From IMG/VR virus record IMGVR_UViG_3300037851_000542, positions 96,001 through 160,000 of that record: a DNA stretch of 64,000 nucleotides; one strand, given 5' to 3'. The stretch comes from a virus (lineage: Duplodnaviria; Caudoviricetes). Positions 1-64,000 of the stretch are shown piece after piece. Under the pieces are notes generated by a model. It did not search any database. It saw only the letters and a list, made by a program, of their open reading frames with translations, and had not been told where the DNA came from. The translations under genes were made by a program, and so were the position numbers. Every line of letters starts with the position of its first letter. Within the stretch, counting starts at the first letter, position 1.

Positions 1-771
1 TACATTATTAAAAATCTTGTCGGTTACTGGGCAATCTTGATTTAAAGTACTTATAAAACCTTCTGCTACCTCGGTGTACCATTTTCTTGTGGATTGTGGT
101 ATAGAAAGATATTCCTTTAAAATATAATCTAGGTTGCAAGACTTATAATGCTGTAGGTTATGTTTGACTAGTTTTGTTTCTAGCTGTACTGCTTTATTGT
201 TTAAACTTTTTATAGTTTGATTATTACTTAGGTGTGCAGGATCGTCTATATGACTATGTATCTTAGTTAAGGTAGTATTAGTTTCTACCTTTAAGCCTAA
301 CTCTGCTATCTTAGAAAATAATAACTTAACCCATTTTTTCAAAGCAGGTTTACCTAGGGCTTCAAACCATTGATTACTATGGTTTACTACTCCTATTGTA
401 TTTAAGTCGCCTATGTCAAAAATAACAACATTATACTGACTTCTTAATACACTTATCCTTGCTCTATGCCTATTATCTAAATATGCATAAGAAGTTGGCA
501 GTATCAACAAGTACACAGGTTTATTATCTACTTTAAAAGAGTTTAACTGGGCTGTAACTATATAACTGTTATGAGATTTTAATTCTAACTCATCTATTGT
601 GTTTTTACCTTTTTTTACAGTAAACTTGCTTGCTAAATTTAATTTAATATCGTGTTTAAATGGTATATTGCATAAATATAAAAACTTATACAGAACTAGT
701 TTACTGTCCTTAAATCTTAAAAAGGGATCAGCATTACTTTTGACTACATCTGGTCTATCTAAGTTAGTCAT
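1..771 (-). CDS. Hypothetical protein, partial (257 aa, runs off the left edge; absent from the ORF track)
   Basis: Manual translation: the ATG at 771 overlaps the polymerase stop (TAATG). The frame MTNLDRPDVVKSNADPFLRFKDSK... stays open to base 1. Confidence 0.8.
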   Translation of the reverse strand, partial: MTNLDRPDVVKSNADPFLRFKDSKLVLYKFLYLCNIPFKHDIKLNLASKFTVKKGKNTIDELELKSHNSYIVTAQLNSFKVDNKPVYLLILPTSYAYLDNRHRARISVLRSQYNVVIFDIGDLNTIGVVNHSNQWFEALGKPALKKWVKLLFSKIAELGLKVETNTTLTKIHSHIDDPAHLSNNQTIKSLNNKAVQLETKLVKHNLQHYKSCNLDYILKEYLSIPQSTRKWYTEVAEGFISTLNQDCPVTDKIFNNV

Positions 772-3020
772 TATTTCATCCAGTGTGGGTTAATATGTCC
801 TTCTACTTTACCTTTAACAAAAGGGCAGTATTCTTTAAACGCACTAATCATACACTTTTCTACCATAGTTTTGCAGTCCTCTGCTGAGGAGTCTATTACT
901 TCTACTACCATCTCATCGTGCACTAGTGCTACTATTCTGGCATCCATTTTTGTGTCTCTTATAGTTTGAAACACATTGTTTGCCGCTTTTTTTAACATAT
1001 CTCCTGCGGTACCTTGAATTACGTGGTTACCTGCTTGTCTATCAATTCTTCTTTTTATACTTTTAGTTATTTTTTCCTTAACAAGATCTATATTTTCTGG
1101 GGTTATTGGTAGAAGGTATTCATAGTTCTTCTTGGCTTCTTCTGTTAACTCAGCAACTCCTAGACTTCTTATATGTCTTATGTATCTATAAGGCTCAGAA
1201 TATAACCTTCGTCGTCCTAGTACTGTATTGGAGTATAAACTTTTGTGAGATTTTTTAGAAAAAAGTGGCATTACTTTTGCCAAATAAGGATATGCTTGCC
1301 AGTATTTATCTAATATGACCTGTGCATCAACATCTGTTATTCTTAACTGTTGGGCTAAGTTATAAGCACTAGAACCGTAAAGAGAGGCAAATGACGCTAC
1401 TTTAGCTCCAGTTCTTTTTTCAACCCACTCTTTATCTTCTTCTACTTTACACTTTTGAAAAACCTGTTCATACGAAATCTTTTCCATCAAACTGACTGTA
1501 TAACAATGAAGATCTTTATCTTCATTAATGGCACTAAGCATAAAAGGGTCTTGACTAACGCACGCGGCAATACATAGCTCCTGCGCACTATAATCTAAAA
1601 TTACAAACTTATAACCCTCTCTAGCTACAAAACATTCCCTCAACCCGTATCTATTTTTAGAAGCTTCTTTATCTGCCCAAGGTACTTTTCTAGGGATTTG
1701 TTGAATATTAGGGTTTTTTACTGATATACGTCCAGTGTCAACCATTTGATTTATATTTGGATATAACCTAGACGTATCCTCGTTAACAAGTGCAGTAAGG
1801 CTAGTTCCAAAAGCAGAGTTTAATTTAGATATTTTTCTATATTTAGATAGGGCAGTTAATATTTGCCCATTATAGATATATTTATCCCTTTCACTTTGAG
1901 GGATGTTTTTAGTCGCAGCTAACATCTTCAGATCCATCTCTAGGTTTTCTAGCTCCATAGCATCCGTGGATTTAATGCCTAAGAATCCTACATTATACAA
2001 GGCTCTTAGTAGCTGCTCTGGTGACTCTAGGTTAATTGCCGCCACACCTAATAAAGTTTTTTGACTGCTAGAAGGACTTAATAATTTTAAAACCTCGTGT
2101 TTAAGGCTTTTATGATCGGCACATAAATTTTCTATAACTTCTGCGTGCCTATCTAGATCAAAAGATATACCGTTTAACTCCATATCAATTACAACTTCTA
2201 GAAAGTCAAACTCAAGTTTAGCTGTAGGCCATAAACTTAGTTCGGGAGGAAATACTCTTAAATATTCCTTTCTTTCTTCCTCTGTACTTAGTTGTCTAAC
2301 TACTTGCTCGTTAAAAATAATATTAGCACTGCACTTCTTTAGTTCTTCATACTGCTGTTTTGCTATTTTAAATACAGTATCGTAGGCTACATCTTGCGAT
2401 GCGTAAGCTAACTGAGCTGGTGACAATTGATCTCCTGGTTGCATACCTTCAAAAGATCTTTGCATTCTTTTCTTAGCATTTTCTACCTTAATTTCCGAAT
2501 CAAAAGAGGATGAGCCTAAGTCGTTTCCTACAAACTTTAGCTCTCTTCCTAGTCTACGTTGTATAACGGCGTCCAATGAAAGAGGTGTTCTATTCTGATT
2601 ACCCAGATACAATAATTTTTCTGCCACAAAAGTGTCAAAGAAATTAGTAAGAGTTATTTTATAATGATAATTAATAAATTTAGCATCAAACTTTAAGTTA
2701 TGTCCTAATTTCCAAAAAGGTTTTAAGAGAAATTTTCTAATTATATCTCTGTCTACCCTTGAGGTGTCAAATATAAATTGCTCGTTTTTAGATGTTCCTA
2801 ACTGCAAGGATAGTATCTCTGAATCAAAGTGACTTAAACCTGTGGTTTCTATGTCGAGCCCTATTAAACATTGGGGATTAGACAACATAGGGTCTAAGTA
2901 GTCAAATACTTCTAATGCTAATTTATCATTATCTACTTGGAGATAGTTAACAGTACAAGGTAAAATTAGGGTTTCACCCCCGTCCAGATGAATTTCTGAT
3001 ATTGTCGTAAACTCGAACAT
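771..3020 (-). CDS. polA: Family A DNA polymerase with 3'-5' exonuclease domain and no 5'-3' exonuclease (phage type)
   Basis: Exo I GLDIETTG, Exo II GHNLKFD, Exo III YASQD; motif A LDYSAQEL, motif B RTGAKVASFASLYG (Phe at the E. coli F762-equivalent position), motif C VHDE. Confidence 0.95.
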   Translation of the reverse strand: MFEFTTISEIHLDGGETLILPCTVNYLQVDNDKLALEVFDYLDPMLSNPQCLIGLDIETTGLSHFDSEILSLQLGTSKNEQFIFDTSRVDRDIIRKFLLKPFWKLGHNLKFDAKFINYHYKITLTNFFDTFVAEKLLYLGNQNRTPLSLDAVIQRRLGRELKFVGNDLGSSSFDSEIKVENAKKRMQRSFEGMQPGDQLSPAQLAYASQDVAYDTVFKIAKQQYEELKKCSANIIFNEQVVRQLSTEEERKEYLRVFPPELSLWPTAKLEFDFLEVVIDMELNGISFDLDRHAEVIENLCADHKSLKHEVLKLLSPSSSQKTLLGVAAINLESPEQLLRALYNVGFLGIKSTDAMELENLEMDLKMLAATKNIPQSERDKYIYNGQILTALSKYRKISKLNSAFGTSLTALVNEDTSRLYPNINQMVDTGRISVKNPNIQQIPRKVPWADKEASKNRYGLRECFVAREGYKFVILDYSAQELCIAACVSQDPFMLSAINEDKDLHCYTVSLMEKISYEQVFQKCKVEEDKEWVEKRTGAKVASFASLYGSSAYNLAQQLRITDVDAQVILDKYWQAYPYLAKVMPLFSKKSHKSLYSNTVLGRRRLYSEPYRYIRHIRSLGVAELTEEAKKNYEYLLPITPENIDLVKEKITKSIKRRIDRQAGNHVIQGTAGDMLKKAANNVFQTIRDTKMDARIVALVHDEMVVEVIDSSAEDCKTMVEKCMISAFKEYCPFVKGKVEGHINPHWMK

Positions 3021-4301
3021 CTATTTATCCTTTAACAGTTTTAAATATTGCTCTCTAGATTCTGGGATTAGAATTTTATTAGCTTCTGGGTCTTCTAACA
3101 ATCTTTTTGTGCGGTCTTGGAAGGTACCATAATCTATTTTGGAAAATTCTGCTCCGGCTACATCCATTATTTTCTTTGTTTCTAAAAGTCTTTTTTCCTT
3201 TCTTTTTCTAAACGCTTCTTTGGCTCCGTAGGCTGTCGGGTCAATAATATAATCCTCTGATAAAATCTGAGCTATTGCCATTTGATTAGCAACCTCGTAT
3301 CTTCTGACTTTAATATAGTCAGTCAAGAAACTATCTAAATTGTAATTACCCTCATATGGAACAAGCGAATGGGCTATATCTGCATTTAAAAGCTTCGGTT
3401 TTATTTTTAAGCGTTTTGTATATTTAAAATTAGTCTCACTTTCTGGAAGTATATTTTTAATTTTTTGTGAAATTTCTCTAAGAGTGAATATTTGATCTCC
3501 TGCTAAATTGTATGTACCCGTCCTTCTTTTATTTATACTATCGGACATAAACTTAGTTACGTAATTAACATGTACAAAGTCATAAGGTGTGTCGGCAGAG
3601 TATAATTCAACTTCTTTTTCCATCCTGACAGTCAAATCTACATATAGGGGTAAAAAACCAATCCATTTTCCTTTATTTATTTCATTAATATCTGTATCTG
3701 ACTTTCTGCCAAACACTTCAGGAAGTCTTAAAATTGAGTAATCATTTTCATTAGTTTCACAGTAATGTTTTACCAAATCTTCGGCTGCCAGCGCTAGACA
3801 CCCTGAGTAGTGGTTTGGTTTTAATTTTTCAGACTCTTTGCATATCTGACTACTGGAATTCTCATAGACCGAAGAGGATGATAGATATAAAAAGTAAGGT
3901 TTCCTTTGTATAGACGGGGTTCTTACTCTAACCAGTCCAGATAGGGTATGTGTCAAAGATTTTAAAGCATTAATTTCATTTAAATGGTTATCTGAAATAC
4001 CTACAGTAGGGCTATACGCGCCTGCACAGTAGACGACAACATCTATGTTTGAAGATATCAAAAAGTTATTAACTGTGTCTACAGCAGTAACGTCCATTGA
4101 TATCTGATTTAGGTTAAACTTCGCAGTTTCTGGAATATGGATAAAGTTTGAGGATATATTTTTATCTAAAGAATATATGGTGATGTTTTCTTTATTTAAA
4201 AATCTATAAATAAAGTGCCTACCTATAAACCCATTACCGCCTATTACGGCAATACGAATTCTTTGATTTAAAGTATGAGGGTTAAGTATAGAACTAGTCA
4301 T
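3021..4301 (-). CDS. Extended SDR / NAD-dependent epimerase-dehydratase fold protein; catalytic YxxxK absent
   Basis: GGNGFIG Rossmann motif, LSSSSVYE and LRLPEVFG. The active-site helix reads PNHYSGCLALAAE with no Lys. There is a C-terminal extension of about 90 aa. Confidence 0.8.
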   Translation of the reverse strand: MTSSILNPHTLNQRIRIAVIGGNGFIGRHFIYRFLNKENITIYSLDKNISSNFIHIPETAKFNLNQISMDVTAVDTVNNFLISSNIDVVVYCAGAYSPTVGISDNHLNEINALKSLTHTLSGLVRVRTPSIQRKPYFLYLSSSSVYENSSSQICKESEKLKPNHYSGCLALAAEDLVKHYCETNENDYSILRLPEVFGRKSDTDINEINKGKWIGFLPLYVDLTVRMEKEVELYSADTPYDFVHVNYVTKFMSDSINKRRTGTYNLAGDQIFTLREISQKIKNILPESETNFKYTKRLKIKPKLLNADIAHSLVPYEGNYNLDSFLTDYIKVRRYEVANQMAIAQILSEDYIIDPTAYGAKEAFRKRKEKRLLETKKIMDVAGAEFSKIDYGTFQDRTKRLLEDPEANKILIPESREQYLKLLKDK

Positions 4302-4596
4302 TGAAATTAAAATAAAATTTATTAGACCTTACATAGCTTTTTAGTTTTAATATAGTGGAATATTTACTTATTAAGCTTCTATTGTATTGGGTCAGCAGAT
4401 CTCCTATGACATAAAGGTGATCAGAATTAACTATAAAATCTGAATCTATCTTATTTGTAACTTTGTAAATGGTAGACTCTAGTGTTTTGTTATTATACTT
4501 ATAATCGTAAATAATGTGCCCTAAAAGATTGTCTAATTCGGTATCGTTTACATTATTGTTCATATTATTTTTTAGGGAAAGTCTTATATTTCTCAA
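4294..4596 (-). CDS. Hypothetical protein (more likely start ATG at 4563)
   Basis: ORF in the co-directional, tightly packed operon; stop overlaps the next gene start; no motif recognised. Confidence 0.55.
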   Translation of the reverse strand: MRNIRLSLKNNMNNNVNDTELDNLLGHIIYDYKYNNKTLESTIYKVTNKIDSDFIVNSDHLYVIGDLLTQYNRSLISKYSTILKLKSYVRSNKFYFNFND

Positions 4597-4786
4597 TAAT
4601 TACATTGCTATTACCGTCTGTAACTGAAAATTTATATTTCATAGTACAGCAACTTTTACTTATAAACTCTACTTGAATATCAACTTGACACACCTTACAT
4701 TTTATCACTTTTGGGCTATTTATACTAATACTTTTATAATCAAAAGTGTTTATATTATTGCAACTTAAGCAGGAATAAATTTTCAT
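4565..4786 (-). CDS. Small zinc-ribbon protein
   Basis: CLSC and CKVC pairs in 73 aa; overlaps the patatin stop (ATGA). Confidence 0.6.
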   Translation of the reverse strand: MKIYSCLSCNNINTFDYKSISINSPKVIKCKVCQVDIQVEFISKSCCTMKYKFSVTDGNSNVIIEKYKTFPKK

Positions 4787-5586
4787 TTTAGACCTTTTAG
4801 TAGCGTTCTAGTTTTAAGATAATAATTTTCCAAAGATTTTTGTCTTTCTTTTTTAGTAGGGTTTAGTTTCCAACTATCAATTCCCTCACTATTAAGATTT
4901 ATAATATGTATTTTATCACTCTCTTTTATTTGACTTAATACGCTTTTTTCATATAATTTTTGTACGCATAGAAAGCTTCTAGAGATTACTTTTGCAGGTG
5001 AATTTAAAAAAGTAAAGTCTTTAGTTGAAGGTTCGGGTGTGCAGCTCACTGCAAATGTTGGAAATCTACTTTTATGATTATCTTTAAAATATAGATAAGG
5101 TGTAGCTTGCCACACTGCCCCATCTACTAAATAATCACTACCGTGCTTTATTGGTTTAAATAATACTGGGATAGCACAAGAAGCTTGAACAATCTTTGAT
5201 AGATCTTCTTTATCTGGATTTTTAAATATTACGGGGTCTCCTGTTAGTATACTACATGTAACTATGTGAAGGTTTCTAACCCTATCTAAGTTTTTTACCT
5301 TTAAAGATATATCTTTTCCTAGCTTATCTAAGTTGTATATACCATTCTTTAAAAAGCCAACCTTATTAAAAGATCTATATTCATAGAAATTTTGATTTAA
5401 AGCGTACTCAACTAAAGCGTCAAAATCATAATTATATGACAACAGGCTAGCTATAATGGAGCCTGCTGAAACGCCACAAACATTGGCTATTTCCCAATCG
5501 TCTTCGAGCAGAGCTTTTATAGTACCCAGTTGTCCAATGGCTTTAGCTCCACCTGCGCCTAGTATTAAATTACATTTCTTTTTCAC
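4783..5586 (-). CDS. Patatin-like phospholipase
   Basis: GAGGAKA oxyanion loop, GVSAG nucleophile elbow, DGA catalytic Asp motif. Confidence 0.9.
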   Translation of the reverse strand: MKKKCNLILGAGGAKAIGQLGTIKALLEDDWEIANVCGVSAGSIIASLLSYNYDFDALVEYALNQNFYEYRSFNKVGFLKNGIYNLDKLGKDISLKVKNLDRVRNLHIVTCSILTGDPVIFKNPDKEDLSKIVQASCAIPVLFKPIKHGSDYLVDGAVWQATPYLYFKDNHKSRFPTFAVSCTPEPSTKDFTFLNSPAKVISRSFLCVQKLYEKSVLSQIKESDKIHIINLNSEGIDSWKLNPTKKERQKSLENYYLKTRTLLKGLK

Positions 5587-5904
5587 TTAGATTATTCTAG
5601 CCTTTATTTCAGCTATAGTATTTAAAAGTTCATTTATTTTTTTAACACTTTTGCTGTACTCAGAATCTACTGCGGATTGTAGTTGGTTTTGTTCGGGCTT
5701 GCGTAAGTTAAATTTGTATTCTTTACCCAGAGCTAAAGATATACCTTTAGGGTGAGGAACTTTAGATATGACCCCGACCCTTAACTTGCTAGTTAGTTTT
5801 CTGCTAAATTTTAAATATCTATGATAAATTAAATAGTTATTTAACTCTTCTCTGACAAGTGCTAACTCAGTATGTAATTTCCGTTGCTCGGCTGTTAAGA
5901 CCAT
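5587..5904 (-). CDS. Hypothetical basic protein
   Basis: 105-aa ORF abutting the patatin gene on the same strand. Confidence 0.6.
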   Translation of the reverse strand: MVLTAEQRKLHTELALVREELNNYLIYHRYLKFSRKLTSKLRVGVISKVPHPKGISLALGKEYKFNLRKPEQNQLQSAVDSEYSKSVKKINELLNTIAEIKARII

Positions 5905-6005
5905 AAATTACCTTAAAATTAAATATTAAAATTTAAACTACCTACTATAAGCAGTATCGGACAATTTTTAAATTAACTTTAGTTAAAAAATAATTTATTT
6001 TAATT

Positions 6006-7499
6006 TTACAAACTTTGCTGTGCTAACTTTCTCTGGTTTAAAATCTCTTGCTCTCTTTTATTTTTTAGATTATAAGCATAAGAGAAAACTTGATCAAACA
6101 TTGGTACAACATTAGTGTTCCAGTTTATAGTAGATGTCACCCAATTATAGGCATTGTCTTCTATTTTAGCTTTTACCTGAGGATTATTATAAATGAAGAG
6201 CATTTTTTGTAACATATCTTCCACGTTTGGTAAAGGACGTATAACATCATTATCATTAGGAAATACACATTTTAAGGACAATGTATTTCCAGATGCATAC
6301 AGAACCCCCCTAACTTTTTCTATGTCGTTTTGATCACCGCACAGCTCGGTATGAGACGTATTAGCAGGGGCTATAACGCAGGTTTTGGTAGCAAAAGCCT
6401 GTGTTAGAGCAAATTCCCATCCACCTCCTGTAGCAGAGGTCAATAGTAAATCAGCAGTATTAAATACTTGGTTGAGTTCGGAAATAGATAGCCCGACTTG
6501 CACATTAAAATTTGGAGGAAAAATAACATCCTTGCCTATTACCAATCCAAGACTGTTACAAACTTCAGGAAGATTCCATCCGACATCTACAGGTTTCATA
6601 TTCATATACAAGAAGGTATTATCGCCTACTGCTTTCTTGAACTCTGCAAAAGCCATTAAAGTAGCAGGTAACATTTTTCTTGGTTGATTTCTATTTACGT
6701 TTAAGCACATAAATTTATCAACAAAAGCATCCCCAAACATTACTCTTCTGAATCTTCTGGACTCCTCTTTAGAGATAGGAAAGAATTCCTTTGTATTAAT
6801 ACCGTGGGGAATAGAACTTAGTTTTTTCTCTATATCTGGACAGGCTTCTATAGACAACTGTCTACCAAAATTTAAGTATGTTATCGGGAACTCTACTTTG
6901 TTTATTTGATTTAACCACGCTGCTTTTGGGATACCGTCTATAGGAAAATAAGCTACGATAGGAACGTGTCCTAATCCTCTGGAGTTTAGGATATCCTTGA
7001 TCTTGTCTATAAATCCATCGTTAGATCCTAGTATATTACCACCAATCAGGAACGGATCTTCAAACAAAAAAACAGTGTCAATTAACCTTGGATCGATTGA
7101 GCTTAATAATTGTAAAAACTTATGTTGTCCATATTGGTGAACAGGTGCGCTAGTATGCGCCTGCATAGCAGGCCACTGCTGGTAAATGCCGTTAGAAGGT
7201 GAACCTACTATTTGGTTAGGATCAAATGCATCTCCAAAGTAGTTTATACCAACCTGTCTTACTTCATATTTTCCAGCATAATTATTAAATAAATTAGTAA
7301 GTATTTCCTTCATTACCACACCAAATCCAGTAATCACTAATGGACTAGCGCCCCAGGCTAATATCTTTATGGTCTGTTTATTAGCTACAGGCTGTAACTG
7401 TACTTGTTGGTTTGTTTGCATACTTTGCCTTATTTGATTTATTTGATTTAGAGCCTGTGGTGCATTAGAAGATGTGTTTTTATATTTTTTCTTACTCAT
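6006..7499 (-). CDS. GT4 (GT-B fold) glycosyltransferase-like protein with degenerate EX7E motif
   Basis: TGFGVV N-terminal Gly loop, IPHGINT, NVNRNQPRKM and NTADLL. The EX7E region reads GGGWEFALTQA (Gly and Gln at the two Glu positions). Confidence 0.85.
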   Translation of the reverse strand: MSKKKYKNTSSNAPQALNQINQIRQSMQTNQQVQLQPVANKQTIKILAWGASPLVITGFGVVMKEILTNLFNNYAGKYEVRQVGINYFGDAFDPNQIVGSPSNGIYQQWPAMQAHTSAPVHQYGQHKFLQLLSSIDPRLIDTVFLFEDPFLIGGNILGSNDGFIDKIKDILNSRGLGHVPIVAYFPIDGIPKAAWLNQINKVEFPITYLNFGRQLSIEACPDIEKKLSSIPHGINTKEFFPISKEESRRFRRVMFGDAFVDKFMCLNVNRNQPRKMLPATLMAFAEFKKAVGDNTFLYMNMKPVDVGWNLPEVCNSLGLVIGKDVIFPPNFNVQVGLSISELNQVFNTADLLLTSATGGGWEFALTQAFATKTCVIAPANTSHTELCGDQNDIEKVRGVLYASGNTLSLKCVFPNDNDVIRPLPNVEDMLQKMLFIYNNPQVKAKIEDNAYNWVTSTINWNTNVVPMFDQVFSYAYNLKNKREQEILNQRKLAQQSL

Positions 7500-7500
7500 T

Positions 7501-8748
7501 TCACTTAACCTTTCTAGTTCTAATTTGAGGAGATTGTAATCTATATTGTGCTGATTGTTGTATTTGGGCTACTACATCAGAAGGTAAAGTAGCTAATATA
7601 TCGTCTAGTTTGCTGTTACTGACATCCACGCAATCAAGTAAAGTATTTAAATCTATATAATTGGCTAATATCTTAGCGTTATAAGTCCTATTTGAATTAC
7701 TTAATGTGTAAACTTCCTCTGTGCCATTTGTTATTTTAGAGTTATTTTCATTATCCAGGTGTATCAGAGCCCACTTAGTTAAATCTCTTTTTAACTGTTC
7801 TAGCTCTGTTATTGTATTTTTAATATCTTTATAAATACCTAAAAAAGAACTAGGGGTAACTTCTGGAATTTTAAATGTGCTTCCTACCTGTATTAAACTA
7901 TCATTATAAGTAGTACAAGAATGCTTGAACTGACACCAAGAACAGAATGTACTTAACTTTCCTTCTGGCAAGTAACCGTCTTCGCTATTTTGAATACTTT
8001 CAACAAATTTTAATAATCCATTTCTAACTGAAAACAGCTGTTGCCTAAAACTATAACGCTGAGTATCTGTTCTAGTACTAGTAACAGTTTTTTTAAGGCG
8101 TAAGTAGTTCAACTCAACCACGCGATTAGGAAACTGAGGAAACAAATAGAAGGCAGCTAAATCGTACATAGACAGCTGTTCATCTGTTCTAGCGTCCTGC
8201 CAAGACATAGCAGTATTTGATGTCTTATAATCTATAATTTTAATTGTGGTATCGTCTAACTGTACAATTTTATCAATAAAGCCATTTATTCTAACTCCTT
8301 CTGGAAACTCAATATCAAATTCTTGCTCTACTGCGATTATTTTTTCTGGAACTAAATCTGCACGTCTTCTGTCTAGTTCTTCTTTGATTAACCTTTCACC
8401 TTCTTCGAATAGAGCAACATTATGTATAATAGAGCTGTTGTCTACCACCCTAGACATGTAATCTCTAAATGCTTGATAAGCCTCTTCATAATCTGTAAGA
8501 CTGACAGGGCATCCTGTTTCCATTACCTTTCTGGCTATTACTTCAAGTCCGTGATGAACAGCGCTACCAAAGGTAAAAATTTCAGTATCTTGTCTGGGAA
8601 GCTTATCTATATAAGAGTAATAAAACTTCCTAGGGCACTCTAAAAAAGTTTTATACTTCGATGCAGACATCTTAGTATAAATGGACTTTATCTCCTCTGG
8701 AGTTTTGCCTGTCAATGGATTGGGTCTTAGAGCTATATTATTATTCAT
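7501..8748 (-). CDS. PD-(D/E)XK nuclease, RecB/AddB/Cas4-like, probable Fe-S cluster
   Basis: SASKYKTFLECP, GSAVH, GFIDKI, IIDYKTS, QLSMY and C-terminal CSWCQFKHSC. Confidence 0.9.
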   Translation of the reverse strand: MNNNIALRPNPLTGKTPEEIKSIYTKMSASKYKTFLECPRKFYYSYIDKLPRQDTEIFTFGSAVHHGLEVIARKVMETGCPVSLTDYEEAYQAFRDYMSRVVDNSSIIHNVALFEEGERLIKEELDRRRADLVPEKIIAVEQEFDIEFPEGVRINGFIDKIVQLDDTTIKIIDYKTSNTAMSWQDARTDEQLSMYDLAAFYLFPQFPNRVVELNYLRLKKTVTSTRTDTQRYSFRQQLFSVRNGLLKFVESIQNSEDGYLPEGKLSTFCSWCQFKHSCTTYNDSLIQVGSTFKIPEVTPSSFLGIYKDIKNTITELEQLKRDLTKWALIHLDNENNSKITNGTEEVYTLSNSNRTYNAKILANYIDLNTLLDCVDVSNSKLDDILATLPSDVVAQIQQSAQYRLQSPQIRTRKVK

Positions 8749-8749
8749 A

Positions 8750-9280
8750 CTATTTAGTATAATTTAGGAGAAACCATTTTGCAAGTATAATCGCGTCGGT
8801 AGTATCATTATCTTTTTCAAAACTAAAATCATTTAGTGAGTATTCTTCTACAGCCCAATTATAAGCCCTTAATTTTTTTGCTGATTTTTTAGGGTGAGTT
8901 TCTTCTTTGGCTTTATTTTTAGTTCCTGCTTTAACTTTGTATCCTGCTGGAATTACAAGGGCTCTTGCCTTTGATGCCTCTACTGACTCATAGCGAATAG
9001 TATTAACTATTGCTTCTATGACTACCCCACGATACTGATTTAATAAGGCTGTTGTTTTAACATTCCTATCGTGATAAACACCTTCTAAAACTACAACATT
9101 TGGTTTTAAATCACTAATAAGAGAAAGTACTTCTTTTCTTAACTCTTTAAATCTTTTCCTATGATCGTGTTTAGGATTAAGCTGTATAGCCCCATAGGAT
9201 ATTAAAGAATCCCCAACAATAAAAGCATAACCCGTTTTAGTGGCAATGTCTAACCCTAGTACTCTGTATTTTTTTGTCAT
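8750..9280 (-). CDS. ruvC: RuvC-like Holliday junction resolvase
   Basis: LGLDIATKTGY, VVLEG and DTTDAI acidic catalytic set. Confidence 0.8.
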   Translation of the reverse strand: MTKKYRVLGLDIATKTGYAFIVGDSLISYGAIQLNPKHDHRKRFKELRKEVLSLISDLKPNVVVLEGVYHDRNVKTTALLNQYRGVVIEAIVNTIRYESVEASKARALVIPAGYKVKAGTKNKAKEETHPKKSAKKLRAYNWAVEEYSLNDFSFEKDNDTTDAIILAKWFLLNYTK

Positions 9281-10068
9281 ATTTTACTTAGGAGATTTTT
9301 TAAACTTTGCATCTCTGAAATTGATAAGTTGTTTAACCTTGGTCTGATAAGCTTTGGTATGATATATAAATTAGAAGAATTCGTCAGGTGCCCTTTGTGC
9401 CCTTTTCCCTTAAATAAAACTGGTTTATTGAATTCAAAACCACTTGGAAATCTCCATTTTATTGTTTGCTCTTCGTCTTCTAAAAGGGTATTTTTACAGG
9501 ATGTGCAGGATCCAGAGCGATTGTACCCAGATCCTTTACAATAGTTACATACCTTTACCTGCTTATGCATACCGAAAGGTGTTGGTACTTGGGTTTCAAT
9601 AGTTCCATAACCGTCGCACTGTCTGCATTGACTAAAATATGAAGAATCTACTAGACATATACTACACGGCTTCTTGGTTACAATTTTAAAAGTTAAAAAT
9701 TCTTCATACAAGTACTGGTATAAGGAGACTTGTAACTCTAACTTTATATCATTAACTTTTATTGGTCTTAGTTTTGGATGGGCTTGATGAGCCCTGTTAA
9801 CTGACGTTTCTCTAAAAAATGCTTTAAAAAAATCATTAAACTCGCCAAACCCACCTTGTTCATCAAATTTTAGCCCTGCCACAGTCTCTGTTTTTTGAGT
9901 TAAGACTGAGTAAGCCTCTGTAATTTCTTTAAATTTAGCCTCGGCTCCTTGCTCCTTATTTACATCAGGATGATACTGTTTTGCTAGCTTCCGATAAGCA
10001 GCTTTTATATCATCGTCAGACGAATCTCTAGACAATCCTAGGATTTTTAGGGCTTCTGCTCTAATCAT
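9277..10068 (-). CDS. dnaJ: DnaJ-family co-chaperone with J domain and zinc-finger repeats, C-terminally shortened
   Basis: LAKQYHPD (HPD motif), G/F-rich linker, CSIC, CRQCDGYG, CNYCKGSG and CTSC. Confidence 0.92.
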   Translation of the reverse strand: MIRAEALKILGLSRDSSDDDIKAAYRKLAKQYHPDVNKEQGAEAKFKEITEAYSVLTQKTETVAGLKFDEQGGFGEFNDFFKAFFRETSVNRAHQAHPKLRPIKVNDIKLELQVSLYQYLYEEFLTFKIVTKKPCSICLVDSSYFSQCRQCDGYGTIETQVPTPFGMHKQVKVCNYCKGSGYNRSGSCTSCKNTLLEDEEQTIKWRFPSGFEFNKPVLFKGKGHKGHLTNSSNLYIIPKLIRPRLNNLSISEMQSLKNLLSKI

Positions 10069-11149
10069 ATTTAAACTTTGTATATGGATTGTTTAAGAAT
10101 TCTTTAATATTGATTAAAGTAGGATTATCTAGTAAACTTTCCAATTCTAAAAAAGGAGCTTCATCTGGATCTTTATCCGGTAATTCTGCATAGCTTACTG
10201 TAATTATACCAGACTTATCTAACTTTTCCAATGTTTTTATAAATCCTTGCCTTGCGGCGGCGCCCCTTTCTATAAGAAAAAACAGATCTAAGCTACAAGA
10301 AGCTGCTAATGTTATCTGTTTTTGACTTAAAGTATTTCCTAGGCAAGCTACTGAGTTAGTCCACCCATAGAAATTTAACCTTATACAACTAAACTCACCT
10401 TCTACTATTATTAGTGACCTTTTGCCGTTTTTTAAATCTACATTGTTTAAGTTAAACAAAGCATTTTCTTTTTTATAACCTGGTGTAATCCAATACTTTG
10501 GGCAGTCCCCGTATTGGAGTATGCCATCTAACCTACGTGCATTTACCCCCACCAGTGTCCCCTCCTTACTATAAGAAGGTATTCCTACTCTCAACTGTTT
10601 ATAACTATCTAAAAAAGGATAAAGATTATATTTACTTATGCTTTGAAGTCCTGGATAATTCCTTAATTGAATATATTTTTCTACGTATTCAAATCCTACT
10701 GGGTGATTATAAAAATTAGGAAACTCTTGTAAACCTGCAAGTTCTGCCACTCTAGCTCTATCTTGTTCTGCATTGGATTTAATTATAGATATTAACTTTT
10801 GATAATCTTCTAAGTTTGAAACTTGATCATCCTTTTCCAAGTTAAAATTGCACAATTCGGCTAATCTTTCTACTGCCTGGTTGAAACTACAATTAAGTTT
10901 TAATTTAATAAAACCATATACATCGTGGGCTTCATTTCCTCCACAACTCTTAGTAAAGCATTGCCACCCATCATACTTCTTACTCCAAGAAAAACCTTCT
11001 TTAGTGTCCCCTCCGTGAAGAGGGCAAGGGCACCTTACTTCAGTTTCCCTATTGCATATTTCAGAATAAGGAACTCCTCCAATACTTACAAGTACTTGTA
11101 CAGGATCTGCCAGTGCTTTAAGTGTGTCAATTGTTTGTTTGCTGTACAT
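10061..11149 (-). CDS. DnaG-like primase (CHC2 zinc finger + TOPRIM) with degenerate acidic motifs
   Basis: CPCPLH...CFTKSC zinc finger, GVNARRL, PKYW, IVEGEFS, IERGAAA (in place of DxD) and KDPDE. Confidence 0.85.
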   Translation of the reverse strand: MYSKQTIDTLKALADPVQVLVSIGGVPYSEICNRETEVRCPCPLHGGDTKEGFSWSKKYDGWQCFTKSCGGNEAHDVYGFIKLKLNCSFNQAVERLAELCNFNLEKDDQVSNLEDYQKLISIIKSNAEQDRARVAELAGLQEFPNFYNHPVGFEYVEKYIQLRNYPGLQSISKYNLYPFLDSYKQLRVGIPSYSKEGTLVGVNARRLDGILQYGDCPKYWITPGYKKENALFNLNNVDLKNGKRSLIIVEGEFSCIRLNFYGWTNSVACLGNTLSQKQITLAASCSLDLFFLIERGAAARQGFIKTLEKLDKSGIITVSYAELPDKDPDEAPFLELESLLDNPTLINIKEFLNNPYTKFKYD

Positions 11150-11159
11150 GACAATCTAG

Positions 11160-12782
11160 TTAAAATAGTGGATCTTCGTCTTCCTCAGGAGTAACTTGAG
11201 AAACATAGGTGGTAAGATCTTCTATATCTCTTTGGTTATTATTTGACAGCTTATCATTTTTAACCTTATTTATCCAGATATCATTACTACTGGAACTTCT
11301 TCCGTTTTTAGAAAGTGTATTTAGTTTATAATTTATTTTAGCTTTTCTGCCGTCTTCATTATCTTCATCCTCTTCTTGCTTTGTATCAGCCTCTATTGTT
11401 TTTAATATAGATTTATAAAAAGTTACTGGTATTCTTTTTGCAGAACCTCCTCCTCTGGACTCTTTAACAGTTAGCCAGTGGGTTCCGTATTTCTTAACAT
11501 CCTCTTCAAAAGTGTCGCTATCAATATCAAACTCTTTATCACTCTTAGGATCAAATCTTATCAAGGTATTACAGTATCTAATGAGCCTATCACTATCAGC
11601 CACATTGTTTGTTCTAGTATTTATTTGGCAACCTGTGACAACTGGTATATCTAAAGTTCCGGCTGATATTTTTAGTGCATTTGTTATATCTCCGAGTATT
11701 TGATCTTCTCTTATATCTTTACTATTTTCTGCTACTGTCTCCATTTTTATATAATCAAAAACAGCCAACCCTATACCATATTTTAATTTAGCTCTTCTAA
11801 TTCTATTGGTTATAATTTTAGAATTAAACTGAGGTAAGTACTCGTAATATAAATTAAATTCATTTTTAATTTTAAATATAGCAGCTTCAACCCTTTCTTG
11901 GTCCCTTTTATCTTCTTTAAACTTACCACTAATAATCGCACGCTCGTCTACTTCGCTAATTTGAGCAAGTAATCTGGAAAGATCCTCTTTATAACTCATT
12001 TCTGTACTAAGGTATAACACTGGAATTTTATGATGTTCTATAACATGTCTAGCTATGTTTAGCATTAAAGTAGATTTACCACCCTTTGGTGGACCTGCAA
12101 AAATAGTTAATGTTCCAGCCCTTAATCCATTTATTGCTTGATCTAAACTTTTAAATCCAGTTTCTAATCCTATTAGGTCATTACCTCTACTGTTTATTTC
12201 TTCTACAAAATCGTCAATTACTTCAGACATAGATACTGTTTCATCCCTATCCTGTCCAGCCTCAATTAGACTTAACTCGGCTAGAAACTTTTCTGTAAGC
12301 TCCTCACCATTAGGATTAGTACTCAGGTCCTGTCTGAATGAAAAAACCTCGTTTTGCATTCTAGACGCAGCAGTATAGAGTTTATACTTTTTATAGGAAT
12401 TTTTTAATTTATCAACATAAAAATCGTAATTAGATTCATCTGGTGATGTGGAGCTAATAATAATAAAATATTGGTCCAGTACTCCTGTAGATTCTATTCC
12501 CAAACTTTTGCTTGCTTGTATAAGCAGAGGTAAATCAATTTTTTCTACTTTTGGATCGTTTTGTAATAAACTCAAAGCTAAAAATACAATCTTATTATGT
12601 TGGGATAGAAAATATTCTTCAGTCACGTCCCCCATTAATTCCACTAACTTAGTCTCGCTATGAAAACAAATTGATAGTAATAGTCTTTCGTACTCAGTGG
12701 CAAAACTGTTACTAGAATGGTTAGTACTTTCAACGGAACTTAAGTTGGTGTTTGATTTTTTTGCCAGAGTTTTATACATCAA
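11160..12782 (-). CDS. dnaB: DnaB-like replicative helicase
   Basis: GLETGFKSLD, Walker A AGPPKGGKS, LSTEM, Walker B VFDY, GCQIN and KESRGG; acidic C-terminal tail EEDEDPLF. Confidence 0.93.
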   Translation of the reverse strand: MMYKTLAKKSNTNLSSVESTNHSSNSFATEYERLLLSICFHSETKLVELMGDVTEEYFLSQHNKIVFLALSLLQNDPKVEKIDLPLLIQASKSLGIESTGVLDQYFIIISSTSPDESNYDFYVDKLKNSYKKYKLYTAASRMQNEVFSFRQDLSTNPNGEELTEKFLAELSLIEAGQDRDETVSMSEVIDDFVEEINSRGNDLIGLETGFKSLDQAINGLRAGTLTIFAGPPKGGKSTLMLNIARHVIEHHKIPVLYLSTEMSYKEDLSRLLAQISEVDERAIISGKFKEDKRDQERVEAAIFKIKNEFNLYYEYLPQFNSKIITNRIRRAKLKYGIGLAVFDYIKMETVAENSKDIREDQILGDITNALKISAGTLDIPVVTGCQINTRTNNVADSDRLIRYCNTLIRFDPKSDKEFDIDSDTFEEDVKKYGTHWLTVKESRGGGSAKRIPVTFYKSILKTIEADTKQEEDEDNEDGRKAKINYKLNTLSKNGRSSSSNDIWINKVKNDKLSNNNQRDIEDLTTYVSQVTPEEDEDPLF

Positions 12783-13252
12783 GATCCTAAGTTTCTTTCA
12801 AATGTTGTCTGTCGTCTTTGCAATTCTTTTTTTAGAGCGTTTGTTAGCTCCATTAACATTTCAGGCAAATTATGTAGAATATTAACACTTATTTCAAGTT
12901 GCTTCAATGTTTGATCCTGCTCTGACAGCGCACTATTTTGAGACAATGCATATACTGATTTTTCTTTTATAGTCTTTCCCTCTTTAATATTACTGCAAAA
13001 CCTTATAAGTGCTTGCTCGTGCTCTTTCTTTAAATATATTAAATTAGCATTAACTTGATTATAATACAACTGCACATACATCATATACCTAGCAGTATTA
13101 AAAATAGTTTCAGATAATTTTGTTGGCGACATATTTGTAATGTCCGAGCCTGAAAGTTTTAAAAGTTTAGTAGTTTCAGAATTTAACTCTGATGAGGATA
13201 TTAAATCTAATCCAGTGGCTTTTAAAGTAAACTCTACTTGCTCATCAAACAT
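12779..13252 (-). CDS. Helical/coiled-coil protein, possibly a UvsY-like recombination mediator
   Basis: 157-aa helical protein with heptad-like C-terminus, located between dnaB and recA; resemblance is by pattern only. Confidence 0.35.
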   Translation of the reverse strand: MFDEQVEFTLKATGLDLISSSELNSETTKLLKLSGSDITNMSPTKLSETIFNTARYMMYVQLYYNQVNANLIYLKKEHEQALIRFCSNIKEGKTIKEKSVYALSQNSALSEQDQTLKQLEISVNILHNLPEMLMELTNALKKELQRRQTTFERNLGS

Positions 13253-13644
13253 TACTTTACACCGTTAATAATGGTTTTTTTAAATACCGCTGTTGTCATT
13301 TTACTTAATTCTTTATCTGTTATACTACAAAAAGAAGCTCCTTCCAGCTCACACCACTCTTCTTTTAAACTATCTCGTCTTTTTTGTTTTTTAAAGTCTA
13401 ACTCACTTTCATAAAAAAAACTATTAAAAGTAAAGTGTTGCTGACCTTGTACCTCTACATATAAATTTAAACTTGGTATAAAGAAATCAAACCTTAAGAT
13501 CTGCCCATTATATTTTATTTGTTTCTGCTTAACAAGTCTTGTACGCGGAAACGCAGCTTTAAATAGCTTTTCAAAAGCTCTTTCGTTAGAACTACTCATC
13601 TTTAATAAAAGGATTAAAGATTTTAACATTAGGGCTGTAAACAA
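13252..13644 (-). CDS. Small PD-(D/E)XK endonuclease (DUF559/Vsr-like); likely start ATG at 13599
   Basis: LRFDFFIPSLNLYVEVQGQQH motif. Confidence 0.75.
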   Translation of the reverse strand: MFTALMLKSLILLLKMSSSNERAFEKLFKAAFPRTRLVKQKQIKYNGQILRFDFFIPSLNLYVEVQGQQHFTFNSFFYESELDFKKQKRRDSLKEEWCELEGASFCSITDKELSKMTTAVFKKTIINGVK

Positions 13645-14692
13645 TTCCTAATTTTTCTATAACCTGTTGTCTTAAAGTTTTGTACATTTCTTTATCTTGA
13701 AATAACAGTTCATACAGATTATTTATTCCATTAGCTTTTAGATCGTTAAAATAGTACCAAGCCCCACTACGTTCTATCAACTTCTCCTGTATTGCTAAGT
13801 CTGCTACTTCCATAAAAGGATTAACTCCTTGCCCTAATATTATTGGAATCTGTATTGATTTCATAGGAACGTCTAATTTATTTTTTTCTGATTTTACAGT
13901 AACTTGTTGCCCAATTACTTTATCACCAGGTCCTAGTATCTGAGCTGATTTAGATCTAGCTGTCCCACTCAAGTGTAGTAATGTACTTATGTGATGCTCT
14001 ACAGCTTTTAATTCGTATCTTTTAGTATCTGCACCATAGCCTGACATATTTGCTCTTACTTGATTCAGTATTACAAAGATACAGTTAGCGTCGTAACAGT
14101 AATCATTTAGAATTGGTATTATTTGTGATAAAAATAGTGCCTTTTCCGCCATTTTAGGTTTAGTTATATCAGGGTCTGCTTCATTCTTTTTACCCTCTGG
14201 TTGAGGATTCCAAGAAGGAAGAGAATCCAGTACAATAATACCTATTTCGTTAGTAGGAAGCATCTTACTTAAAAGATTTGCTTGTTCTCTTGGATCCCCT
14301 TTAATTAGAATGTTAAACATGCCTTTTTTGTCAGGAGTATTGAGTCCCATATTTACTGCCATACTTTTTTGGAAAGCTTTTTCAGCATCAATAAATACTG
14401 CCTTTTTTCCGTTTGCAATCACGTTGGCACACAGCTGCAAAGCTAGTGTAGTCTTCCCAGTAGAGTAATCTCCATAAATCTCTAGTAATCTGCCTGCCTC
14501 CATACCTCCCATCGGGGCGCTTATCACGTAGTCTAACCCTATGCTACCGGTACTGTAAACAATAGAGGGTCTCTCAACCATTTCCTCCAGCGTCTCAATA
14601 AACTTTATATTGTATTTATCACCAGCCGTTTTGATTATTTTGTCTAGTAGACTTTCATCGCCGGTTTCTGAATTTTTTGATTTTTTACTCAT
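13592..14692 (-). CDS. recA: RecA/UvsX recombinase
   Basis: STGSIGLD, GRLLEIYGDYSTGKTT (Walker A), FIDAEKA, IVLDSL, ILNQVR and KNK. Confidence 0.95.
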   Translation of the reverse strand: MSKKSKNSETGDESLLDKIIKTAGDKYNIKFIETLEEMVERPSIVYSTGSIGLDYVISAPMGGMEAGRLLEIYGDYSTGKTTLALQLCANVIANGKKAVFIDAEKAFQKSMAVNMGLNTPDKKGMFNILIKGDPREQANLLSKMLPTNEIGIIVLDSLPSWNPQPEGKKNEADPDITKPKMAEKALFLSQIIPILNDYCYDANCIFVILNQVRANMSGYGADTKRYELKAVEHHISTLLHLSGTARSKSAQILGPGDKVIGQQVTVKSEKNKLDVPMKSIQIPIILGQGVNPFMEVADLAIQEKLIERSGAWYYFNDLKANGINNLYELLFQDKEMYKTLRQQVIEKLGIVYSPNVKIFNPFIKDE

Positions 14693-15147
14693 TTTCTCTC
14701 TATGGTTAATGCGCTCTGTATTAAAAAGTCTAAATAATCCGGTGAATAGTTAACAGCTACTTTTCTAAGTACCCACGAACCTTTATCACTTAAAAGCCAA
14801 TTAAAAGATTTTAAATCTGTAAGCTGCAATTTATTAAAATTATCAAACATCTTTTTTAGAACAAACATTAAATCTCTATTAAAGTGATATTTATCTATTC
14901 CTTTTGCCTCGGCTTTTAATTGACACTGTTTCAGCGCTTTTAAATCGTCTGATTTTAAAGAACTTGGTAAAAATGTAAAAGACGATCCGCAAATCCTTGA
15001 AAGTTTAAAATAAAAAAAATCTATAAGTTGACTGTCTGTAATTCTTTTACTTAGTTTAACGGGCTTCAATACAGTGTAGTTTAAACTTTTAAGAAAGTCT
15101 ATAGCTGTTCTTTCGGTAAGTACCTCTATTTTATCTTTTTTTATCAT
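14689..15147 (-). CDS. Hypothetical protein in the replication module
   Basis: 152-aa ORF coupled to recA (ATGA overlap); no motif recognised. Confidence 0.65.
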   Translation of the reverse strand: MIKKDKIEVLTERTAIDFLKSLNYTVLKPVKLSKRITDSQLIDFFYFKLSRICGSSFTFLPSSLKSDDLKALKQCQLKAEAKGIDKYHFNRDLMFVLKKMFDNFNKLQLTDLKSFNWLLSDKGSWVLRKVAVNYSPDYLDFLIQSALTIERK

Positions 15148-15157
15148 TTCAATTTCT

Positions 15158-16321
15158 CTAAGACATACCTTGTACCAAGAAGGTCAGGTTAGTTTCTCTT
15201 AATTGTAAACACCAAAGATTTCTTTCTGTATCAAACCCGATATTAATTGTGTCTTTTTTATCTATTTTGCTTAACACGTTCGTTAGTAGATAGGCATCTA
15301 CTAGACCTGTTATATCTTTGTTCAGGTTAATAGGTATATTAGATATCTTTCCATCTGCGCTTGATAAGTTTAACACGTCTTTGGCGGATTTGCCGTCTAA
15401 CTTTAATTTAAAAAACTTAGTTTTAGAATTGCTTATAAGACTTTTAATGCTTTCAGTAAGGGGTTCCAAATCTATCTCCCCTAGCACTTCAGGCAAAGTA
15501 TCAAACAATTCCATATAAGGTTCTAGATCTTGTTCTCCTGATGAGACTGGAAAGATCATAAAACTATTCTCAACTCTAACAAACACTTTCTTATTTTTTA
15601 CATAGAATAGTAATTCATCTGCTGATTTTAATATAAAAGACTCTAATATTTTTAGACACCCTGCGTTTACAGCTAGACTTATTTCCTCTACCTTTTCGCT
15701 ATTTAGAACTGTATTTACAACTTTAGCTGCAGTGGTAGAGTCAGTACTTAGAGTTAAAAACTCGTTGTTGCTGACTTTTAATAGAATATTATTAGCTTGT
15801 TTAGTTGTAGCATCTGAAGAGTATATATTTATTAACTTCAGGGTATTGGATATACCGCTACACTGCACCCTTACTGCTTGAGAAAAGTCTAAATTACTAA
15901 ACTCTTTAAATTCGTTTTTTTTCTTAGGTTCCGCAGAGGTAAGTAGTTCGAGGGAATAGACACTAGGTTTACTCTCAGCTTTCCATTGATGAATATAAGT
16001 TAGAATTAATTTGGATTCTTCTATATCAATTGTAATATCATTAGAAGATAGTGTGTCTTTCTTGGAAGAACTTGGCAACTTAACATTTATAAGCTCGGAT
16101 ACAGGCAAATAAACTGTAGTTTTTATTGAACTTTCTATTTCTATAACTTCTGAAAAGATAATTTTCAGACCAGTTTTATCTACTTGATTTTTATAATAAA
16201 CAGTTAGCTTATTTTGTTCAATATTTAACAGCATAAGTTCTGAATTATTGCCTCTAGTGAGTAAGGTTACCTTGTTAAGTAACTTTATAAAATCCAATAA
16301 CTTGATCTTAAAACTTTGCAT
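15158..16321 (-). CDS. Probable beta-type DNA sliding clamp (DnaN-like)
   Basis: 387 aa, close to DnaN length, with three alternating alpha/beta segments; patterns such as NNILLKVSNNEFLTLSTDS, LAVNAGCL and DAYLLTNVLSKID; replication-module context. Confidence 0.6.
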   Translation of the reverse strand: MQSFKIKLLDFIKLLNKVTLLTRGNNSELMLLNIEQNKLTVYYKNQVDKTGLKIIFSEVIEIESSIKTTVYLPVSELINVKLPSSSKKDTLSSNDITIDIEESKLILTYIHQWKAESKPSVYSLELLTSAEPKKKNEFKEFSNLDFSQAVRVQCSGISNTLKLINIYSSDATTKQANNILLKVSNNEFLTLSTDSTTAAKVVNTVLNSEKVEEISLAVNAGCLKILESFILKSADELLFYVKNKKVFVRVENSFMIFPVSSGEQDLEPYMELFDTLPEVLGEIDLEPLTESIKSLISNSKTKFFKLKLDGKSAKDVLNLSSADGKISNIPINLNKDITGLVDAYLLTNVLSKIDKKDTINIGFDTERNLWCLQLRETNLTFLVQGMS

Positions 16322-18717
16322 TATACTCCAGAAATTGTTGCTGCTAAATTTTGAATACCTATTCCTACAATATAGACATTTAAATCAGGAGCTAGGGTAC
16401 CTGATAGTGTACCACTAGCAGTAAGAGGTGTCAAATATATATTAAGATCGCTAAAACTAACAGTACCGCTTATAGTTGCTTCTAGATCCGGTACATATGT
16501 AACACCATTATAGCTCATATTTAAATCGTAAGAGGGTGTATCCTCTGCTATTATTTCTGCAGTTAGATCATTTAACCCGCCAATTGCAGTAATAGACGCT
16601 GAGAGATTTGTGCCAAAAGTAGCCACAGCACACTCTATCCCAAACTTTATAGCTTCATCTATACTGCTAAATCTCTCTAGATTATCTATAATACACGAAT
16701 TTGTATTTTGTTTTGCGTATAATAGTGTCCCGTCGTCTTCTAAATTATTGTAACTCTCTACAACAACTACCATTTTATTAAAAGGGTCTAATGTAAAAAC
16801 TTTATTAGCGTCTTCAGAGTAATAATATGTCAAATTGTCACCTTCGAAATAGATTCTTACTGATTTAACTTCACCTGTAAGAGTATTGACCCAATTTATT
16901 ATTGGTGTGCCTCCGTAGGAAGTAGTTGGGTTGCTGTAATATAGTGATTTAATTTCAGCATTTAGATCTGAGCTTAATTGAACACCTTCAATTTCTGCGT
17001 GTAAATCTAGTATTGGACTAGTCACTAAATCTATTCTGGCTTTATTATAGGTTATTGCTGGATCTGTGAGTAAAATAGGTAACCAGTTCTGATACTTATT
17101 AGTCAAGTTCCTAGTTATAGAAATTCTATTAGACGCAACGGTATACTGACCTTGCACTGCAACTATTTTAGCCTGTAAATCTCCTGCCTGTTGAGCACTG
17201 ATAAACACTGCTAAATCTTCAAAATCACTCCTACTATAACAGGTATTGGCATTAATCCTGGCTCTTAAATCTCTTACTGCAAAAGTGTTAATTAAAATAC
17301 TAGACTCGATAAAATAATATTTAGGTTTTATAGTAGCACTTAAATCCACAGGACTTATAGCTGCTATTTCCGCATTAAGCGGTGAGTTTACAGTCAAATC
17401 ATAGCTAGCGGTTAAGTCTAGTCCACTTTGTGTAGTATAACTTGCGCCTAGTGACAAGACTCTTGTACCGGTGCTATCTATTTCAGCATATAAGTCTAGA
17501 ACTTTATCAGACTCTATGGTTGCAAATAAATCACTACTTATAGTACCCTCAATTGTTGAAGTAAGGTCTAGTTGTCCTTGTGTATTTGAGGTTATATATG
17601 TGGATAAGTTTGTATAAGACCCTGTAGATGTTATAGTAGCTAACAAACCTCCTGAAAATAAATACCCTGAGATCGTAGCTGATAAATCATTGCTGGTAGT
17701 TGCAGAATAACTAGCATATAAACTTGAAGGGATTATAGCAGAGTAAGTAGCCGGTAAATCAATGGGAAAGTTTGTTACATATCTAGCATTTAAACCCTGT
17801 AAACCGCTATTGCTTGGAATTATTATACCACCTAGGTCTTCTGTATAATTCACGCCAAGGTTTCCTTCTATATGTGCATTTAGATTATTAAGCCCAGAGC
17901 CTAATCCTGTATAAATGGCATACAAATCCTTTTGAAAAACCCCATCTATACTTCCAGAAAGGTCTGAGGTGTTTACCCCTTCTATGTTTGCATATAAATC
18001 CTCTACAGATAATCCAAGAATATTTGCACTTAAAGTGATACCTTCAATAGGAGATATATACCCAGAAAGCTCGGCATATTGAAAAGCTTGATACTCAGCG
18101 TACAGATCAACTGGAGGTGATGGCTCTATGAACCCGTTTAAATCACCGTACCTTGACTGTAACGCCCTGTAAAAACCATTAAGGTCCTGTAGTGCTATAC
18201 CTTCAACAGAGGCTCCTAGGTCAAAATAGGAGCTTAAGGTAGGACGTATAAACGCTAATAAAGAAGAACTTGATGCTATAGTTGGCTGAATGTAAGCTAA
18301 TAGGTCTTGGGTGGACCTTTTTGGCACACCGTCGATACTCGCCTCTAAGTCTGGTAAAGTACGAGTATCTATTAAAAAAGCAGAGCCGTTTCCAAAAATA
18401 GAAGAACCTTGCGAGGTCTGTGACGCAAAGTTTGACCTAATATACGCACTCAGATTATACTCACTTGGTGGGATAAAAATTACTGCGTCAATAGCTGCAT
18501 TTAAATCCGGTAAAGAATTAGAATTAAGTAAAAAAGTAGATCCTATCCCAAAAATAGAGGATCCCTTATCTGTATTAGTATTGAAATTACTAGTTATGTA
18601 AGCGTTAAGATTCTCAGTTTGTAACTCACGACTAATACCATTTATATAAACACTTAGACTTCCAGTTACAGAAGACGTTGTTATAAAATTACTGTCTGCG
18701 TAGACTCCAGTAATCAC
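16321..18717 (-). CDS. Repeat-rich protein (about 43 copies of a [DN]LxAx[IY] motif), probably virion-associated
   Basis: GTG start; repeats such as DLNAAIDA, DLEASIDG, DLYANIEG, DLSATISG and DLNAEIKS, mostly 12-14 aa apart. Confidence 0.8.
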   Translation of the reverse strand: MITGVYADSNFITTSSVTGSLSVYINGISRELQTENLNAYITSNFNTNTDKGSSIFGIGSTFLLNSNSLPDLNAAIDAVIFIPPSEYNLSAYIRSNFASQTSQGSSIFGNGSAFLIDTRTLPDLEASIDGVPKRSTQDLLAYIQPTIASSSSLLAFIRPTLSSYFDLGASVEGIALQDLNGFYRALQSRYGDLNGFIEPSPPVDLYAEYQAFQYAELSGYISPIEGITLSANILGLSVEDLYANIEGVNTSDLSGSIDGVFQKDLYAIYTGLGSGLNNLNAHIEGNLGVNYTEDLGGIIIPSNSGLQGLNARYVTNFPIDLPATYSAIIPSSLYASYSATTSNDLSATISGYLFSGGLLATITSTGSYTNLSTYITSNTQGQLDLTSTIEGTISSDLFATIESDKVLDLYAEIDSTGTRVLSLGASYTTQSGLDLTASYDLTVNSPLNAEIAAISPVDLSATIKPKYYFIESSILINTFAVRDLRARINANTCYSRSDFEDLAVFISAQQAGDLQAKIVAVQGQYTVASNRISITRNLTNKYQNWLPILLTDPAITYNKARIDLVTSPILDLHAEIEGVQLSSDLNAEIKSLYYSNPTTSYGGTPIINWVNTLTGEVKSVRIYFEGDNLTYYYSEDANKVFTLDPFNKMVVVVESYNNLEDDGTLLYAKQNTNSCIIDNLERFSSIDEAIKFGIECAVATFGTNLSASITAIGGLNDLTAEIIAEDTPSYDLNMSYNGVTYVPDLEATISGTVSFSDLNIYLTPLTASGTLSGTLAPDLNVYIVGIGIQNLAATISGV

Positions 18718-18730
18718 TGGGTTAATTTAC

Positions 18731-19966
18731 CTACCTAATACCTATGTTCTTAGCACCAGATACTGCTAAGCCTACTCTTTTCAGTCTGAGGTCTACCCCA
18801 CCTGACGTAAAAGTAGAGGTGATTGTATTTGTTTGTAAATCTAGCTGTTGTATCACTCCACTAAAAGTGTTTAAATCATATGTTGAAAAGAATAAAGTAC
18901 CGGATGTAAATGTAGAACCTGTAGTCACTTCTATACTAGCTATATCTAATGATGAGCCTGATATAGTTTCTAATTGAAAAGTCTTCACACTGCTTAATGA
19001 TATGTTGCTCCTGTTTTCATCCATTACACTTATTCCGGAATTGGTAGCCATAATTATTAAATAACTACTGCTGGTTGGAATAACTTCTAAATCGTTAATT
19101 GTATTTCCTGATATACTTGGAGTGGAGGTATTATTTATAAAATAATCTGGAGAAGTCCAGTTGCCAGAAGGAGTGTACTTAACGTATAAACCGCTTCCTG
19201 TTGGAGAGTAATAAACATCTCCTTCATTATTTAATTTAAGAGAAGTATTTCCTATCGCTGATCCATACTGAGTATAGCTCCTGATTTGAGTATCGCCTGT
19301 AATGAAATCCACTCCTGAAATAGATCCTAATGCTAAATCATTACTATAATTTTTACTAACTTTGTTTATATTGTTAGAAAGGATATTTGGAACTTGCCTA
19401 AAAGTAACTAGTGAAGATGCTGATATAGCAGCCGGACTTTCTGATGTAAAGTCATATAAATAAATCCCACTATTAGGTACAGATAGATAAACAGTTTGAT
19501 CTCCGCATATCTCCCTACAGACGCCAACATCAAGCAAGCCACCGGAGATTTTTAAATAACTTCTACTGGTTATACTATTACTATCAATAATATCTAATCC
19601 ATTGTCGGTTATTATAAACGCATCACAAGGTGTAGTAATAAGCCCACTCACTGTCCAGGATGTTTTCAACGGTGTATCAAAAAAGTCAATAGATTCAGTA
19701 GGTGTAATATAAGCTTTAGGTTTTACATATAAATCTATATTATCTAAATACCTTTCTAAAGTCCTTGTATAACCTACATAACCAGAAAGACTAGGGTAGT
19801 AAATTATTAAACTGTCTGTGCCGCTTACTGTAGGACAATTCCAAGTACCACTACTTGATGTAATACCTGACGCTAACGCACCGGAAGTTACAGTACCGAG
19901 TATTATAACATTTACTCCAGATACTGGAACATCGTTTAAATAGTTTAATACTTTACCACTAACCAT
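18731..19966 (-). CDS. Ser/Gly-rich structural protein, N-terminal beta-sandwich plus beta-propeller-like region
   Basis: 411 aa, beta-rich; repeated 'vyLs...sGly' blade-like segments; 20 of 36 Gly preceded by Ser. Confidence 0.6.
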   Translation of the reverse strand: MVSGKVLNYLNDVPVSGVNVIILGTVTSGALASGITSSSGTWNCPTVSGTDSLIIYYPSLSGYVGYTRTLERYLDNIDLYVKPKAYITPTESIDFFDTPLKTSWTVSGLITTPCDAFIITDNGLDIIDSNSITSRSYLKISGGLLDVGVCREICGDQTVYLSVPNSGIYLYDFTSESPAAISASSLVTFRQVPNILSNNINKVSKNYSNDLALGSISGVDFITGDTQIRSYTQYGSAIGNTSLKLNNEGDVYYSPTGSGLYVKYTPSGNWTSPDYFINNTSTPSISGNTINDLEVIPTSSSYLIIMATNSGISVMDENRSNISLSSVKTFQLETISGSSLDIASIEVTTGSTFTSGTLFFSTYDLNTFSGVIQQLDLQTNTITSTFTSGGVDLRLKRVGLAVSGAKNIGIR

Positions 19967-21860
19967 TCTTTCTAACGCCTATCCAGTTAATACGCGGTCC
20001 TTTGAAGTCTTCTGCTGATATCATTACAGCTATGCGCTCAGGGGCATTTAATAATGGACTTGATGAGTCTGTGTATGTCATTAGGCTTACAAAATTTGGA
20101 TAAATTGACAACGGGCTATCAAATGTAACACCAGAAATATCTGCATCACCTCGCAGTACTTCAAATTCTACTAAATTACTGTTTGAATTACTTTTCCATC
20201 TAAACTCTAACCAGACTGGATATTCATAAGCTCCAACTGTAACATTTGAACTAGTGACTAAAGTAGATATAGTAGTTGGGAAGGTGTGCTTATAAAGCCT
20301 AGTAACAAGTGTAGTAGATCCAAAAGAGTGTATTGTAAATTTATAACAACTATTATTTGTTATCGACCCTGTTCTATTAATTACAAGTTCAAACTGCTTT
20401 CTGTCTGGTGTGTCTGCACCAGAGCCGAAATTAGATAAATTTCTAAATAATACTCTTACTGCACCGTGTGTTACATTTTCTGAATTTTTAATATAGTATC
20501 TTAATTGCCTAAATTTTGAAGGTCCAGTAATACTGGCTTGACCTAAAAATCCTTTAACAGGAACATTAAAATAGTCTTTAGAAGAATTATTTAAAAAGTT
20601 ATAATGTCGAATTATAGGATTAGAAATGGCACTATCCCAAAGAGGTTGAAATAAGTTTCCTTCTATAGATCCTGATGCAGTATAACTTCCAACATTAGGG
20701 TTTATAATAGCTGCAAAAGTTGTAAAATCAGTATTTAAATCTAAATGAGAGGCGTTTGCTATGTTGCTATTATCATATACAATTTGATTAGAGTGTAATC
20801 CACTTGTTGGTTTAACTTCACTAAACTTTTCAAGACTTATGTTGTCAATTAAAGTAGCGTCACTAGATAGGTTATCATCTACTAATATGAAACTTGGTTT
20901 AAATGAATTATTAAAACTATTCCAATTAGAGGTGCCAGATGGGGTATAAATGGCACTTTGAATAATTTGATACGCTTTATTTTTAAATGTATCTAAAGTA
21001 TCCCCACTTTCATAAGGTTTTGAGTATAAAGTAGTAACAACTACTGGCAGCCCAACGTCAGTATCTCTATATTCCCAATCTAACCCCCACCATCTCAGTG
21101 CTTGGTCCGAGGCAGTGGTGGAATTAGTATATATCAACCTGAGAGAATCGTTAGTAAAAGCATTACTAAATTGTAGAGGTACGCCAGAATAAGCTTGATA
21201 GTAAGGTTGCTTTACAAAGTCTACACTGTGCCTATTAGAGTTATTTCTTTTAATTCTAATTGCATAGGTGTTTAGATCGATGTCTTGTGCAAATGCAAAT
21301 AACAACGCCGATGTATTGTTTGCAGTTAAGGGTACTCTATGAAGCCAAGACGCTCTACCTATTTTAATACCAGAAGCTCCTGCAACATTAGTCTCTACGT
21401 AAAGCCTAGCCTCAGAAGTACCGCTAACTCCTAATGAAAAAGATCCTAGGAGCCCTGGTGTAAGCCTGCCTGATGAACTAATAGAGCCCAGACCAGATAT
21501 GGTAAAGTTATTTAATGAGTCTGCGGTTTCAAAATTAATATTATTTAAAAGTGTTTCCCCAGTAATATTTAAATCAAAACCGGAAGGTGTAGGCAGTTGA
21601 AAGTCCATTGTCAAAAGATCGTTAGTGTTATCTTTTGTGTAATTAAATGCTGTTGAAGTAAAATTATTAGCAGCTGGAATTAACTTTAAATTATTTGAAA
21701 AAGAAAATGCATCATCGCTTATTGAATTTATACTTAACAACCCGCTTGTTATGGTATAAGGTCCTTGAAACAAGTTATTGTTATCTATGTAAACTGTGCC
21801 TGATCCGATAACAGGATACTGTCCACTTAGTGTGCTTGAAAAGTTAAATAATGGTGACAT
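19959..21860 (-). CDS. Hypothetical beta-rich structural protein
   Basis: 633-aa Ser/Thr/Asn-rich ORF coupled to its neighbours; about 15 SG dipeptides. Confidence 0.6.
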   Translation of the reverse strand: MSPLFNFSSTLSGQYPVIGSGTVYIDNNNLFQGPYTITSGLLSINSISDDAFSFSNNLKLIPAANNFTSTAFNYTKDNTNDLLTMDFQLPTPSGFDLNITGETLLNNINFETADSLNNFTISGLGSISSSGRLTPGLLGSFSLGVSGTSEARLYVETNVAGASGIKIGRASWLHRVPLTANNTSALLFAFAQDIDLNTYAIRIKRNNSNRHSVDFVKQPYYQAYSGVPLQFSNAFTNDSLRLIYTNSTTASDQALRWWGLDWEYRDTDVGLPVVVTTLYSKPYESGDTLDTFKNKAYQIIQSAIYTPSGTSNWNSFNNSFKPSFILVDDNLSSDATLIDNISLEKFSEVKPTSGLHSNQIVYDNSNIANASHLDLNTDFTTFAAIINPNVGSYTASGSIEGNLFQPLWDSAISNPIIRHYNFLNNSSKDYFNVPVKGFLGQASITGPSKFRQLRYYIKNSENVTHGAVRVLFRNLSNFGSGADTPDRKQFELVINRTGSITNNSCYKFTIHSFGSTTLVTRLYKHTFPTTISTLVTSSNVTVGAYEYPVWLEFRWKSNSNSNLVEFEVLRGDADISGVTFDSPLSIYPNFVSLMTYTDSSSPLLNAPERIAVMISAEDFKGPRINWIGVRKNG

Positions 21861-24694
21861 TACTGTTTATCTGTTCTCATCCATGTTTTTAAATATATAG
21901 TACTGCTACCTGTCTGATTAGATGGTGGAAAAGTATACCTTAAATATACAGACTTAGTATCTCCTGGTTGGGTGTCTTTTAATACTAAAGTATACGGAAA
22001 TTTAACACCTTGGATTATAGCCTGATCTTGTCCAGTACCGTCTGATTTTAAAGTAAATTTAAACTGAGTAAAATCTGTCTTTGGTAATACTATACCATTT
22101 AAAGTATTTATATTCCAAGGAGTACCTGGCACTCCATAGAAAGTATCATCCCTAAATATAGGTGTATAATTAACAACACTGGATGGTATATTTCCAGCCC
22201 TGCTTATAGATAAAGCTTTGTATTTCTCATTTGCTGATACTGTCTGACAAGCGCTAAAAATTTCATAAGTATGGTTTGGTGCCAGTTTTTGAATCTGTAT
22301 GGCTGGAATAACCCCACTTAATATCAACACGCTATTTAAATATAGTCTATACGTTGCGTTAGCCCAATCTATAATTAAACTTACTGGATAGAAATTACCA
22401 GTAGTTAATGAAACTGTGGCACTGCTACTTACAGAACCGTTAAAAAACTTAATAGCCTTTAAAACGCCTCCGGAATCGGTAGAAGCTCCAAACTCAATAT
22501 AAACAGAGTCGTTATCCGTCCTAACCAGAGAGTCTCCATTCCTCTTAGGAGCGTCACCGGATACAAGAGAATCTACGTAAGGGGCTATGTAAAACCTAGA
22601 ATAGTGAGTTGAGTTTAATTGACGGTTGGATGCAGGATTATAAAAGAAATTATACTGCATTACCCCTTGAGTAGAAAATGGAAATTGAAAAGTAGATACA
22701 GCAGAATTAAATGTATTCCCTACATTCTGATGTGATAAAATTAAGGAATTACCACTGACTGAAATACTACTTCCTCCTGTTGTTAAGTTCAAAAACTCTG
22801 TAGTACTTAACGGTACGTTAAAAAGCTGTAAACTGTTTTGACCAGTTGGTTTTGTAGTAAAGCCTCTGACCTCAATGGTTTCTACCCCCAAACTATTAAC
22901 AGCATCTAATACAACCCCATCTTGCTTATCATATTGTATGTAAGGCTGCACAAATAAATTATTATCATCACTTGAGAGTTTGATTGGAGGAGAAGTCCAA
23001 GTACCACTTGTTACACCTAAACCGTTAAAAGTAATTTCATCTACTACTTTTAATATACCTGTTCTTACGCTTATGTTCTCATCAAAGTCTACAGCCAAAA
23101 CTGCCCCATTTTTGCAGACTCCTGCTGCCCCGCATCTCCAAAATGTGCCTAAACTCGGCACAGTAGCAATTGCTTCAGCATCTGTAATAATAGTGTACGA
23201 CGACCAACTTAAATTTGTAACATCGAACTTATAACCAGTATAATTTTCGTTTGGAGACGTACCTGCTGTGTGCAGTATAACCTGATTATGATCAGGGTCT
23301 GATGACAGTCCTCTAATACTAGCTGCATTTGAATTAAAAGCAGTGGCTAAGAATGTCCATAAATTGTTTGTAGGTTCATACTTTAAAAAAAATGGTTGTC
23401 CTGAACCGTCCCTTGTACTTACATATATAGTATTGTCATGACTTATCATTTGAGTTGCTGTTGAATCTGGTGCAATAGGACAGTTTGCTAATTGCGTAAT
23501 AACTGAAGTTATAATGTTTATTTTCCATAATTGGTTAAAGGGCGCTACATTGTAAGTAGTAGATCCTCCCAAAATGTAAAGATCGTTGTTAATTATAGCT
23601 ACTTGCCTAACAGTAGAATTAAAAAAGCCGGAAGTAGTAGCAAATGTAGAAAAACTATTTGCAGAGATTGAATATTTATAAACTAATTGCGTATTTTTTC
23701 CATTTAAAAAATAAATACTATCGTTTTTATCATAAGCTAAGCTGCTTCCATCTCTTTCTCCAGTTAAGACTGTATAAGGTGGTAATCCTGATACTCTTCT
23801 TGTATTAAATATTGGATCAAAAATCTGAATTGATTGATCTAAAAAATTGGCAGTAGCTAATTTTTGAATACCATCTATATCAGTAATTTCTACAATTTGC
23901 TTATTAGTATATGTGTAGTTGTCATTAAAAGAACCACTACTGTAACTTTTTAAACTACCAAGCCCTAATGTACTAAAGTCTACTGGATTATTAAACCATA
24001 GTGCGTTATCCTTTATTTTAAGATTCTTTAAATCTCCTAGTTCCCAAGGGATACTTTCTGGAACACTAATTAAATCATTAAACTGATAAAAAGTACCAGT
24101 AGGTGTAAGACTCAACTCTAGATTTTCTAATACTTCAAATTCTGTATCTGGATCTATGCACACAAAAATATCAGCTATTAAATTTCCACTGTTTGTTATA
24201 GGTATTTCTATAATCTCACTGGTAGAGGTTAATACATCTCCAACTAGAGTTAAATTATCTAAATTGCCGTTTGCTCCAAATCGGATCTCATCGTCAGTAT
24301 TAATAACATTGATTTGATTTACTTGTCCCGAAAACCCTAGGAAACTGTCTATTATTTGAATAAATCTAGGTTCGGTGTACCCTGACTGGGTAGGGCTTAC
24401 TACAACAAAACCCCCTGATACTGAAGGGGCTGCAGAATACATTGAATTTAATGTTCTACCATATTTTATTTGAACCCCTGTAGCAGTTAGTGGTGTATTT
24501 TTATACTGAATTTGATAAATACTAGATTGAGTGCCTAGATCTATGTCTACTCCAACCCTTTGATTAATTACAGGGATTACAGCGTCTGTCAGACTTAATA
24601 TATTGGAAATATCATTAGGTGTGAAGAAATACTGACTTCCAGTTAAAGTAGTATTATAAATTATAGAGCTATCTAGAAGATCAAATTTAGTCAT
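21860..24694 (-). CDS. Large structural protein with Kelch-like beta-propeller and lectin-like region
   Basis: Kelch-like blades IYFLNGKNTQLVYKY, LYILGGST..QLWKINI and FLKYEPTNNLWTFLA. Confidence 0.65.
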   Translation of the reverse strand: MTKFDLLDSSIIYNTTLTGSQYFFTPNDISNILSLTDAVIPVINQRVGVDIDLGTQSSIYQIQYKNTPLTATGVQIKYGRTLNSMYSAAPSVSGGFVVVSPTQSGYTEPRFIQIIDSFLGFSGQVNQINVINTDDEIRFGANGNLDNLTLVGDVLTSTSEIIEIPITNSGNLIADIFVCIDPDTEFEVLENLELSLTPTGTFYQFNDLISVPESIPWELGDLKNLKIKDNALWFNNPVDFSTLGLGSLKSYSSGSFNDNYTYTNKQIVEITDIDGIQKLATANFLDQSIQIFDPIFNTRRVSGLPPYTVLTGERDGSSLAYDKNDSIYFLNGKNTQLVYKYSISANSFSTFATTSGFFNSTVRQVAIINNDLYILGGSTTYNVAPFNQLWKINIITSVITQLANCPIAPDSTATQMISHDNTIYVSTRDGSGQPFFLKYEPTNNLWTFLATAFNSNAASIRGLSSDPDHNQVILHTAGTSPNENYTGYKFDVTNLSWSSYTIITDAEAIATVPSLGTFWRCGAAGVCKNGAVLAVDFDENISVRTGILKVVDEITFNGLGVTSGTWTSPPIKLSSDDNNLFVQPYIQYDKQDGVVLDAVNSLGVETIEVRGFTTKPTGQNSLQLFNVPLSTTEFLNLTTGGSSISVSGNSLILSHQNVGNTFNSAVSTFQFPFSTQGVMQYNFFYNPASNRQLNSTHYSRFYIAPYVDSLVSGDAPKRNGDSLVRTDNDSVYIEFGASTDSGGVLKAIKFFNGSVSSSATVSLTTGNFYPVSLIIDWANATYRLYLNSVLILSGVIPAIQIQKLAPNHTYEIFSACQTVSANEKYKALSISRAGNIPSSVVNYTPIFRDDTFYGVPGTPWNINTLNGIVLPKTDFTQFKFTLKSDGTGQDQAIIQGVKFPYTLVLKDTQPGDTKSVYLRYTFPPSNQTGSSTIYLKTWMRTDKQ

Positions 24695-27600
24695 TATTTA
24701 AGCGTCCACCTAGTGGTTAAAAATAGCTCTCTTAATAAATTTTCACGATTTATAGGGAAATTTATTTTTATATATACAGTAACTTTTTCTCCCTGCTCTA
24801 TACCATAAAATTTAAATGGGATATTTAAATCATCTATATTATAAAACGTTACATTGTCTATTGATAATAATACATTATCTCTTATATGTCTAATTTTATT
24901 AAAATCTATCTTTTTAGGTATACTGGAATATAGTATATTCTCTATTCCACCAGTAAGGCTTTTAACCTCAGCGGAAAGGTATGTAGCAGTTATACCATTA
25001 TAGAAATCAGATGAGGAGAAGGACACACTGGAAAGAGGGGATATACCTCCTATAATAAGATTGCTATTTTTACTGTTTTCACTAAACCAAGGTTGATTAA
25101 AGTCCATAATAAACTCATCGTCTATATAAAAAATAACATTAGCTGAGTTTTTTATGTCGTTTATATTTCCATCAGCAGACCAAGACACTGCTAATTTAAA
25201 TGGTGTAAATGGTTTAATTTTATTTATATACCCTATATTATAGTTGTATTTTAAATCGGCGTTATTGGTAAACACAAATTTAAATCCAAAGCGAGAATGA
25301 TAAAATAGATTTAAAGATTCATTTAAATTATTAGCTATTGTAAATATTGTAAAGGCTTCTTCCTGTTTATATGTAGTCCTGCCCAGTTTATTCCAATCGG
25401 GTGTTACTATAGCTTCAAAGTAACCTTGATTTAAATTAACATTAGTTATTGGAAAAAATAACAGCTCAGAGTTATTTAAATACAAAGTTTTATTAAATTT
25501 ACTCTGAATGTTAAAGTCTTCTCTTACAATATTAAAGTTATCTATCCATACATTTATAGGGGCTGGTGTTGTAGACACAGGTTTTAATGCTATTTCAAAA
25601 TACTCTATAGGTCCTGTTTTAAAGTCGGTTGTGGTTTCTAAATCTATTACTGATGGTGTACTTAAATTTAAGTCTCCAAAAGATTGTTCGTCCGCTAATC
25701 TAAATTTTAACTTAACTAACTCAAAGCTATTTGTATTAATTCCACTAACTGAAGATAATGACCACTTATAGAATTCTTCTGAATTTTTACCTAATTTTAT
25801 ATAGGAGTTTGACCAGTCCATTAAATCGGAATCAGCTCTAATATAAAAAGACAGGTAATCCTGAAATGACCATAAAGGGTCATTGCTTATAGGAAAGGTA
25901 CCATAGCAACTAGCAATACCACTATTTAAGGTAGGGTAAGTTAATTTTAAAGACCTTCTTCCACCAACCCTATTAGCATAATCTGAGGATAAGGTTAATT
26001 TAGGAATAGCTTCGTCCGGTGCTTTAAATATTTTAAAGTTATTTAAAGTTATGCTGCTATTATCTGGATCTTGAGACTGTGACTCTGTTATTAATAGTCT
26101 TGCTCCTGACACTACTATAGGTTCTGTGAAGTAGTGAATATAGGGCAAAGAGTTATTAAAAAAGAATTCATTGTCAGTGCCTCCAGACGTTACCAGATCT
26201 GTTTCTGTAAAAAAATCAAGCCACGAAGTATTAGAGTTTGGGTCTTGTCCTGTAAGTGTTTGAAACTTTATAGTGTTAGGTAAGGACTCACTGCTCCCCT
26301 CTACCTGAAACTGGAAACCAATGATACTGACAGGATCATAGTTTATAGTTGTTGTAGAGGACGTAGTGATTAAATCGTACGGTACTCCATTTTCATTCTC
26401 AAATGTTTGAGATCCTGAGCTTACTATGCCACTCGGCGTTCCAAATACTCTCCATAGAAAACCAGTTGAGCCTGACATAGTAGTGTAGGTATTTTCCTCA
26501 CCATCAAACACCGCTAAAGGTGAACTGATCTCTTGTAAGACACTATCTGCGCCTGAAGTAGTACTGTAAAGTATTCCATTATAGTTTCGGTCTATGTCTT
26601 TTATAATTGCTATGTCTATTAGCTCAGGTGCGCCTGACACATTAAACCATTCTGGAAATTCTGTAAAATCTACCCTATCCGTATAAGTATAAAATCCGTC
26701 ACTACGCAAATCTAAGGTACTTGCTATAAACTGAGAAGCTTCATACTTAGGACTGTTTATAATACCCCCACTAACAGTAAAGTTTTCATTTTTAAAAGCG
26801 AACCATTTAGCCGTACTTATAACTTTAGAATCTTTATTGTAGTCTGACCATTGTCCCCACTCTATAAGGTTAGGATCTTCTTGCCAAGAATTTACTAGTA
26901 TATACTCTGAAGAGCCTCCCCATCCGGTAAAAGCATTAGAGCCTTTTTTAAATTCTACATTATTCTTATCAACTAGTTTATAGTCCCCTATGCTGAAAGA
27001 CTCTGCTAATCTTATAGATATTATAGGGTATTCTGTTTGTGTAATATAAGTATTTAAATTGTTATCTGACAGTATGTTGCCTAAATCTTTCCAAATTAAT
27101 GGGTTTTTATAAGGTAATGATATATCTGGGTATATTCGCAAAGCCTCTAAATATTTGATGCCTGTAGTGGTAGTAGGAGTCTCTTCAAATAAAACCCATC
27201 TAACTTTGTTTATTGTTGTGTTGCCCCAAGTAACCTGAGACACATCTGGTGTATCAGAATCAGAGAACTGTACTCTATTTTTGTCCCAAAGAAGTTTATT
27301 AGTATTACTATAAATATTTAAAATATCTAAAGAAGTCGTATTTTCAAGATCAATTGCAGCTACGGTAGTTTGTTGAGTAGGATACACAGATGAGTTTGTT
27401 ATATTAGTCTCACCATTGTTTCCAGTAAGATTAAAAGAGGGTTGAAAGTTTATAACTCTACTAGTTTCATAACTACTACTGCCCCCAAAAAAGAAATGCT
27501 TTATGTTAACGTTTGTAGCGGTACTGCTAGCAGTTCCATCCTTACTCCAAACATTTCCAACTACAATCTTTAATTGTCCAATTAAACTTAATGAGTTTAA

Positions 27601-30600
27601 ATCAATTTCATAAAATTCATTTCCTGCCCATTCTAGTTCGCCTTGTTTAGCTCCGTTGACAGCATCAGCATATGAAAACCTTAAAACATCAACACCACTT
27701 AGAGGATTAAATATTCTTTCTAAGTTTAAAGTATAGTCAGTTAAATTAGAACTAATTCCATCTTTAGTAATACCGTTTGGACAGTAAGTAGGACCGGATA
27801 AGCAGAACATTAACTCATTGTCTATTTCACCAGACAAACTATCTATAATCCTATAATGGTGCCAATTTCTGGTTATTGAGGCTGCAGACCAATAAGCCCT
27901 ATCGCTAATTATATAAATCATTCTTCCTGTAGAATCTGTAATGCCAACAAAAGACCCTATAGACCCTGAATCACTTCCAACATTGTAGTTGGCAATAATC
28001 CTTGCATTAAAACTTCCTGTTATGTGCCAATTAGACCTTAAAATTGCAAAAATAGGATTAGTAGGTGAGCCTGTCGGTCCTGGATCTGGTTCCAGTTTAA
28101 ATCCTGGTGCTGTACGCTTTATTCCTAACTGAGGATAGTTAGTGCCCAGTACCGTCCACTTTGATCCGTCTATAAAATTGTAAATAAAAGAATCAGATTC
28201 TGTTAGATATTCGTAGGCTTTGTATATTTTCTTATTTGCTGCTAAATTTATTAGTCCAAAAGTTTTAGCATTTATAGCCACATTGTCAGAAACATAAAGT
28301 GACTTATCTGAGTCCTTATACAGTATACCTGGTGGTCCTATTTCTGGAACTAATATGTCGTTTAAAGTATTAGCAGAAGTTTTTAACAAGATTGAGTCTG
28401 TTCTAAGATCTTTTCCTATGTTTATCTCTAAATCAGACGTATTACAAGTATTATTAACTATGTCTACTTCATATGTTTCAGAAAAGCCACTTATAATAGG
28501 CTCAATGTCTAACACATCTACGCACAGATTATCATTTTTATATAAAATTAAATCATCCAGTGGGGAAGCATATATGGAGCTAAGTTCCAGTGTGCTACTT
28601 GGAAAAGTCCTTAATCTTATATACTTAATAGGCTTATGTATTAAAAAGGAAACCGTATTATCTTCTAATACCTCATAAGGTGCTTTAAAAAATAACTGAT
28701 CTTCACCTGCTACAAAAAGCTCTAATACATCTTCTAAGTTTATATCTACTAACGTTTCTGCAAATAACTCTATCTCACTTATCTTTGTAGACTTGTGAGC
28801 TATACATCCAAAATTAAAAGCCGTTGTTTCAACTGGTGTAAATTCTTTTTCAAGTACATTATACGGAAATCTTCTATAGAACTCATAAGCAATGACCGCA
28901 TCTAGATCTTGATTGTTTAAAAAACCATCATAGGTTTTAAAAAAATGTCTATATAAAGCCTCGTTAGTATTTAAATTTTCTTTTAGTAATGTAGTTTTAT
29001 CTAGACTTACCTTAGTGTATTCTATTTTATCACCTAGTCCTATTATGTGAAACAAGTTGGAACTGCCATCCCCATTAAGTAAATTTGAGTCTAGATACTC
29101 AAAATAATAACCTTCACTGTGTGGAAACTCTTTAAAATAAATCTTAACTTTGGATATAGTTACTGGACTGTTCCAGTTAAAATTAAGTGAATAGGGATCG
29201 TCTTCAAATTCAGAAAGCTCTATATGCAAGATGTTAGAAGCAAACTCCTCTGTATCTACCCACTCACCGTCTCCGCTAATATAAAAATAAGTCGAGCTAT
29301 TAGAGTTTTGTTCAAAGCTACCTACTACCCCATTTGATGCATACTTATTACCGTCATAAATAGCATTTAAATTGTATCCAACATTATTATGCGTAAGTGT
29401 GAGGATATCCCCAGTGCTTGTATTTTCTACTCTGTGTTTATGCGTGCCAGAAACAGAAGCGCTAACATTCAGTCCGTTTCCTGCGGATGTTAAAAGATTA
29501 TAAGTTCTATTTTCAGATCTGTGTCTACCTTTTATTTCTATATTTTCTATGGCTGATTCTACTGGAAGTTCTAGGTCTATTACTGCTACATTTTGTATTT
29601 TACTGGATCTACCGTATAGACCAATACCAAAAATATTATTACCTTTCGGTATATTTAAAGAGTTAATAGTATCAGTTACTTCTCCTTGAACTTCCAAATA
29701 TGTGGCTTCTAAAAGGTATATATCATTAGCCCCTCCATATAGGGTACTAGGGTTATAGATACCTATCATATCACCTTTATTAAGGTACCAGTTAACTTCT
29801 AATCTATAGGTATCTGGTGAGGTTGTATACAAAACCCCGTTTTCTTGGACGCCTATTATCTGCTCATTAAGTAAAGTTAAATTACCACTAATGTTAGGTC
29901 TAAAGTGTTTTAATTTAGCTGTATTAGAGATAGAGTACTCTAAGTTACTAGCAAAAAATAAATTAACACTATCGTCTAAAAATATATCGTTTCCTACAAC
30001 CCTGTCAATTACATAAGTACCATTACTAACATAACCAGATGTGTTAATAATTAATAAATCACCCTTTACTATATTAACGCTAGTTATATCGGAGTTTGTA
30101 AGTGAAAATATGTTTGTATGTGCAAAGCCGTCCGATCCTTCTAGTTTCACTCCAATGGAGTTTGGAAGGACTCCGTGAAAATAAACTTCATCAATGAAAC
30201 CTTCACTGGTAGCTCTATTTAAAAAATCTACAAATGTTTTTCCAGACCCGTCTATCTCTACTCTTCTGCTTAGTGTTTCAGCAGAGGGGGACCCGATTTC
30301 TACGGAAGGTACTTGTGGACTTTGAATAAAATATGCATTTTTATCTTCTGAGGTTTTTTCTTTTTTTAAGTTTTCCAGTAAGTACGCTTTTTCCCTAAAG
30401 CTATTATTAAAATTAAATCCAGCAGCGTGAGGTCTTCCAACTTCGGCTACATAATTAGAAAAACCTAATTGATTACTCAATTGGGTAGGTTGTAATACTA
30501 CTGAACTTGTAGAACCATAAGTACCTGATTTTATTGTAAAAGTTCCATCTTTTAATATAACTTCTGCATTAACATAACCACCAAGATCGATACTAGATAT

Positions 30601-31929
30601 ATTAGTTTGTAATAGCGTCCTTAAATCATCTAAAGACAACGCTAAAGTTTGCGGTAATTTAAATACAGCGTCACCATAGTTATCTATGTTGACAACTAGT
30701 GTATCATTAATACCTTCTAAAATATCTAACCGATCAAAAGATAAGGGTTCTCCTGTAATATAACCTTGTTGACCTATTCCGGTACAGACATTAGCATCTA
30801 ATACTTCAATAATTAAAAAGTCATCGCAGTAGGTACTTGAACCTGTTTCTAAAGTCTCCAGTGAAAAACCCTCGATAGGTCCTGAATAAACCTTTGGTAC
30901 CTTATTATCTACCAATTCGCCATTGATTGTTACGGAAAAAACATTACTGGAAATATCTATATTTATAAAAATATCATACCATTTTCCGTATTCGTAGATG
31001 AATGGAACTTCGAAGTTTAAAAATGTATTTAAAATAGATTTATATTTTATGCGCAAATCCGAATCAAAGAGTAACTCTATTGCGGAGTAGCTACTAATAA
31101 CACTTGTTAAAAGTTTAAGCACTGACCTACCACTTTCTGGTCTTAACTTTGCAGAAAAGTATCCTTTAATTAATGGTTGAGGTAGTGTATAGACTGCTCT
31201 TGGTCCATTTAGTGAAGGGTGTGAGTTATTAAGCAAAACAGAGGCGTCTAATAAATTAGAAGGATTGTTTACTACCTTTACTGTTCTTTCTACACTTGAT
31301 AAGGCTAATGAAAACTCTGATGGACTATTGTTTAAATCAGCCAGTGAAAAGCTAGAGATATATCTGACTTCTTCTGTTTGATTTTCACAGCTATCCAAAC
31401 ATATGGTAAAACTAGAAGATTGTATTTTAATAAACTCTAGAAATATAGAATCGTTGTTACCTCCATCTATTGCAAAAAATAACTTTATATTAGATATTAA
31501 ACCTACCCAAGTTGATACAGGTCCCATATCGAGATTGTATGTATGCCAACTTCCATCCGAAATTAAGTCAAAGGTTATAGATTTTGTGTCAGTAAATGCT
31601 GGATCCGAGGTTGTTGTAAATTGTAACTTACCTAAAGAAGCAGAGGTACTATCATTATACTTACTATATTTATATCTAAAGGATACTTGGGTGTACTGTG
31701 CGGAATCAAAACTTACTAAGTTCTGTGACCTAGTTATAGAAGGAGAAAAACCAGACGAGTTTAAAAATAAAAATCTTCCAGATACACCGTACATTGATAC
31801 ATTTTCTAAAAAATCCCACCCTTTAAGGTCGCGTTCAGTATCAAAAATAGAATAATGTATTATATTCTCATTCTCTTTACATACGTTGGCGTTACGTATT
31901 ATTGCGTTACTTAATACGTTCTTTTTCAA
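24694..31929 (-). CDS. Giant multidomain protein (2411 aa), probable virion adhesin with carbohydrate-binding-like and LamG-like domains
   Basis: N-terminal CBM-like domain (FDLISDGSWHTYNLDM..WVGLI), several beta-sandwich segments, C-terminal LamG-like region (GYFEAIVTPDW...LAVSWS...FYID...LIIGG). Confidence 0.6.
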   Translation of the reverse strand: MKKNVLSNAIIRNANVCKENENIIHYSIFDTERDLKGWDFLENVSMYGVSGRFLFLNSSGFSPSITRSQNLVSFDSAQYTQVSFRYKYSKYNDSTSASLGKLQFTTTSDPAFTDTKSITFDLISDGSWHTYNLDMGPVSTWVGLISNIKLFFAIDGGNNDSIFLEFIKIQSSSFTICLDSCENQTEEVRYISSFSLADLNNSPSEFSLALSSVERTVKVVNNPSNLLDASVLLNNSHPSLNGPRAVYTLPQPLIKGYFSAKLRPESGRSVLKLLTSVISSYSAIELLFDSDLRIKYKSILNTFLNFEVPFIYEYGKWYDIFINIDISSNVFSVTINGELVDNKVPKVYSGPIEGFSLETLETGSSTYCDDFLIIEVLDANVCTGIGQQGYITGEPLSFDRLDILEGINDTLVVNIDNYGDAVFKLPQTLALSLDDLRTLLQTNISSIDLGGYVNAEVILKDGTFTIKSGTYGSTSSVVLQPTQLSNQLGFSNYVAEVGRPHAAGFNFNNSFREKAYLLENLKKEKTSEDKNAYFIQSPQVPSVEIGSPSAETLSRRVEIDGSGKTFVDFLNRATSEGFIDEVYFHGVLPNSIGVKLEGSDGFAHTNIFSLTNSDITSVNIVKGDLLIINTSGYVSNGTYVIDRVVGNDIFLDDSVNLFFASNLEYSISNTAKLKHFRPNISGNLTLLNEQIIGVQENGVLYTTSPDTYRLEVNWYLNKGDMIGIYNPSTLYGGANDIYLLEATYLEVQGEVTDTINSLNIPKGNNIFGIGLYGRSSKIQNVAVIDLELPVESAIENIEIKGRHRSENRTYNLLTSAGNGLNVSASVSGTHKHRVENTSTGDILTLTHNNVGYNLNAIYDGNKYASNGVVGSFEQNSNSSTYFYISGDGEWVDTEEFASNILHIELSEFEDDPYSLNFNWNSPVTISKVKIYFKEFPHSEGYYFEYLDSNLLNGDGSSNLFHIIGLGDKIEYTKVSLDKTTLLKENLNTNEALYRHFFKTYDGFLNNQDLDAVIAYEFYRRFPYNVLEKEFTPVETTAFNFGCIAHKSTKISEIELFAETLVDINLEDVLELFVAGEDQLFFKAPYEVLEDNTVSFLIHKPIKYIRLRTFPSSTLELSSIYASPLDDLILYKNDNLCVDVLDIEPIISGFSETYEVDIVNNTCNTSDLEINIGKDLRTDSILLKTSANTLNDILVPEIGPPGILYKDSDKSLYVSDNVAINAKTFGLINLAANKKIYKAYEYLTESDSFIYNFIDGSKWTVLGTNYPQLGIKRTAPGFKLEPDPGPTGSPTNPIFAILRSNWHITGSFNARIIANYNVGSDSGSIGSFVGITDSTGRMIYIISDRAYWSAASITRNWHHYRIIDSLSGEIDNELMFCLSGPTYCPNGITKDGISSNLTDYTLNLERIFNPLSGVDVLRFSYADAVNGAKQGELEWAGNEFYEIDLNSLSLIGQLKIVVGNVWSKDGTASSTATNVNIKHFFFGGSSSYETSRVINFQPSFNLTGNNGETNITNSSVYPTQQTTVAAIDLENTTSLDILNIYSNTNKLLWDKNRVQFSDSDTPDVSQVTWGNTTINKVRWVLFEETPTTTTGIKYLEALRIYPDISLPYKNPLIWKDLGNILSDNNLNTYITQTEYPIISIRLAESFSIGDYKLVDKNNVEFKKGSNAFTGWGGSSEYILVNSWQEDPNLIEWGQWSDYNKDSKVISTAKWFAFKNENFTVSGGIINSPKYEASQFIASTLDLRSDGFYTYTDRVDFTEFPEWFNVSGAPELIDIAIIKDIDRNYNGILYSTTSGADSVLQEISSPLAVFDGEENTYTTMSGSTGFLWRVFGTPSGIVSSGSQTFENENGVPYDLITTSSTTTINYDPVSIIGFQFQVEGSSESLPNTIKFQTLTGQDPNSNTSWLDFFTETDLVTSGGTDNEFFFNNSLPYIHYFTEPIVVSGARLLITESQSQDPDNSSITLNNFKIFKAPDEAIPKLTLSSDYANRVGGRRSLKLTYPTLNSGIASCYGTFPISNDPLWSFQDYLSFYIRADSDLMDWSNSYIKLGKNSEEFYKWSLSSVSGINTNSFELVKLKFRLADEQSFGDLNLSTPSVIDLETTTDFKTGPIEYFEIALKPVSTTPAPINVWIDNFNIVREDFNIQSKFNKTLYLNNSELLFFPITNVNLNQGYFEAIVTPDWNKLGRTTYKQEEAFTIFTIANNLNESLNLFYHSRFGFKFVFTNNADLKYNYNIGYINKIKPFTPFKLAVSWSADGNINDIKNSANVIFYIDDEFIMDFNQPWFSENSKNSNLIIGGISPLSSVSFSSSDFYNGITATYLSAEVKSLTGGIENILYSSIPKKIDFNKIRHIRDNVLLSIDNVTFYNIDDLNIPFKFYGIEQGEKVTVYIKINFPINRENLLRELFLTTRWTLK

Positions 31930-32314
31930 TGTACTTGATTAAATCCTTTATTACAGGATTCTGCTCCAGATTTTTATTTTTTAAAACTTCTTCTATGTTC
32001 TTATCCGCTAAGTATTTTGTAAAATACTCATCATAGGAAAAAGAATTCTTAAACTCATTTGAGAATATTTTCCAATTAATAGTAGCCCACTCTAATATGA
32101 CTTGATCCATAAAATTATGGCAACACATTGTGTTAGTATAATTACAGGTTTCAGTAAAGCACCTAACACTTACAGTATTAAAACCAACGGGAGGCTCGGT
32201 TGTAGGGAGTACTAAGTTTAACTCACTGTAGGCTTTGACTTGAGCTTTAAAAGTCTCCTCTAAATCAATTGATACTTTTAACATCCCGCAGTGTGGGCAT
32301 TTTATATTAAGCAT
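31907..32314 (-). CDS. Zinc-ribbon protein
   Basis: CPHC and CFTETC pairs. Confidence 0.6.
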   Translation of the reverse strand: MLNIKCPHCGMLKVSIDLEETFKAQVKAYSELNLVLPTTEPPVGFNTVSVRCFTETCNYTNTMCCHNFMDQVILEWATINWKIFSNEFKNSFSYDEYFTKYLADKNIEEVLKNKNLEQNPVIKDLIKYIEKERIK

Positions 32315-32315
32315 A

Positions 32316-35300
32316 TTATGGATTATACTCCTGTTTATACTTTTCTTCTAATTCTTTTTTATAATTTTCTATTTTCATCTCCGTACTCAAAGCCTGAGCA
32401 TTTTCAAATTGTAATTCAGAAAGCTTATTCATTTCTGATTCACCGGTAGTTAGTGCGCTTACAACAGAGGATCCTGCTATATTATTTGCAGGCGGAGATT
32501 GGAGTATGGTCAATAGCCCAATAGTACCTAAGTTACCATTGGAGTTACAGATTTCGGGAGCTTCTTGTCCTACGTAAACTATTATTTTTCTGTCTCCTGT
32601 GTATCCATATAAGGTACCTGGACCATTCCATACACAAATCCTAGGTACTAGTTTTTTAGGAGGACAAGCTTCATATCCTTCAAACTGCCATTGATCTGTT
32701 TTAGTCCCTGTAGAGACTTCGCCAATAGAATTTGCCCCCTCTGAAGTTTTTACTTTAAATGATGATTTATATTCTGGAATATTTAATTTTAATTTATTTA
32801 TTAATATATTTAAATCATAAGGATTAATAAAATACTGTAAGTCGAGTTGTAAAAAGTTGGATAAGTTTTCAATACTTTGAAGCATTTCCTTAAATATATC
32901 TTTTTGTTTATTTTCCATTTCCTCTAAAGTACCTACAAATAACACATCTGGGGTACCTGGTTCATCTTTAGCTAAATAAGTTCTGTTAACGTCGAATGAT
33001 TTAAAAGGTCCAGCCCAATTTCTGCTTATTTTCCCCCTAGATGCTATCTCAACAGTCTCGTCCAAACTGGCGAGTCCGGTCTGCCAAAACTCACACAGTC
33101 CTGAGTACTCAAGTGTATCCGACAGATCTGGCACGCTAATTATGCCGGTTAAATATTTTTCTGATTGAGATGGAAGGTACATATTATTATTCTCATCACC
33201 ATTGCTATAACCTGTCGTTGGTATGTATTTAGGCTCTAAAGAAACTATTGACTCTTCTACTGTTCTAATAGTTAAGTAGTTTAATAGAAATTTAGTTAAA
33301 CTTAAATCAGTTACTGCATCTCTCTTCCCTACATTAATTTCAATTTTGTTTATAAAAAGACCCTCATATTGACTAACATTTATATCTACATCTTTAAAAT
33401 AAGATTTTGCAGACTTACCCACGCCTAGATTAATTTCAGGCTTAGAAAATAAAATATGTTGAGAACTGTCCGTATCAGTAAACGTAACTTGAATAGAAGG
33501 ATCTGTTTTTATCTTAGTATTTAAACCTGTACCAACTTCTATTTTATATGCAAATTTAAACCTAAAAAGCTCTATAGGCTGCTTAAACTTTATAGTAATT
33601 ATTACATTGTTTCTATAAGCACTGTGTCCTACTGGAGACGGAAGGCTAGCTTCACTGAGCCATTTTCCGAAAATAGCCCCTCTAGCATCATCTTTACAAT
33701 GAAATACGTTCTCTTGGCTTGTTTTTAAATCTACATTGCTGTACTGGTTTACTGTAGAATCTAAACTCCCATAATACTTATTAAAATTAATAGTAGGATT
33801 TAAGTTTAAAAGAAAATCCTTAGGGTTAAAGCATTTTTTTACTTTAGGTAACATTGTAGGAACTATATTACTAACTTTCAGAGATCTAATAAATCCTACA
33901 TTTGAAAAAGCTTCTTGTTCTCGATCTACAGGACCTTGTGAATCTATAGAGTCTATGTAGTAATAACTAATAACTTCTTCTGCAAATAAATTACCAGATA
34001 CAGTGTAATCCTCTATATCATCTGCCGTAGATGGAATTAAGGCATTAGTTTCCAAAGAGGTCGGTTCAAAATAATACTGTAATGGAAAAGTTAGTCCACT
34101 GATGTTGGTCAGAGCATAAGGCTGTGTTTCAGTAGACCTTGTATTATCATTTGGTACATTTAAAATATTTCCATTTTCTCTGTCAAAATAAACTGGCAGA
34201 TCTTTGTTTATATAAATTTTAGCATATTCTTGTATTTGACCTGTGGCTTCATTATACTTAATATCATTTATTGTTACTTTATAGTTATTCTCCTCTAATC
34301 CTAGGTAAACAGGTCTTTCAAATTTATCTAATACTATTCCAGTATCTGTATCATAGCTTTTGGGTTTTTCGATAGTGACGCCTGTGATCCTATCGGTAAT
34401 TAACAGATTATCAATTTCATTATCATTAATGGCTTTTCTTGCTGGCTCTGGACTGGTTTCTTTAAAAGCCCAAACTACCGAGGGGTTTTTAAAATTATGG
34501 TAAAATCCTTTTGTTGGAAATCTAGTACCTTTACCATCGGCAGACCTTATTATATTTACGTTATAAATCTGTTCCCACTTTGCGCGTTTTAAAACAACAG
34601 ACTCCTGAAAATAGTCACTAGAAGTTAGTTCGCTTTCGTTGGCGATGGACAAAGACATTAGGTACTTTTGATCTGTTATAGAAGTCTCATCTATAATAAA
34701 GTTTTTTGCTAGTTCCTTATTTTGGACCTGGTTTTCAAAAATAGTTCTAGGTCTATCTTCAAACAGGCTTGCGCTACTTTCGTGCGGCGATACTGGTAGC
34801 CATCCTAATCCAACTCTAGGTCCCGCAGGAGTTATAAACAAGTACTCTCTAAAATGCATTGTTCTAAAGACTCTTGCTGCATCTCGTCCTCTATTGCCCA
34901 TCTGTGGGAATGTCCAGTCCTCTGCGATATACCTTCCATACAGCACAGGGTCAAAAGTCGGAGATATAGGTCCTCTGAGTCTAGAGTACCCAATGAAAAA
35001 GGCTTGGGAATGATATCTCGTACCTAATGAGTATTCCCACACGCACGGATTAAAAAACCCAAGTGCATTAAATTTTAATACTAAAGGTGCTTTAAAATCA
35101 GGTCCTCTATATTTTTCATCAATTGAGGACACTCCGGGTATTAAATAGTCTACTTGTATTGCTTGATCATTTATAACTACTCTAGGCTGCTCGCAGGCAT
35201 CGTATGGAAACCATAGTGATCCAAATCCAACTGGATTTATTTCGTGATCACCACACATAGGGTAGTAAGTTGTTAAGCCTTTTGTATAGTACTCTGCAGG

Positions 35301-37688
35301 TGCTGCAGGAAGCTCTGCGGGACCTCCTTTGTAATAAAAAGGTTCAAAAGGTCTCTGGTCGTAATCTGCGGACCAAGCATATCTAACTTCTACATCACGT
35401 AACCAGCTCGTGTTTTTTTCGGCGACTCCGACAAACCATTTTCTTCCTACGGGCTTTCCATTGTTAAAACCAGGTATAGACACCTCTACCGTATAACTTA
35501 GATCGTATTTAGCGTATTCAGTAAATATTATTTGATCCTCATCGACAGAGTAGACGTGGGCGGCTGGCTGTAATTCAGATTCTGTAGACAATCCTAACTG
35601 CGCTTCTGCGCCGTATCCTTTAATTAGGTAACTGTCATCTAGAATCTCGTTTCCGTGTATTTCTAAGATTTCAGTTAAATCGTCTTTTTCTATGTTAGAT
35701 TTAGCAGAAAATTCATAGTAATTTAAAGTTATTTTACTCTGCGCTTTTGGTGTTTTAAAGTTAATATCATTTTTTGGTTTTATAATTATAAAATTGTGGG
35801 CTATTAACTCTCCTTTTTCGGACCTAACTATAGAGTTTTCAGTTGAATCTATTTCCATCTCAATGTTTTGTCCTTGCGATACATTAAAAAATATATCTTT
35901 TATAGACCACCCATACTTTAATCCTGCTGGCGGGATAGCAGGTGCTCCATTTTTTATCTCCAGTAAGTACCTATTACAATTATCAAATTTTGACCACACT
36001 ACATTACCGGACTCTGCACTACCGGTTAAAACACTCTTGGTTTGAAATACTCCCCAAAATCTTTGGTCTTTTGGCTCACCAAAGTCATCACCTGATACAA
36101 GCCTACTGAAAGACCTATCAAGTGTATAAACGTGATACATATTGCTAATAGTCATTTTATCTCCAACCAGCGGTATCATTGAAAATGTCAACTCATTGGC
36201 TGTTTGCAAATTAGATAAAGAGGTTATTAGAGTTGAAGTTTGGGGCGCTGTCAGATCAGCTTCAAAACCATTCTGAAATATATCTATGTGATAAAAGTTA
36301 TAATTGATATTTAACTGTAATTTACCCCATACCCCGTTTGATTGAGTTAGTATAATAATATTATTTAAACCTTGTACAAGGTCTAAGCCTGATCTTAGGT
36401 CCCAGAATCTATCTTCTCCTGTTATTGTGTAAGCAAAACCTTTTGTACTGTTGTAACCATACTGTTTTTTTAGTAAGTCCTCTACTGCTATCGTAATATC
36501 TTTATCTTTGGTGTTAGAGTTGAAAATGTCAACAAAGCCAGTTACGATTGTCTTGTTAATAGCATAAACAGTTGTATTAGATAAAGATATTCCTGATAGA
36601 TATGTTTTCTGTTTAACATTATAAAAGGATTTATAAATAAAAGGCTGCTTAGGTCCTTTACTACTTGATGAGCTATATTTTGATGGAGGGTATGTTATTT
36701 TCAAATATGGGTCTATAGCTTCCCCTAGGTTTGGAACTAAAGTGGGAAAATCAGGCGGGGTTAAATTTGAAGTACTACCTTGCACAGTACTAACGGGTTC
36801 CGATGGGACTTTTGATAAAGAAGCTTCTTTTGTTAGGGGATCCCAGAATATTTTAACCAGAGACATTATTTGTCCTGAAACGCTGGCATCAAATTCTACA
36901 TTTTGAGATAATGCGTGAGGAAAGTCCTTATCTCCTGCCCAGATGTAAGGTATAACAAAAGTATTTTCCCATTCTTTCTGTGCTTCAGTAAAACTATCCC
37001 AATCTTTCATGTAGGTTCTTACTTCCTGAACCATTTGTCCAATTATAGGCTGACCTGTAGCTAATTGATTGTCATTTATGTAATCAAAAGTAGGACCGGT
37101 ATAGTATGGACATTGAGTTTTTGCCCCATTACAAGGAGGTGTCCCGTCATCACCTTGGTTCCAAAGAGTTGCTTTACTTAGCGAGCATCTCGTAGGAACG
37201 GATGTAGCGCCGCTTAGTAACACTTTAGATAATTTTACAGGCTCTAATGCAAAACTTGGAGTAACTTCGTGTTCCCAACCTCCGACAACATTAGTGTCTG
37301 GATCATCTATCTCTTGTGTTACCCCTAATGTTTCATTTTTAACTTTTACTTTAAAGGTACCAGAGGGAACAGTAACAGGTCTAAATGAAAATATATCTGG
37401 GTCATTTGGCGCAACTCTATTAAGTTTTAATTTTTTAGAATCAGTTTCATCTGAATCACCCGTCTGCCACCAACAGCAGGGGTTTAATCTGGCTCTCTCT
37501 CTCCATATTTGGTATCTGTAGGGCAATTGAGAGTTAGGGCGTCCTTGTACTACTGTATCGTGACTCATGCCAAGAGGGGCATCTATACGTCCCTTGCAGG
37601 TTATTTTATTTCCCTGCTCATCCTCGCAGATAAACTCTATGAGTCTGGATTCAGGCTCTAAGATCGTGTCGTCGTCGTAGGCTCCCAT
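32316..37688 (-). CDS. Very large hypothetical protein (1790 aa) with Cys-rich N-terminus
   Basis: Uninterrupted ORF; NPCCWW, RC..PPCNGAKTQCPYY and PMCGDH motifs; no family recognised. Confidence 0.75.
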   Translation of the reverse strand: MGAYDDDTILEPESRLIEFICEDEQGNKITCKGRIDAPLGMSHDTVVQGRPNSQLPYRYQIWRERARLNPCCWWQTGDSDETDSKKLKLNRVAPNDPDIFSFRPVTVPSGTFKVKVKNETLGVTQEIDDPDTNVVGGWEHEVTPSFALEPVKLSKVLLSGATSVPTRCSLSKATLWNQGDDGTPPCNGAKTQCPYYTGPTFDYINDNQLATGQPIIGQMVQEVRTYMKDWDSFTEAQKEWENTFVIPYIWAGDKDFPHALSQNVEFDASVSGQIMSLVKIFWDPLTKEASLSKVPSEPVSTVQGSTSNLTPPDFPTLVPNLGEAIDPYLKITYPPSKYSSSSSKGPKQPFIYKSFYNVKQKTYLSGISLSNTTVYAINKTIVTGFVDIFNSNTKDKDITIAVEDLLKKQYGYNSTKGFAYTITGEDRFWDLRSGLDLVQGLNNIIILTQSNGVWGKLQLNINYNFYHIDIFQNGFEADLTAPQTSTLITSLSNLQTANELTFSMIPLVGDKMTISNMYHVYTLDRSFSRLVSGDDFGEPKDQRFWGVFQTKSVLTGSAESGNVVWSKFDNCNRYLLEIKNGAPAIPPAGLKYGWSIKDIFFNVSQGQNIEMEIDSTENSIVRSEKGELIAHNFIIIKPKNDINFKTPKAQSKITLNYYEFSAKSNIEKDDLTEILEIHGNEILDDSYLIKGYGAEAQLGLSTESELQPAAHVYSVDEDQIIFTEYAKYDLSYTVEVSIPGFNNGKPVGRKWFVGVAEKNTSWLRDVEVRYAWSADYDQRPFEPFYYKGGPAELPAAPAEYYTKGLTTYYPMCGDHEINPVGFGSLWFPYDACEQPRVVINDQAIQVDYLIPGVSSIDEKYRGPDFKAPLVLKFNALGFFNPCVWEYSLGTRYHSQAFFIGYSRLRGPISPTFDPVLYGRYIAEDWTFPQMGNRGRDAARVFRTMHFREYLFITPAGPRVGLGWLPVSPHESSASLFEDRPRTIFENQVQNKELAKNFIIDETSITDQKYLMSLSIANESELTSSDYFQESVVLKRAKWEQIYNVNIIRSADGKGTRFPTKGFYHNFKNPSVVWAFKETSPEPARKAINDNEIDNLLITDRITGVTIEKPKSYDTDTGIVLDKFERPVYLGLEENNYKVTINDIKYNEATGQIQEYAKIYINKDLPVYFDRENGNILNVPNDNTRSTETQPYALTNISGLTFPLQYYFEPTSLETNALIPSTADDIEDYTVSGNLFAEEVISYYYIDSIDSQGPVDREQEAFSNVGFIRSLKVSNIVPTMLPKVKKCFNPKDFLLNLNPTINFNKYYGSLDSTVNQYSNVDLKTSQENVFHCKDDARGAIFGKWLSEASLPSPVGHSAYRNNVIITIKFKQPIELFRFKFAYKIEVGTGLNTKIKTDPSIQVTFTDTDSSQHILFSKPEINLGVGKSAKSYFKDVDINVSQYEGLFINKIEINVGKRDAVTDLSLTKFLLNYLTIRTVEESIVSLEPKYIPTTGYSNGDENNNMYLPSQSEKYLTGIISVPDLSDTLEYSGLCEFWQTGLASLDETVEIASRGKISRNWAGPFKSFDVNRTYLAKDEPGTPDVLFVGTLEEMENKQKDIFKEMLQSIENLSNFLQLDLQYFINPYDLNILINKLKLNIPEYKSSFKVKTSEGANSIGEVSTGTKTDQWQFEGYEACPPKKLVPRICVWNGPGTLYGYTGDRKIIVYVGQEAPEICNSNGNLGTIGLLTILQSPPANNIAGSSVVSALTTGESEMNKLSELQFENAQALSTEMKIENYKKELEEKYKQEYNP

Positions 37689-37710
37689 TTTTTATTGTAA
37701 GAAGTCCCTA

Positions 37711-38064
37711 TTAATAGGGAACTTTTTCCTCGGTGAACTGTCCACTATTAATGTCCACCCTTATTATTACTTTTTCAGTATCAGTGTAAAATCCTATGAA
37801 CCTTCCTACTACTAAACTTACTGTTCTTAAACTTTTACCAGCTACAGATAATTCTTTCATCTGAGTCTCACCTGGAGGCAAATAAGCTAGTTTATCTTGT
37901 ATTTCAAAGTGCTTGTGCCTCCACTTTAAACCCATAAGCTTAATATTCTTTTTATTAGGAACTAATGACCAAGGCAAATCATTTTCTGTAAGTACTTCTC
38001 CGTCTTGATACTGCAAGTACCAACCACCTACCAGCTTATTAACCTTATCATGGGTCAGTACCAT
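37711..38064 (-). CDS. Hypothetical protein
   Basis: 117-aa co-directional ORF. Confidence 0.65.
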   Translation of the reverse strand: MVLTHDKVNKLVGGWYLQYQDGEVLTENDLPWSLVPNKKNIKLMGLKWRHKHFEIQDKLAYLPPGETQMKELSVAGKSLRTVSLVVGRFIGFYTDTEKVIIRVDINSGQFTEEKVPY

Positions 38065-38068
38065 ATAC

Positions 38069-39415
38069 TTACAGGCGCTCTGTACACTCTGATGCTAATT
38101 CTGATCTGATGCCTTCTCGTAGCTCTACGTGTGCCGCTAGTTTAGAAGTTTTAAAAGCTTCTATAGTTTGAGACAAACCGTTAGTCTTAGAGTTAACATA
38201 AATATTATCTATCTGATTAAAATCTGTATCACCAAGTAGAACTATTTTAGATCCTTCACCTATTCGAGTGATGATAGCTTTAACTTGTTTTCTTGTTAAA
38301 TTTTGAGCTTCATCTACTATAAAAAAGGCTTGTCTTATGCTTCTACCTCTAATAAATTGAAGAGGTTCTATTTCAATTTTATCATTTAGGTCTTTTAGGG
38401 TTTTAACATCTAGTGCTGGCTTCATCCCAGTAAGTACAAAATCTACAGAGTCTTTTAGTGGTAAAATATATGGGGCTAGTTTGTCATCTAAACTCCCTTT
38501 TAGGAACCCAATACGATCTTTTCCAGACAACGGCTCTAAGGATCTACTTAATATCATTTTATCGTATCTTGGCTCTTTGCCCATTATTTGCATCAATCCT
38601 GCGGATACTGCGCAGACTGTTTTACCACAACCTGCTATACCGTTTACAGTAATTAATTTTATCTCTGGATCTGCTAGATAATTAAATAACATGAGTTGTT
38701 CTATATTTTGAGGCTCTATGCTTAGAAACCTTAAATTCTCATGTAACTTGTGCAATTTATTATTTTTAAATATTGCCACTACATTCTTATGTGTCTTTAC
38801 TTCTTTCTTTATATAAACACATTCGTTAGGATTAAACTTATATTTTGTATTTTTAGCTAAGTCTACTACATTGCCCGATTTTTTAAATACTTCTGAGTTT
38901 AAGGTACTAGTGCTTTTAATAGTCCTGTACCCTTTATAACCCTTAGTGTCTATTATTCCGGCACCTTTAAACTCAATATTATTTATTTTATATATTGCCG
39001 CCTTTAAACCTAGGTTGTAATCATTAGTTACTAAGGTTACTTTACTTTTTTTATGTAATTTACTTAAAGTTATACAAACACTTAGTATTCTATTATCTAC
39101 TACAGATTTATCTAAACAAGGTGGAACGTCCTTATCGTCCTCTAATATACACATGATAGTGGATTTAGAGTCTTCGTCTGCTACCCCTGAGCTAAGATCC
39201 CCTAGTTTTGTCAAACCATATAAATACTTATGTAAGTATCTAGCTGATTTACCTACTTCATCTATTCTGTTCTTTTTAGAATCTAGTTCAACTATTACTG
39301 AGATTGGTATTACTAAAATTGAATTGGGGAAGTTATTAAGACAAGCGGGGTCAGTCAATAAAGCTGACGTATCAAAAACATAGAAATCTTTAGTACTCTC
39401 GGTAGGTGTCTTCAT
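38069..39415 (-). CDS. phoH: PIN-domain PhoH-family ATPase (PhoH2/YlaK type)
   Basis: PIN domain VFDTSALL...VIVELD...VDNRIL...VTNDYNL; Walker A GIAGCGKT; FIRGRSI, VDEAQN, LLGD..QID. Confidence 0.93.
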   Translation of the reverse strand: MKTPTESTKDFYVFDTSALLTDPACLNNFPNSILVIPISVIVELDSKKNRIDEVGKSARYLHKYLYGLTKLGDLSSGVADEDSKSTIMCILEDDKDVPPCLDKSVVDNRILSVCITLSKLHKKSKVTLVTNDYNLGLKAAIYKINNIEFKGAGIIDTKGYKGYRTIKSTSTLNSEVFKKSGNVVDLAKNTKYKFNPNECVYIKKEVKTHKNVVAIFKNNKLHKLHENLRFLSIEPQNIEQLMLFNYLADPEIKLITVNGIAGCGKTVCAVSAGLMQIMGKEPRYDKMILSRSLEPLSGKDRIGFLKGSLDDKLAPYILPLKDSVDFVLTGMKPALDVKTLKDLNDKIEIEPLQFIRGRSIRQAFFIVDEAQNLTRKQVKAIITRIGEGSKIVLLGDTDFNQIDNIYVNSKTNGLSQTIEAFKTSKLAAHVELREGIRSELASECTERL

Positions 39416-39432
39416 AGGTTATTAATCTTACC

Positions 39433-39440
39433 ATAGTATA
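39433..39440 (-). promoter_or_regulatory. TATACTAT candidate -10 element upstream of phoH
   Basis: Exact motif 17 nt upstream of the ATG; TTGATG lies 18 bp further upstream. Confidence 0.55.
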
Positions 39441-39441
39441 G

Positions 39442-40041
39442 TTACTTTTGAATAATCTCATCAATTATTCCGTATGCTTTAGCCTCTGAGCTTGATAGCC
39501 AGAGGTCTCTTTCACAGTCCTTTTTTACCTTTTTATAGGACTGTCCTGTATTTTTGCAAAGAATATTCAGGAGCTGCTCTCTCATTTTAAGAAGAATTTT
39601 AGTATCAATTTCTTGATCTGTGGCTGTAATGGTCTGTTTTATTGCGCTTGTTCTAGGTTCGTGAATCATTACCCAGGAGTTAGGCAGACTAGCTCTTTTT
39701 TTACCCGCCGATAGTAAAACTGCTGCCATACTAGCAGCGCACCCTATACATATAGTGTTTACAGGCGCTGAGATATAGCTCATTGTATCTAGGATAGCTA
39801 ACCCGTCGGATATACTTCCGCCTGGACTATTTATATAAAAACTAATAGGTCTGTTTTGGTCATCTTGGTCTAAAAGTAACAATTGTGCTACTACGGCATT
39901 GGCACTTTCATCATTTATTTCTTCTTTTAAGAAGATAATTCTATCTGATAGTAATTTAGAATAGACATCGTAAGCCCTCTCGCTACTACTACTTTTGTCT
40001 ATTACAAATACCGAGTTAGTTCTTGTTTTAGTTTTTACCAT
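39442..40041 (-). CDS. clpP: ClpP protease proteolytic subunit (host-like)
   Basis: ERAYDVYSKLLSDRIIFL, INSPGG; catalytic AASMA (Ser), MIHEP (His), ERD (Asp). Confidence 0.95.
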   Translation of the reverse strand: MVKTKTRTNSVFVIDKSSSSERAYDVYSKLLSDRIIFLKEEINDESANAVVAQLLLLDQDDQNRPISFYINSPGGSISDGLAILDTMSYISAPVNTICIGCAASMAAVLLSAGKKRASLPNSWVMIHEPRTSAIKQTITATDQEIDTKILLKMREQLLNILCKNTGQSYKKVKKDCERDLWLSSSEAKAYGIIDEIIQK

Positions 40042-40096
40042 ATGCTAACATCATATTACAGTTTACTATTTAAAACAACTATTTTCTGGAATTACA

Positions 40097-41239
40097 ATGT
40101 TAAATAAGTTAAATTTATACGGACCCTTAAATCAATTAGGTTATGGGATCTTCACCAGAGGTATCATTAAAGGTTTAGCCGAGAATAATGTATTAAATTT
40201 CTCTGTTTTGCCTATAGGTCAGGTACACATTGAAGACCAAAGGGAAGCTCAACTGTTAAAATCTTTAATAGAAACAATGACTTGGGAAAGAAAAGCCCCC
40301 TCAGTAGCTATTTGGCATGAATTCGATTTAACTAAATTTTCTAGTGATAAACTTATAGCTTATCCAATCTTTGAAACAACTAAATTTAATAAGTCTGCAA
40401 TCTCTCAATTAAGTCAAATGGATGCTGTAATAGTGGCATCTAAGTGGGCTAAATCAGTTGTGACTGATAATATTGGGGATAATGTTCCTGTATTTGTGGT
40501 ACCCGGTGCTTCTGATTTAAATGACGAGAATTTAGAAGAGGACTATAATAAGAATAATATTTTTACATTTATCAACGTTGGAAAGTTTGAAAAAAGAAAA
40601 GCGCACGCTGACTTATTACAAGCGTATAAACAGGCTTTTAGTAATTCTCCTAATGAGACTCGTTTGATTTTGCATTGTTTTAATCCACATATGCAGAATT
40701 ATGATAACAATATAAAGGGACTGTTATCGTCTCTAGGTTACACTGTACACGAAAATAGTACCAATATGGGCGCTATAATTGCGAGCGCAGGTAATGCTCT
40801 GGTATCAATACCTAGGGGGTTTATTCCAAAATCTCAATTAATCAGTCTGTATAAGTACTCACATGTTGGAATTTACCCATCTAGAGGTGAAGGCTGGAAT
40901 TTACCACTAGTAGAATCTATTCAAAGTGGATTACCTTGTATAGCTACAAATTATTCGGCGCATACTGAGTATTTAAATGCAGAGTTTAATTATCCCCAAG
41001 AGCTACTATTAAATAACTTCAAAATGGAAACAGCTTTAGATAATATGTATTTTCACGGAGATCGAGGCTACTGGGCTTCGCCTTCAATAGAGGAGATGGC
41101 TGAAAAAATGCTGTATGCTGAGAAAAACTATGCTAAAATAATGGAAACCTTTGGTAATACCTCTGACCTTATAAAGGCTAAGTTTACTTGGAAAAATTCA
41201 GCTTCCAGCTTATTAGAAGTTCTTGATATCCTCGCTTAG
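40097..41239 (+). CDS. GT4 glycosyltransferase with intact EX7E motif
   Basis: LGYG N-terminal loop, NVGKFEKRK and PSRGEGWNLPLVE; IATNYSA. Confidence 0.9.
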   Translation: MLNKLNLYGPLNQLGYGIFTRGIIKGLAENNVLNFSVLPIGQVHIEDQREAQLLKSLIETMTWERKAPSVAIWHEFDLTKFSSDKLIAYPIFETTKFNKSAISQLSQMDAVIVASKWAKSVVTDNIGDNVPVFVVPGASDLNDENLEEDYNKNNIFTFINVGKFEKRKAHADLLQAYKQAFSNSPNETRLILHCFNPHMQNYDNNIKGLLSSLGYTVHENSTNMGAIIASAGNALVSIPRGFIPKSQLISLYKYSHVGIYPSRGEGWNLPLVESIQSGLPCIATNYSAHTEYLNAEFNYPQELLLNNFKMETALDNMYFHGDRGYWASPSIEEMAEKMLYAEKNYAKIMETFGNTSDLIKAKFTWKNSASSLLEVLDILA

Positions 41240-41254
41240 TACTATTTTTAGTAC

Positions 41255-41734
41255 ATGAGAGTTAACTTATTTAATGCTAATAATCCAAACGGACCTAGGC
41301 TAGCTGTTACTGTAGATATTCTTCATCAGGATGTACAACATACTTCTGATGGAGAATTAATCTACATGATCCAGTTTACACACGGTATTTCTGGTATAGA
41401 CCCTGTTGTTATATTAGATGTTACTGAAAAAAACATACAAAAAGAAATAAAAAAAGGATTAGGTATTATAGCTTCTCAGTTAGACTGGGGGAACCTAATA
41501 CCTGATACTAAAACTCCAGCAATAGATACTATTTATCCTCTGCCTAATAGTTTGGATGTTCCAATTGAATCAAACGTTTCAATAAAATTAATTGATAGAT
41601 TTCCAACCTCCCTTATTGATACAAGTACAATAAAACTAACAGTAAATAATATAGATGTTACAAGTGATCTACAAATTAAAGATTTAGATCAGCTTGTAAC
41701 TATTAACTGGCTGCCAAAAAAGGCTATCGACTAG
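41255..41734 (+). CDS. Protein with C-terminal Ig-like (SbsA/Big_5-like) domain
   Basis: PAIDTIYPLPNSLDVPIESNVSIKL...IDTSTIKLTVNN pattern, shared with the proteins at 56950 and 62380. Confidence 0.55.
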   Translation: MRVNLFNANNPNGPRLAVTVDILHQDVQHTSDGELIYMIQFTHGISGIDPVVILDVTEKNIQKEIKKGLGIIASQLDWGNLIPDTKTPAIDTIYPLPNSLDVPIESNVSIKLIDRFPTSLIDTSTIKLTVNNIDVTSDLQIKDLDQLVTINWLPKKAID

Positions 41735-42549
41735 TACAAGTACTCTATTAAGACAGCTGCAGATCTAGCAATGTCATGATTATTGGTATATTTTAACCTA
41801 ATAACAGATCCAGCAGGAATATGAGAACCCTTTTCTATTTTATAACCTAATGGTACTGGACCTTTACCAATTAATGCATAATGTTCTACTACTTTTTGAA
41901 CTAAAAGTACATAAGTGGTACTTGCCGAAAAATTCTGCGTCAAGTTAATATCTAAAGTAAGTTCATTTTCTGCAGCATTGACACTAAGAATTAAAGGCAG
42001 CAACTCTTTAATATTTGTATCCAGCGCATTAACTAACATAAGAGAAGCGCCTGCATTAACATTTTGTATTACAGTTGGACTTACTTTTATTGTATTACTT
42101 CCAGAAGTGACTGCTTCAGTGAGTACCCCTACAGTAAAGCCTATTGGACCATCTGCATATACATCTGCCCAGGTTTTTTCCCCCACCCAAACTTCTAGTA
42201 CATCAAAGGGGCTAATAACATCCTCGTATAGCACTTGTCCACCCATTAAACTGATAGGTATCTTAACTTGAAAATCTGAATTAAAAACCCCGCTTGGTGT
42301 AACGTCTATGCAATCTATAGTTGTACTTTTAAAATGTCCATTAGTAGGAACCCACTCTTTTACAATCTCTACTTGTGTAATTAAATGATCTAATGTTTCA
42401 ATAATAGACACAGAATCCATATTAATTGGACTTCCGTCTGGAGATATTAAGTCTGATGAGTCCTGAGTATCATCTAACCAAGATGTAAAGACTGTATTTC
42501 CACCTGACTCTGTAATAAACCTATATTTATATAATATTTTTGTTGTCAT
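41731..42549 (-). CDS. Hypothetical beta-rich structural protein
   Basis: 272-aa ORF, last gene of the fibre-like cluster. Confidence 0.65.
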   Translation of the reverse strand: MTTKILYKYRFITESGGNTVFTSWLDDTQDSSDLISPDGSPINMDSVSIIETLDHLITQVEIVKEWVPTNGHFKSTTIDCIDVTPSGVFNSDFQVKIPISLMGGQVLYEDVISPFDVLEVWVGEKTWADVYADGPIGFTVGVLTEAVTSGSNTIKVSPTVIQNVNAGASLMLVNALDTNIKELLPLILSVNAAENELTLDINLTQNFSASTTYVLLVQKVVEHYALIGKGPVPLGYKIEKGSHIPAGSVIRLKYTNNHDIARSAAVLIEYLY

Positions 42550-42552
42550 AAT

Positions 42553-43329
42553 TTATCCTTTTATATCCAAATTAAAAACTGTTATGTTTGCATTACTGCC
42601 TGAAGTACGCCTCACTTGAAGGTCGAGTAATACACCTGAAGAGGGAAAGTTACCACCGCTAATTGTAAATGGAACTAGCAAATTGGCAGTAGAAGCTCCG
42701 GAAAAAAAGGCTGTGGTTGCCAGTTCTGTATTTGTAGTTAAGTTAAAAAGACGAGCTTGACCTGATGTAGTTATAGAAGCAGTTCTAAAGACACCAGAGA
42801 CAGAAAGAACAGGTCCAAAGGAATTAGTACCCTCAAACGGAAATATTGCAGTTGACGTGTAGGTAGTAGAGTTGTTCGTAACACCCTTAGCAAAATTATA
42901 GGATAATTGCTTAGGTTTCGCCTTAGTATCTACATAACTCTTATTACTAGCGTGCCCACTTAGTGTAGGATTATCATTTAAGGTTAAAAATCCGCTCATC
43001 GCATCACCTGACGTATTTACAAACCTAGATTCAGCAAATCCTGAGTAGGACGTTAATGAGCTGTCAGTGGATAAAGGTACTGTAGTTAATTCACCAGTTT
43101 TGACGGAAACTGTGTCACCTGATGCTGTTAAATAAACAATAGAGTCATCTGGTTGCCTTAAGGGTATGGATCCTAAAGGGTGCCTATTACCGGATACTGT
43201 TTGAAAAGACTCATCGGCTAGTTGCTCAATAGCAGTATGCGTGGGGTTGTTAGTTAAATAGGCATCTAACTCATCTTTTAAAAGATACTTATCAACCTGA
43301 GGTATATAATAAATCCATTTTTTTATCAT
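42553..43329 (-). CDS. Fibre-like virion protein, short paralogue
   Basis: SGDAMSGFLTLNDNPTLSGHASNKSYVD, matching the common phage fibre motif GDTMTG.L...P....A.K.YVD; N- and C-termini paralogous to 43353-44939. Confidence 0.7.
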   Translation of the reverse strand: MIKKWIYYIPQVDKYLLKDELDAYLTNNPTHTAIEQLADESFQTVSGNRHPLGSIPLRQPDDSIVYLTASGDTVSVKTGELTTVPLSTDSSLTSYSGFAESRFVNTSGDAMSGFLTLNDNPTLSGHASNKSYVDTKAKPKQLSYNFAKGVTNNSTTYTSTAIFPFEGTNSFGPVLSVSGVFRTASITTSGQARLFNLTTNTELATTAFFSGASTANLLVPFTISGGNFPSSGVLLDLQVRRTSGSNANITVFNLDIKG

Positions 43330-43352
43330 AAATCTAGTATAGTATTTTATGG

Positions 43353-44939
43353 TTAAAAATTAGATCCTAGGATTGATAATCCGTGTATAATCATATTGCC
43401 GTTACCTGAGTTTCTTCTTAACTCCACTCTAAATACTGCCGAACCGCTTGGTAAAGCACTGCCACCGGAAGTACTAAGTGAAAATAATCCAGGAGAAGTT
43501 CCACTAAAAGTTCCGGAAGCTACTGTTGTATTATTACTTAAATTATAAACACGCGCCTGCCCTACAGATCCAGCACTAGCAACACTAAAAACGCCTTCAA
43601 AGAAGTTAACTGGACCCATTCTCAAAGTTCCAGGAAAGGAGATATAGGAAACAGTTTGATACGAGGTACTGTTTATTTGGATTCCTACGTTTCCATTATC
43701 AGCATAGGAGTAAGATAGTACTCTGTAACCGCCTGTAGCTGTTAAACTTAAAACCTGAGAAGGTAAATTTCCAGTATAAGTAGCGAACGTAGTATCACTT
43801 ACTAACCCTGTAGTAGTAATATTAACATTGTTGCCGACACCGCTAGATGACTGCAGTCCAAAGCCTAAATTTATATTACCAACATTATTATGATTTAAAC
43901 TACCACTATTACTTACATCCAAAACTCCACTATTTAAAATATTAACTTGATTTTGAAAATACCCAGAGATAGAAGAGTCTCTTTGATCTACATAAAATTT
44001 ATTAGACGAGTGTCCAGATAACGTTGGGTCAGCGTTTAAAGTTAGGAATCCAGTCATCGAATCGCCAGAGGTATTTACAAACCGCCCTTCAGCAAATCCA
44101 GAGTATGTGGTGACGGAATTTGTAGTGAAAATACTAGCTGTAGTTACCGCATTGCCCGAGATAACGGCAACCTCCGATATATCAATAAATTTTCCTTCTG
44201 CAAATCCTGAATATGCAGTTAGATTAGCAAAAGTAGCCATTCCTGTTACCGATACCTCTAACTCGTTACCAGTACCGGAAGAAGCTAGTAATCCAAAACC
44301 TAAATCAATAGATTGAACTGTGCTTAGTACTAGCGTATTTTGATTTTTTCCAGTAATAGGTATAGAGACTTTAGAATCGACGTACTGTTTTGTTGCAGCG
44401 TGTCCAGATGTAACAGGGTCTGAAAATAAAGTAAGGAAACCGGTCATTAAATCACCGGATCTTAATACTCTATTATTTATATCTAACTGTAAGTTTCCTG
44501 ACGTGGTATTTATTAAACTAGTATTGCTTGCAGTTAATCCTGAAACTGTATTAATATCATAGTGTATTTGACTTAAATCTGCAGATACGGTAGTTAAATA
44601 GTTTTCTATATTTACTATGTCTGCTGCTACACCAGATGTTAAAAAACTGATATCATTGTTTATATCTAGTACTTCATTAAAAAAATAACCAGATACTGCC
44701 ATAATTGCAGCATCAATAGTAGCAAATCCTGACAGAGACGTGCTTGCGCCGCTAAGACTTATAAGAGCATTTATAGAGGTGCCCTCTGCGTTCCCTGCTT
44801 GCTCGTAATAACCGCTGGTAATTAAAACAGGTATTGCAACGTAACTAGGATTGTCCGTAAAGTATTGTAACTCTTCGTCTAATATAAATCTGCGGAGCTG
44901 CGGACTCCACCACTGTTGTAATATATCTACCATTTGCAA
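43353..44939 (-). CDS. Fibre-like virion protein, long paralogue
   Basis: Two copies of SGD.MTGFLTL..DP..SGH..K.YVD; coiled-coil-like N-terminal third; 24 SG dipeptides. Confidence 0.7.
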   Translation of the reverse strand: MQMVDILQQWWSPQLRRFILDEELQYFTDNPSYVAIPVLITSGYYEQAGNAEGTSINALISLSGASTSLSGFATIDAAIMAVSGYFFNEVLDINNDISFLTSGVAADIVNIENYLTTVSADLSQIHYDINTVSGLTASNTSLINTTSGNLQLDINNRVLRSGDLMTGFLTLFSDPVTSGHAATKQYVDSKVSIPITGKNQNTLVLSTVQSIDLGFGLLASSGTGNELEVSVTGMATFANLTAYSGFAEGKFIDISEVAVISGNAVTTASIFTTNSVTTYSGFAEGRFVNTSGDSMTGFLTLNADPTLSGHSSNKFYVDQRDSSISGYFQNQVNILNSGVLDVSNSGSLNHNNVGNINLGFGLQSSSGVGNNVNITTTGLVSDTTFATYTGNLPSQVLSLTATGGYRVLSYSYADNGNVGIQINSTSYQTVSYISFPGTLRMGPVNFFEGVFSVASAGSVGQARVYNLSNNTTVASGTFSGTSPGLFSLSTSGGSALPSGSAVFRVELRRNSGNGNMIIHGLSILGSNF

Positions 44940-44954
44940 AAACTAGCAAAGAAA

Positions 44955-45596
44955 TTATAAACGTTTTAATCTTTCTATTCTTAGGTAACCAGATAACAAA
45001 GTAAATGTTATATTTGCTGAGCTATCGGTTGATAAATCTCTAGATCTTATACCTACAGTTTCGTTTATAGAATTCGTGGAAATAATATAGCAACCTTCAG
45101 AAGTCCCCACTGGGGCGGTTCTAACACTTGTAGCCACTCCTGCTGTTTGTGTCGCCGCAACAAATGTTCCTGAATTTCTATTTAAATCCGTTACTAAGTT
45201 ACGACTTCTGGTTGCGAAAGTGGATCCTGTTATTTCTCCAGTTACTTGCCAATTTATTTTATAAATCCCAATGTTTACAAGTGTAACATTATTTGAGTCT
45301 ACTGTAAAGCCCGATCCATTGCTTAATACAGACCCTGTATTTAAATTTAAAAGATTGTTGGTTGTAATTAAATCTGTACCGGCAGTAAACTCAACCTGTA
45401 CTAAATTAGGAGTATTAATTGTAATAGCCATATCCTCTACAGCAGAGAATACATCAGTCCCAGAAACACCAATATTTGTAAAGTCAGATCCCGAAGTTGT
45501 TATAGGTACTAAACTTGCATCTAAAGCAGTCTCGTTAAAGTTACTAGAAGAGACCCTAGGTACTAGTAATGTTCCATTTGAAAATGTTATAGGCAT
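44955..45596 (-). CDS. Fibre/spike protein with BclA-C/C1q-like C-terminal domain
   Basis: VTLVNIGIYKINWQV jelly-roll-like pattern; Thr/Ser-rich. Confidence 0.45.
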   Translation of the reverse strand: MPITFSNGTLLVPRVSSSNFNETALDASLVPITTSGSDFTNIGVSGTDVFSAVEDMAITINTPNLVQVEFTAGTDLITTNNLLNLNTGSVLSNGSGFTVDSNNVTLVNIGIYKINWQVTGEITGSTFATRSRNLVTDLNRNSGTFVAATQTAGVATSVRTAPVGTSEGCYIISTNSINETVGIRSRDLSTDSSANITFTLLSGYLRIERLKRL

Positions 45597-45652
45597 ATTT
45601 TAATTTTATAATTAAAGCTTAAATTACTATGTTAAAAAAGACGGTTACAGAG

Positions 45653-45690
45653 TATACTATTTAAGTATGGGACACTTTTTAAATAGTATA
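45653..45690. promoter_or_regulatory. Pair of oppositely oriented TATACTAT motifs in the divergent intergenic gap
   Basis: TATACTAT at 45653-45660 on + and at 45683-45690 on -, between divergent genes starting at 45596 (-) and 45702 (+). Confidence 0.6.
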
Positions 45691-45701
45691 GTAAGTAAAA
45701 A

Positions 45702-46148
45702 ATGAAACAAGATTTAAATAAGATAATTAATACAAGAAATAAACTTTGGATTAGTTGGAAAAAAGCCATACATACAGGCGATGGCAATATTAATTTAATA
45801 GATCCTAAGTTTACTGGTAATATTTTATCTGATTGTGATCCTATAGAAGAGGCAGGTACCATTAAAATAGATATGACACATCAATATTTATTACATATTC
45901 CTCAACCTTATTTAATACAAGTTAGCTGGGAAGGTAAGTATAAACAAGACAAAGAAGAAGTATTATTTAAATCAATGACTATTAAAGATGGAAATTTAGG
46001 TAAGCTATCTATATTGAAAGATAAAGATTCCATTTTATTAGACTGTACTGATCACACTACTGAAGCTGAAAAAAAAGGATTAATTTTATTTAACTTTTAT
46101 GCTGTAGCTTTTAATTCAGATAAAAGTCCCTATAATTTTAATAAGTAA
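45702..46148 (+). CDS. Hypothetical protein
   Basis: 148-aa ORF downstream of a TATACTAT motif. Confidence 0.65.
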   Translation: MKQDLNKIINTRNKLWISWKKAIHTGDGNINLIDPKFTGNILSDCDPIEEAGTIKIDMTHQYLLHIPQPYLIQVSWEGKYKQDKEEVLFKSMTIKDGNLGKLSILKDKDSILLDCTDHTTEAEKKGLILFNFYAVAFNSDKSPYNFNK

Positions 46149-46154
46149 TACATT

Positions 46155-46505
46155 ATGATTTTGCCACCGTACATAAATAGAAGAATACAAGGTACTAAAA
46201 GATACCAACATAGAATTTGCCCGTATTCTACGTGTGATCAGAGTAATAGGATACCTAATAATGAAAAAAGTATACACACTGTTACTAGTGGACAAATGGC
46301 TTTAGATATTAGAGGTGGACACGATAGACTAGGTTGGAGGTGTGATGATCCAAATTGTAGTTACTTTCTAGGAACTGCAACTACCCCTATTATAATTGGC
46401 GCTAGAAAAATGACTATTAACAGGACTACTGGAAAATACGATGTTGTAATTGAAGACTATGAGGTTCCTATCGGATGCTCAGGTATTAAATTTTGGGAAA
46501 CTTAG
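46155..46505 (+). CDS. Cys-containing hypothetical protein, possible Zn binder
   Basis: CPYSTC and CDDPNC pairs. Confidence 0.6.
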   Translation: MILPPYINRRIQGTKRYQHRICPYSTCDQSNRIPNNEKSIHTVTSGQMALDIRGGHDRLGWRCDDPNCSYFLGTATTPIIIGARKMTINRTTGKYDVVIEDYEVPIGCSGIKFWET

Positions 46506-46511
46506 ATACAT

Positions 46512-46519
46512 TATACTAT
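46512..46519 (+). promoter_or_regulatory. TATACTAT candidate -10 element upstream of the gene at 46579
   Basis: Exact motif in the intergenic gap; a second TATACT at 46555-46560. Confidence 0.5.
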
Positions 46520-46578
46520 ATCAGATGTATCAGTTACTAAATTTGGTACTCAATTATACTTAACGAGGTATTTTTTAT

Positions 46579-47493
46579 ATGGCAATTAATGAAACCACAC
46601 AGGACGCTATTAATAATCCTGGAAATACAAAAACCGTAACACTAGATTTAACTAAGCAAGTTTATGCTGACAGTGAAGGTGATGAACAGTATGCTTTAAC
46701 TCTATCTACTACGGCTACTAGTAAAATAACTGCTGGTAGTATTGCTAATACCTACATAAGAGATGTAAAAGTAGGCTACTCTAAGAGTAGAAAAATAGCC
46801 GGACCTTTTAATATAGATGGTACCAAAAACCAACTTAGAGTTAGTATAGACGGATCTACCTCTAGAACGATTACATTAACCTCTGGTACAGGACTCACAC
46901 CTAATGACATAGTGAATGACCTTCAGGCACAGATATCTTCACTAGCAGGGACTGGTGGACTGGAAGAGGGTAACTTAGGGTTTCTTAATGCTGATGTAGA
47001 GTTTGTTGAAGGTAGATTTAGGATTCTCTCAGGCTCTGTTTCAGATACTTTTACTGGCATAGCTAAGTCAAGCGTTTCAGTTTTATCAGGAGTAGCTAAC
47101 GACGCTACAAGTTATTTAGGGTTTAATATCCCCATTCAAAGTGAGGATTTGGCTTCAAAGTCTTCTGCGGAAACTATAGTAGTTTCCGGCTTTACTGCTA
47201 GCGGTACTACCTTGGCGCTAGAAAGTGTTATTGGATGTAATAGTGGAGAAGCTTTTACAATAACAGACGGAGTATCCAGAGAGTATTTTATTGCTACTGC
47301 TGTCACTAGTGGAAACTCTACTTTAACGGTGGCTTCTGGTACAATTAATAACAACTATGCAATTAATTCTGTTGTTCAAAAGATATTTGAAAGAGACCCA
47401 GATTCCTCAGTACCTAACCCTCTAACTACAGTAGATGAGATTATGAGGTTTAGCTTAAAGAATGTGGTTAACCAAATAGATTATACCACTTAA
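46579..47493 (+). CDS. Structural protein with a domain resembling contractile-tail-sheath insertion domains
   Basis: NQLRVSIDG...ITLT...DIVNDLQAQI...FRILSG...LGF; upstream GAGGT (46565-46569) Shine-Dalgarno-like site. Confidence 0.55.
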   Translation: MAINETTQDAINNPGNTKTVTLDLTKQVYADSEGDEQYALTLSTTATSKITAGSIANTYIRDVKVGYSKSRKIAGPFNIDGTKNQLRVSIDGSTSRTITLTSGTGLTPNDIVNDLQAQISSLAGTGGLEEGNLGFLNADVEFVEGRFRILSGSVSDTFTGIAKSSVSVLSGVANDATSYLGFNIPIQSEDLASKSSAETIVVSGFTASGTTLALESVIGCNSGEAFTITDGVSREYFIATAVTSGNSTLTVASGTINNNYAINSVVQKIFERDPDSSVPNPLTTVDEIMRFSLKNVVNQIDYTT

Positions 47494-47571
47494 TTTTAAT
47501 TGACTGGGTTCATTAAACAGGTCATACTATAGGTTAGTATTATATTTTAATGAACTCTTATTAATACTTTT

Positions 47572-47871
47572 ATGAACTATCACGAGACATTTAGAGACAG
47601 AGCAGAAAAAAAGAATAATACTGTTATTAATAAAATTAATACGTGGCAGAAGTGTTCAAAACTTACTAAATTAGCTTGCGATAAGTGCCTATCTACAAAA
47701 GTTGATCCTATTATTAAAGGACCTAAAGTTCATTTAAAGTGCCTCACTTGTTCACATATATCAGGTGATATCCCTAATTATGTTTTACAAGCCAACTTTA
47801 ACTCTAAGCTGGCAGTGTTAGTTAGAAATAAAGAAAATAGCCAAGTTCTAAAAAAATTACAAGATTTTTAA
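47572..47871 (+). CDS. Zinc-ribbon protein
   Basis: CDKC and CLTC pairs. Confidence 0.6.
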   Translation: MNYHETFRDRAEKKNNTVINKINTWQKCSKLTKLACDKCLSTKVDPIIKGPKVHLKCLTCSHISGDIPNYVLQANFNSKLAVLVRNKENSQVLKKLQDF

Positions 47872-47893
47872 ACTAAAAAACAGATACTAAAAT

Positions 47894-48418
47894 ATGGTTT
47901 ACGTTCATATTTTAACCACACTTCCAGCCCTTAGAGAGTACGCTATTCCGGTAAAAACTACGAATAAAAAGATATCTAGTGTAAGTTTTAGTCTACCTAA
48001 AATAAAAACACTTAATTCTGCTTTGAGCACTATTAAAGAAGAGAACTTACTTAGGACTTGTAAATATAAAAAAACATTTGAAACTTACAGCAGACTTTCT
48101 AGCTTTTATAAAAATAACGATAATTTTAAAAACATAGTTAATAGCTTACCCCAAGACGATCCTGAGTTCCCTTTTTATGATAGTTCCTATTTCAATCAAC
48201 CTAATCTGTATATAGACTTCAAGGAGAATTCAAGACTAGAATACTTATATGTATCTTTTATAATAGAGAAGAATATACTACCTTTTATAGAACTCAACGA
48301 TGAGAACTGTAGTACAGTAGATCAATATTTAATTAACTTTTTACCTAATTTAGATTACCTGAACAAGTCTAAATTCTTTATTAAAGACTGTTCAGGTAAG
48401 GTTTTACATTCTGCTTAG
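47894..48418 (+). CDS. Hypothetical protein
   Basis: 174-aa ORF. Confidence 0.6.
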   Translation: MVYVHILTTLPALREYAIPVKTTNKKISSVSFSLPKIKTLNSALSTIKEENLLRTCKYKKTFETYSRLSSFYKNNDNFKNIVNSLPQDDPEFPFYDSSYFNQPNLYIDFKENSRLEYLYVSFIIEKNILPFIELNDENCSTVDQYLINFLPNLDYLNKSKFFIKDCSGKVLHSA

Positions 48419-48419
48419 C

Positions 48420-49211
48420 TTATTTTAATTGCTCCAAAATCCATTGTCTATAAGCAGAAACTTTAGCATATGCCGATGGGGTAAAGCGACTTGCGCAGCC
48501 ATAGGTCCAGCTAACTACACCTATTTGATAAAGTTTGCCTCTATGTTTAGACAACAGGGGTCCTCCAGAATCTCCAAAACAGGAATCTACTCCATTATTA
48601 GCATAATCCTTTGTATTCAATTTTCCTGCACATATCATTGAGTCTTTATTAAAAAAACTACCCATTGTATTTTGACAACGAGTTTGATTCCATAAAGGTA
48701 TATTCGCCTCTTGTAAATACTCTGGCATTTTTGAAATGCCTGTATAAATAGTGCCCCATCCGTACAATTTAACTTTTCTGGATTTTTTTAACACTTGTTT
48801 TGTGGCTAGTTTGGGTATAAACTTTGTATCTACTTCTGCTGGAGATCCTAAAGTTAAAACAGCAAAATCACCACTAAGGGTTTCTGAGGTAAATTCAGGG
48901 TGTGCTGATACTTTTATAACCTCTATATACTTCTGGCTTTTAAGGTTATTGCTTCCATAACCTATAGCTAATGCATCTGTTGTTTTCACACAATGTGCTG
49001 CTGTAAGTATGTGAGTCGTATCTAGGAAAGTCCCACCACAGGTAAAGTAAAAAGGTTGACCTTCTCCGCCGAACTGTCTATATAGCGATACCATAAATTT
49101 ATTTTCTTCTGTGGCATTGAATCCATTTATTACTGTAGCATTTTGAGCAAATAAAATAGAAGGTAACAAGTAGGCAATAAAAGACAATATTAAAAAACGA
49201 AAATTTACCAT
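48420..49211 (-). CDS. Secreted trypsin-like (S1) serine protease
   Basis: Hydrophobic signal peptide; VING mature N-terminus; TAAHC, DFAVL and GDSGGP triad; Asp at the S1 pocket (DSCFGDS). Confidence 0.93.
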   Translation of the reverse strand: MVNFRFLILSFIAYLLPSILFAQNATVINGFNATEENKFMVSLYRQFGGEGQPFYFTCGGTFLDTTHILTAAHCVKTTDALAIGYGSNNLKSQKYIEVIKVSAHPEFTSETLSGDFAVLTLGSPAEVDTKFIPKLATKQVLKKSRKVKLYGWGTIYTGISKMPEYLQEANIPLWNQTRCQNTMGSFFNKDSMICAGKLNTKDYANNGVDSCFGDSGGPLLSKHRGKLYQIGVVSWTYGCASRFTPSAYAKVSAYRQWILEQLK

Positions 49212-49232
49212 AAATAGACCTTTGTAAAGATT

Positions 49233-49261
49233 TTGACAATTAAATTTTAATCAGCTACAAT
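49233..49261 (+). promoter_or_regulatory. sigma70-type promoter
   Basis: TTGACA (49233-49238), 17-bp spacer, TACAAT (49256-49261), upstream of the FAD oxidoreductase. Confidence 0.75.
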
Positions 49262-49286
49262 TAATTATATACAATTAATTAATTAA

Positions 49287-50423
49287 ATGCTACAAAAAAT
49301 GTATAGCTATTGGGAAAAAGCAGAATTCTTAGGAAAATCCGACTTTTGCATAATAGGCGCAGGTATAGTAGGACTAAATACTGCTATTTATTTAAAACAA
49401 AAGCTTCCAGATAAGAGAATTTTAGTGTTGGAGAGGGGTGTAATACCTGAAGGAGCTAGCTCTAGGAATGCTGGATTTGCTTGTTATGGTAGTCCTACCG
49501 AACTTATTATGGATTTAGAAACTCATACTGAATCTGAAGTTTTTGCTCTAGTTGAAAAAAGATGGCAAGGTTTACAACTACTCAGGAAAAACCTTGGTGA
49601 TGTTAATATCGGTTATCAGCCTACTGGTGGGTTTGAAATATTTAACAAGAATGATAATGCCTGTTTAACCCGTTGCTTAGATTTTTTACCTTATCTAAAC
49701 AAGCACTTAAAGGAAATAACTGGAGTAGATAACTGTTATAGTTATGTAAACAACACATTTGGATTTAACTACATAAACTCAATTATCTTAAATAAGGGTG
49801 AGGGTTTAATACACACAGGCAATATGATTAATTCTTTACTAAAAAAAGCTCTATCTTTAGGAATAGAAGTTTGGTTTAATATGGATGTCACCTCATTTAA
49901 TAGCAACTCAAGTTTAATAAAATTAGAAATAGCCAATAACTTAAATTTAAAAACCAATAAGTTGATAATAACTACAAATGCTTTCTCTAATAGATTGATA
50001 TCTGACTTAGACCTAAAACCAGCGCGAGCGCAGGTTTTAGTAACTGAAGAACTTGATAATATTCCTTTTTCTGGTGGCTTTCATTATGATAGAGGTTACT
50101 ATTATTTTAGAAATATAAATAATAGAATTTTATTAGGTGGAGGAAGAAATTTAGACTTTAAAGCTGAGACTACTACTGATCTAAAAGTAACAAGTTTAAT
50201 ACAAAATAAACTAGAAGAACTTTTACATAAGGTTATATTACCAAACCGATCTTGTAAAATAGAACATAGATGGTCAGGAATAATGGGATTGGGTACTAAA
50301 AAGTACCCAATCGTAAAACAAGTAGAGCCTAATGTTTACTGTGCTATTCGTATGGGAGGTATGGGAGTAGCTTTAGGTTCGCTAACTGGGTTAGAGGTAG
50401 CCCAGTTAGCTATGAAAGACTAG
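49287..50423 (+). CDS. FAD-dependent oxidoreductase (DAO/DadA family); start may be ATG at 49299
   Basis: GAGIVG dinucleotide-binding motif, GASSRNAG, ILLGGGR and C-terminal GMGVALG. Confidence 0.9.
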   Translation: MLQKMYSYWEKAEFLGKSDFCIIGAGIVGLNTAIYLKQKLPDKRILVLERGVIPEGASSRNAGFACYGSPTELIMDLETHTESEVFALVEKRWQGLQLLRKNLGDVNIGYQPTGGFEIFNKNDNACLTRCLDFLPYLNKHLKEITGVDNCYSYVNNTFGFNYINSIILNKGEGLIHTGNMINSLLKKALSLGIEVWFNMDVTSFNSNSSLIKLEIANNLNLKTNKLIITTNAFSNRLISDLDLKPARAQVLVTEELDNIPFSGGFHYDRGYYYFRNINNRILLGGGRNLDFKAETTTDLKVTSLIQNKLEELLHKVILPNRSCKIEHRWSGIMGLGTKKYPIVKQVEPNVYCAIRMGGMGVALGSLTGLEVAQLAMKD

Positions 50424-51445
50424 GGTCTGAAAGAACCTGCTCTAAAAGCCGGATTTAGTCTACCGACTTCTTTTCCATCAGCAACTAGTTTACATACAGA
50501 ATGTCCTTGAAGTTTTTTAGCTTTCTCTGCTATTACATAACCGTACTCACTAAAATAATATCTAGATTTATTATTTTCAAAAGGTAATCTATTTTCTGAT
50601 TTTATAACTAATTTGTTATCAAGGGTTCTTAATTCAAAAAAAGCATTCATAGTAGGAGTAATAAGTACTGGCTTATAAGCTCTTGGTTCTGGGGGTGTTA
50701 CATGTCTGTCTGCGTGACTTTTCCAAATAAAATCTTTAGGTATAGTTATTTTTTCTCCGGCGTTTGTAGCTAGAAATTGAATAGACTTTATAAGTTCCTG
50801 CGTTGGCCAAGCTTTACGATCCGGTCTTGGAGTTGTATCTTGAGTTGTCAATCTACCGTTGAAAGCAGGATGCCAAAAGAAGAAAACCTTAGCACTTTTA
50901 AACTTAGCTTTACGAGCTTCAACATCATCGTCAACACAAGATGAACCGTCATAAGAATAAGTGTATTCACCACGTCTAGGTGCATTTTCTTGAGTTCCGT
51001 GTATTTCGTTTAAAATTCTAGGACCTTGTATAAATTCTCCGCCGCCTTTATGCCACGGATTATTAACATAATTGACACCATCAGGTAAATGTTTTATTAT
51101 CCTCTGAGCAAGAGCATTTGCTTGATCTTTTTTTAGTTTATGTTCTGTTGCTCCAGATACTAGCCACATTACTGAGGGATATTTATTCATTAAAGGTAAA
51201 TATTCTTTTAGCGTATTTTCTGCTTTTGCAAAATCATCATTGCCAAAATTATGATCGTCTTCCCAAGCTAAGTTCAGCCTTATTAATGGACATTTACCGC
51301 TTTGAGCTAAAGCTTCTATAACTTTTTTAGGTGACCCAAAAAGAGATTCTTCAACAAAGAACCCGGCAGCCCAACCTTTTGGGTGAGATTTTAGGATAGT
51401 GTCCATATACTTAGCTCCGCCTAAATAATCCATACCGTACATCAT
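50420..51445 (-). CDS. Hypothetical soluble protein (341 aa)
   Basis: Clean ORF with AGAGGTG SD-like site and upstream TATACTAT; no family recognised. Confidence 0.8.
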   Translation of the reverse strand: MMYGMDYLGGAKYMDTILKSHPKGWAAGFFVEESLFGSPKKVIEALAQSGKCPLIRLNLAWEDDHNFGNDDFAKAENTLKEYLPLMNKYPSVMWLVSGATEHKLKKDQANALAQRIIKHLPDGVNYVNNPWHKGGGEFIQGPRILNEIHGTQENAPRRGEYTYSYDGSSCVDDDVEARKAKFKSAKVFFFWHPAFNGRLTTQDTTPRPDRKAWPTQELIKSIQFLATNAGEKITIPKDFIWKSHADRHVTPPEPRAYKPVLITPTMNAFFELRTLDNKLVIKSENRLPFENNKSRYYFSEYGYVIAEKAKKLQGHSVCKLVADGKEVGRLNPAFRAGSFRP

Positions 51446-51480
51446 ATATTTACACCTCTAAAATTAATTATATCTTGTCT

Positions 51481-51488
51481 ATAGTATA
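51481..51488 (-). promoter_or_regulatory. TATACTAT candidate -10 element upstream of the 341-aa gene
   Basis: Exact motif 35 nt upstream of the ATG, followed by an SD-like AGAGGTG. Confidence 0.55.
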
Positions 51489-51515
51489 TTTAAACTTTAG
51501 ACTAAAAGGTGGCAG

Positions 51516-51713
51516 TTATTGATCTTCAGAGTTTAGTTGGCTTATAATTTGCTCAAGTACTGCTTTTATTTCTTTTAATTTTTCTAAGTCTGGTGATTCA
51601 TCTAATGGGTGGGAAATAAAGATCTTTTTAAAATCAACTTTGTAAGGAGACTTATATAAGACTTGTGTTTTCTTTTTAGCACGGTACTCATTTAAGTTAA
51701 TAACTTTATTCAT
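51516..51713 (-). CDS. Small hypothetical protein
   Basis: 65 aa, co-directional run of small ORFs. Confidence 0.55.
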   Translation of the reverse strand: MNKVINLNEYRAKKKTQVLYKSPYKVDFKKIFISHPLDESPDLEKLKEIKAVLEQIISQLNSEDQ

Positions 51714-51717
51714 TAAA

Positions 51718-51900
51718 TCAAATGAAATATTTTATTTTATTAAGTAATGTCATTTTATCTTTATACTTCCTTAAAAGGTCTTGCTCTTCCCAAGATCCAT
51801 TTAATATCTTTGAAAATCCAAAGTCATCACTATAAGGTTTTTTAAAAAAATAAGATTTTTTTAAATCATAATAAACTTTGCCATCTATAAGTACATTCAT
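51718..51900 (-). CDS. Small hypothetical protein
   Basis: 60 aa, abuts its neighbours. Confidence 0.5.
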   Translation of the reverse strand: MNVLIDGKVYYDLKKSYFFKKPYSDDFGFSKILNGSWEEQDLLRKYKDKMTLLNKIKYFI

Positions 51901-52161
51901 CTAAACACCTATTAAACCTATTGCGTTTAATTTAACAATTAACTCTTTAGTGTTGTAGTAATTTTCTATTATCTCATATCCTTTAATACGTGCGGCGGAT
52001 AAAGATTCAACATTAACAATTAAAGATCCATCTTTATATATAACATCTTCTTTTAGATGTGAGTAATCTTTACCTTTTTCTGTTTTACCGAATGCATCTA
52101 ATTCCTCTACACCATTGATCTCATAATGATGGGGACTGATTATTAGCCTATATAACGGCAT
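51901..52161 (-). CDS. Small hypothetical protein
   Basis: 86 aa, abuts its neighbours. Confidence 0.55.
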   Translation of the reverse strand: MPLYRLIISPHHYEINGVEELDAFGKTEKGKDYSHLKEDVIYKDGSLIVNVESLSAARIKGYEIIENYYNTKELIVKLNAIGLIGV

Positions 52162-52179
52162 AGCACTATTAGAACTCTA

Positions 52180-52518
52180 TTAATCAATTAAAGTATTTTC
52201 GTATTCTTTTAATTTAACCATTACTTCCTCTGGGTAATCATACCCAATATTAAGAATACCATAAAAAGATATTACGGGCAAACTATAAGATACTACTATC
52301 CTATCAAGCTGTTGTAGTATAGTAATTAAATCTCTTAATGCTCTGGAAAATTCAATTTCTGGTATATCATTATACTTGCATATATAACTTACTTTATTGT
52401 GCGCCTTTTTAATTTTATTTAACAGGCTTCTAGATAAGGTATATCTTCTATGGAACTTACGTTGATAATTTTTAATTTCACCTAATACAAAAAGTAACTG
52501 TTCTTTATTTGTTGGCAT
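52180..52518 (-). CDS. Hypothetical protein
   Basis: 112 aa, co-directional. Confidence 0.6.
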   Translation of the reverse strand: MPTNKEQLLFVLGEIKNYQRKFHRRYTLSRSLLNKIKKAHNKVSYICKYNDIPEIEFSRALRDLITILQQLDRIVVSYSLPVISFYGILNIGYDYPEEVMVKLKEYENTLID

Positions 52519-52524
52519 TTTAAT

Positions 52525-52937
52525 TTAAATTAAATATTTAGTTGTAGCTTTAAAAAAGTAATCACCCTTGATACAAACCACCTCTAAAAATGGGTTATAG
52601 TTTTTACTTTTCTTATTAACATAGTTCATATCTAATTTATATTCTCTTTGCTCTCCTTGTTTAAAACTCCAGTCATCGAATAAGCTAGCCTGAACTAAAA
52701 GTGCTTGTATTTTAGATTTACATAGAAGCTTTTGATTAACAATGTGATCTATTTCTTTTCCGTTGTATTTCTCACCCGCATACTTTATTTTTACACAACC
52801 AGTCCAAATTTGATTATATTTAACTGGATCTAGTTGTATAACTTTTCCATACCTTAGAGATGCAAAACTAACCTGATACTGTTCTCCACACCCGTGTAAT
52901 GGTGTAATGGTGTAATGGTGTAATTAGACCTACACAT
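52525..52937 (-). pseudogene. Frameshifted or phase-variable gene (about 134 aa if one 8-bp repeat unit is removed)
   Basis: A 122-codon frame GCGEQYQVSFASLRYGKV...KATTKYLI* (52893-52525) has no start near its 5' end. The ATG at 52937 is 44 nt upstream of it, and removing one 8-bp unit (36 nt) puts it in frame. Confidence 0.6.
52894..52924. repeat. Tandem repeat (GTGTAATG)x3 + GTGTAAT
   Basis: Read directly: gtgtaatg gtgtaatg gtgtaatg gtgtaat. Confidence 0.95.
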
Positions 52938-53017
52938 GCTTTTGTTATGAATCAGAAATCTATTGTCTAACAATAACCACAATTAGCACAGAAACATCTA
53001 GAAATATCCTATTGTTT

Positions 53018-53043
53018 ATAGTTTACAGGCTTGTATAAACTAT
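53018..53043 (-). other. 10-bp stem-loop downstream of the homing endonuclease
   Basis: Minus strand ATAGTTTATA-CAAGCC-TGTAAACTAT (one U:G pair); no U-tract, so not a clear intrinsic terminator. Confidence 0.45.
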
Positions 53044-53064
53044 CGGCACCAATATAAAAAGACT

Positions 53065-54951
53065 TTAGAGAATTTTATACCAGACAAATTTAATTTTACC
53101 AGAATCCCAAATTATTCTATAACTAGTGTTTTTTAGAACATTTTCAATTTCAGTTTTATTAAGATCATAACCCTCACCAAACAAATTAGGTAGTTGCTTT
53201 TTTTGATACTTTCTTCGATTTATTAATTTCTTTTTATCTGTATAGGAAAATCTAGGTGCTACTCTTCCAGCCTCTGCAAATCCTAAAATTTTATAAATAT
53301 TTCCTATGGAATAGTTCAAATCAGCAAATGTAACGACGGTAGTTGGATTAAAACCTTTTACAAAGCCTTTAAATAGTTTTGAGGCTCCGCCCAATATCTG
53401 ATAAAAACATAGGGATGCATATCTTACTAATTCATACTCACTGTCCTTTAATTTCTTAAAAGACATACAGGAGACTATTTTATTTTCAAAGTATAAGCCT
53501 AAATGTATATCCGCTTGTGCAAATCCGTACAAATGATTATTATTATAAAATTCTTTTACACTACTTATATCTGATTTAGGTATTATTGATAATGTTGTTT
53601 TTCTAGCATAAATTTTATTTTTAAAACCTAATAGCTTACCTTCTAAAATAGATTTCCAGATATTTTGCTTAATGTTGTCTTTCCATTGTAACTCTAAAAT
53701 ATGAAGCAGTTGAATATTATTATTTAAACAAGCTTTAGTTTTGTAATAATGTTTTAACTTTTCATTTTTATTTGGAATTTCTCTGTAGGAATGCCAATAT
53801 ATACCATTAACTTCTATTGCTAGTTTTTTACTAGGTATAAAAATATCTAACTCTATACCTTTTAACTCTGAACGGTCTCTGCTTTTTATAGAAACACCTA
53901 AAGTAGATATATACTTAGATATCTGTTTTTCTAGAAAAGAAGATTGAAAGTAACAAGTTTGTAAATTAAATTCCTTAAAAGATTTATTAATTATTGCAGA
54001 ATCTAAATTTAAAATAGATGCAATTTCATCTTGTGATCTTTTTAATTTATAATGCTGTATTTCCAACCATTTCTTAAATTTTACTTTATTTTGTCTAAAA
54101 CTTATAATCTTAGGGTTTAAGTGACTTTGTTGAAAGTTATCCCTATTATATTTTTTTCTACATGTTATTAAGTACTTTTGATAGCTAGATTTCGCATTAG
54201 CTGTTGCAGTTACACGAGCACGCTCTTTTTGTTCAGGTCGCTGACTTGGATTAGAGTAATTATATTTTTTTAAACAAGTAGTCCTTCTTTTAGAAACTAT
54301 ATTTTTTATCTCTAGTTCACTCTTTTTTGCCCAAGAATTTTTAATTTTATTTATAATTTTATTAGAATCTTTTTTCCATACCTCTTTACGCCTTACTTTA
54401 ATTTTTGGTAAACTTAGTGCACACTCTACTCCGTATTTCTTTAAATTTGTTATTTTTACTTTTTCTTGAATAGCCTGCGAGCATAAAGGCGCGTGACCAC
54501 CATACCTTTCCAAATTGGTTTTATTTATTTTTTTTCTAGTTTCTTCTTTTACTAAATTGATTTTTTTGACTTTTTCTGCTGCGATTTCTGGAACAAGCCA
54601 GTGATGTTTAACTCCGTACTTTTTTAAACAATTGTCTTCTTTTACAGACTGAACGTGTTTAACATTAAATGTACATTTTGTGGAGCAAAACTTACCATAG
54701 ACTTTTTGACCGACATGCCACTTTAAATAGGATCCACATTCACATTTAGGATAATCTGTTAAATTATTTAAAATACACCATAGCCTAATTAGAAGTATTT
54801 CATTAGATTTTAAAAACCTAGTGGCGTTAAGAATTGCATTATACTCTTGTGGGTAATTCTTTAATAGATAATCATACCGGGTTCTGCCTTTTAGGTATTT
54901 TCCTGTAGACTTATCTAATAGCTGCGATTGTATAAAATCTTTAATTGTCAT
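53065..54951 (-). mobile_element. Free-standing Hef-like homing endonuclease gene
   Basis: N-terminal CECG..CSTKC, five [CN]L.[KR]Y[GN]-type repeats, PD-(D/E)XK core ELDIFIPSKKLAIEVNGIYWHS, and C-terminal GGASKLF...FADLNYS.G.IY.ILGF domain. Confidence 0.75.
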
Positions 54952-54962
54952 TAAATTGGTTC

Positions 54963-55005
54963 TTAGTGTATTAAATATTAATTATTTCAATATAAAATAC
55001 ACTAA
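54963..55005. promoter_or_regulatory. Perfect 10-bp inverted repeat just upstream of the endonuclease start codon
   Basis: TTAGTGTATT (54963-54972) and AATACACTAA (54996-55005), 23-nt loop. Confidence 0.5.
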
Positions 55006-55049
55006 TTTTATAGGACTTACAAGAACAATCGAAAGATAATGTCTACTTT

Positions 55050-56585
55050 TTAACTAAAATCAAAAAACATCCTGTACACAATTGTAGAGTTTGCTCCAGT
55101 TTCGCTTGCACCAAGCTTAATTGCTGTGTAAATATAGTCGCTTATCATTTCACCTTTAGCAACTCCAATTACTTCAGAGGCTGAAGCAGTGTTAACTTCA
55201 GATAGATTGTCCTCAGTTGTTGCTAAATAAGCAGGAGGGGTGTCTGAAGCTAGGTCCGTAGAGCCGTCTACTCCAGTCTTCCATTGGCTACCGTTAGAAG
55301 AAGGGGTACCTTCTCCTACATTACCAAAGGCAAACTTTGTATCACTATTGCCTGCAAAGTGGTGTTGAGCAGATCCGTGTGAATTTAATCCGAACTTCGT
55401 ATTTGAGAGCTTAGTAGCTCCTGAAATTAGTTCAAACCAAACAGCAGCTGTTGGGGAGTAAGTAGATACGGTGACAGAACCAAAGTTTAAAGTTGTGCCC
55501 CCTAAAACTGAAGGTTGAACTTGTGAGGCAATAATAGTAAATTTATCTCTAGCTGTTAATGAGCCTGAGTTACTAAATGCTATAGTTAATCCTGAATTAC
55601 CAATTGCTGTTCCAGTAGTTTGAGTCGTAACAGGAGTTGTTACTTTATTTTCTCTCATAGCTGAAACTGTATACTGGGCTGAACCTACTGCAGCTGCTGC
55701 ATTTAATCCTTGAGCATATTGTACTGCTGAGCAAGTTATAGAAATAGTATCTCCATTACCAAAAGGAGAATCTGAAAACTTAACTCTTAATCCTTTTGTA
55801 CCAATCTCATAGTAGTAATCTGAATATAACAAATCAGTTTGAGTTGCAACGTTATCACCTAATGTACTTGTAACTGTAAACCTTGGAACATTTCCAGAGC
55901 CTGCATTTAATACAGCACCGTTAGTAGTATCCATTGTCATTGTATAAGTTTCATTAGACGTATGATTCCAAAAACCGTTAGTAGTTACTGCACCGGCATA
56001 AGTTCCAGAAACTACAGCTGAACCTATAGGATGACCCGTAGAAATTAAAACTTGATAGATCTCTGAAAACTGCCCAACATAAGTACCCCCTACTGTAACT
56101 GCCCCTGTATAAGCTCCGTTGTTAGTAGTTGCCGCTCCAGCAACAGTAGATGTATTTACTGGTCCTCCCGGTGCGTCTGCCATACCTAGTAGATGTAAAC
56201 AGTTGTTTCCACCAAGACCAACGGAAGCCTGAGAGCTAGTTCCTAATTTACCTGAGTAGATTCTAACTTTATTATTTATATATCTGCAGCTAAAATAATC
56301 GTATTGGGTTCCTACTAATTGTTTAGCTTTAAACTCTATTTCTCTACAGACCATTCTAATATCTAAATTAGCACCAGGTGTTAAAGTGATTTGTTGTGAC
56401 GAGTTACCATCTAGTGCAATGGTCATTTGATCTGATATACCAGCTGAAATGGTAATAACAGGGGCAGCTACATATGTACCTTGAACATAACCATAGGTTC
56501 CAGTTCCAGATATACCTGTAGTAGGCTCTGCTGTGTATGAGGTTTCTGCATCTGCATCAAAAAATACCCATCTTGCTGTTACCAT
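55050..56585 (-). CDS. Gly/Thr-rich structural protein with sheath-like insertion domain
   Basis: DQMTIALDG..QITLT...IYSGKLG...LLGM domain shared with the genes at 46579 and 24694; repeated GxYxG beta motifs. Confidence 0.65.
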   Translation of the reverse strand: MVTARWVFFDADAETSYTAEPTTGISGTGTYGYVQGTYVAAPVITISAGISDQMTIALDGNSSQQITLTPGANLDIRMVCREIEFKAKQLVGTQYDYFSCRYINNKVRIYSGKLGTSSQASVGLGGNNCLHLLGMADAPGGPVNTSTVAGAATTNNGAYTGAVTVGGTYVGQFSEIYQVLISTGHPIGSAVVSGTYAGAVTTNGFWNHTSNETYTMTMDTTNGAVLNAGSGNVPRFTVTSTLGDNVATQTDLLYSDYYYEIGTKGLRVKFSDSPFGNGDTISITCSAVQYAQGLNAAAAVGSAQYTVSAMRENKVTTPVTTQTTGTAIGNSGLTIAFSNSGSLTARDKFTIIASQVQPSVLGGTTLNFGSVTVSTYSPTAAVWFELISGATKLSNTKFGLNSHGSAQHHFAGNSDTKFAFGNVGEGTPSSNGSQWKTGVDGSTDLASDTPPAYLATTEDNLSEVNTASASEVIGVAKGEMISDYIYTAIKLGASETGANSTIVYRMFFDFS

Positions 56586-56612
56586 TTGTTATGTACCTCT
56601 ATCTGCTCAAAA

Positions 56613-56897
56613 TTAATTATAAATTGTAACCCTAAATTTGCCGGAATAAGTAAACACATTGGGCTTATATACACATATGCAATTAATGTCCTGACAATCT
56701 CTCATATAAGGTCCTGGTAAATTAATGCCATTTTCATCCTTTAAAGCCGGAATTCCAACAGTAACACCTTCGTCAGTGCTGCATTCTAAAGATATAACTT
56801 TAGGACAATAACCTAAGTTATGATGAACTTCTACTGGTACCGTCTCATTTCCAGAAAAATTTAACCAAGCTGATTGAAAAACAACATTTACTGACAT
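56613..56897 (-). CDS. Small structural protein
   Basis: VHHNLGYCP motif of the HNLG type seen in phage tail proteins; AGAGGA SD-like site upstream. Confidence 0.55.
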   Translation of the reverse strand: MSVNVVFQSAWLNFSGNETVPVEVHHNLGYCPKVISLECSTDEGVTVGIPALKDENGINLPGPYMRDCQDINCICVYKPNVFTYSGKFRVTIYN

Positions 56898-56949
56898 ACA
56901 GGCTGTCCTCTTTAGGTTATAATAATACTATAACTGTAAAATAGTACAA

Positions 56950-58998
56950 CTAGCCATTATTATCTTCTGATTCTATAGTAAAGCTCCAACTAAATTCTAA
57001 TTTATTACCCGCAAAATCTTGTGCTTCTAGTACTAAGTTCATAGTCTTTCCATATTCAAAGAATGGATTATTAGACTCTATATAGCCTGATAATGTCATA
57101 GAATTAAATCCTTCTCCTACTATTTCTGCACTTAAGTCATAATTTGGAAAAGGTACAGTATATAAATTTGTAGAATAGTTTGAATATTTAGGTATACAGG
57201 ATCGATTTGTAGTTAAAAAATCTACATCTATAATACTTTCATATGGTAATTTAACTCCTGATACACATACTTCATATCCCCACAGTAATTCTCTGCTAAA
57301 ATTTCTAAATACAAACTCAGTTCTTGGTGTGTAAGTTGCATTTAAATCTATTAAATCTTTTGAACTTGTGATGCTTGCTATTAAATCTAGTAGAAATATA
57401 TTAGGTATAATTTCCGCTGTCAAATCGTAATTACCTCCTGGTTCAAGTCCAACAATTTGAGCATTTAAATCAAACTGAGATCCTAGTGGTAGTTCTAATC
57501 CTTCTGCCTGTATATAAAAATTTAGCAAGGTGGACATTTCATAATCTGGATTTAATTGAAAATAAACCCTATAATAGGAATCTGATCCTGATATTGGTAC
57601 AAAAGTACTTGGTATAATTTGCCCATTCTTTATAACTCTTGATTCTGGTCTAGCTATTCCAGTTCCTGAGGTGTTTATATAGTCTACAAAGAATTGGGTT
57701 GGGGTTTCTGAGTTATATAAATCTGCCACATCAAAGGGTATAAAGTTATCTTCTGAGAATATGTGTAATCCTGATACTACTAAATATGAGTTAACTTCTG
57801 TTGTAAAATTAAATGACCCCGAAAATGTATTTGATGGATTAAATAGGTCTCCTACACTTATGTCAACATTTACTAATTGACCAAATTCTAAAAACGCATT
57901 GGGTTTTATAATAACCTCTAGTTCTCTGTTATCAGGTGAGCTGTTAAACTCATAAGTAGCATATGTTGTGTTTAAGTCTAGTCCAGATACTACAACTTCT
58001 GAATCTACACTTATTTTTAGAGTATTTATATCTATTCCTGTATGATCATCTTTAATATTAAAAACTATGTTAGTATTTACGTTATTACCTGTTGATAGGT
58101 TTACAGGGTAGGTATCTACTATATAAGGTGCATTTATATCTGGTGCGCCCGAAATAATTACAAGTAAGTCCTCTGTATCCCACACACCATAACTATAAAA
58201 GAATGATCCACTGTTACTTAAAACATCTATTGCACTTCCTGATACAATTACCTCTGAACCAAAAGGAAATCCACTCGGATTAGTGTATAAAAAATCAAAC
58301 TCCCTTAAACTTACCTGAGTTAAAAAAGTATTTGGATGAATAATATTCCCATTTTGTATAAACTGTGTACTATTAATGAAAATATTTATAGAGGAAGTTG
58401 TTATACTTGTTGTAGCATTGTCCTGTATTCTGAAGTACAAGTCCTGAAAAGGATCATTCATAAAAGATCCAGATATAGGGCTTGTATTGATTATAGCAGG
58501 AGGTAAGTCGTCTATTTGAGTAAGCTGACCTGTTGTAGTAATAGAATTTGGCGCGGTGAGTGTAAAGCTAACAGCTTCTCTTATTTTTGAACTTACTGGA
58601 CCGTTGTACTCTAATAAATTAGGACTATTAAGGGCTACTACACTGTAAGCATAAAGTAAATCTAATGTGGTTTTAGTAACCTTCTCTTCTTCTAAGCTTA
58701 TTAAAAAAGATCCTTGTACTAAATCTGGGCTTTGAAGATTAAGTATATTACTTGATACTTTTTCGGAACCTATAAATAAGGTTTGGTCAGTTACTACATC
58801 ATTTAAGGTCAATAAAGAAAAAAGATTATTATTTGTAGTTTTATTTATTACATTAAGTGTAGTAGTTGAGTTTATATTAACATCCTCTAAAGTAAACTGA
58901 GAATTATTTACCTCACTTTTGGGACTTACACCGCAAGATATAAAAGACCTTACTAAAGGAAACCCAATACTAAACTGGGTAGAAGTTACAATCGGCAT
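56950..58998 (-). CDS. Structural protein with Big_5-like Ig domains and DLxAxI repeats
   Basis: PAIINTSP..., PYIVDTYP...IKDDHTGIDINTL; DLNAQIVG, DLTAEIIP, DLIASITS and DLSAEIVG. Confidence 0.65.
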   Translation of the reverse strand: MPIVTSTQFSIGFPLVRSFISCGVSPKSEVNNSQFTLEDVNINSTTTLNVINKTTNNNLFSLLTLNDVVTDQTLFIGSEKVSSNILNLQSPDLVQGSFLISLEEEKVTKTTLDLLYAYSVVALNSPNLLEYNGPVSSKIREAVSFTLTAPNSITTTGQLTQIDDLPPAIINTSPISGSFMNDPFQDLYFRIQDNATTSITTSSINIFINSTQFIQNGNIIHPNTFLTQVSLREFDFLYTNPSGFPFGSEVIVSGSAIDVLSNSGSFFYSYGVWDTEDLLVIISGAPDINAPYIVDTYPVNLSTGNNVNTNIVFNIKDDHTGIDINTLKISVDSEVVVSGLDLNTTYATYEFNSSPDNRELEVIIKPNAFLEFGQLVNVDISVGDLFNPSNTFSGSFNFTTEVNSYLVVSGLHIFSEDNFIPFDVADLYNSETPTQFFVDYINTSGTGIARPESRVIKNGQIIPSTFVPISGSDSYYRVYFQLNPDYEMSTLLNFYIQAEGLELPLGSQFDLNAQIVGLEPGGNYDLTAEIIPNIFLLDLIASITSSKDLIDLNATYTPRTEFVFRNFSRELLWGYEVCVSGVKLPYESIIDVDFLTTNRSCIPKYSNYSTNLYTVPFPNYDLSAEIVGEGFNSMTLSGYIESNNPFFEYGKTMNLVLEAQDFAGNKLEFSWSFTIESEDNNG

Positions 58999-59000
58999 AA

Positions 59001-61280
59001 CTAGTTAGATATTGTACCACGAATGGTAACATTACCAGGTGTAGTACCTACTGAGTAAGTAGTTTGAGATATACCACTAGTGTTTGTATTTGAATTAGCA
59101 GGGTTTATAACTCCATCCCCAAGAGTTATGTCATAGTTAACTGTTATAGCGTTAAGAGGATCCCCCCAAGCACTTATAACTTCAGTTACGACAGTAGAGG
59201 TTTCGGATGTACCTGCTCTAAGGCTAGTATCTAGTAAATTTAATCCTGCAAAAGCTGGTACAGTTTTATCTATACTGTAACTACCTATTCTAAAATTATT
59301 ACCAGATTGGGAAGCTATATATAAAGTGTTATGATCATTGCCGTGCAGGTAAAAAGAACACTTTTCTCCTTTTTCACTCAAGATTACTGATTTGCTATTC
59401 CAAGAAGGAACATCAAGAAAAAGTTGCCTAGTAGATATTGAAGGACTTGATCCTGTTATGGTTAGTGTACCTACTTGAATTTCATTTATGATATCCGAGT
59501 AATCTAAAAACTGTAAGAATCCTCCAAATGTTCTATTAAAACATAAGTCTTGAATAGATCCCGTAAAGAGTCCAGATGATGGATAAATATTTGCATAAGG
59601 GGCAGTATATGTACCTGAAGAAGGAAAAGCATTACCACTTATTGGTATTTTATAAATATCACTATGTATTTTTATATAAGCATTAAATGATTCATCTACT
59701 GCTAAATTAGAGTTTTTACCTACAAGTGTTAGTGCAGAATCTACTATAAAAACTCCTGTATCAGTATACACATCAGACGTAACTTTATATCCTAGATTGT
59801 TTATAATTGTACTTGTGTTTCTAGCTTTAAAATCTATTTCATTAATTTTTATACCTGAAAATCCTATTGCCGGAACATCAGTAGAGAAAGCAATATCTAA
59901 AGCTCCTGTTTGCTGAACTTGTAAACTAAAGTTAGAAAAATATACTGGAGTTGGAAAGAAAGTTCCACTAGGATTGGCTATGTAATAAACATCAGGGTGT
60001 AAGGTAAAATACTTAGATCCGCTTGTTACTGCGTCTGCAAAGTTATATTCAATATTAAAACCACTACTGCCGCTTACTGTTAAATGCGTACCACTAGTAG
60101 TTGTAATCTCTAAATTGCCTTGTCCAGATGTTACTGGTGTAGTTTGATAATAAACTTGAAAATTTAATGGTACTCCTGATCCTGCCGCCGAAAAAAATCT
60201 AGGCTCACTTATATATGTAAATAAGTCATCTACATTGTAGGGTCTTCTAATACCACTAGGACTTAATACTAATCCTGTATTAGTTTTTGAATAGTTTGTA
60301 GAACCTTCATTATGGTATAATATTAGACTTTCTACATAATTTGTATTATCTATGCCTGATATTGTAATATCGATCCAGCCTGTACTAGTTACATCTTTAT
60401 AAAGATTGCTTATAGGTGCTCCTACTCCACTAACTGTATTATGCAAACTAGTAAATCTTAAATCAAAATTATTAAAATAACCAATTCCACCGCCACTTAC
60501 AATAGGACGAGAATTATTAAAATATCCCCCTGAAACTGCCATAGACACTAAATAAGTACCGCTTGTGTTAGTAACAACACCTTCTCTATAAGTTAACGAA
60601 TTGTTTATTGAAGGTTCAGTGCTCCTCTCAGACAAGAAGAGTCCATAGATAGAACTACTAGGAGTAGGAATAGCGCTATAATCTATTGAAGCGGAGCGAT
60701 CATACGTAGAGGGGACTGCTCCGGAAGTTCTAATAATTGCTAGATCCAAACCGTTAGCTGCTGAAACACCGGGAACAGTTTGCGTATTAAAAAAGGTAGG
60801 CGCTCCACTAAAATTAATCCTGCCAAGACTGCTATCAAGGTTGAATACTCCAAATCCTAAAAAAGCAGAATTATTTTGATAAATGCCCCATATAGATTTA
60901 AAACTGTTAAAACCTGATGTAACAAGTGGTTGATTAAAGTCTGGTAAATAAGTACTATTAAATCTTAAATCTTTAATAAAATCATCGTAATAACTACCGT
61001 CTCTGTAAAAGATATCAGTGTCGCTGAAAGTACTAACAAAACTTGCTGAATATAACTTATTGTTCAACTTATCATAAGCTATATCAAACAAGTAAGGTTC
61101 AGATTTAATATAACTTGCTGCGGATAAACCGTTTGTTTGAAAATAGAATAAATTACCGCTAAGTGCTATTAAATTAGCACCTGTGTGTATTACTTTTTTA
61201 GCATTAGTTAATTTGAGATAATTACTATCACCACTAATAGTTGTATCTATAGGTAAAATATCCCCTGGAAGTAATACCAT
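59001..61280 (-). CDS. Structural protein with C-terminal Big_1 (invasin-type Ig-like) domain
   Basis: C-terminal SLRAG...WGDPL...GDG..NP..SNTNTSG..TTY; paralogous ends to 61280-62380. Confidence 0.65.
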   Translation of the reverse strand: MVLLPGDILPIDTTISGDSNYLKLTNAKKVIHTGANLIALSGNLFYFQTNGLSAASYIKSEPYLFDIAYDKLNNKLYSASFVSTFSDTDIFYRDGSYYDDFIKDLRFNSTYLPDFNQPLVTSGFNSFKSIWGIYQNNSAFLGFGVFNLDSSLGRINFSGAPTFFNTQTVPGVSAANGLDLAIIRTSGAVPSTYDRSASIDYSAIPTPSSSIYGLFLSERSTEPSINNSLTYREGVVTNTSGTYLVSMAVSGGYFNNSRPIVSGGGIGYFNNFDLRFTSLHNTVSGVGAPISNLYKDVTSTGWIDITISGIDNTNYVESLILYHNEGSTNYSKTNTGLVLSPSGIRRPYNVDDLFTYISEPRFFSAAGSGVPLNFQVYYQTTPVTSGQGNLEITTTSGTHLTVSGSSGFNIEYNFADAVTSGSKYFTLHPDVYYIANPSGTFFPTPVYFSNFSLQVQQTGALDIAFSTDVPAIGFSGIKINEIDFKARNTSTIINNLGYKVTSDVYTDTGVFIVDSALTLVGKNSNLAVDESFNAYIKIHSDIYKIPISGNAFPSSGTYTAPYANIYPSSGLFTGSIQDLCFNRTFGGFLQFLDYSDIINEIQVGTLTITGSSPSISTRQLFLDVPSWNSKSVILSEKGEKCSFYLHGNDHNTLYIASQSGNNFRIGSYSIDKTVPAFAGLNLLDTSLRAGTSETSTVVTEVISAWGDPLNAITVNYDITLGDGVINPANSNTNTSGISQTTYSVGTTPGNVTIRGTISN

Positions 61281-62380
61281 TAATCAGATACCTCTATTTG
61301 AATTTGCACAGGACCTGCGACAGTACCTGCAGTGTATAAAGATGTTGCTATTCCACTTATATTAGTATTAACGACTAGTGGGTTTAGTACACCATCTCCT
61401 TGTGTTATTAGGAAATTTACTTGTTTATTATTTAAAGGTTCTCCCCATACATTTATGGCACTAGCGTATACATTGGAAGATGCTCCTGTTCCTGCTCTGA
61501 GACTTACATCCTCTAAATTGACGGCGGCAAAACCGGTAGATAACGAATCAACGTTATAACTGGACAGCACTGATCTATTTATTCCGGTATCTGTAGTTAC
61601 GAGATATAATGTATTATGGTCAAGCTCGTTATAAAAAAAGGATGAGTCGGAAGTACCGCTCATTGAGGACCGGTTAGATGTTGAAGCAGGTGCTAAAAAC
61701 AATTGCCTGTCTTTGTAGGTAGGCGAGTTTCCAGAAGTTACTGCCCAGGTCTCCAGTATAACTTCATCTACCGAAGGTTTATATTCAAAAAGCCCTATAA
61801 AGTGTGAATCTTTTCTACTATAAATTAAAGAACCTGCTGACTGATTAATGCCACTAGTTAGTAGGTTTATGTTTAAATCTGACTCAGTATACCCAGATAC
61901 GGACGGAAAAAGAGATCCGGAGGCTGGCAGGTCGTAGATCCCTTGATCTACACGCAGGTATACCTTGGCATAATCTGTTACTACTAGTTCCACTCTAGGT
62001 AGTATACTAGAAAAGTTAGAAGTTAAACCAGATATTACATTTAAATAGTTAAGTACATTGGTTACTACTACTCCTGCTGCAGTTACTTGTTCTACTATTA
62101 CTCCAATAATATTAGAACCACTTGTAGCCGCCCGTGCGGTGTAATACTTATTGTTATTAAAAGCCACGTCAAAAATATAATCATTAGCTGCTATATAGGC
62201 AGCTGTTTGTACACCATTTGTCTGGTAATAATAAAAACTAGGATTTAAGCTAGAAGATAGATCAGCTACAAGATAGTTACTGCCGTCGTGCAGAACTCTC
62301 TTTGCAGTAGTAGGTTTTAAATCTCCGGATGGAAAAGTTACCCCAGTACTTAATGGAATTACGTCGCCTTGAATTAACAT
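61280..62380 (-). CDS. Structural protein, short paralogue of 59001-61280, with Big_1 domain
   Basis: N-terminal L.QGDVIP...AKRVLH and C-terminal SLRAG...WGEPL...GDG.LNP..NTNISG. Confidence 0.65.
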   Translation of the reverse strand: MLIQGDVIPLSTGVTFPSGDLKPTTAKRVLHDGSNYLVADLSSSLNPSFYYYQTNGVQTAAYIAANDYIFDVAFNNNKYYTARAATSGSNIIGVIVEQVTAAGVVVTNVLNYLNVISGLTSNFSSILPRVELVVTDYAKVYLRVDQGIYDLPASGSLFPSVSGYTESDLNINLLTSGINQSAGSLIYSRKDSHFIGLFEYKPSVDEVILETWAVTSGNSPTYKDRQLFLAPASTSNRSSMSGTSDSSFFYNELDHNTLYLVTTDTGINRSVLSSYNVDSLSTGFAAVNLEDVSLRAGTGASSNVYASAINVWGEPLNNKQVNFLITQGDGVLNPLVVNTNISGIATSLYTAGTVAGPVQIQIEVSD

Positions 62381-63999
62381 TATTTTGTTCTATACACCTT
62401 TGGCTTTAATACAAAAAACGTATCTTTTCCATTTAATGAAAATGTAGATTTATCAATTTTAATTCCATTTTCTTGACCTAGAGCTGTTAAGCATATAGAT
62501 GAGTCAATAGGGACTAATACTTGACATTCCTTAGGATACTTATTAATAAATAGTACGTCAGACCCCTCAGAGGTTCTGAAGTCCCATACAGTGTTTAATA
62601 GGTTTCCTGCATAATCTGCTACTCTTAAATTTATATCTATATCCTTATCATTTAAATATTTACACTTAGTATTATAAACTATCTGATAAGTCTTATTTCC
62701 TAGACTTATAATTTCGGGGACGACCTTAATACCCTCAACATACATTTCTAAAGAATTAAAATCTATATCTGTTTGATTGTCCTGTATTATAGCATAAATT
62801 ACCGTATCTTGACTATTAGCTAGTGAGTTATTTGCTGGAAACACCTCTATAAGTACTGGCGCAATAAAATCATCTACTATTCCAAATGTATACTCTGTTG
62901 TAACAGTGTTAGGAGGTCCGTCAGTGTCTTGTATTTCTATGTATACTGATACTGTAGACCCATACTCAAAATCAACTGTAGGGTTATATACAAGCTCCAG
63001 ACCACCTCCAAAAGGAGTGATCGATAGTTGGTCTGTTATATCAATACCATTTACTTTAAAAACTAAAGTATTAGTATTTAAAGGTATATTTCCTATGCCT
63101 ATAATTCTTACTAGAATATTAGTATCTACTGGGTTTTTTATGCTAAAGGGCTTTGGAAGAGCAAATAGCAAATAAATATACTGATTTAAAGTTATTTCTT
63201 CTATTAATGGAGGCTTCTGATCTATAAATGACTTTTCAACTATTGTAGCAGTCTGATTAATAAAAGTCTTACTTAAATAAGTATACTGGTCAATAAAGGT
63301 GCTAAATTGTATAGACTGTACCTGATCAATAAATGTAACAGTAGATAAATCACTAGATTGCACTAGTTCAAGGTCTGATGTTAATGTTTTTTGCTCCAAC
63401 GGCGCTTTGGAAATAAGATCCCCTTTTTGCTCAATATAATTAGAATTATCTATAAATGCTAACTGCTCTACTGGAAATTTAAAGGGTATTTGAGATAATA
63501 CATCCCTAACTGTAATAGAAACCAGATCAGATACTAAGGGTATTCCTGAGTTATAACTGGTGATACCTTGTCCTGATGTGTTTGTAGTTATGGTAGTAAG
63601 ACCTGCTGTAATAAAGCCATAAATATTGTCATCAGATACAGTTAAGTTCCTTAAAAATACGGGTATATTATATTGGTCTAATGCCGTAACTATAAAGTTA
63701 CATGACTTGTTATCTCCTAACAAAACAGAGTTTGTTGTCCGGTCTACAGATATGGATTTAAAATTAGGCGCTAAAAACTCTTCTTCTATCTGATACCTGC
63801 TATTAGCCCCGACTTCATCCACAAATTGATCAGCTAAAGTATTAAAACTAGTTTTTTCTGTCTGAAGCTTTTGAACTGAGATATTTGAAATGATCATATC
63901 ATACACTTTGATAATATCATTTTTATTAGATTTTATATTATTCAGCAACAGGCTATTATTAAATCCAATGTTGGCACCTATGGGTTTATATTGATATAA
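62380..63999 (-). CDS. Ig-domain structural protein, 5'-partial (frame open to the right edge)
   Basis: The frame of the listed 63948 start stays stop-free to 63999. It contains a Big_1-like segment, [FYL]I[DEN]Q repeats and Big_5-like domains. Confidence 0.7.
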   Translation of the reverse strand, partial: LYQYKPIGANIGFNNSLLLNNIKSNKNDIIKVYDMIISNISVQKLQTEKTSFNTLADQFVDEVGANSRYQIEEEFLAPNFKSISVDRTTNSVLLGDNKSCNFIVTALDQYNIPVFLRNLTVSDDNIYGFITAGLTTITTNTSGQGITSYNSGIPLVSDLVSITVRDVLSQIPFKFPVEQLAFIDNSNYIEQKGDLISKAPLEQKTLTSDLELVQSSDLSTVTFIDQVQSIQFSTFIDQYTYLSKTFINQTATIVEKSFIDQKPPLIEEITLNQYIYLLFALPKPFSIKNPVDTNILVRIIGIGNIPLNTNTLVFKVNGIDITDQLSITPFGGGLELVYNPTVDFEYGSTVSVYIEIQDTDGPPNTVTTEYTFGIVDDFIAPVLIEVFPANNSLANSQDTVIYAIIQDNQTDIDFNSLEMYVEGIKVVPEIISLGNKTYQIVYNTKCKYLNDKDIDINLRVADYAGNLLNTVWDFRTSEGSDVLFINKYPKECQVLVPIDSSICLTALGQENGIKIDKSTFSLNGKDTFFVLKPKVYRTK

Positions 64000-64000
64000 T

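Follow-up and report, generated by a model that had tools for sequence, protein, structure and literature searches.

Our analysis of 64,000 nt from an uncultured jumbo phage (Duplodnaviria; Caudoviricetes; positions 96,001-160,000 of record IMGVR_UViG_3300037851_000542, hereafter the window) suggests that this region probably harbors two separate things, namely a Ser-Gly (SG) turn motif in all-beta proteins, and a paralogous pair of glycosyltransferases (GTs). No finding, in fact, ties the SG excess to the two GTs, and a link between SG and glycosylation is not supported by our results. The phage record is a 140-kb fragment, ~47% complete, and thus about half of the genome is covered. Proteins are called structural here from fold, composition, and position only; family searches (Pfam/PHROG) identified no virion protein, with the exception of weak tail-fibre PHROG matches of the 528-aa fibre ORF. 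Features are listed in Table 1.

Table 1. Features of the window discussed in the text (SG counts are observed vs. expected).
Feature	Coordinates	Strand	Evidence
DNA polymerase A (PolA), distal island boundary	771..3020	-	phrog_17 2.7e-92
P0003, 426-aa SDR (NAD-dependent epimerase/dehydratase fold)	3021..4301	-	Pfam PF01370 5.5e-18
Patatin-like phospholipase, inside reduced island	4783..5586	-	Pfam PF01734 1.8e-22; same place in relative L003
P0002, 497-aa GT-B paralogue, chlorovirus B736L type	6006..7499	-	phrog_2170 7.9e-31
PDDEXK/Cas4-like exonuclease (Exo), proximal island boundary	7501..8748	-	phrog_69 5e-34
411-aa beta-propeller protein, most SG-rich ORF	18731..19966	-	SG 20 vs. 5.3; AF2, Foldseek
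633-aa SG-rich protein	19959..21860	-	SG 15 vs. 5.0; weak Atlas leads
ClpP-type protease, divergent neighbour of GT4	39442..40041	-	Pfam CLP_protease 2.9e-67; phrog_94 head maturation protease 1.7e-40
P0001, 380-aa GT4 glycosyltransferase	40097..41239	+	Pfam PF00534 (Glycos_transf_1) 1.9e-12, above cut-off
159-aa gene directly 3' of GT4, same strand	41255..41734	+	44% identical orthologue beside GT4 in genome G001
Fibre cluster, three ORFs: 258 aa (42553-43329), 528 aa (43353-44939), 213 aa	42553..45596	-	SG 12 vs. 2.3, 24 vs. 7.7, 5 vs. 2.0
304-aa protein, moderately SG-rich	46579..47493	+	SG 8 vs. 3.1
Three beta-rich SG-rich ORFs: 682 aa, 759 aa (59001-61280), 366 aa	56950..62380	-	SG 12 vs. 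4.2, 24 vs. 8.6, 9 vs. 3.4

No dipeptide of the whole 140-kb contig exceeds expectation as strongly as SG (404 counted, 256 expected; z 9.2), and the excess is one-directional, as the reverse dipeptide GS reaches only 1.1x. Because all six Ser codons contribute to it, the signal resides at the protein level. The first-pass annotation of this DNA had described the putative structural proteins as SG-rich and the replication enzymes as not, and counting bore this out: 15 putative structural ORFs in the window carry 190 SG against 81 expected, a value equalled in none of 1000 within-protein shuffles, whereas the 16 ORFs of the replication module carry 12 against 16 expected. The excess is strongest in the 411-, 528-, 258-, 759-, and 633-aa ORFs. 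The G001 orthologue of the 304-aa protein (47% identity) has 7 SG vs. 3.3, and the 511-aa capsid candidate is without enrichment (7 vs. 6.0 expected). The position before SG is chiefly T/V/I; overall, the flanks of SG favor T/V/I/S before and T/S/V after, and acidic enrichment is absent. This differs from the proteoglycan xylosylation sequon, in which SG is flanked by acidic residues.

Where SG falls in a fold could be seen in the 411-aa protein, the one SG-rich protein that modelled well, from which our turn placement derives. Its AF2 model (mean pLDDT 86) is all-beta, Foldseek matches it to Reg_prop, WD40, and designed propellers, and DSSP places the conserved SG in hairpin loops of 2-4 residues directly before the next strand. 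Nearly all of its 58 homologues are 2.5-5x enriched in SG, S258-G259 and S310-G311 are invariant in the family, and a distant homologue, a bacterial 2605-aa cadherin/Big_9 protein, carries 61 SG vs. 25 expected. The three ORFs of the fibre cluster have in common a C-terminal beta domain and the motif ...DPT[LV]SGH..A.K.YVD, whose SG, within PT[LV]SGH, does not vary among 7 paralogues and orthologues. Weak Ig-like signals (Big_1/Big_5) were seen in the 682-, 759-, and 366-aa ORFs; a word search of 5.8 billion proteins found no homologue of the 759-aa protein, and Pfam and PHROG searches gave no match for the 633-aa protein. These SG-rich all-beta proteins (propeller, fibres, Ig-like) are fast-evolving. 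We propose that SG would act as a structural turn motif that closes tight beta-hairpins, in which two strands are joined by 2-4 residues with S-G at their end. Dipeptide ratios in the contig (NG and DG at 0.9x; SG, TG, and AG at 1.2-1.6x) fit this reading. SG might stand in for the deamidation-prone N-G and D-G turns.

Alternatively, as the first-pass annotation had it, SG would be a glycosylation sequon, and a GtfA/GtfB-like pair would form a dense glycan coat by O-glycosylating many virion proteins on the Ser of [T/V/I]-S-G. In this case, a strand-turn-strand shape might be recognized, by analogy with what is proposed for AAH/TibC. This reading we regard as quite unlikely. It draws some strength from the confinement of the large SG excess to beta-rich, probably structural proteins, and from several invariant SG serines: in the 411-aa family some are invariant in 29/29 sequences, a stricter conservation than a turn residue as such would need, and this counts against a pure-turn reading. 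On the other hand, the SG sites of the 411-aa model do sit in beta-turns, as conserved structural elements, and the bacterial adhesin homologue is SG-rich too; turn tips can be surface-exposed, however, so the model leaves room for modification. In alignable orthologues, moreover, conservation of the Ser within SG is no higher than that of other Ser (33% vs. 29%). The AAH/TibC heptosyltransferases (BAHT) are a precedent for Ser O-glycosylation in a strand-short loop-strand motif of repetitive beta proteins; a search for BAHT (TIGR04414) gave no match in genomes G000, G001, G002, or G005-G008, with limited power, given that control genomes barely gave matches.

Comparing phages with and without GT genes cut both ways. 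G005, a jumbo phage genome (89% complete) with neither a GT4 nor a B736L-like GT, has SG-rich proteins just as strong as those of our phage (e.g., a 2722-aa protein with 103 SG vs. 53), and this counts against SG as a sequon. G006, however, the only complete control lacking any tested GT family, shows no excess (SG ratio 1.03, 0/137 proteins SG-enriched), and in G001 syntenic but unalignable proteins are likewise SG-rich (11 vs. 3.3 and 10 vs. 3.2), both of which favor glycosylation of SG. Against it, the excess is absent in Tetrasphaera phage TJE1 in spite of its GT family, and the ratio is only 1.19 in G008, which has a full glycan island. Overall, the SG excess of phages that carry this GT family varies from none to moderate, and in relatives with the same GTs the excess is smaller than in our phage. 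Most sampled GT-bearing phages show some excess, and these and G006 are consistent with a weak association between SG and GTs.

The two GTs themselves are well defined. In P0001, the motif EGWNLPLVE is an intact EX7E, with E265 and E273 invariant in 28 homologues, and the basic donor-phosphate residues K163, R167, and K168 are invariant as well. The gene and ClpP are divergent neighbours, with the fibre cluster on the other side of the GT4, an order repeated in two relatives. An intact GT4 next to SG-rich fibres, as first annotated, is therefore what we see, and its vicinity to the fibres here and in those relatives speaks for SG glycosylation. The adjacent 159-aa gene is also conserved in relatives, and its product is possibly Ig-like, a lead based on Atlas feature and structure matches to Big_5/Big_7 clusters (scores ~0.8, TM 0.4-0.5). 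P0002, located between the exonuclease and the glycan-island remnant, reads GGGWEFALTQ at the EX7E site, which agrees with the earlier remark that both Glu are lost; they are replaced (G...Q) in 13/13 clade orthologues. From the sequence, this is not proof of lost activity; the NVNRNQPRK motif is kept, with R270, N271, R274, and K275 invariant. P0002 also has Lys/Gln-rich extensions at both termini. A Pfam search with P0002 itself gave no match, and its assignment comes from phrog_2170 and from its family profile, which matches GT4 structures, among them PDB 3oy2 (B736L) over the full length with E 7.8e-27. With hhalign, P0001 aligned to the P0002 family with a probability of 98%. Both are distantly related paralogues of the chlorovirus B736L-type GT4 family. 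Orthologues of the two co-occur on the same large contigs, and at 53-54% identity to those of G001, vs. 39% for PolA, the two genes are, on these identities, among the best-conserved of the clade.

Complex prediction for P0001 and P0002 gave a score of 0.68 vs. 0.00 for the best of 3 controls, with partner pLDDT of at least 85. Runs 2 and 3 agreed in 100% of contacts, although run 1 scored 0.08 and disagreed (minimum agreement 0%). The 0.68 mark is reached by 58/80 solved complexes and 2/110 mismatched pairs, counts that are rough, as our own alignments were used. The predicted interface joins equivalent C-domain segments and is pseudo-homodimer-like; because the two proteins are paralogues, the prediction may merely echo solved GT-B dimers. 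With these caveats on paralogy and run disagreement, the score lends support to the pair envisaged for SG glycosylation. In our own proposal, P0001 (active) and P0002 (impaired) would form a GT-B heterodimer using a host-made NDP-sugar, and a phage protein would be our first guess for the acceptor, on the model of chloroviruses, mimiviruses, and mycobacteriophages.

The genomic setting of P0002 brings other targets into consideration. P0002-type GTs occur in at least 300 viral contigs (IMG/VR pattern scan), and most of the 45 loci listed have the order UvsX-DnaB-primase-RuvC-Exo-GT-GT...PolA, commonly with P0002-type GT and a second GT in tandem between Exo and PolA (most loci inspected). In the window, too, RuvC, primase, DnaB, and UvsX follow the exonuclease. 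That the P0002-type gene sits among replication genes in most of the loci examined is a further argument against SG as the target. Extra sugar genes in the islands of three annotated relatives are GT2-family transferases and dehydratases, one island also carrying an aminotransferase and an acetyltransferase; G008 combines a dehydratase, a DegT aminotransferase, a PglD-like acetyltransferase, and several GTs in one block, while in the cultured phage TJE1 the P0002-like GT clusters with an epimerase and a nucleotidyltransferase. In our phage the island has shrunk to the EX7E-less GT, the patatin gene, and P0003, with the intact GT4 33 kb off beside the fibres, and on gene content it is a reduced remnant of the larger island of relatives. 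P0003 lies directly upstream of PolA and has a conserved C-terminal extension of ~100 aa; it was rightly called degenerate, for it keeps GGNGFIG (GxxGxxG) but has YSGCLA in place of the expected YxxxK, the catalytic Lys being gone. Two aligned orthologues read Y-x4-K, and YGISK is intact in the SDRs next to PolA in wider relatives.

It is conceivable, albeit unlikely, that the GTs and the larger islands modify glycans of the host envelope, or lipid-linked intermediates (LPS, teichoic acid, capsule), with virion proteins uninvolved, in which case the surface of the infected cell would be altered, for example for superinfection exclusion. GT4 enzymes often use lipid-linked or membrane acceptors, as WaaG and PimA do, and island content varies as in surface-glycan loci (GT2-family, GT47-like, dehydratase, DegT, and PglD-like genes). 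The replication-module site would suggest expression ahead of virion genes, and PHROGs files the phrog_2170 family under 'moron, auxiliary metabolic gene and host takeover'. Nevertheless, in the annotated islands we saw neither a priming phosphoglycosyltransferase nor a flippase or polymerase; the GTs belong to the core genes and are more conserved than PolA, as accessory genes for host modification seldom are; and one homologue carries an intein inside EX7E, the active-site motif. Very unlikely, in our opinion, is glycosylation of phage DNA in the manner of the T4 alpha-/beta-glucosyltransferases, even though it would explain retention of the P0002-type gene within the replication/recombination module, at the Exo-PolA position conserved in most loci inspected. 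To our knowledge, the 4-6 GTs plus amino-sugar genes reached by islands of relatives exceed the needs of any described DNA sugar modification. No thymidylate-synthase-type hydroxymethylase (PF00303) was found in our 140-kb fragment (~47% complete) or in G001, nor in G007 (96% complete), TJE1, S-CBS4, or S-EIVl; G008 gave one ThyA-type match. A TET/JBP search, also without match, has no weight, since none of the control genomes gave one either. In favor of DNA as the target, T4 a-gt, phage G gp306, and RB69 ORF003c are HHpred matches to B736L (PMC6024577, Table 3).

Among known systems, the streptococcal O-GlcNAc transferase of serine-rich-repeat (SRR) adhesins, GtfA/GtfB (Gtf1/Gtf2), may share with our pair the concept of a catalytic GT4 and a non-catalytic GT-B paralogue. 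The GtfA/B-like pair of the first-pass annotation stands to this extent, as an intact GT4 with an EX7E-less, possibly interacting paralogue. Membership in the GtfA/GtfB family is ruled out, however: in a Pfam search, neither P0001 nor P0002 has the DUF1975 beta-meander insertion of the GtfA type, which weighs against SG glycosylation as does the missing BAHT-type enzyme; the genes are 33 kb apart; and there is no serine-rich-repeat substrate, SG sites being dispersed in folded beta proteins rather than in long Ser-rich repeats. The P0002 family profile matches Gtf1 (4pqg) marginally (E 0.0077), and no SecA2/SecY2-type genes are among the annotated ORFs. Closer is chlorovirus NY-2A B736L / PBCV-1 A546L (PDB 3OY2/3OY7), with full-length profile homology to the P0002 family. 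Both B736L and P0002 are virus-encoded soluble GT-B proteins that share a TGFG/SGYG motif in the N-terminal part and a helix at the C-terminus, and the acceptor of B736L is likewise not established (PMC9614988). B736L binds GDP-mannose and retains EX7E, which P0002 does not, and in contrast to B736L the phage GTs are a pair belonging to a replication-module island. Virion glycosylation by phage GTs does exist in mycobacteriophages Che8 and Rita (Freeman et al. 2023, as cited in a passage of PMC11256854), a precedent that favors glycosylation of SG; the glycans described in that passage sit on major capsid proteins, whereas our phage is known from its genes alone and its 511-aa capsid candidate is not SG-enriched. 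Finally, the amino-sugar pathways of Mimivirus and Megavirinae (PMC9614988, PMC4691112) follow the same enzyme logic as the G008 island, for virion fibrils; compared to these giant-virus clusters, our phage has lost nearly all genes and kept two GTs and a degenerate SDR.

The two glycosyltransferase (GT) genes on which the first-pass annotation had built its proposal are as it described them, and all the elements it saw are present in the sequence. The GT4 product, P0001, has an intact EX7E motif (EGWNLPLVE), invariant in 28 homologues, and the GT-B product of the replication module, P0002, reads GGGWEFALTQ at that position, with both Glu replaced in 13 of 13 clade orthologues, in which R270, N271, R274 and K275 are invariant. 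By profile comparison, the P0002 family fits the crystal structure of B736L, a GT-B of chlorovirus NY-2A, over its full length (E 7.8e-27); other GT4 structures are far behind and streptococcal Gtf1 is marginal (0.0077). A phmmer search of the PDB with P0001 returned no match. With an alignment probability of 98% to the P0002 family, P0001 is a distant paralogue of P0002. Identity to the orthologues in G001, a relative of the same clade, is 53% and 54% for the GTs, versus 39% for PolA and 37% for DnaB, which puts both GTs among the best-conserved genes. P0002 is thus an apparently inactivated GT paralogue under strong conservation. Distant P0002 homologues keep GEGWGL...E, and in one of them, P0074, an intein is placed exactly between both EX7E Glu, which singles this motif out as functionally central in the wider P0002 family. 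The intein (residues ~313-680, about 370 aa, in the context GEGWGL/C...HN/SSVEAMA) carries homing-endonuclease Pfam domains, and a second intein-bearing homologue is P0115. P0002 itself has Lys/Gln-rich extensions (residues 1-43 and 470-497) found only in jumbo-phage orthologues and absent from the wider family.

Structure prediction of P0001 with P0002, a check proposed in the first-pass annotation, gave a score of 0.68 (partner pLDDT at least 85) versus 0.00 for the best of three controls; the score mark, attained by 58 of 80 solved complexes as well as by 2 of 110 mismatched pairs, is a rough guide here, where our own alignments were used. Runs 2 and 3 fully agreed and run 1 disagreed, scoring 0.08, for a minimum contact agreement of 0%. 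Modelling supports binding of P0001 to P0002, but the predicted interface, in which P0001 218-235 meets P0002 249-260 and 322-341, is built from corresponding parts of the paralogues' C-domains, so that this outcome may mirror GT-B homodimers and not a specific heterodimer. The idea of an active GT paired with an impaired one is supported in silico. The SDR (P0003) is degenerate, as annotated: it keeps GGNGFIG, and its catalytic motif is YSGCLA, without Lys, in place of YxxxK (Y-x4-K in both clade orthologues). Its proposed role as third subunit of the GT pair is not supported. The SDR also ends in a conserved basic helical extension of about 100 aa (residues ~320-426; ...YIKVRR.EVA..MAI.QI.SE...KR.EKRLL...VAG..F.KI.YG.FQ.R...) that ordinary nucleotide-sugar epimerases do not have.

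Whatever the acceptor of the pair, a glycan island of variable content is conserved within a replication module. With the invariant NxNRNQxR motif as a pattern, at least 300 P0002 relatives were found in IMG/VR contigs; a related-locus search with P0002 alone returned none, and the family alignment was needed to find relatives. Among the best 80 of these at least 300 loci, 43-53 have homologues of our phage's DnaB, exonuclease, UvsX, primase, RuvC and 263-aa protein within 10 kb, and the recurrent order in most of the loci listed is UvsX-DnaB-primase-RuvC-exonuclease-GT-GT...PolA, the second GT of the tandem being the most P0001-like (21-26% identity). In G008, a complete genome of 295,848 bp with no GT1-family match besides the GT pair, glycan genes fill the stretch between that pair and PolA. 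Gene sets differ in other relatives (loci L116 and L093), with GT2-family, GT47-like and ADP-ribosylglycohydrolase genes, and in the cultured Tetrasphaera phage TJE1 a P0002-like GT is clustered with a nucleotidyltransferase, an epimerase and a methyltransferase. The island of our phage is reduced to the EX7E-less GT, a 105-aa ORF, the patatin, two small ORFs and the Lys-less SDR beside PolA; the EX7E-intact neighbouring GT of G001 and of locus L003 is not in the 140-kb fragment. The intact GT4 lies by ClpP and the fibres, and its orthologues adjoin ClpP in both clade relatives inspected.

Coordinates of the features discussed (window positions unless another sequence is named)
Feature	Location	Content
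Whole window	minus strand, 48932-112931 of the 140-kb IMG/VR virus record	64,000 nt
Replication/recombination module	771-14692	PolA, SDR, patatin, GT, PDDEXK exonuclease, RuvC, primase, DnaB, UvsX
PolA	771-3020	
SDR (P0003)	3021-4301 (-)	426 aa
Patatin	4783-5586	
EX7E-less GT-B (P0002)	6006-7499 (-)	497 aa
SG-rich protein	18731-19966	411 aa
Unusual cargo	21860-24694 and 48420-50423	944-aa Kelch-repeat protein, trypsin-family protease, FAD-dependent oxidoreductase
Giant ORF	24694-31929	2411 aa
Giant ORF	32316-37688	1790 aa
Giant ORF	contig C1:32682-40310 (outside the window)	2542 aa
GT4 (P0001)	40097-41239 (+)	380 aa
Fibre cluster	42553-45596	includes the 258-aa fibre (42553-43329)
HNH/homing-endonuclease-like gene	53065-54951	628 aa; phrog_3339, 8.6e-107
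Glycan island of G008	L094:9941-20407	in order from the GT pair to PolA: GT2-family, 4,6-dehydratase-type SDR, DegT aminotransferase, PglD-like acetyltransferase, no-match ORF, GT2-family, canonical SDR
SG-rich ORFs of G002	L055-L060: 11594-13591, 17385-19103, 22366-23790	
SG-rich neighbours in S-EIVl	KJ410740: 78221..731 and 768-2573	origin-spanning hypothetical protein; 601-aa neighbour

The 140-kb record is rated about 47% complete, and one of its proteins is also present on a 259,994-bp contig; it is therefore part of the genome of an uncultured jumbo phage. Its G+C content is about 33%; searches for tRNAs and Rfam families found none in the phage DNA examined, and the sigma-28-like motif TAAA-N17-CGATA, whose spacing may be mis-specified, has no copy in the window. 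Stop-codon recoding was rejected, since table 11 yields long ORFs with little space between them. Further annotated genes in the window encode PhoH, two proteases (ClpP-type and trypsin-like), an FAD oxidoreductase and an HNH endonuclease. Most large ORFs, including the 2411-aa, 1790-aa and SG-rich ones, lack a family match, the exception being the 944-aa ORF with its Kelch matches, which, together with the trypsin-family serine protease (Pfam 5.7e-42) and the FAD-dependent oxidoreductase of the DAO family (7.7e-41), is cargo unusual in a phage. Three ORFs are giant, and the two scanned against PHROG, of 2411 and 1790 aa, gave no match and are 30-36% conserved in G001. The HNH/homing-endonuclease-like gene adjoins a conserved 511-aa Gly-rich protein that may be a capsid protein; the AF2 model of this candidate, from a 4-sequence alignment, is unusable (pLDDT 37).

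Ser-Gly (SG) had been proposed as an O-glycosylation sequon, and the underlying excess is borne out. No dipeptide of the whole contig is as over-represented as SG (404 vs 256 expected, z 9.2), with GS at 1.1x, and it is the putative structural and not the replication proteins that are rich in it: 190 vs 81 expected in 15 putative structural ORFs, a count reached by 0 of 1000 within-protein shuffles, against 12 vs 16 in 16 replication ORFs. Eight contig proteins have an SG Poisson p<0.01, and for six of these p is below 0.001; the preceding residue is mainly T, V or I. Each of the six Ser and four Gly codons contributes, so the signal is at the protein level and a DNA-level or codon origin is ruled out; a merely local S/G-rich composition is ruled out as well, as GS shows no enrichment and no shuffle within proteins attained the observed SG count. 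Among x-Gly dipeptides of the whole contig, NG (0.91) and DG (0.87) are slightly depleted and SG (1.58), TG (1.25) and AG (1.23) are enriched, perhaps because turns prone to deamidation or isomerisation are avoided in particles that must last; in our own interpretation of these counts, the pattern fits a preference for Ser at turn positions where Asn or Asp is chemically labile.

The 411-aa protein is the most SG-enriched, and nearly all of its 58 homologues, recovered by exhaustive profile search, are enriched 2.5-5x; in an alignment of 29 family members S258-G259 and S310-G311 are invariant, and S166, S217 and S403 near-invariant. Its AlphaFold model is all-beta and confident (mean pLDDT 86), and Foldseek matches it to beta-propellers (the BT4663 two-component-regulator propeller, WD40 proteins and designed eight-bladed propellers). 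The conserved SG dipeptides close 2-4-residue loops in this model, and the next strand follows at once; in a tight hairpin, a small polar residue and then Gly are classically placed at such a loop end. The repeat has a distant homologue in a bacterial genome, a 2605-aa cadherin/Big_9 protein with SG 61 vs 25 expected. The SG of the fibre motif ...DPT[LV]SGH..A.K.YVD is invariant in seven sequences, paralogues and orthologues together, in an alignment of too low a quality for folding. Atlas searches with the 633-aa and 759-aa SG-rich proteins gave weak leads, and the 759-aa protein was its own sole match in a word search of 5.8 billion proteins.

SG content and GT genes in the genomes compared (one ORF caller and test; SG ratio is observed/expected summed over proteins; SG-rich proteins are those of at least 200 aa with Poisson p<0.01)
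Genome	GT genes	SG ratio	SG-rich proteins
Own contig	GT4 pair	1.51	8/77
G001, same clade	same GTs and a third	1.34	
G007	GT pair	1.34	5/130
G008	full glycan island	1.19	3/148
S-EIVl, cultured	P0002-like GT	1.34	5/41
S-CBS4, cultured	P0002-like GT	1.23	1/32
TJE1, cultured	P0002-like GT	1.10	0/30
Kenrey, cultured	P0001-like GT	1.26	1/45
G006, complete	no GT1, GT2 or GT4 match	1.03	0/137
T4, 70-120 kb	DNA GTs only	1.15	0/33
G005, 89% complete	no GT4, no B736L-like GT; one GT2-family match	1.40	7/184

In the comparison across genomes, which the first-pass annotation had advised, the SG ratio of G005 exceeds those of G008 and TJE1; a 2722-aa fibre-like protein of G005 has SG 103 vs 53. In G001, syntenic but unalignable proteins are likewise SG-rich (11 vs 3.3 and 10 vs 3.2), and over the seven alignable orthologue pairs shared with our phage, the Ser of SG is conserved in 33% of cases versus 29% for other Ser, and Gly of SG in 61% versus 61%. 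The 10-kb flanks of 80 P0002-like GTs hold no protein with SG p<0.001 among 775, and their overall ratios (SG 1.24, GS 0.96) are the general baseline. In G002, another big phage, SG richness comes from proline-free, collagen-like S-G-T triplet repeats in three proteins; no GT was found in its fragment, which is 17% complete. In S-EIVl, whose P0002-like GT is near the primase gene, two SG-rich neighbours lie upstream of a lysozyme gene (SG 25 vs ~7.5 over both ORF halves of the origin-spanning protein, and 14 vs 6.5 in the other). Taken together, it is certain repetitive beta proteins of big phages that are strongly SG-enriched; such enrichment also arises where there is no GT4 pair, and several phages with the pair show little or none of it. 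The association between SG and GTs is at most weak, in a sample with few truly GT-less complete genomes. The sequon link is therefore not supported, since G005 is SG-rich without a GT4, TJE1 is not SG-rich with its GT, and SG sits in turns in the modelled 411-aa protein. Turn preferences of repetitive beta folds can, in fact, yield a striking dipeptide excess, and GT-less phages should be compared before any such excess is called a sequon.

As to the target of the pair, B736L has no known acceptor (PMC9614988). It is matched equally well by T4 a-gt, by phage G gp306 and by the arabinosyltransferase candidate of RB69 (PMC6024577), so that the GT fold is silent on what is glycosylated. That the pair modifies DNA is disfavoured, as a thymidylate-synthase-type hydroxymethylase was not found in our fragment, G001, G007, TJE1, S-CBS4 or S-EIVl; a search for the TET/JBP family gave no signal even in the control genomes and so carries no weight. 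Modification of the host envelope is possible, although the annotated islands contain no priming transferase or flippase. Because the known virus-encoded clusters of multiple GTs and amino-sugar genes serve glycosylation of virion proteins (PMC9614988, PMC4691112), our first guess, by analogy, is that the pair would glycosylate protein, most plausibly that of the virion.

Should phage proteins prove to be what the pair modifies, uncultured jumbo phages would, as a large group (at least 300 IMG/VR contigs with a P0002-type GT), have their own glycosylation machinery, and virion glycosylation would reach well past actinobacteriophages and the giant viruses of algae and amoebae, with a bearing on receptor recognition, particle stability and immune recognition. 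Whatever the acceptor, the strongly conserved, apparently inactivated GT paralogue is a concrete and testable lead. We consider it improbable that P0001 and P0002 form a heterodimeric protein O-glycosyltransferase that reads [T/V/I]-S-G in a strand-turn-strand context and coats propeller, fibre and Ig-like virion proteins, as a phage counterpart of streptococcal GtfA/B with shape recognition like that of AAH/TibC, and with the exonuclease-GT-GT...PolA island as a general virion-glycan toolkit of a large uncultured-phage group. When set beside these known systems, in fact, the GT pair of this phage stands apart from both the GtfA/B family and the BAHT heptosyltransferases, being a member of neither.

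Follow-up and report, generated by a model that had tools for sequence, protein, structure and literature searches.

The EX7E motif is widely used as a yes/no test of activity in GT4 glycosyltransferases. Its first Glu contacts the donor sugar and its second forms hydrogen bonds with the ribose hydroxyls (PMC3898925, PMC8760489), the weight of each Glu differs among GT4 enzymes, and Arg and Lys residues coordinate the pyrophosphate (PMC8760489). In TviE both Glu residues are essential and the E491A mutant is inactive (PMC8760489). WsaF of Geobacillus, which carries Pro at the first Glu position, is active and its second-Glu mutant E333A is impaired but not dead (PMC3898925), and homologues of GacB of Streptococcus have Gly at the first position and read GX7E (PMC6802508). 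WsaF and GacB are both active rhamnosyltransferases whose changed motif has been linked to a 6-deoxyhexose donor (PMC3898925, PMC6802508). For retaining GT4 enzymes a front-face, SNi-like mechanism that uses no enzyme nucleophile has been proposed, with WsaF as the example (PMC3898925); if so, correct binding of donor and acceptor essentially amounts to catalysis, and the loss of any single residue does not define a dead enzyme. The chlorovirus NY-2A protein B736L, whose structure has been solved (3oy2, 3oy7), binds GDP-mannose best as judged by ITC, and its suspected donor is a GDP-6-deoxy sugar that the viral GMD would produce (PMC4691112).

We analysed a phage protein that resembles these enzymes and in which both EX7E positions differ from Glu. 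Its gene lies on the minus strand of the window, the 64,000-nucleotide stretch of viral DNA under study, and is a full-length ORF.

6006..7499, minus strand: glycosyltransferase with a GT-B/GT4 fold, B736L-like phage family (PHROG 2170), 497 aa
6006..7499, minus strand, residues 1-44 of the encoded protein: N-terminal extension, poorly conserved, basic and Q/N-rich

An AlphaFold2 model of the 497-aa protein, for which 81 aligned relatives served as input, has a mean pLDDT of 93.4 and contains two Rossmann-like domains that superpose on solved GT4 enzymes. The top Foldseek match is 3oy2 (E 2e-18), after which come MshA, BshA, HepE, WaaG and PimA (E range 2e-18 to 1e-11). VIA-align superposes residues 43-477 with Z scores of 34.6-28 overall and of 34.6-34.1 against 2jjm, 3oy2 and BshA. 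A profile of the family matches B736L over its full length (E 1e-31), and the PHROG 2170 'glycosyltransferase' profile covers residues 45-462 (E 7.9e-31). Taken together, the quality of the model, the two structural comparisons and the family-profile match to B736L assign the protein unambiguously to the GT4-type GT-B fold. Its sequence is less typical than an earlier note on this DNA had supposed when it called the ORF full length and otherwise typical, the first of which it is: Pfam gives only sub-threshold scores for Glycos_transf_1 (12.1 bits, cut-off 26.4) and Glyco_trans_1_4 (12.8 bits, cut-off 27), and an NCBIfam search of the protein returned zero matches. GT4 homology is thus indirect at the level of sequence, by way of PF00534, which is carried by relatives at 30-38% identity, and of the profile match to B736L. 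A database search yielded 188 relatives, and the wider B736L-like family comprises 506 representatives at E<=1e-30 in a library clustered at 50% identity.

B736L is the best match by both sequence and Foldseek and is approximately tied as the best structural match by superposition (Z 34.4 with an rmsd of 2.8 A across 376 residues; 2jjm reaches Z 34.6). Common to the two proteins are the S/T-G-[FY]-G loop, an NxNRNxxRK motif, Ala at position 51 and the fact that each is encoded by a virus with its own Gmd. They differ in that B736L has a canonical GEGFG...E motif with Tyr at the position of residue 346, whereas the phage protein has GGGWE...Q with Phe, and in that the latter carries an insertion of ~40 residues in the N-terminal domain (~85-125) as well as basic N- and C-terminal tails; identity is ~15%. 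Closer in sequence are orf14 of Tetrasphaera phage TJE1 and gp014 of Synechococcus phage S-CBS4, both of PHROG 2170, which are 27-34% identical over 83-89% of the length and share the domain layout and the invariant residues, but which have GEGWG...E with Tyr346 and are encoded beside terminase, portal and head genes rather than in a replication module. WsaF and GacB, although they too lack Glu at the first EX7E position, are cellular, membrane-associated users of dTDP-rhamnose that are not specifically related to the phage protein, and they keep the second Glu and have no compensating Glu at +3.

The rewritten motif was placed by ungapped alignment to B736L and 387 relatives, with G358, G360 and W361 as anchors. 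The 36-nt string quoted in the earlier note occurs once, at 6396-6431 on the minus strand, and encodes residues 357-368, TGGGWEFALTQA. In this alignment G359 stands at the position of the first Glu and Q367 at that of the second, so that GX7Q does replace EX7E as the note had proposed; written in full, the motif is G-x2-E-x4-Q. A search of a literature library for EX7Q or GX7Q gave no relevant paper.

6396..6431, minus strand: rewritten EX7E region, residues 357-368, TGGGWEFALTQA; in the model it spans a loop and the N-terminal end of helix 363-370
6423..6425, minus strand: G359 codon, canonical first-Glu position (donor-sugar contact; role from PMC3898925, PMC8760489)
6414..6416, minus strand: E362 codon, relocated Glu, helix N-cap; without exception in the clade and, family-wide, wherever residue 359 is Gly
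6399..6401, minus strand: Q367 codon, canonical second-Glu position (contact to the ribose 2'/3'-OH; role from PMC3898925, PMC8760489)
6462..6464, minus strand: F346 codon, covaries with residue 367
40097..41239, plus strand: GT4 with a canonical motif, used as comparator in the earlier note; 17% identical to the 6006..7499 protein

The comparator at 40097 does read GEGWNLPLVE, as claimed, but its identity of 17% (BLASTP E 4e-4) marks it as a member of another GT4 lineage and not as a close paralogue.

The variant is fixed within a close-knit clade of proteins from jumbo phages. The 55 closest relatives, on contigs of up to 255 kb, are 44-70% identical to the protein (61-70% for the nearest, P0001-P0004) and group with it with 100% support; a precomputed Pfam domain is present in 0 of these 55. 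GGGWE[LF]xx[TS]Q is found in 58 of 59 distinct clade members, with Gln at 367 in the same 58, so the conservation of GX7Q that the note had asked about holds within the clade. Several sites that are otherwise conserved also changed on the clade stem (D51A, R125Q, Q147E, H300N and M369F). Clustering of the library at 50% identity leaves the clade as one representative (826 bits) and a fragment, and the following match scores 372 bits. A single-sequence scan of IMG/VR gave no clade member, and the best matches of a profile scan are at most 41% identical, the protein's own record presumably excepted. Members of the family with Gly359, Glu362 and Glu367, P0123 among them, fall among canonical clades, while the GGGWE...Q clade is one isolated 50% cluster; a GGGWE...E sister lineage that would order the two changes was sought in the family tree and none was found.

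To follow the motif across the family we assembled 388 rows from database proteins, from loci in IMG/VR and in metagenomes, and from library representatives. The residues at 359, 362 and 367 are E-G-E in 297 rows, G-E-Q in 58, G-E-E in 28, E-[SCN]-E in four and E-G-D in one. Gly359 without Glu362 occurs in 0 of 388 rows, as does Glu at both positions or at neither. The double substitution that turns GEGWG into GGGWE requires four changes on a tree of 257 rows and eight on the tree of 388 rows, which puts the number of independent origins of the swap at about four to eight. Individual cases illustrate this: L001, with the shifted Glu, is 68-69% identical to the canonical L092 and belongs to a four-row group with 100% support of which the other three rows are canonical; L053 is the sister of the canonical P0092; and the P0087 clade, also shifted, is nested within canonical rows. 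An AU test on a 55-row mixture-model tree from which the motif columns had been removed rejects a tree in which the shifted rows all form one clade (delta lnL 470, p 1.4e-16), the group being set by motif state and named after the tree had been seen. Residues that change alongside the swap in all of the independent lineages were sought and none was consistent. A strict either-or rule that is reached repeatedly through two point changes implies that one Glu is needed and that either position can supply it. This pattern indicates that the first Glu of EX7E has moved three residues on and has not been lost; in the model E362 caps the N-terminus of helix 363-370, three residues past the canonical site.

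Apart from the single E-G-D row, Glu367 is 100% conserved in the canonical and G-E-E members of the family, and as the corresponding Ala mutant of TviE is inactive (PMC8760489), Gln367 is a real departure. It is coupled to residue 346: the pair is Y/E in 198 rows, F/Q in 57, Y/Q in one and A/E in one. P0032, a clade member on the 153-kb contig of L085, has both Tyr346 and Glu367 and retains the clade-specific F369; since it keeps F369 and shares 74% identity with its sister P0035, it looks like a point reversion of both residues and not a recombinant. P0224, a representative of a canonical clade, combines Asp367 with Phe346. We infer that Tyr346 and Glu367 are in direct contact in canonical members, and Gln367 could still form hydrogen bonds with the ribose hydroxyls.

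These data bear on whether the Glu shift and the Gln might be neutral drift in a tolerant loop, without consequence for specificity or activity. The first-Glu states do interconvert repeatedly, and one Gln-to-Glu reversion is seen, both of which drift would produce. We regard this as a very improbable account, given that no intermediate with two first-site Glu residues or with neither is seen among the 388 rows even though each step is a single A/G transition, that the state is frozen within each clade (58 of 59 here), that the motif is the most conserved segment and that residue 346 changes along with residue 367.

Ranked by conservation within the clade, the top three windows of 15 residues are 358-372, which contains the rewritten motif (0.88), 261-275, which contains the Arg/Lys motif, and 49-63, which contains the glycine loop of the N-terminal domain.

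6675..6692, minus strand: R270-N-Q-P-R274-K275, an R-x4-K pair, counterpart in the alignment of the Arg/Lys that bind pyrophosphate in GT4 enzymes (role: PMC8760489)
7320..7331, minus strand: T57-G58-F59-G60, N-terminal domain, glycine loop that follows the first strand; G58 invariant family-wide

These three windows are classical GT4 active-site elements. The segment that ends in R270...K275 (NRNQPRK) aligns with NRNTARK of B736L and holds the R-x4-K pair, of which K275 is invariant family-wide, as is R274, and R270 is conserved in at least 90% of members. Invariant in all three motif classes are G58, D148, Y184, P186, D188, G233, N271, R274, K275, G360 and W460. Within the clade, conservation is 0.65 for the acceptor-side domain versus 0.71 for the donor side. 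For L088 versus L090, the single usable pair, dN/dS is 0.067 with dS at 1.75, near saturation; the remaining pairs are saturated at synonymous sites. Decay to a pseudogene was considered and rejected, the ORF being full length, its homologues spanning 88-99% and selection being strong.

The earlier note had gone from the replacement of both Glu residues to a conserved non-catalytic role in place of decay. Conservation and the absence of decay are borne out by the 58 of 59 clade members and by strong purifying selection (dN/dS ~0.07 from that one pair); the non-catalytic role does not follow. In that reading the protein, still able to bind a nucleotide-sugar or a partner, would serve as an adaptor, scaffold or sponge, for example for a neighbouring canonical glycosyltransferase. 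It can draw on the change of both canonical Glu positions, the second of them otherwise invariant in the family, on the further conserved sites changed on the clade stem, on the inactivity of TviE E491A (PMC8760489) and on the canonical glycosyltransferase gene that directly follows in L085 and L090, as would suit a catalytic/non-catalytic pair; a pure nucleotide-sugar binder would likewise retain the binding residues. Weighing more heavily on the other side, the relocated Glu, which the note itself had singled out, is invariant in the clade, obligatory and recurrent, being present family-wide exactly when the canonical first Glu is absent and reached by several independent double substitutions. 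The Gln is conservative, coupled to the change of Tyr346 to Phe and reversible within the clade, both residues having reverted in one member. The pyrophosphate-binding Arg/Lys and the core motifs of both domains are retained, and the acceptor-side motifs of the N-terminal domain are conserved to about the degree seen on the donor side. Retaining GT4 enzymes lack a dedicated catalytic residue that could be lost, and active GT4 enzymes without the first Glu have been published (PMC3898925, PMC6802508). The sequence evidence does not fit a pseudoenzyme, understood as uncompensated loss of residues together with a relaxed former active site, because the Glu is always compensated, the active-site windows are the most conserved and dN/dS is low. 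We therefore consider a non-catalytic role unlikely.

The most reasonable explanation, and the one that we think probable, is that the ORF encodes a functional B736L-like retaining GT4 glycosyltransferase whose donor pocket has been remodelled and not inactivated. In such an enzyme the NDP-sugar would bind to the C-terminal Rossmann domain, where its pyrophosphate would be held by R270 and K275 together with the Gly-rich loop at the start of helix 363-370 (G358-G360). The placement of E362 and Q367 in the donor site we infer from their positions in the sequence and from covariation: E362, as helix N-cap, would make the contact to a donor-sugar hydroxyl that normally falls to the Glu three residues earlier, and Q367, its amide packed on F346 (Tyr in canonical members), would replace the second Glu in contacting the ribose hydroxyls. 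The acceptor would be bound by the N-terminal domain through TGFG 57-60, EDPF 147-150, YFPIDG 184-189 and PHG 231-233, and transfer would run by the SNi-like mechanism that has been put forward for such enzymes. As donor a GDP-sugar is possible, either GDP-mannose or a GDP-6-deoxyhexose to whose synthesis the phage's own Gmd would contribute. As to the acceptor, our guess would be a virion protein or a glycan sooner than DNA.

What is new here is the motif variant; the family was already known and this is not a new kind of system. The 388 sequences form a natural series in which the first Glu stands at either of two sites three residues apart and is never missing, and in which the second Glu can be replaced by Gln when the neighbouring Tyr becomes Phe. 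They counsel caution, in that GT4 proteins should not be called dead on the motif alone, and their relevance is mainly to glycosyltransferase enzymology and to annotation practice.

The genes around the locus add to the question of acceptor and donor.

7501..8748, minus strand: PD-(D/E)XK nuclease gene; ends 1 nt before the glycosyltransferase start codon, an adjacency kept in all syntenic relatives
3021..4301, minus strand: extended-SDR gene (NDP-sugar epimerase/dehydratase-like), directly upstream of polA

Synteny is conserved across DnaN-like, helicase, primase, DnaJ, RuvC, PD-(D/E)XK, glycosyltransferase, SDR and PolA genes, and in seven syntenic metagenome loci the glycosyltransferase is the best conserved protein of this replication block. 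In the four loci that have both flanks its identity to the protein of the window is 51-54%, versus 23-41% for the clamp-like protein, helicase, primase, DnaJ, RuvC, PD-(D/E)XK nuclease, SDR-like protein and PolA. The SDR-like gene is syntenic with the glycosyltransferase in L082, L084, L085 and L086, and its product may act in the donor pathway. A homologue of the canonical GT4 at 40097 immediately follows the glycosyltransferase gene in L085 and L090. Within the part of the record that was searched there are a Gmd and one canonical GT4; the Gmd lies ~8 kb from the glycosyltransferase on the same strand and is interrupted, with two matched stretches in one 674-aa frame, and synteny of Gmd with the glycosyltransferase was not found within the 10-kb flanks of relatives. 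Canonical relatives in cultured phages lie beside terminase, portal and head genes, together with NDP-sugar genes and methyltransferases, a context that fits virion glycosylation; in the GGGWE...Q clade the gene sits in a replication module instead. Mycobacteriophage glycosyltransferases that decorate capsid and tail proteins (Freeman et al. 2023, as cited in PMC12619734) offer another point of comparison, but they are encoded in the structural operon.

This relocation raises the possibility that the clade, now part of the replication module, adds a sugar to a modified base of phage DNA, with the rewritten donor site reflecting a new sugar donor. Such a DNA glycosyltransferase would be a special case of an active enzyme. 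The conserved synteny of the replication block, the start of the gene 1 nt after the nuclease gene and the position of canonical relatives by head and terminase genes are what one would expect of it. GT4-like folds with matches to 3c4q, 3mbo and 7qsg have moreover been described in putative, partly experimentally confirmed phage DNA glycosyltransferases (PMC13326640), and these three structures are among the best structural matches of our model. The GT4-like DNA arabinosyl- and glucosyltransferases of RB69, DLP3 and RL38J1 resemble the protein in fold and context, with a GT-B fold, MshA, BshA and 7qsg as PDB neighbours (PMC13326640) and phage genes that lie near nucleotide-metabolism or replication genes. 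Their genes, however, cluster with those for a dCMP hydroxylase/hydroxymethylase, a nucleotide kinase and a dCTPase, none of which was found here. Nor did searches of the 140-kb record, which is ~47% complete, find a ThyA-like hydroxymethylase (PF00303), ThyX (PF02511) or TET/JBP (PF12851), the last search run without a positive control. With a pI of 6.1 and a net charge of ~-4 the catalytic core is mildly acidic, and in jumbo phages gene order says little about function. On balance a DNA acceptor seems to us rather improbable.

Equally tentative is a broader proposal, that GGGWE...Q with F346 marks a true functional switch, in which a virion-glycosylation GT4 was re-tooled in a jumbo-phage lineage for another nucleotide-sugar, such as a phage-made GDP-6-deoxyhexose, and for a new acceptor in the replication module, possibly DNA. 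Should this doubtful scenario be true, the hop of the Glu between i and i+3 would be a simple two-state switch of donor specificity that is reused in GT4 enzymes. The locus also draws attention to an uncharacterised but strongly conserved transferase that is fixed in the replication module of one freshwater jumbo-phage lineage. 'Moraphages', a freshwater jumbo-phage lineage, have several core glycosyltransferases and DnaJ (PMC12619734), and the phage described here may be related to them.

The stem of the jumbo-phage clade to which the glycosyltransferase (GT) belongs, in which the EX7E motif reads GGGWE...Q (G359/E362/Q367), carries changes beyond the motif itself: D51A, R125Q, Q147E, H300N and M369F, at five sites that are otherwise strongly conserved in the B736L-like phage GT4 family. 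Taken together, Q147E and E367Q leave the net charge unchanged.

Window 6006-7499 (-): GT; stem-changed residues 51, 125, 147, 300 and 369

Among family relatives outside the window, many canonical members carry a homing-endonuclease intein (Intein_splicing plus LAGLIDADG) within EX7E, so that their match to the profile is split between positions 357 and 358. In another relative, P0126, an intein lies immediately ahead of the Arg/Lys motif NRNQPRK (residues R270...K275); the family's two most conserved motifs are thus both intein insertion sites. Some canonical members also bear a SEC-C zinc-binding motif at their C-terminal end (PF02810; P0059 matches at 8.9e-10), an addition that is unusual among glycosyltransferases.

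Intein inside EX7E: P0071, P0112, P0124, P0127, P0149, P0191, P0214, P0243, P0253, P0263
SEC-C motif at the C-terminal end: P0059, P0061, P0062, P0064, P0070, P0074, P0082, P0083, P0094

Around the GT, an extended-SDR gene lies immediately upstream of polA, a position kept at ~35% identity in four syntenic loci (L082, L084, L085 and L086). The interval between the GT and this gene, window 4294-5904 (-), is variable and here holds a patatin-like phospholipase and two small ORFs without counterpart in the syntenic loci.

Window 3021-4301 (-): extended-SDR gene, epimerase/dehydratase-like (Pfam Epimerase, 5.5e-18)
Window 4783-5586, within 4294-5904 (-): patatin-like phospholipase (Pfam, 1.8e-22)

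At two of the loci carrying GT relatives, a second GT4 gene begins 8 nt ahead of the GT end. Its homologue in the window's phage, at 40097-41239, is ~33 kb from the GT and adjoins tail genes.

L085:11424-12671 and L090:5104-6351: second GT4 gene, 21-22% identity to window 40097-41239

The record also encodes, ~2-4 kb before the window start, a GDP-mannose 4,6-dehydratase in a single open frame of 674 aa. Its profile is matched there in two stretches, 1-230 and 229-332, a pattern consistent with an intein.

G000:C1:114911-116818 (before the window start), on the GT's strand: GDP-mannose 4,6-dehydratase
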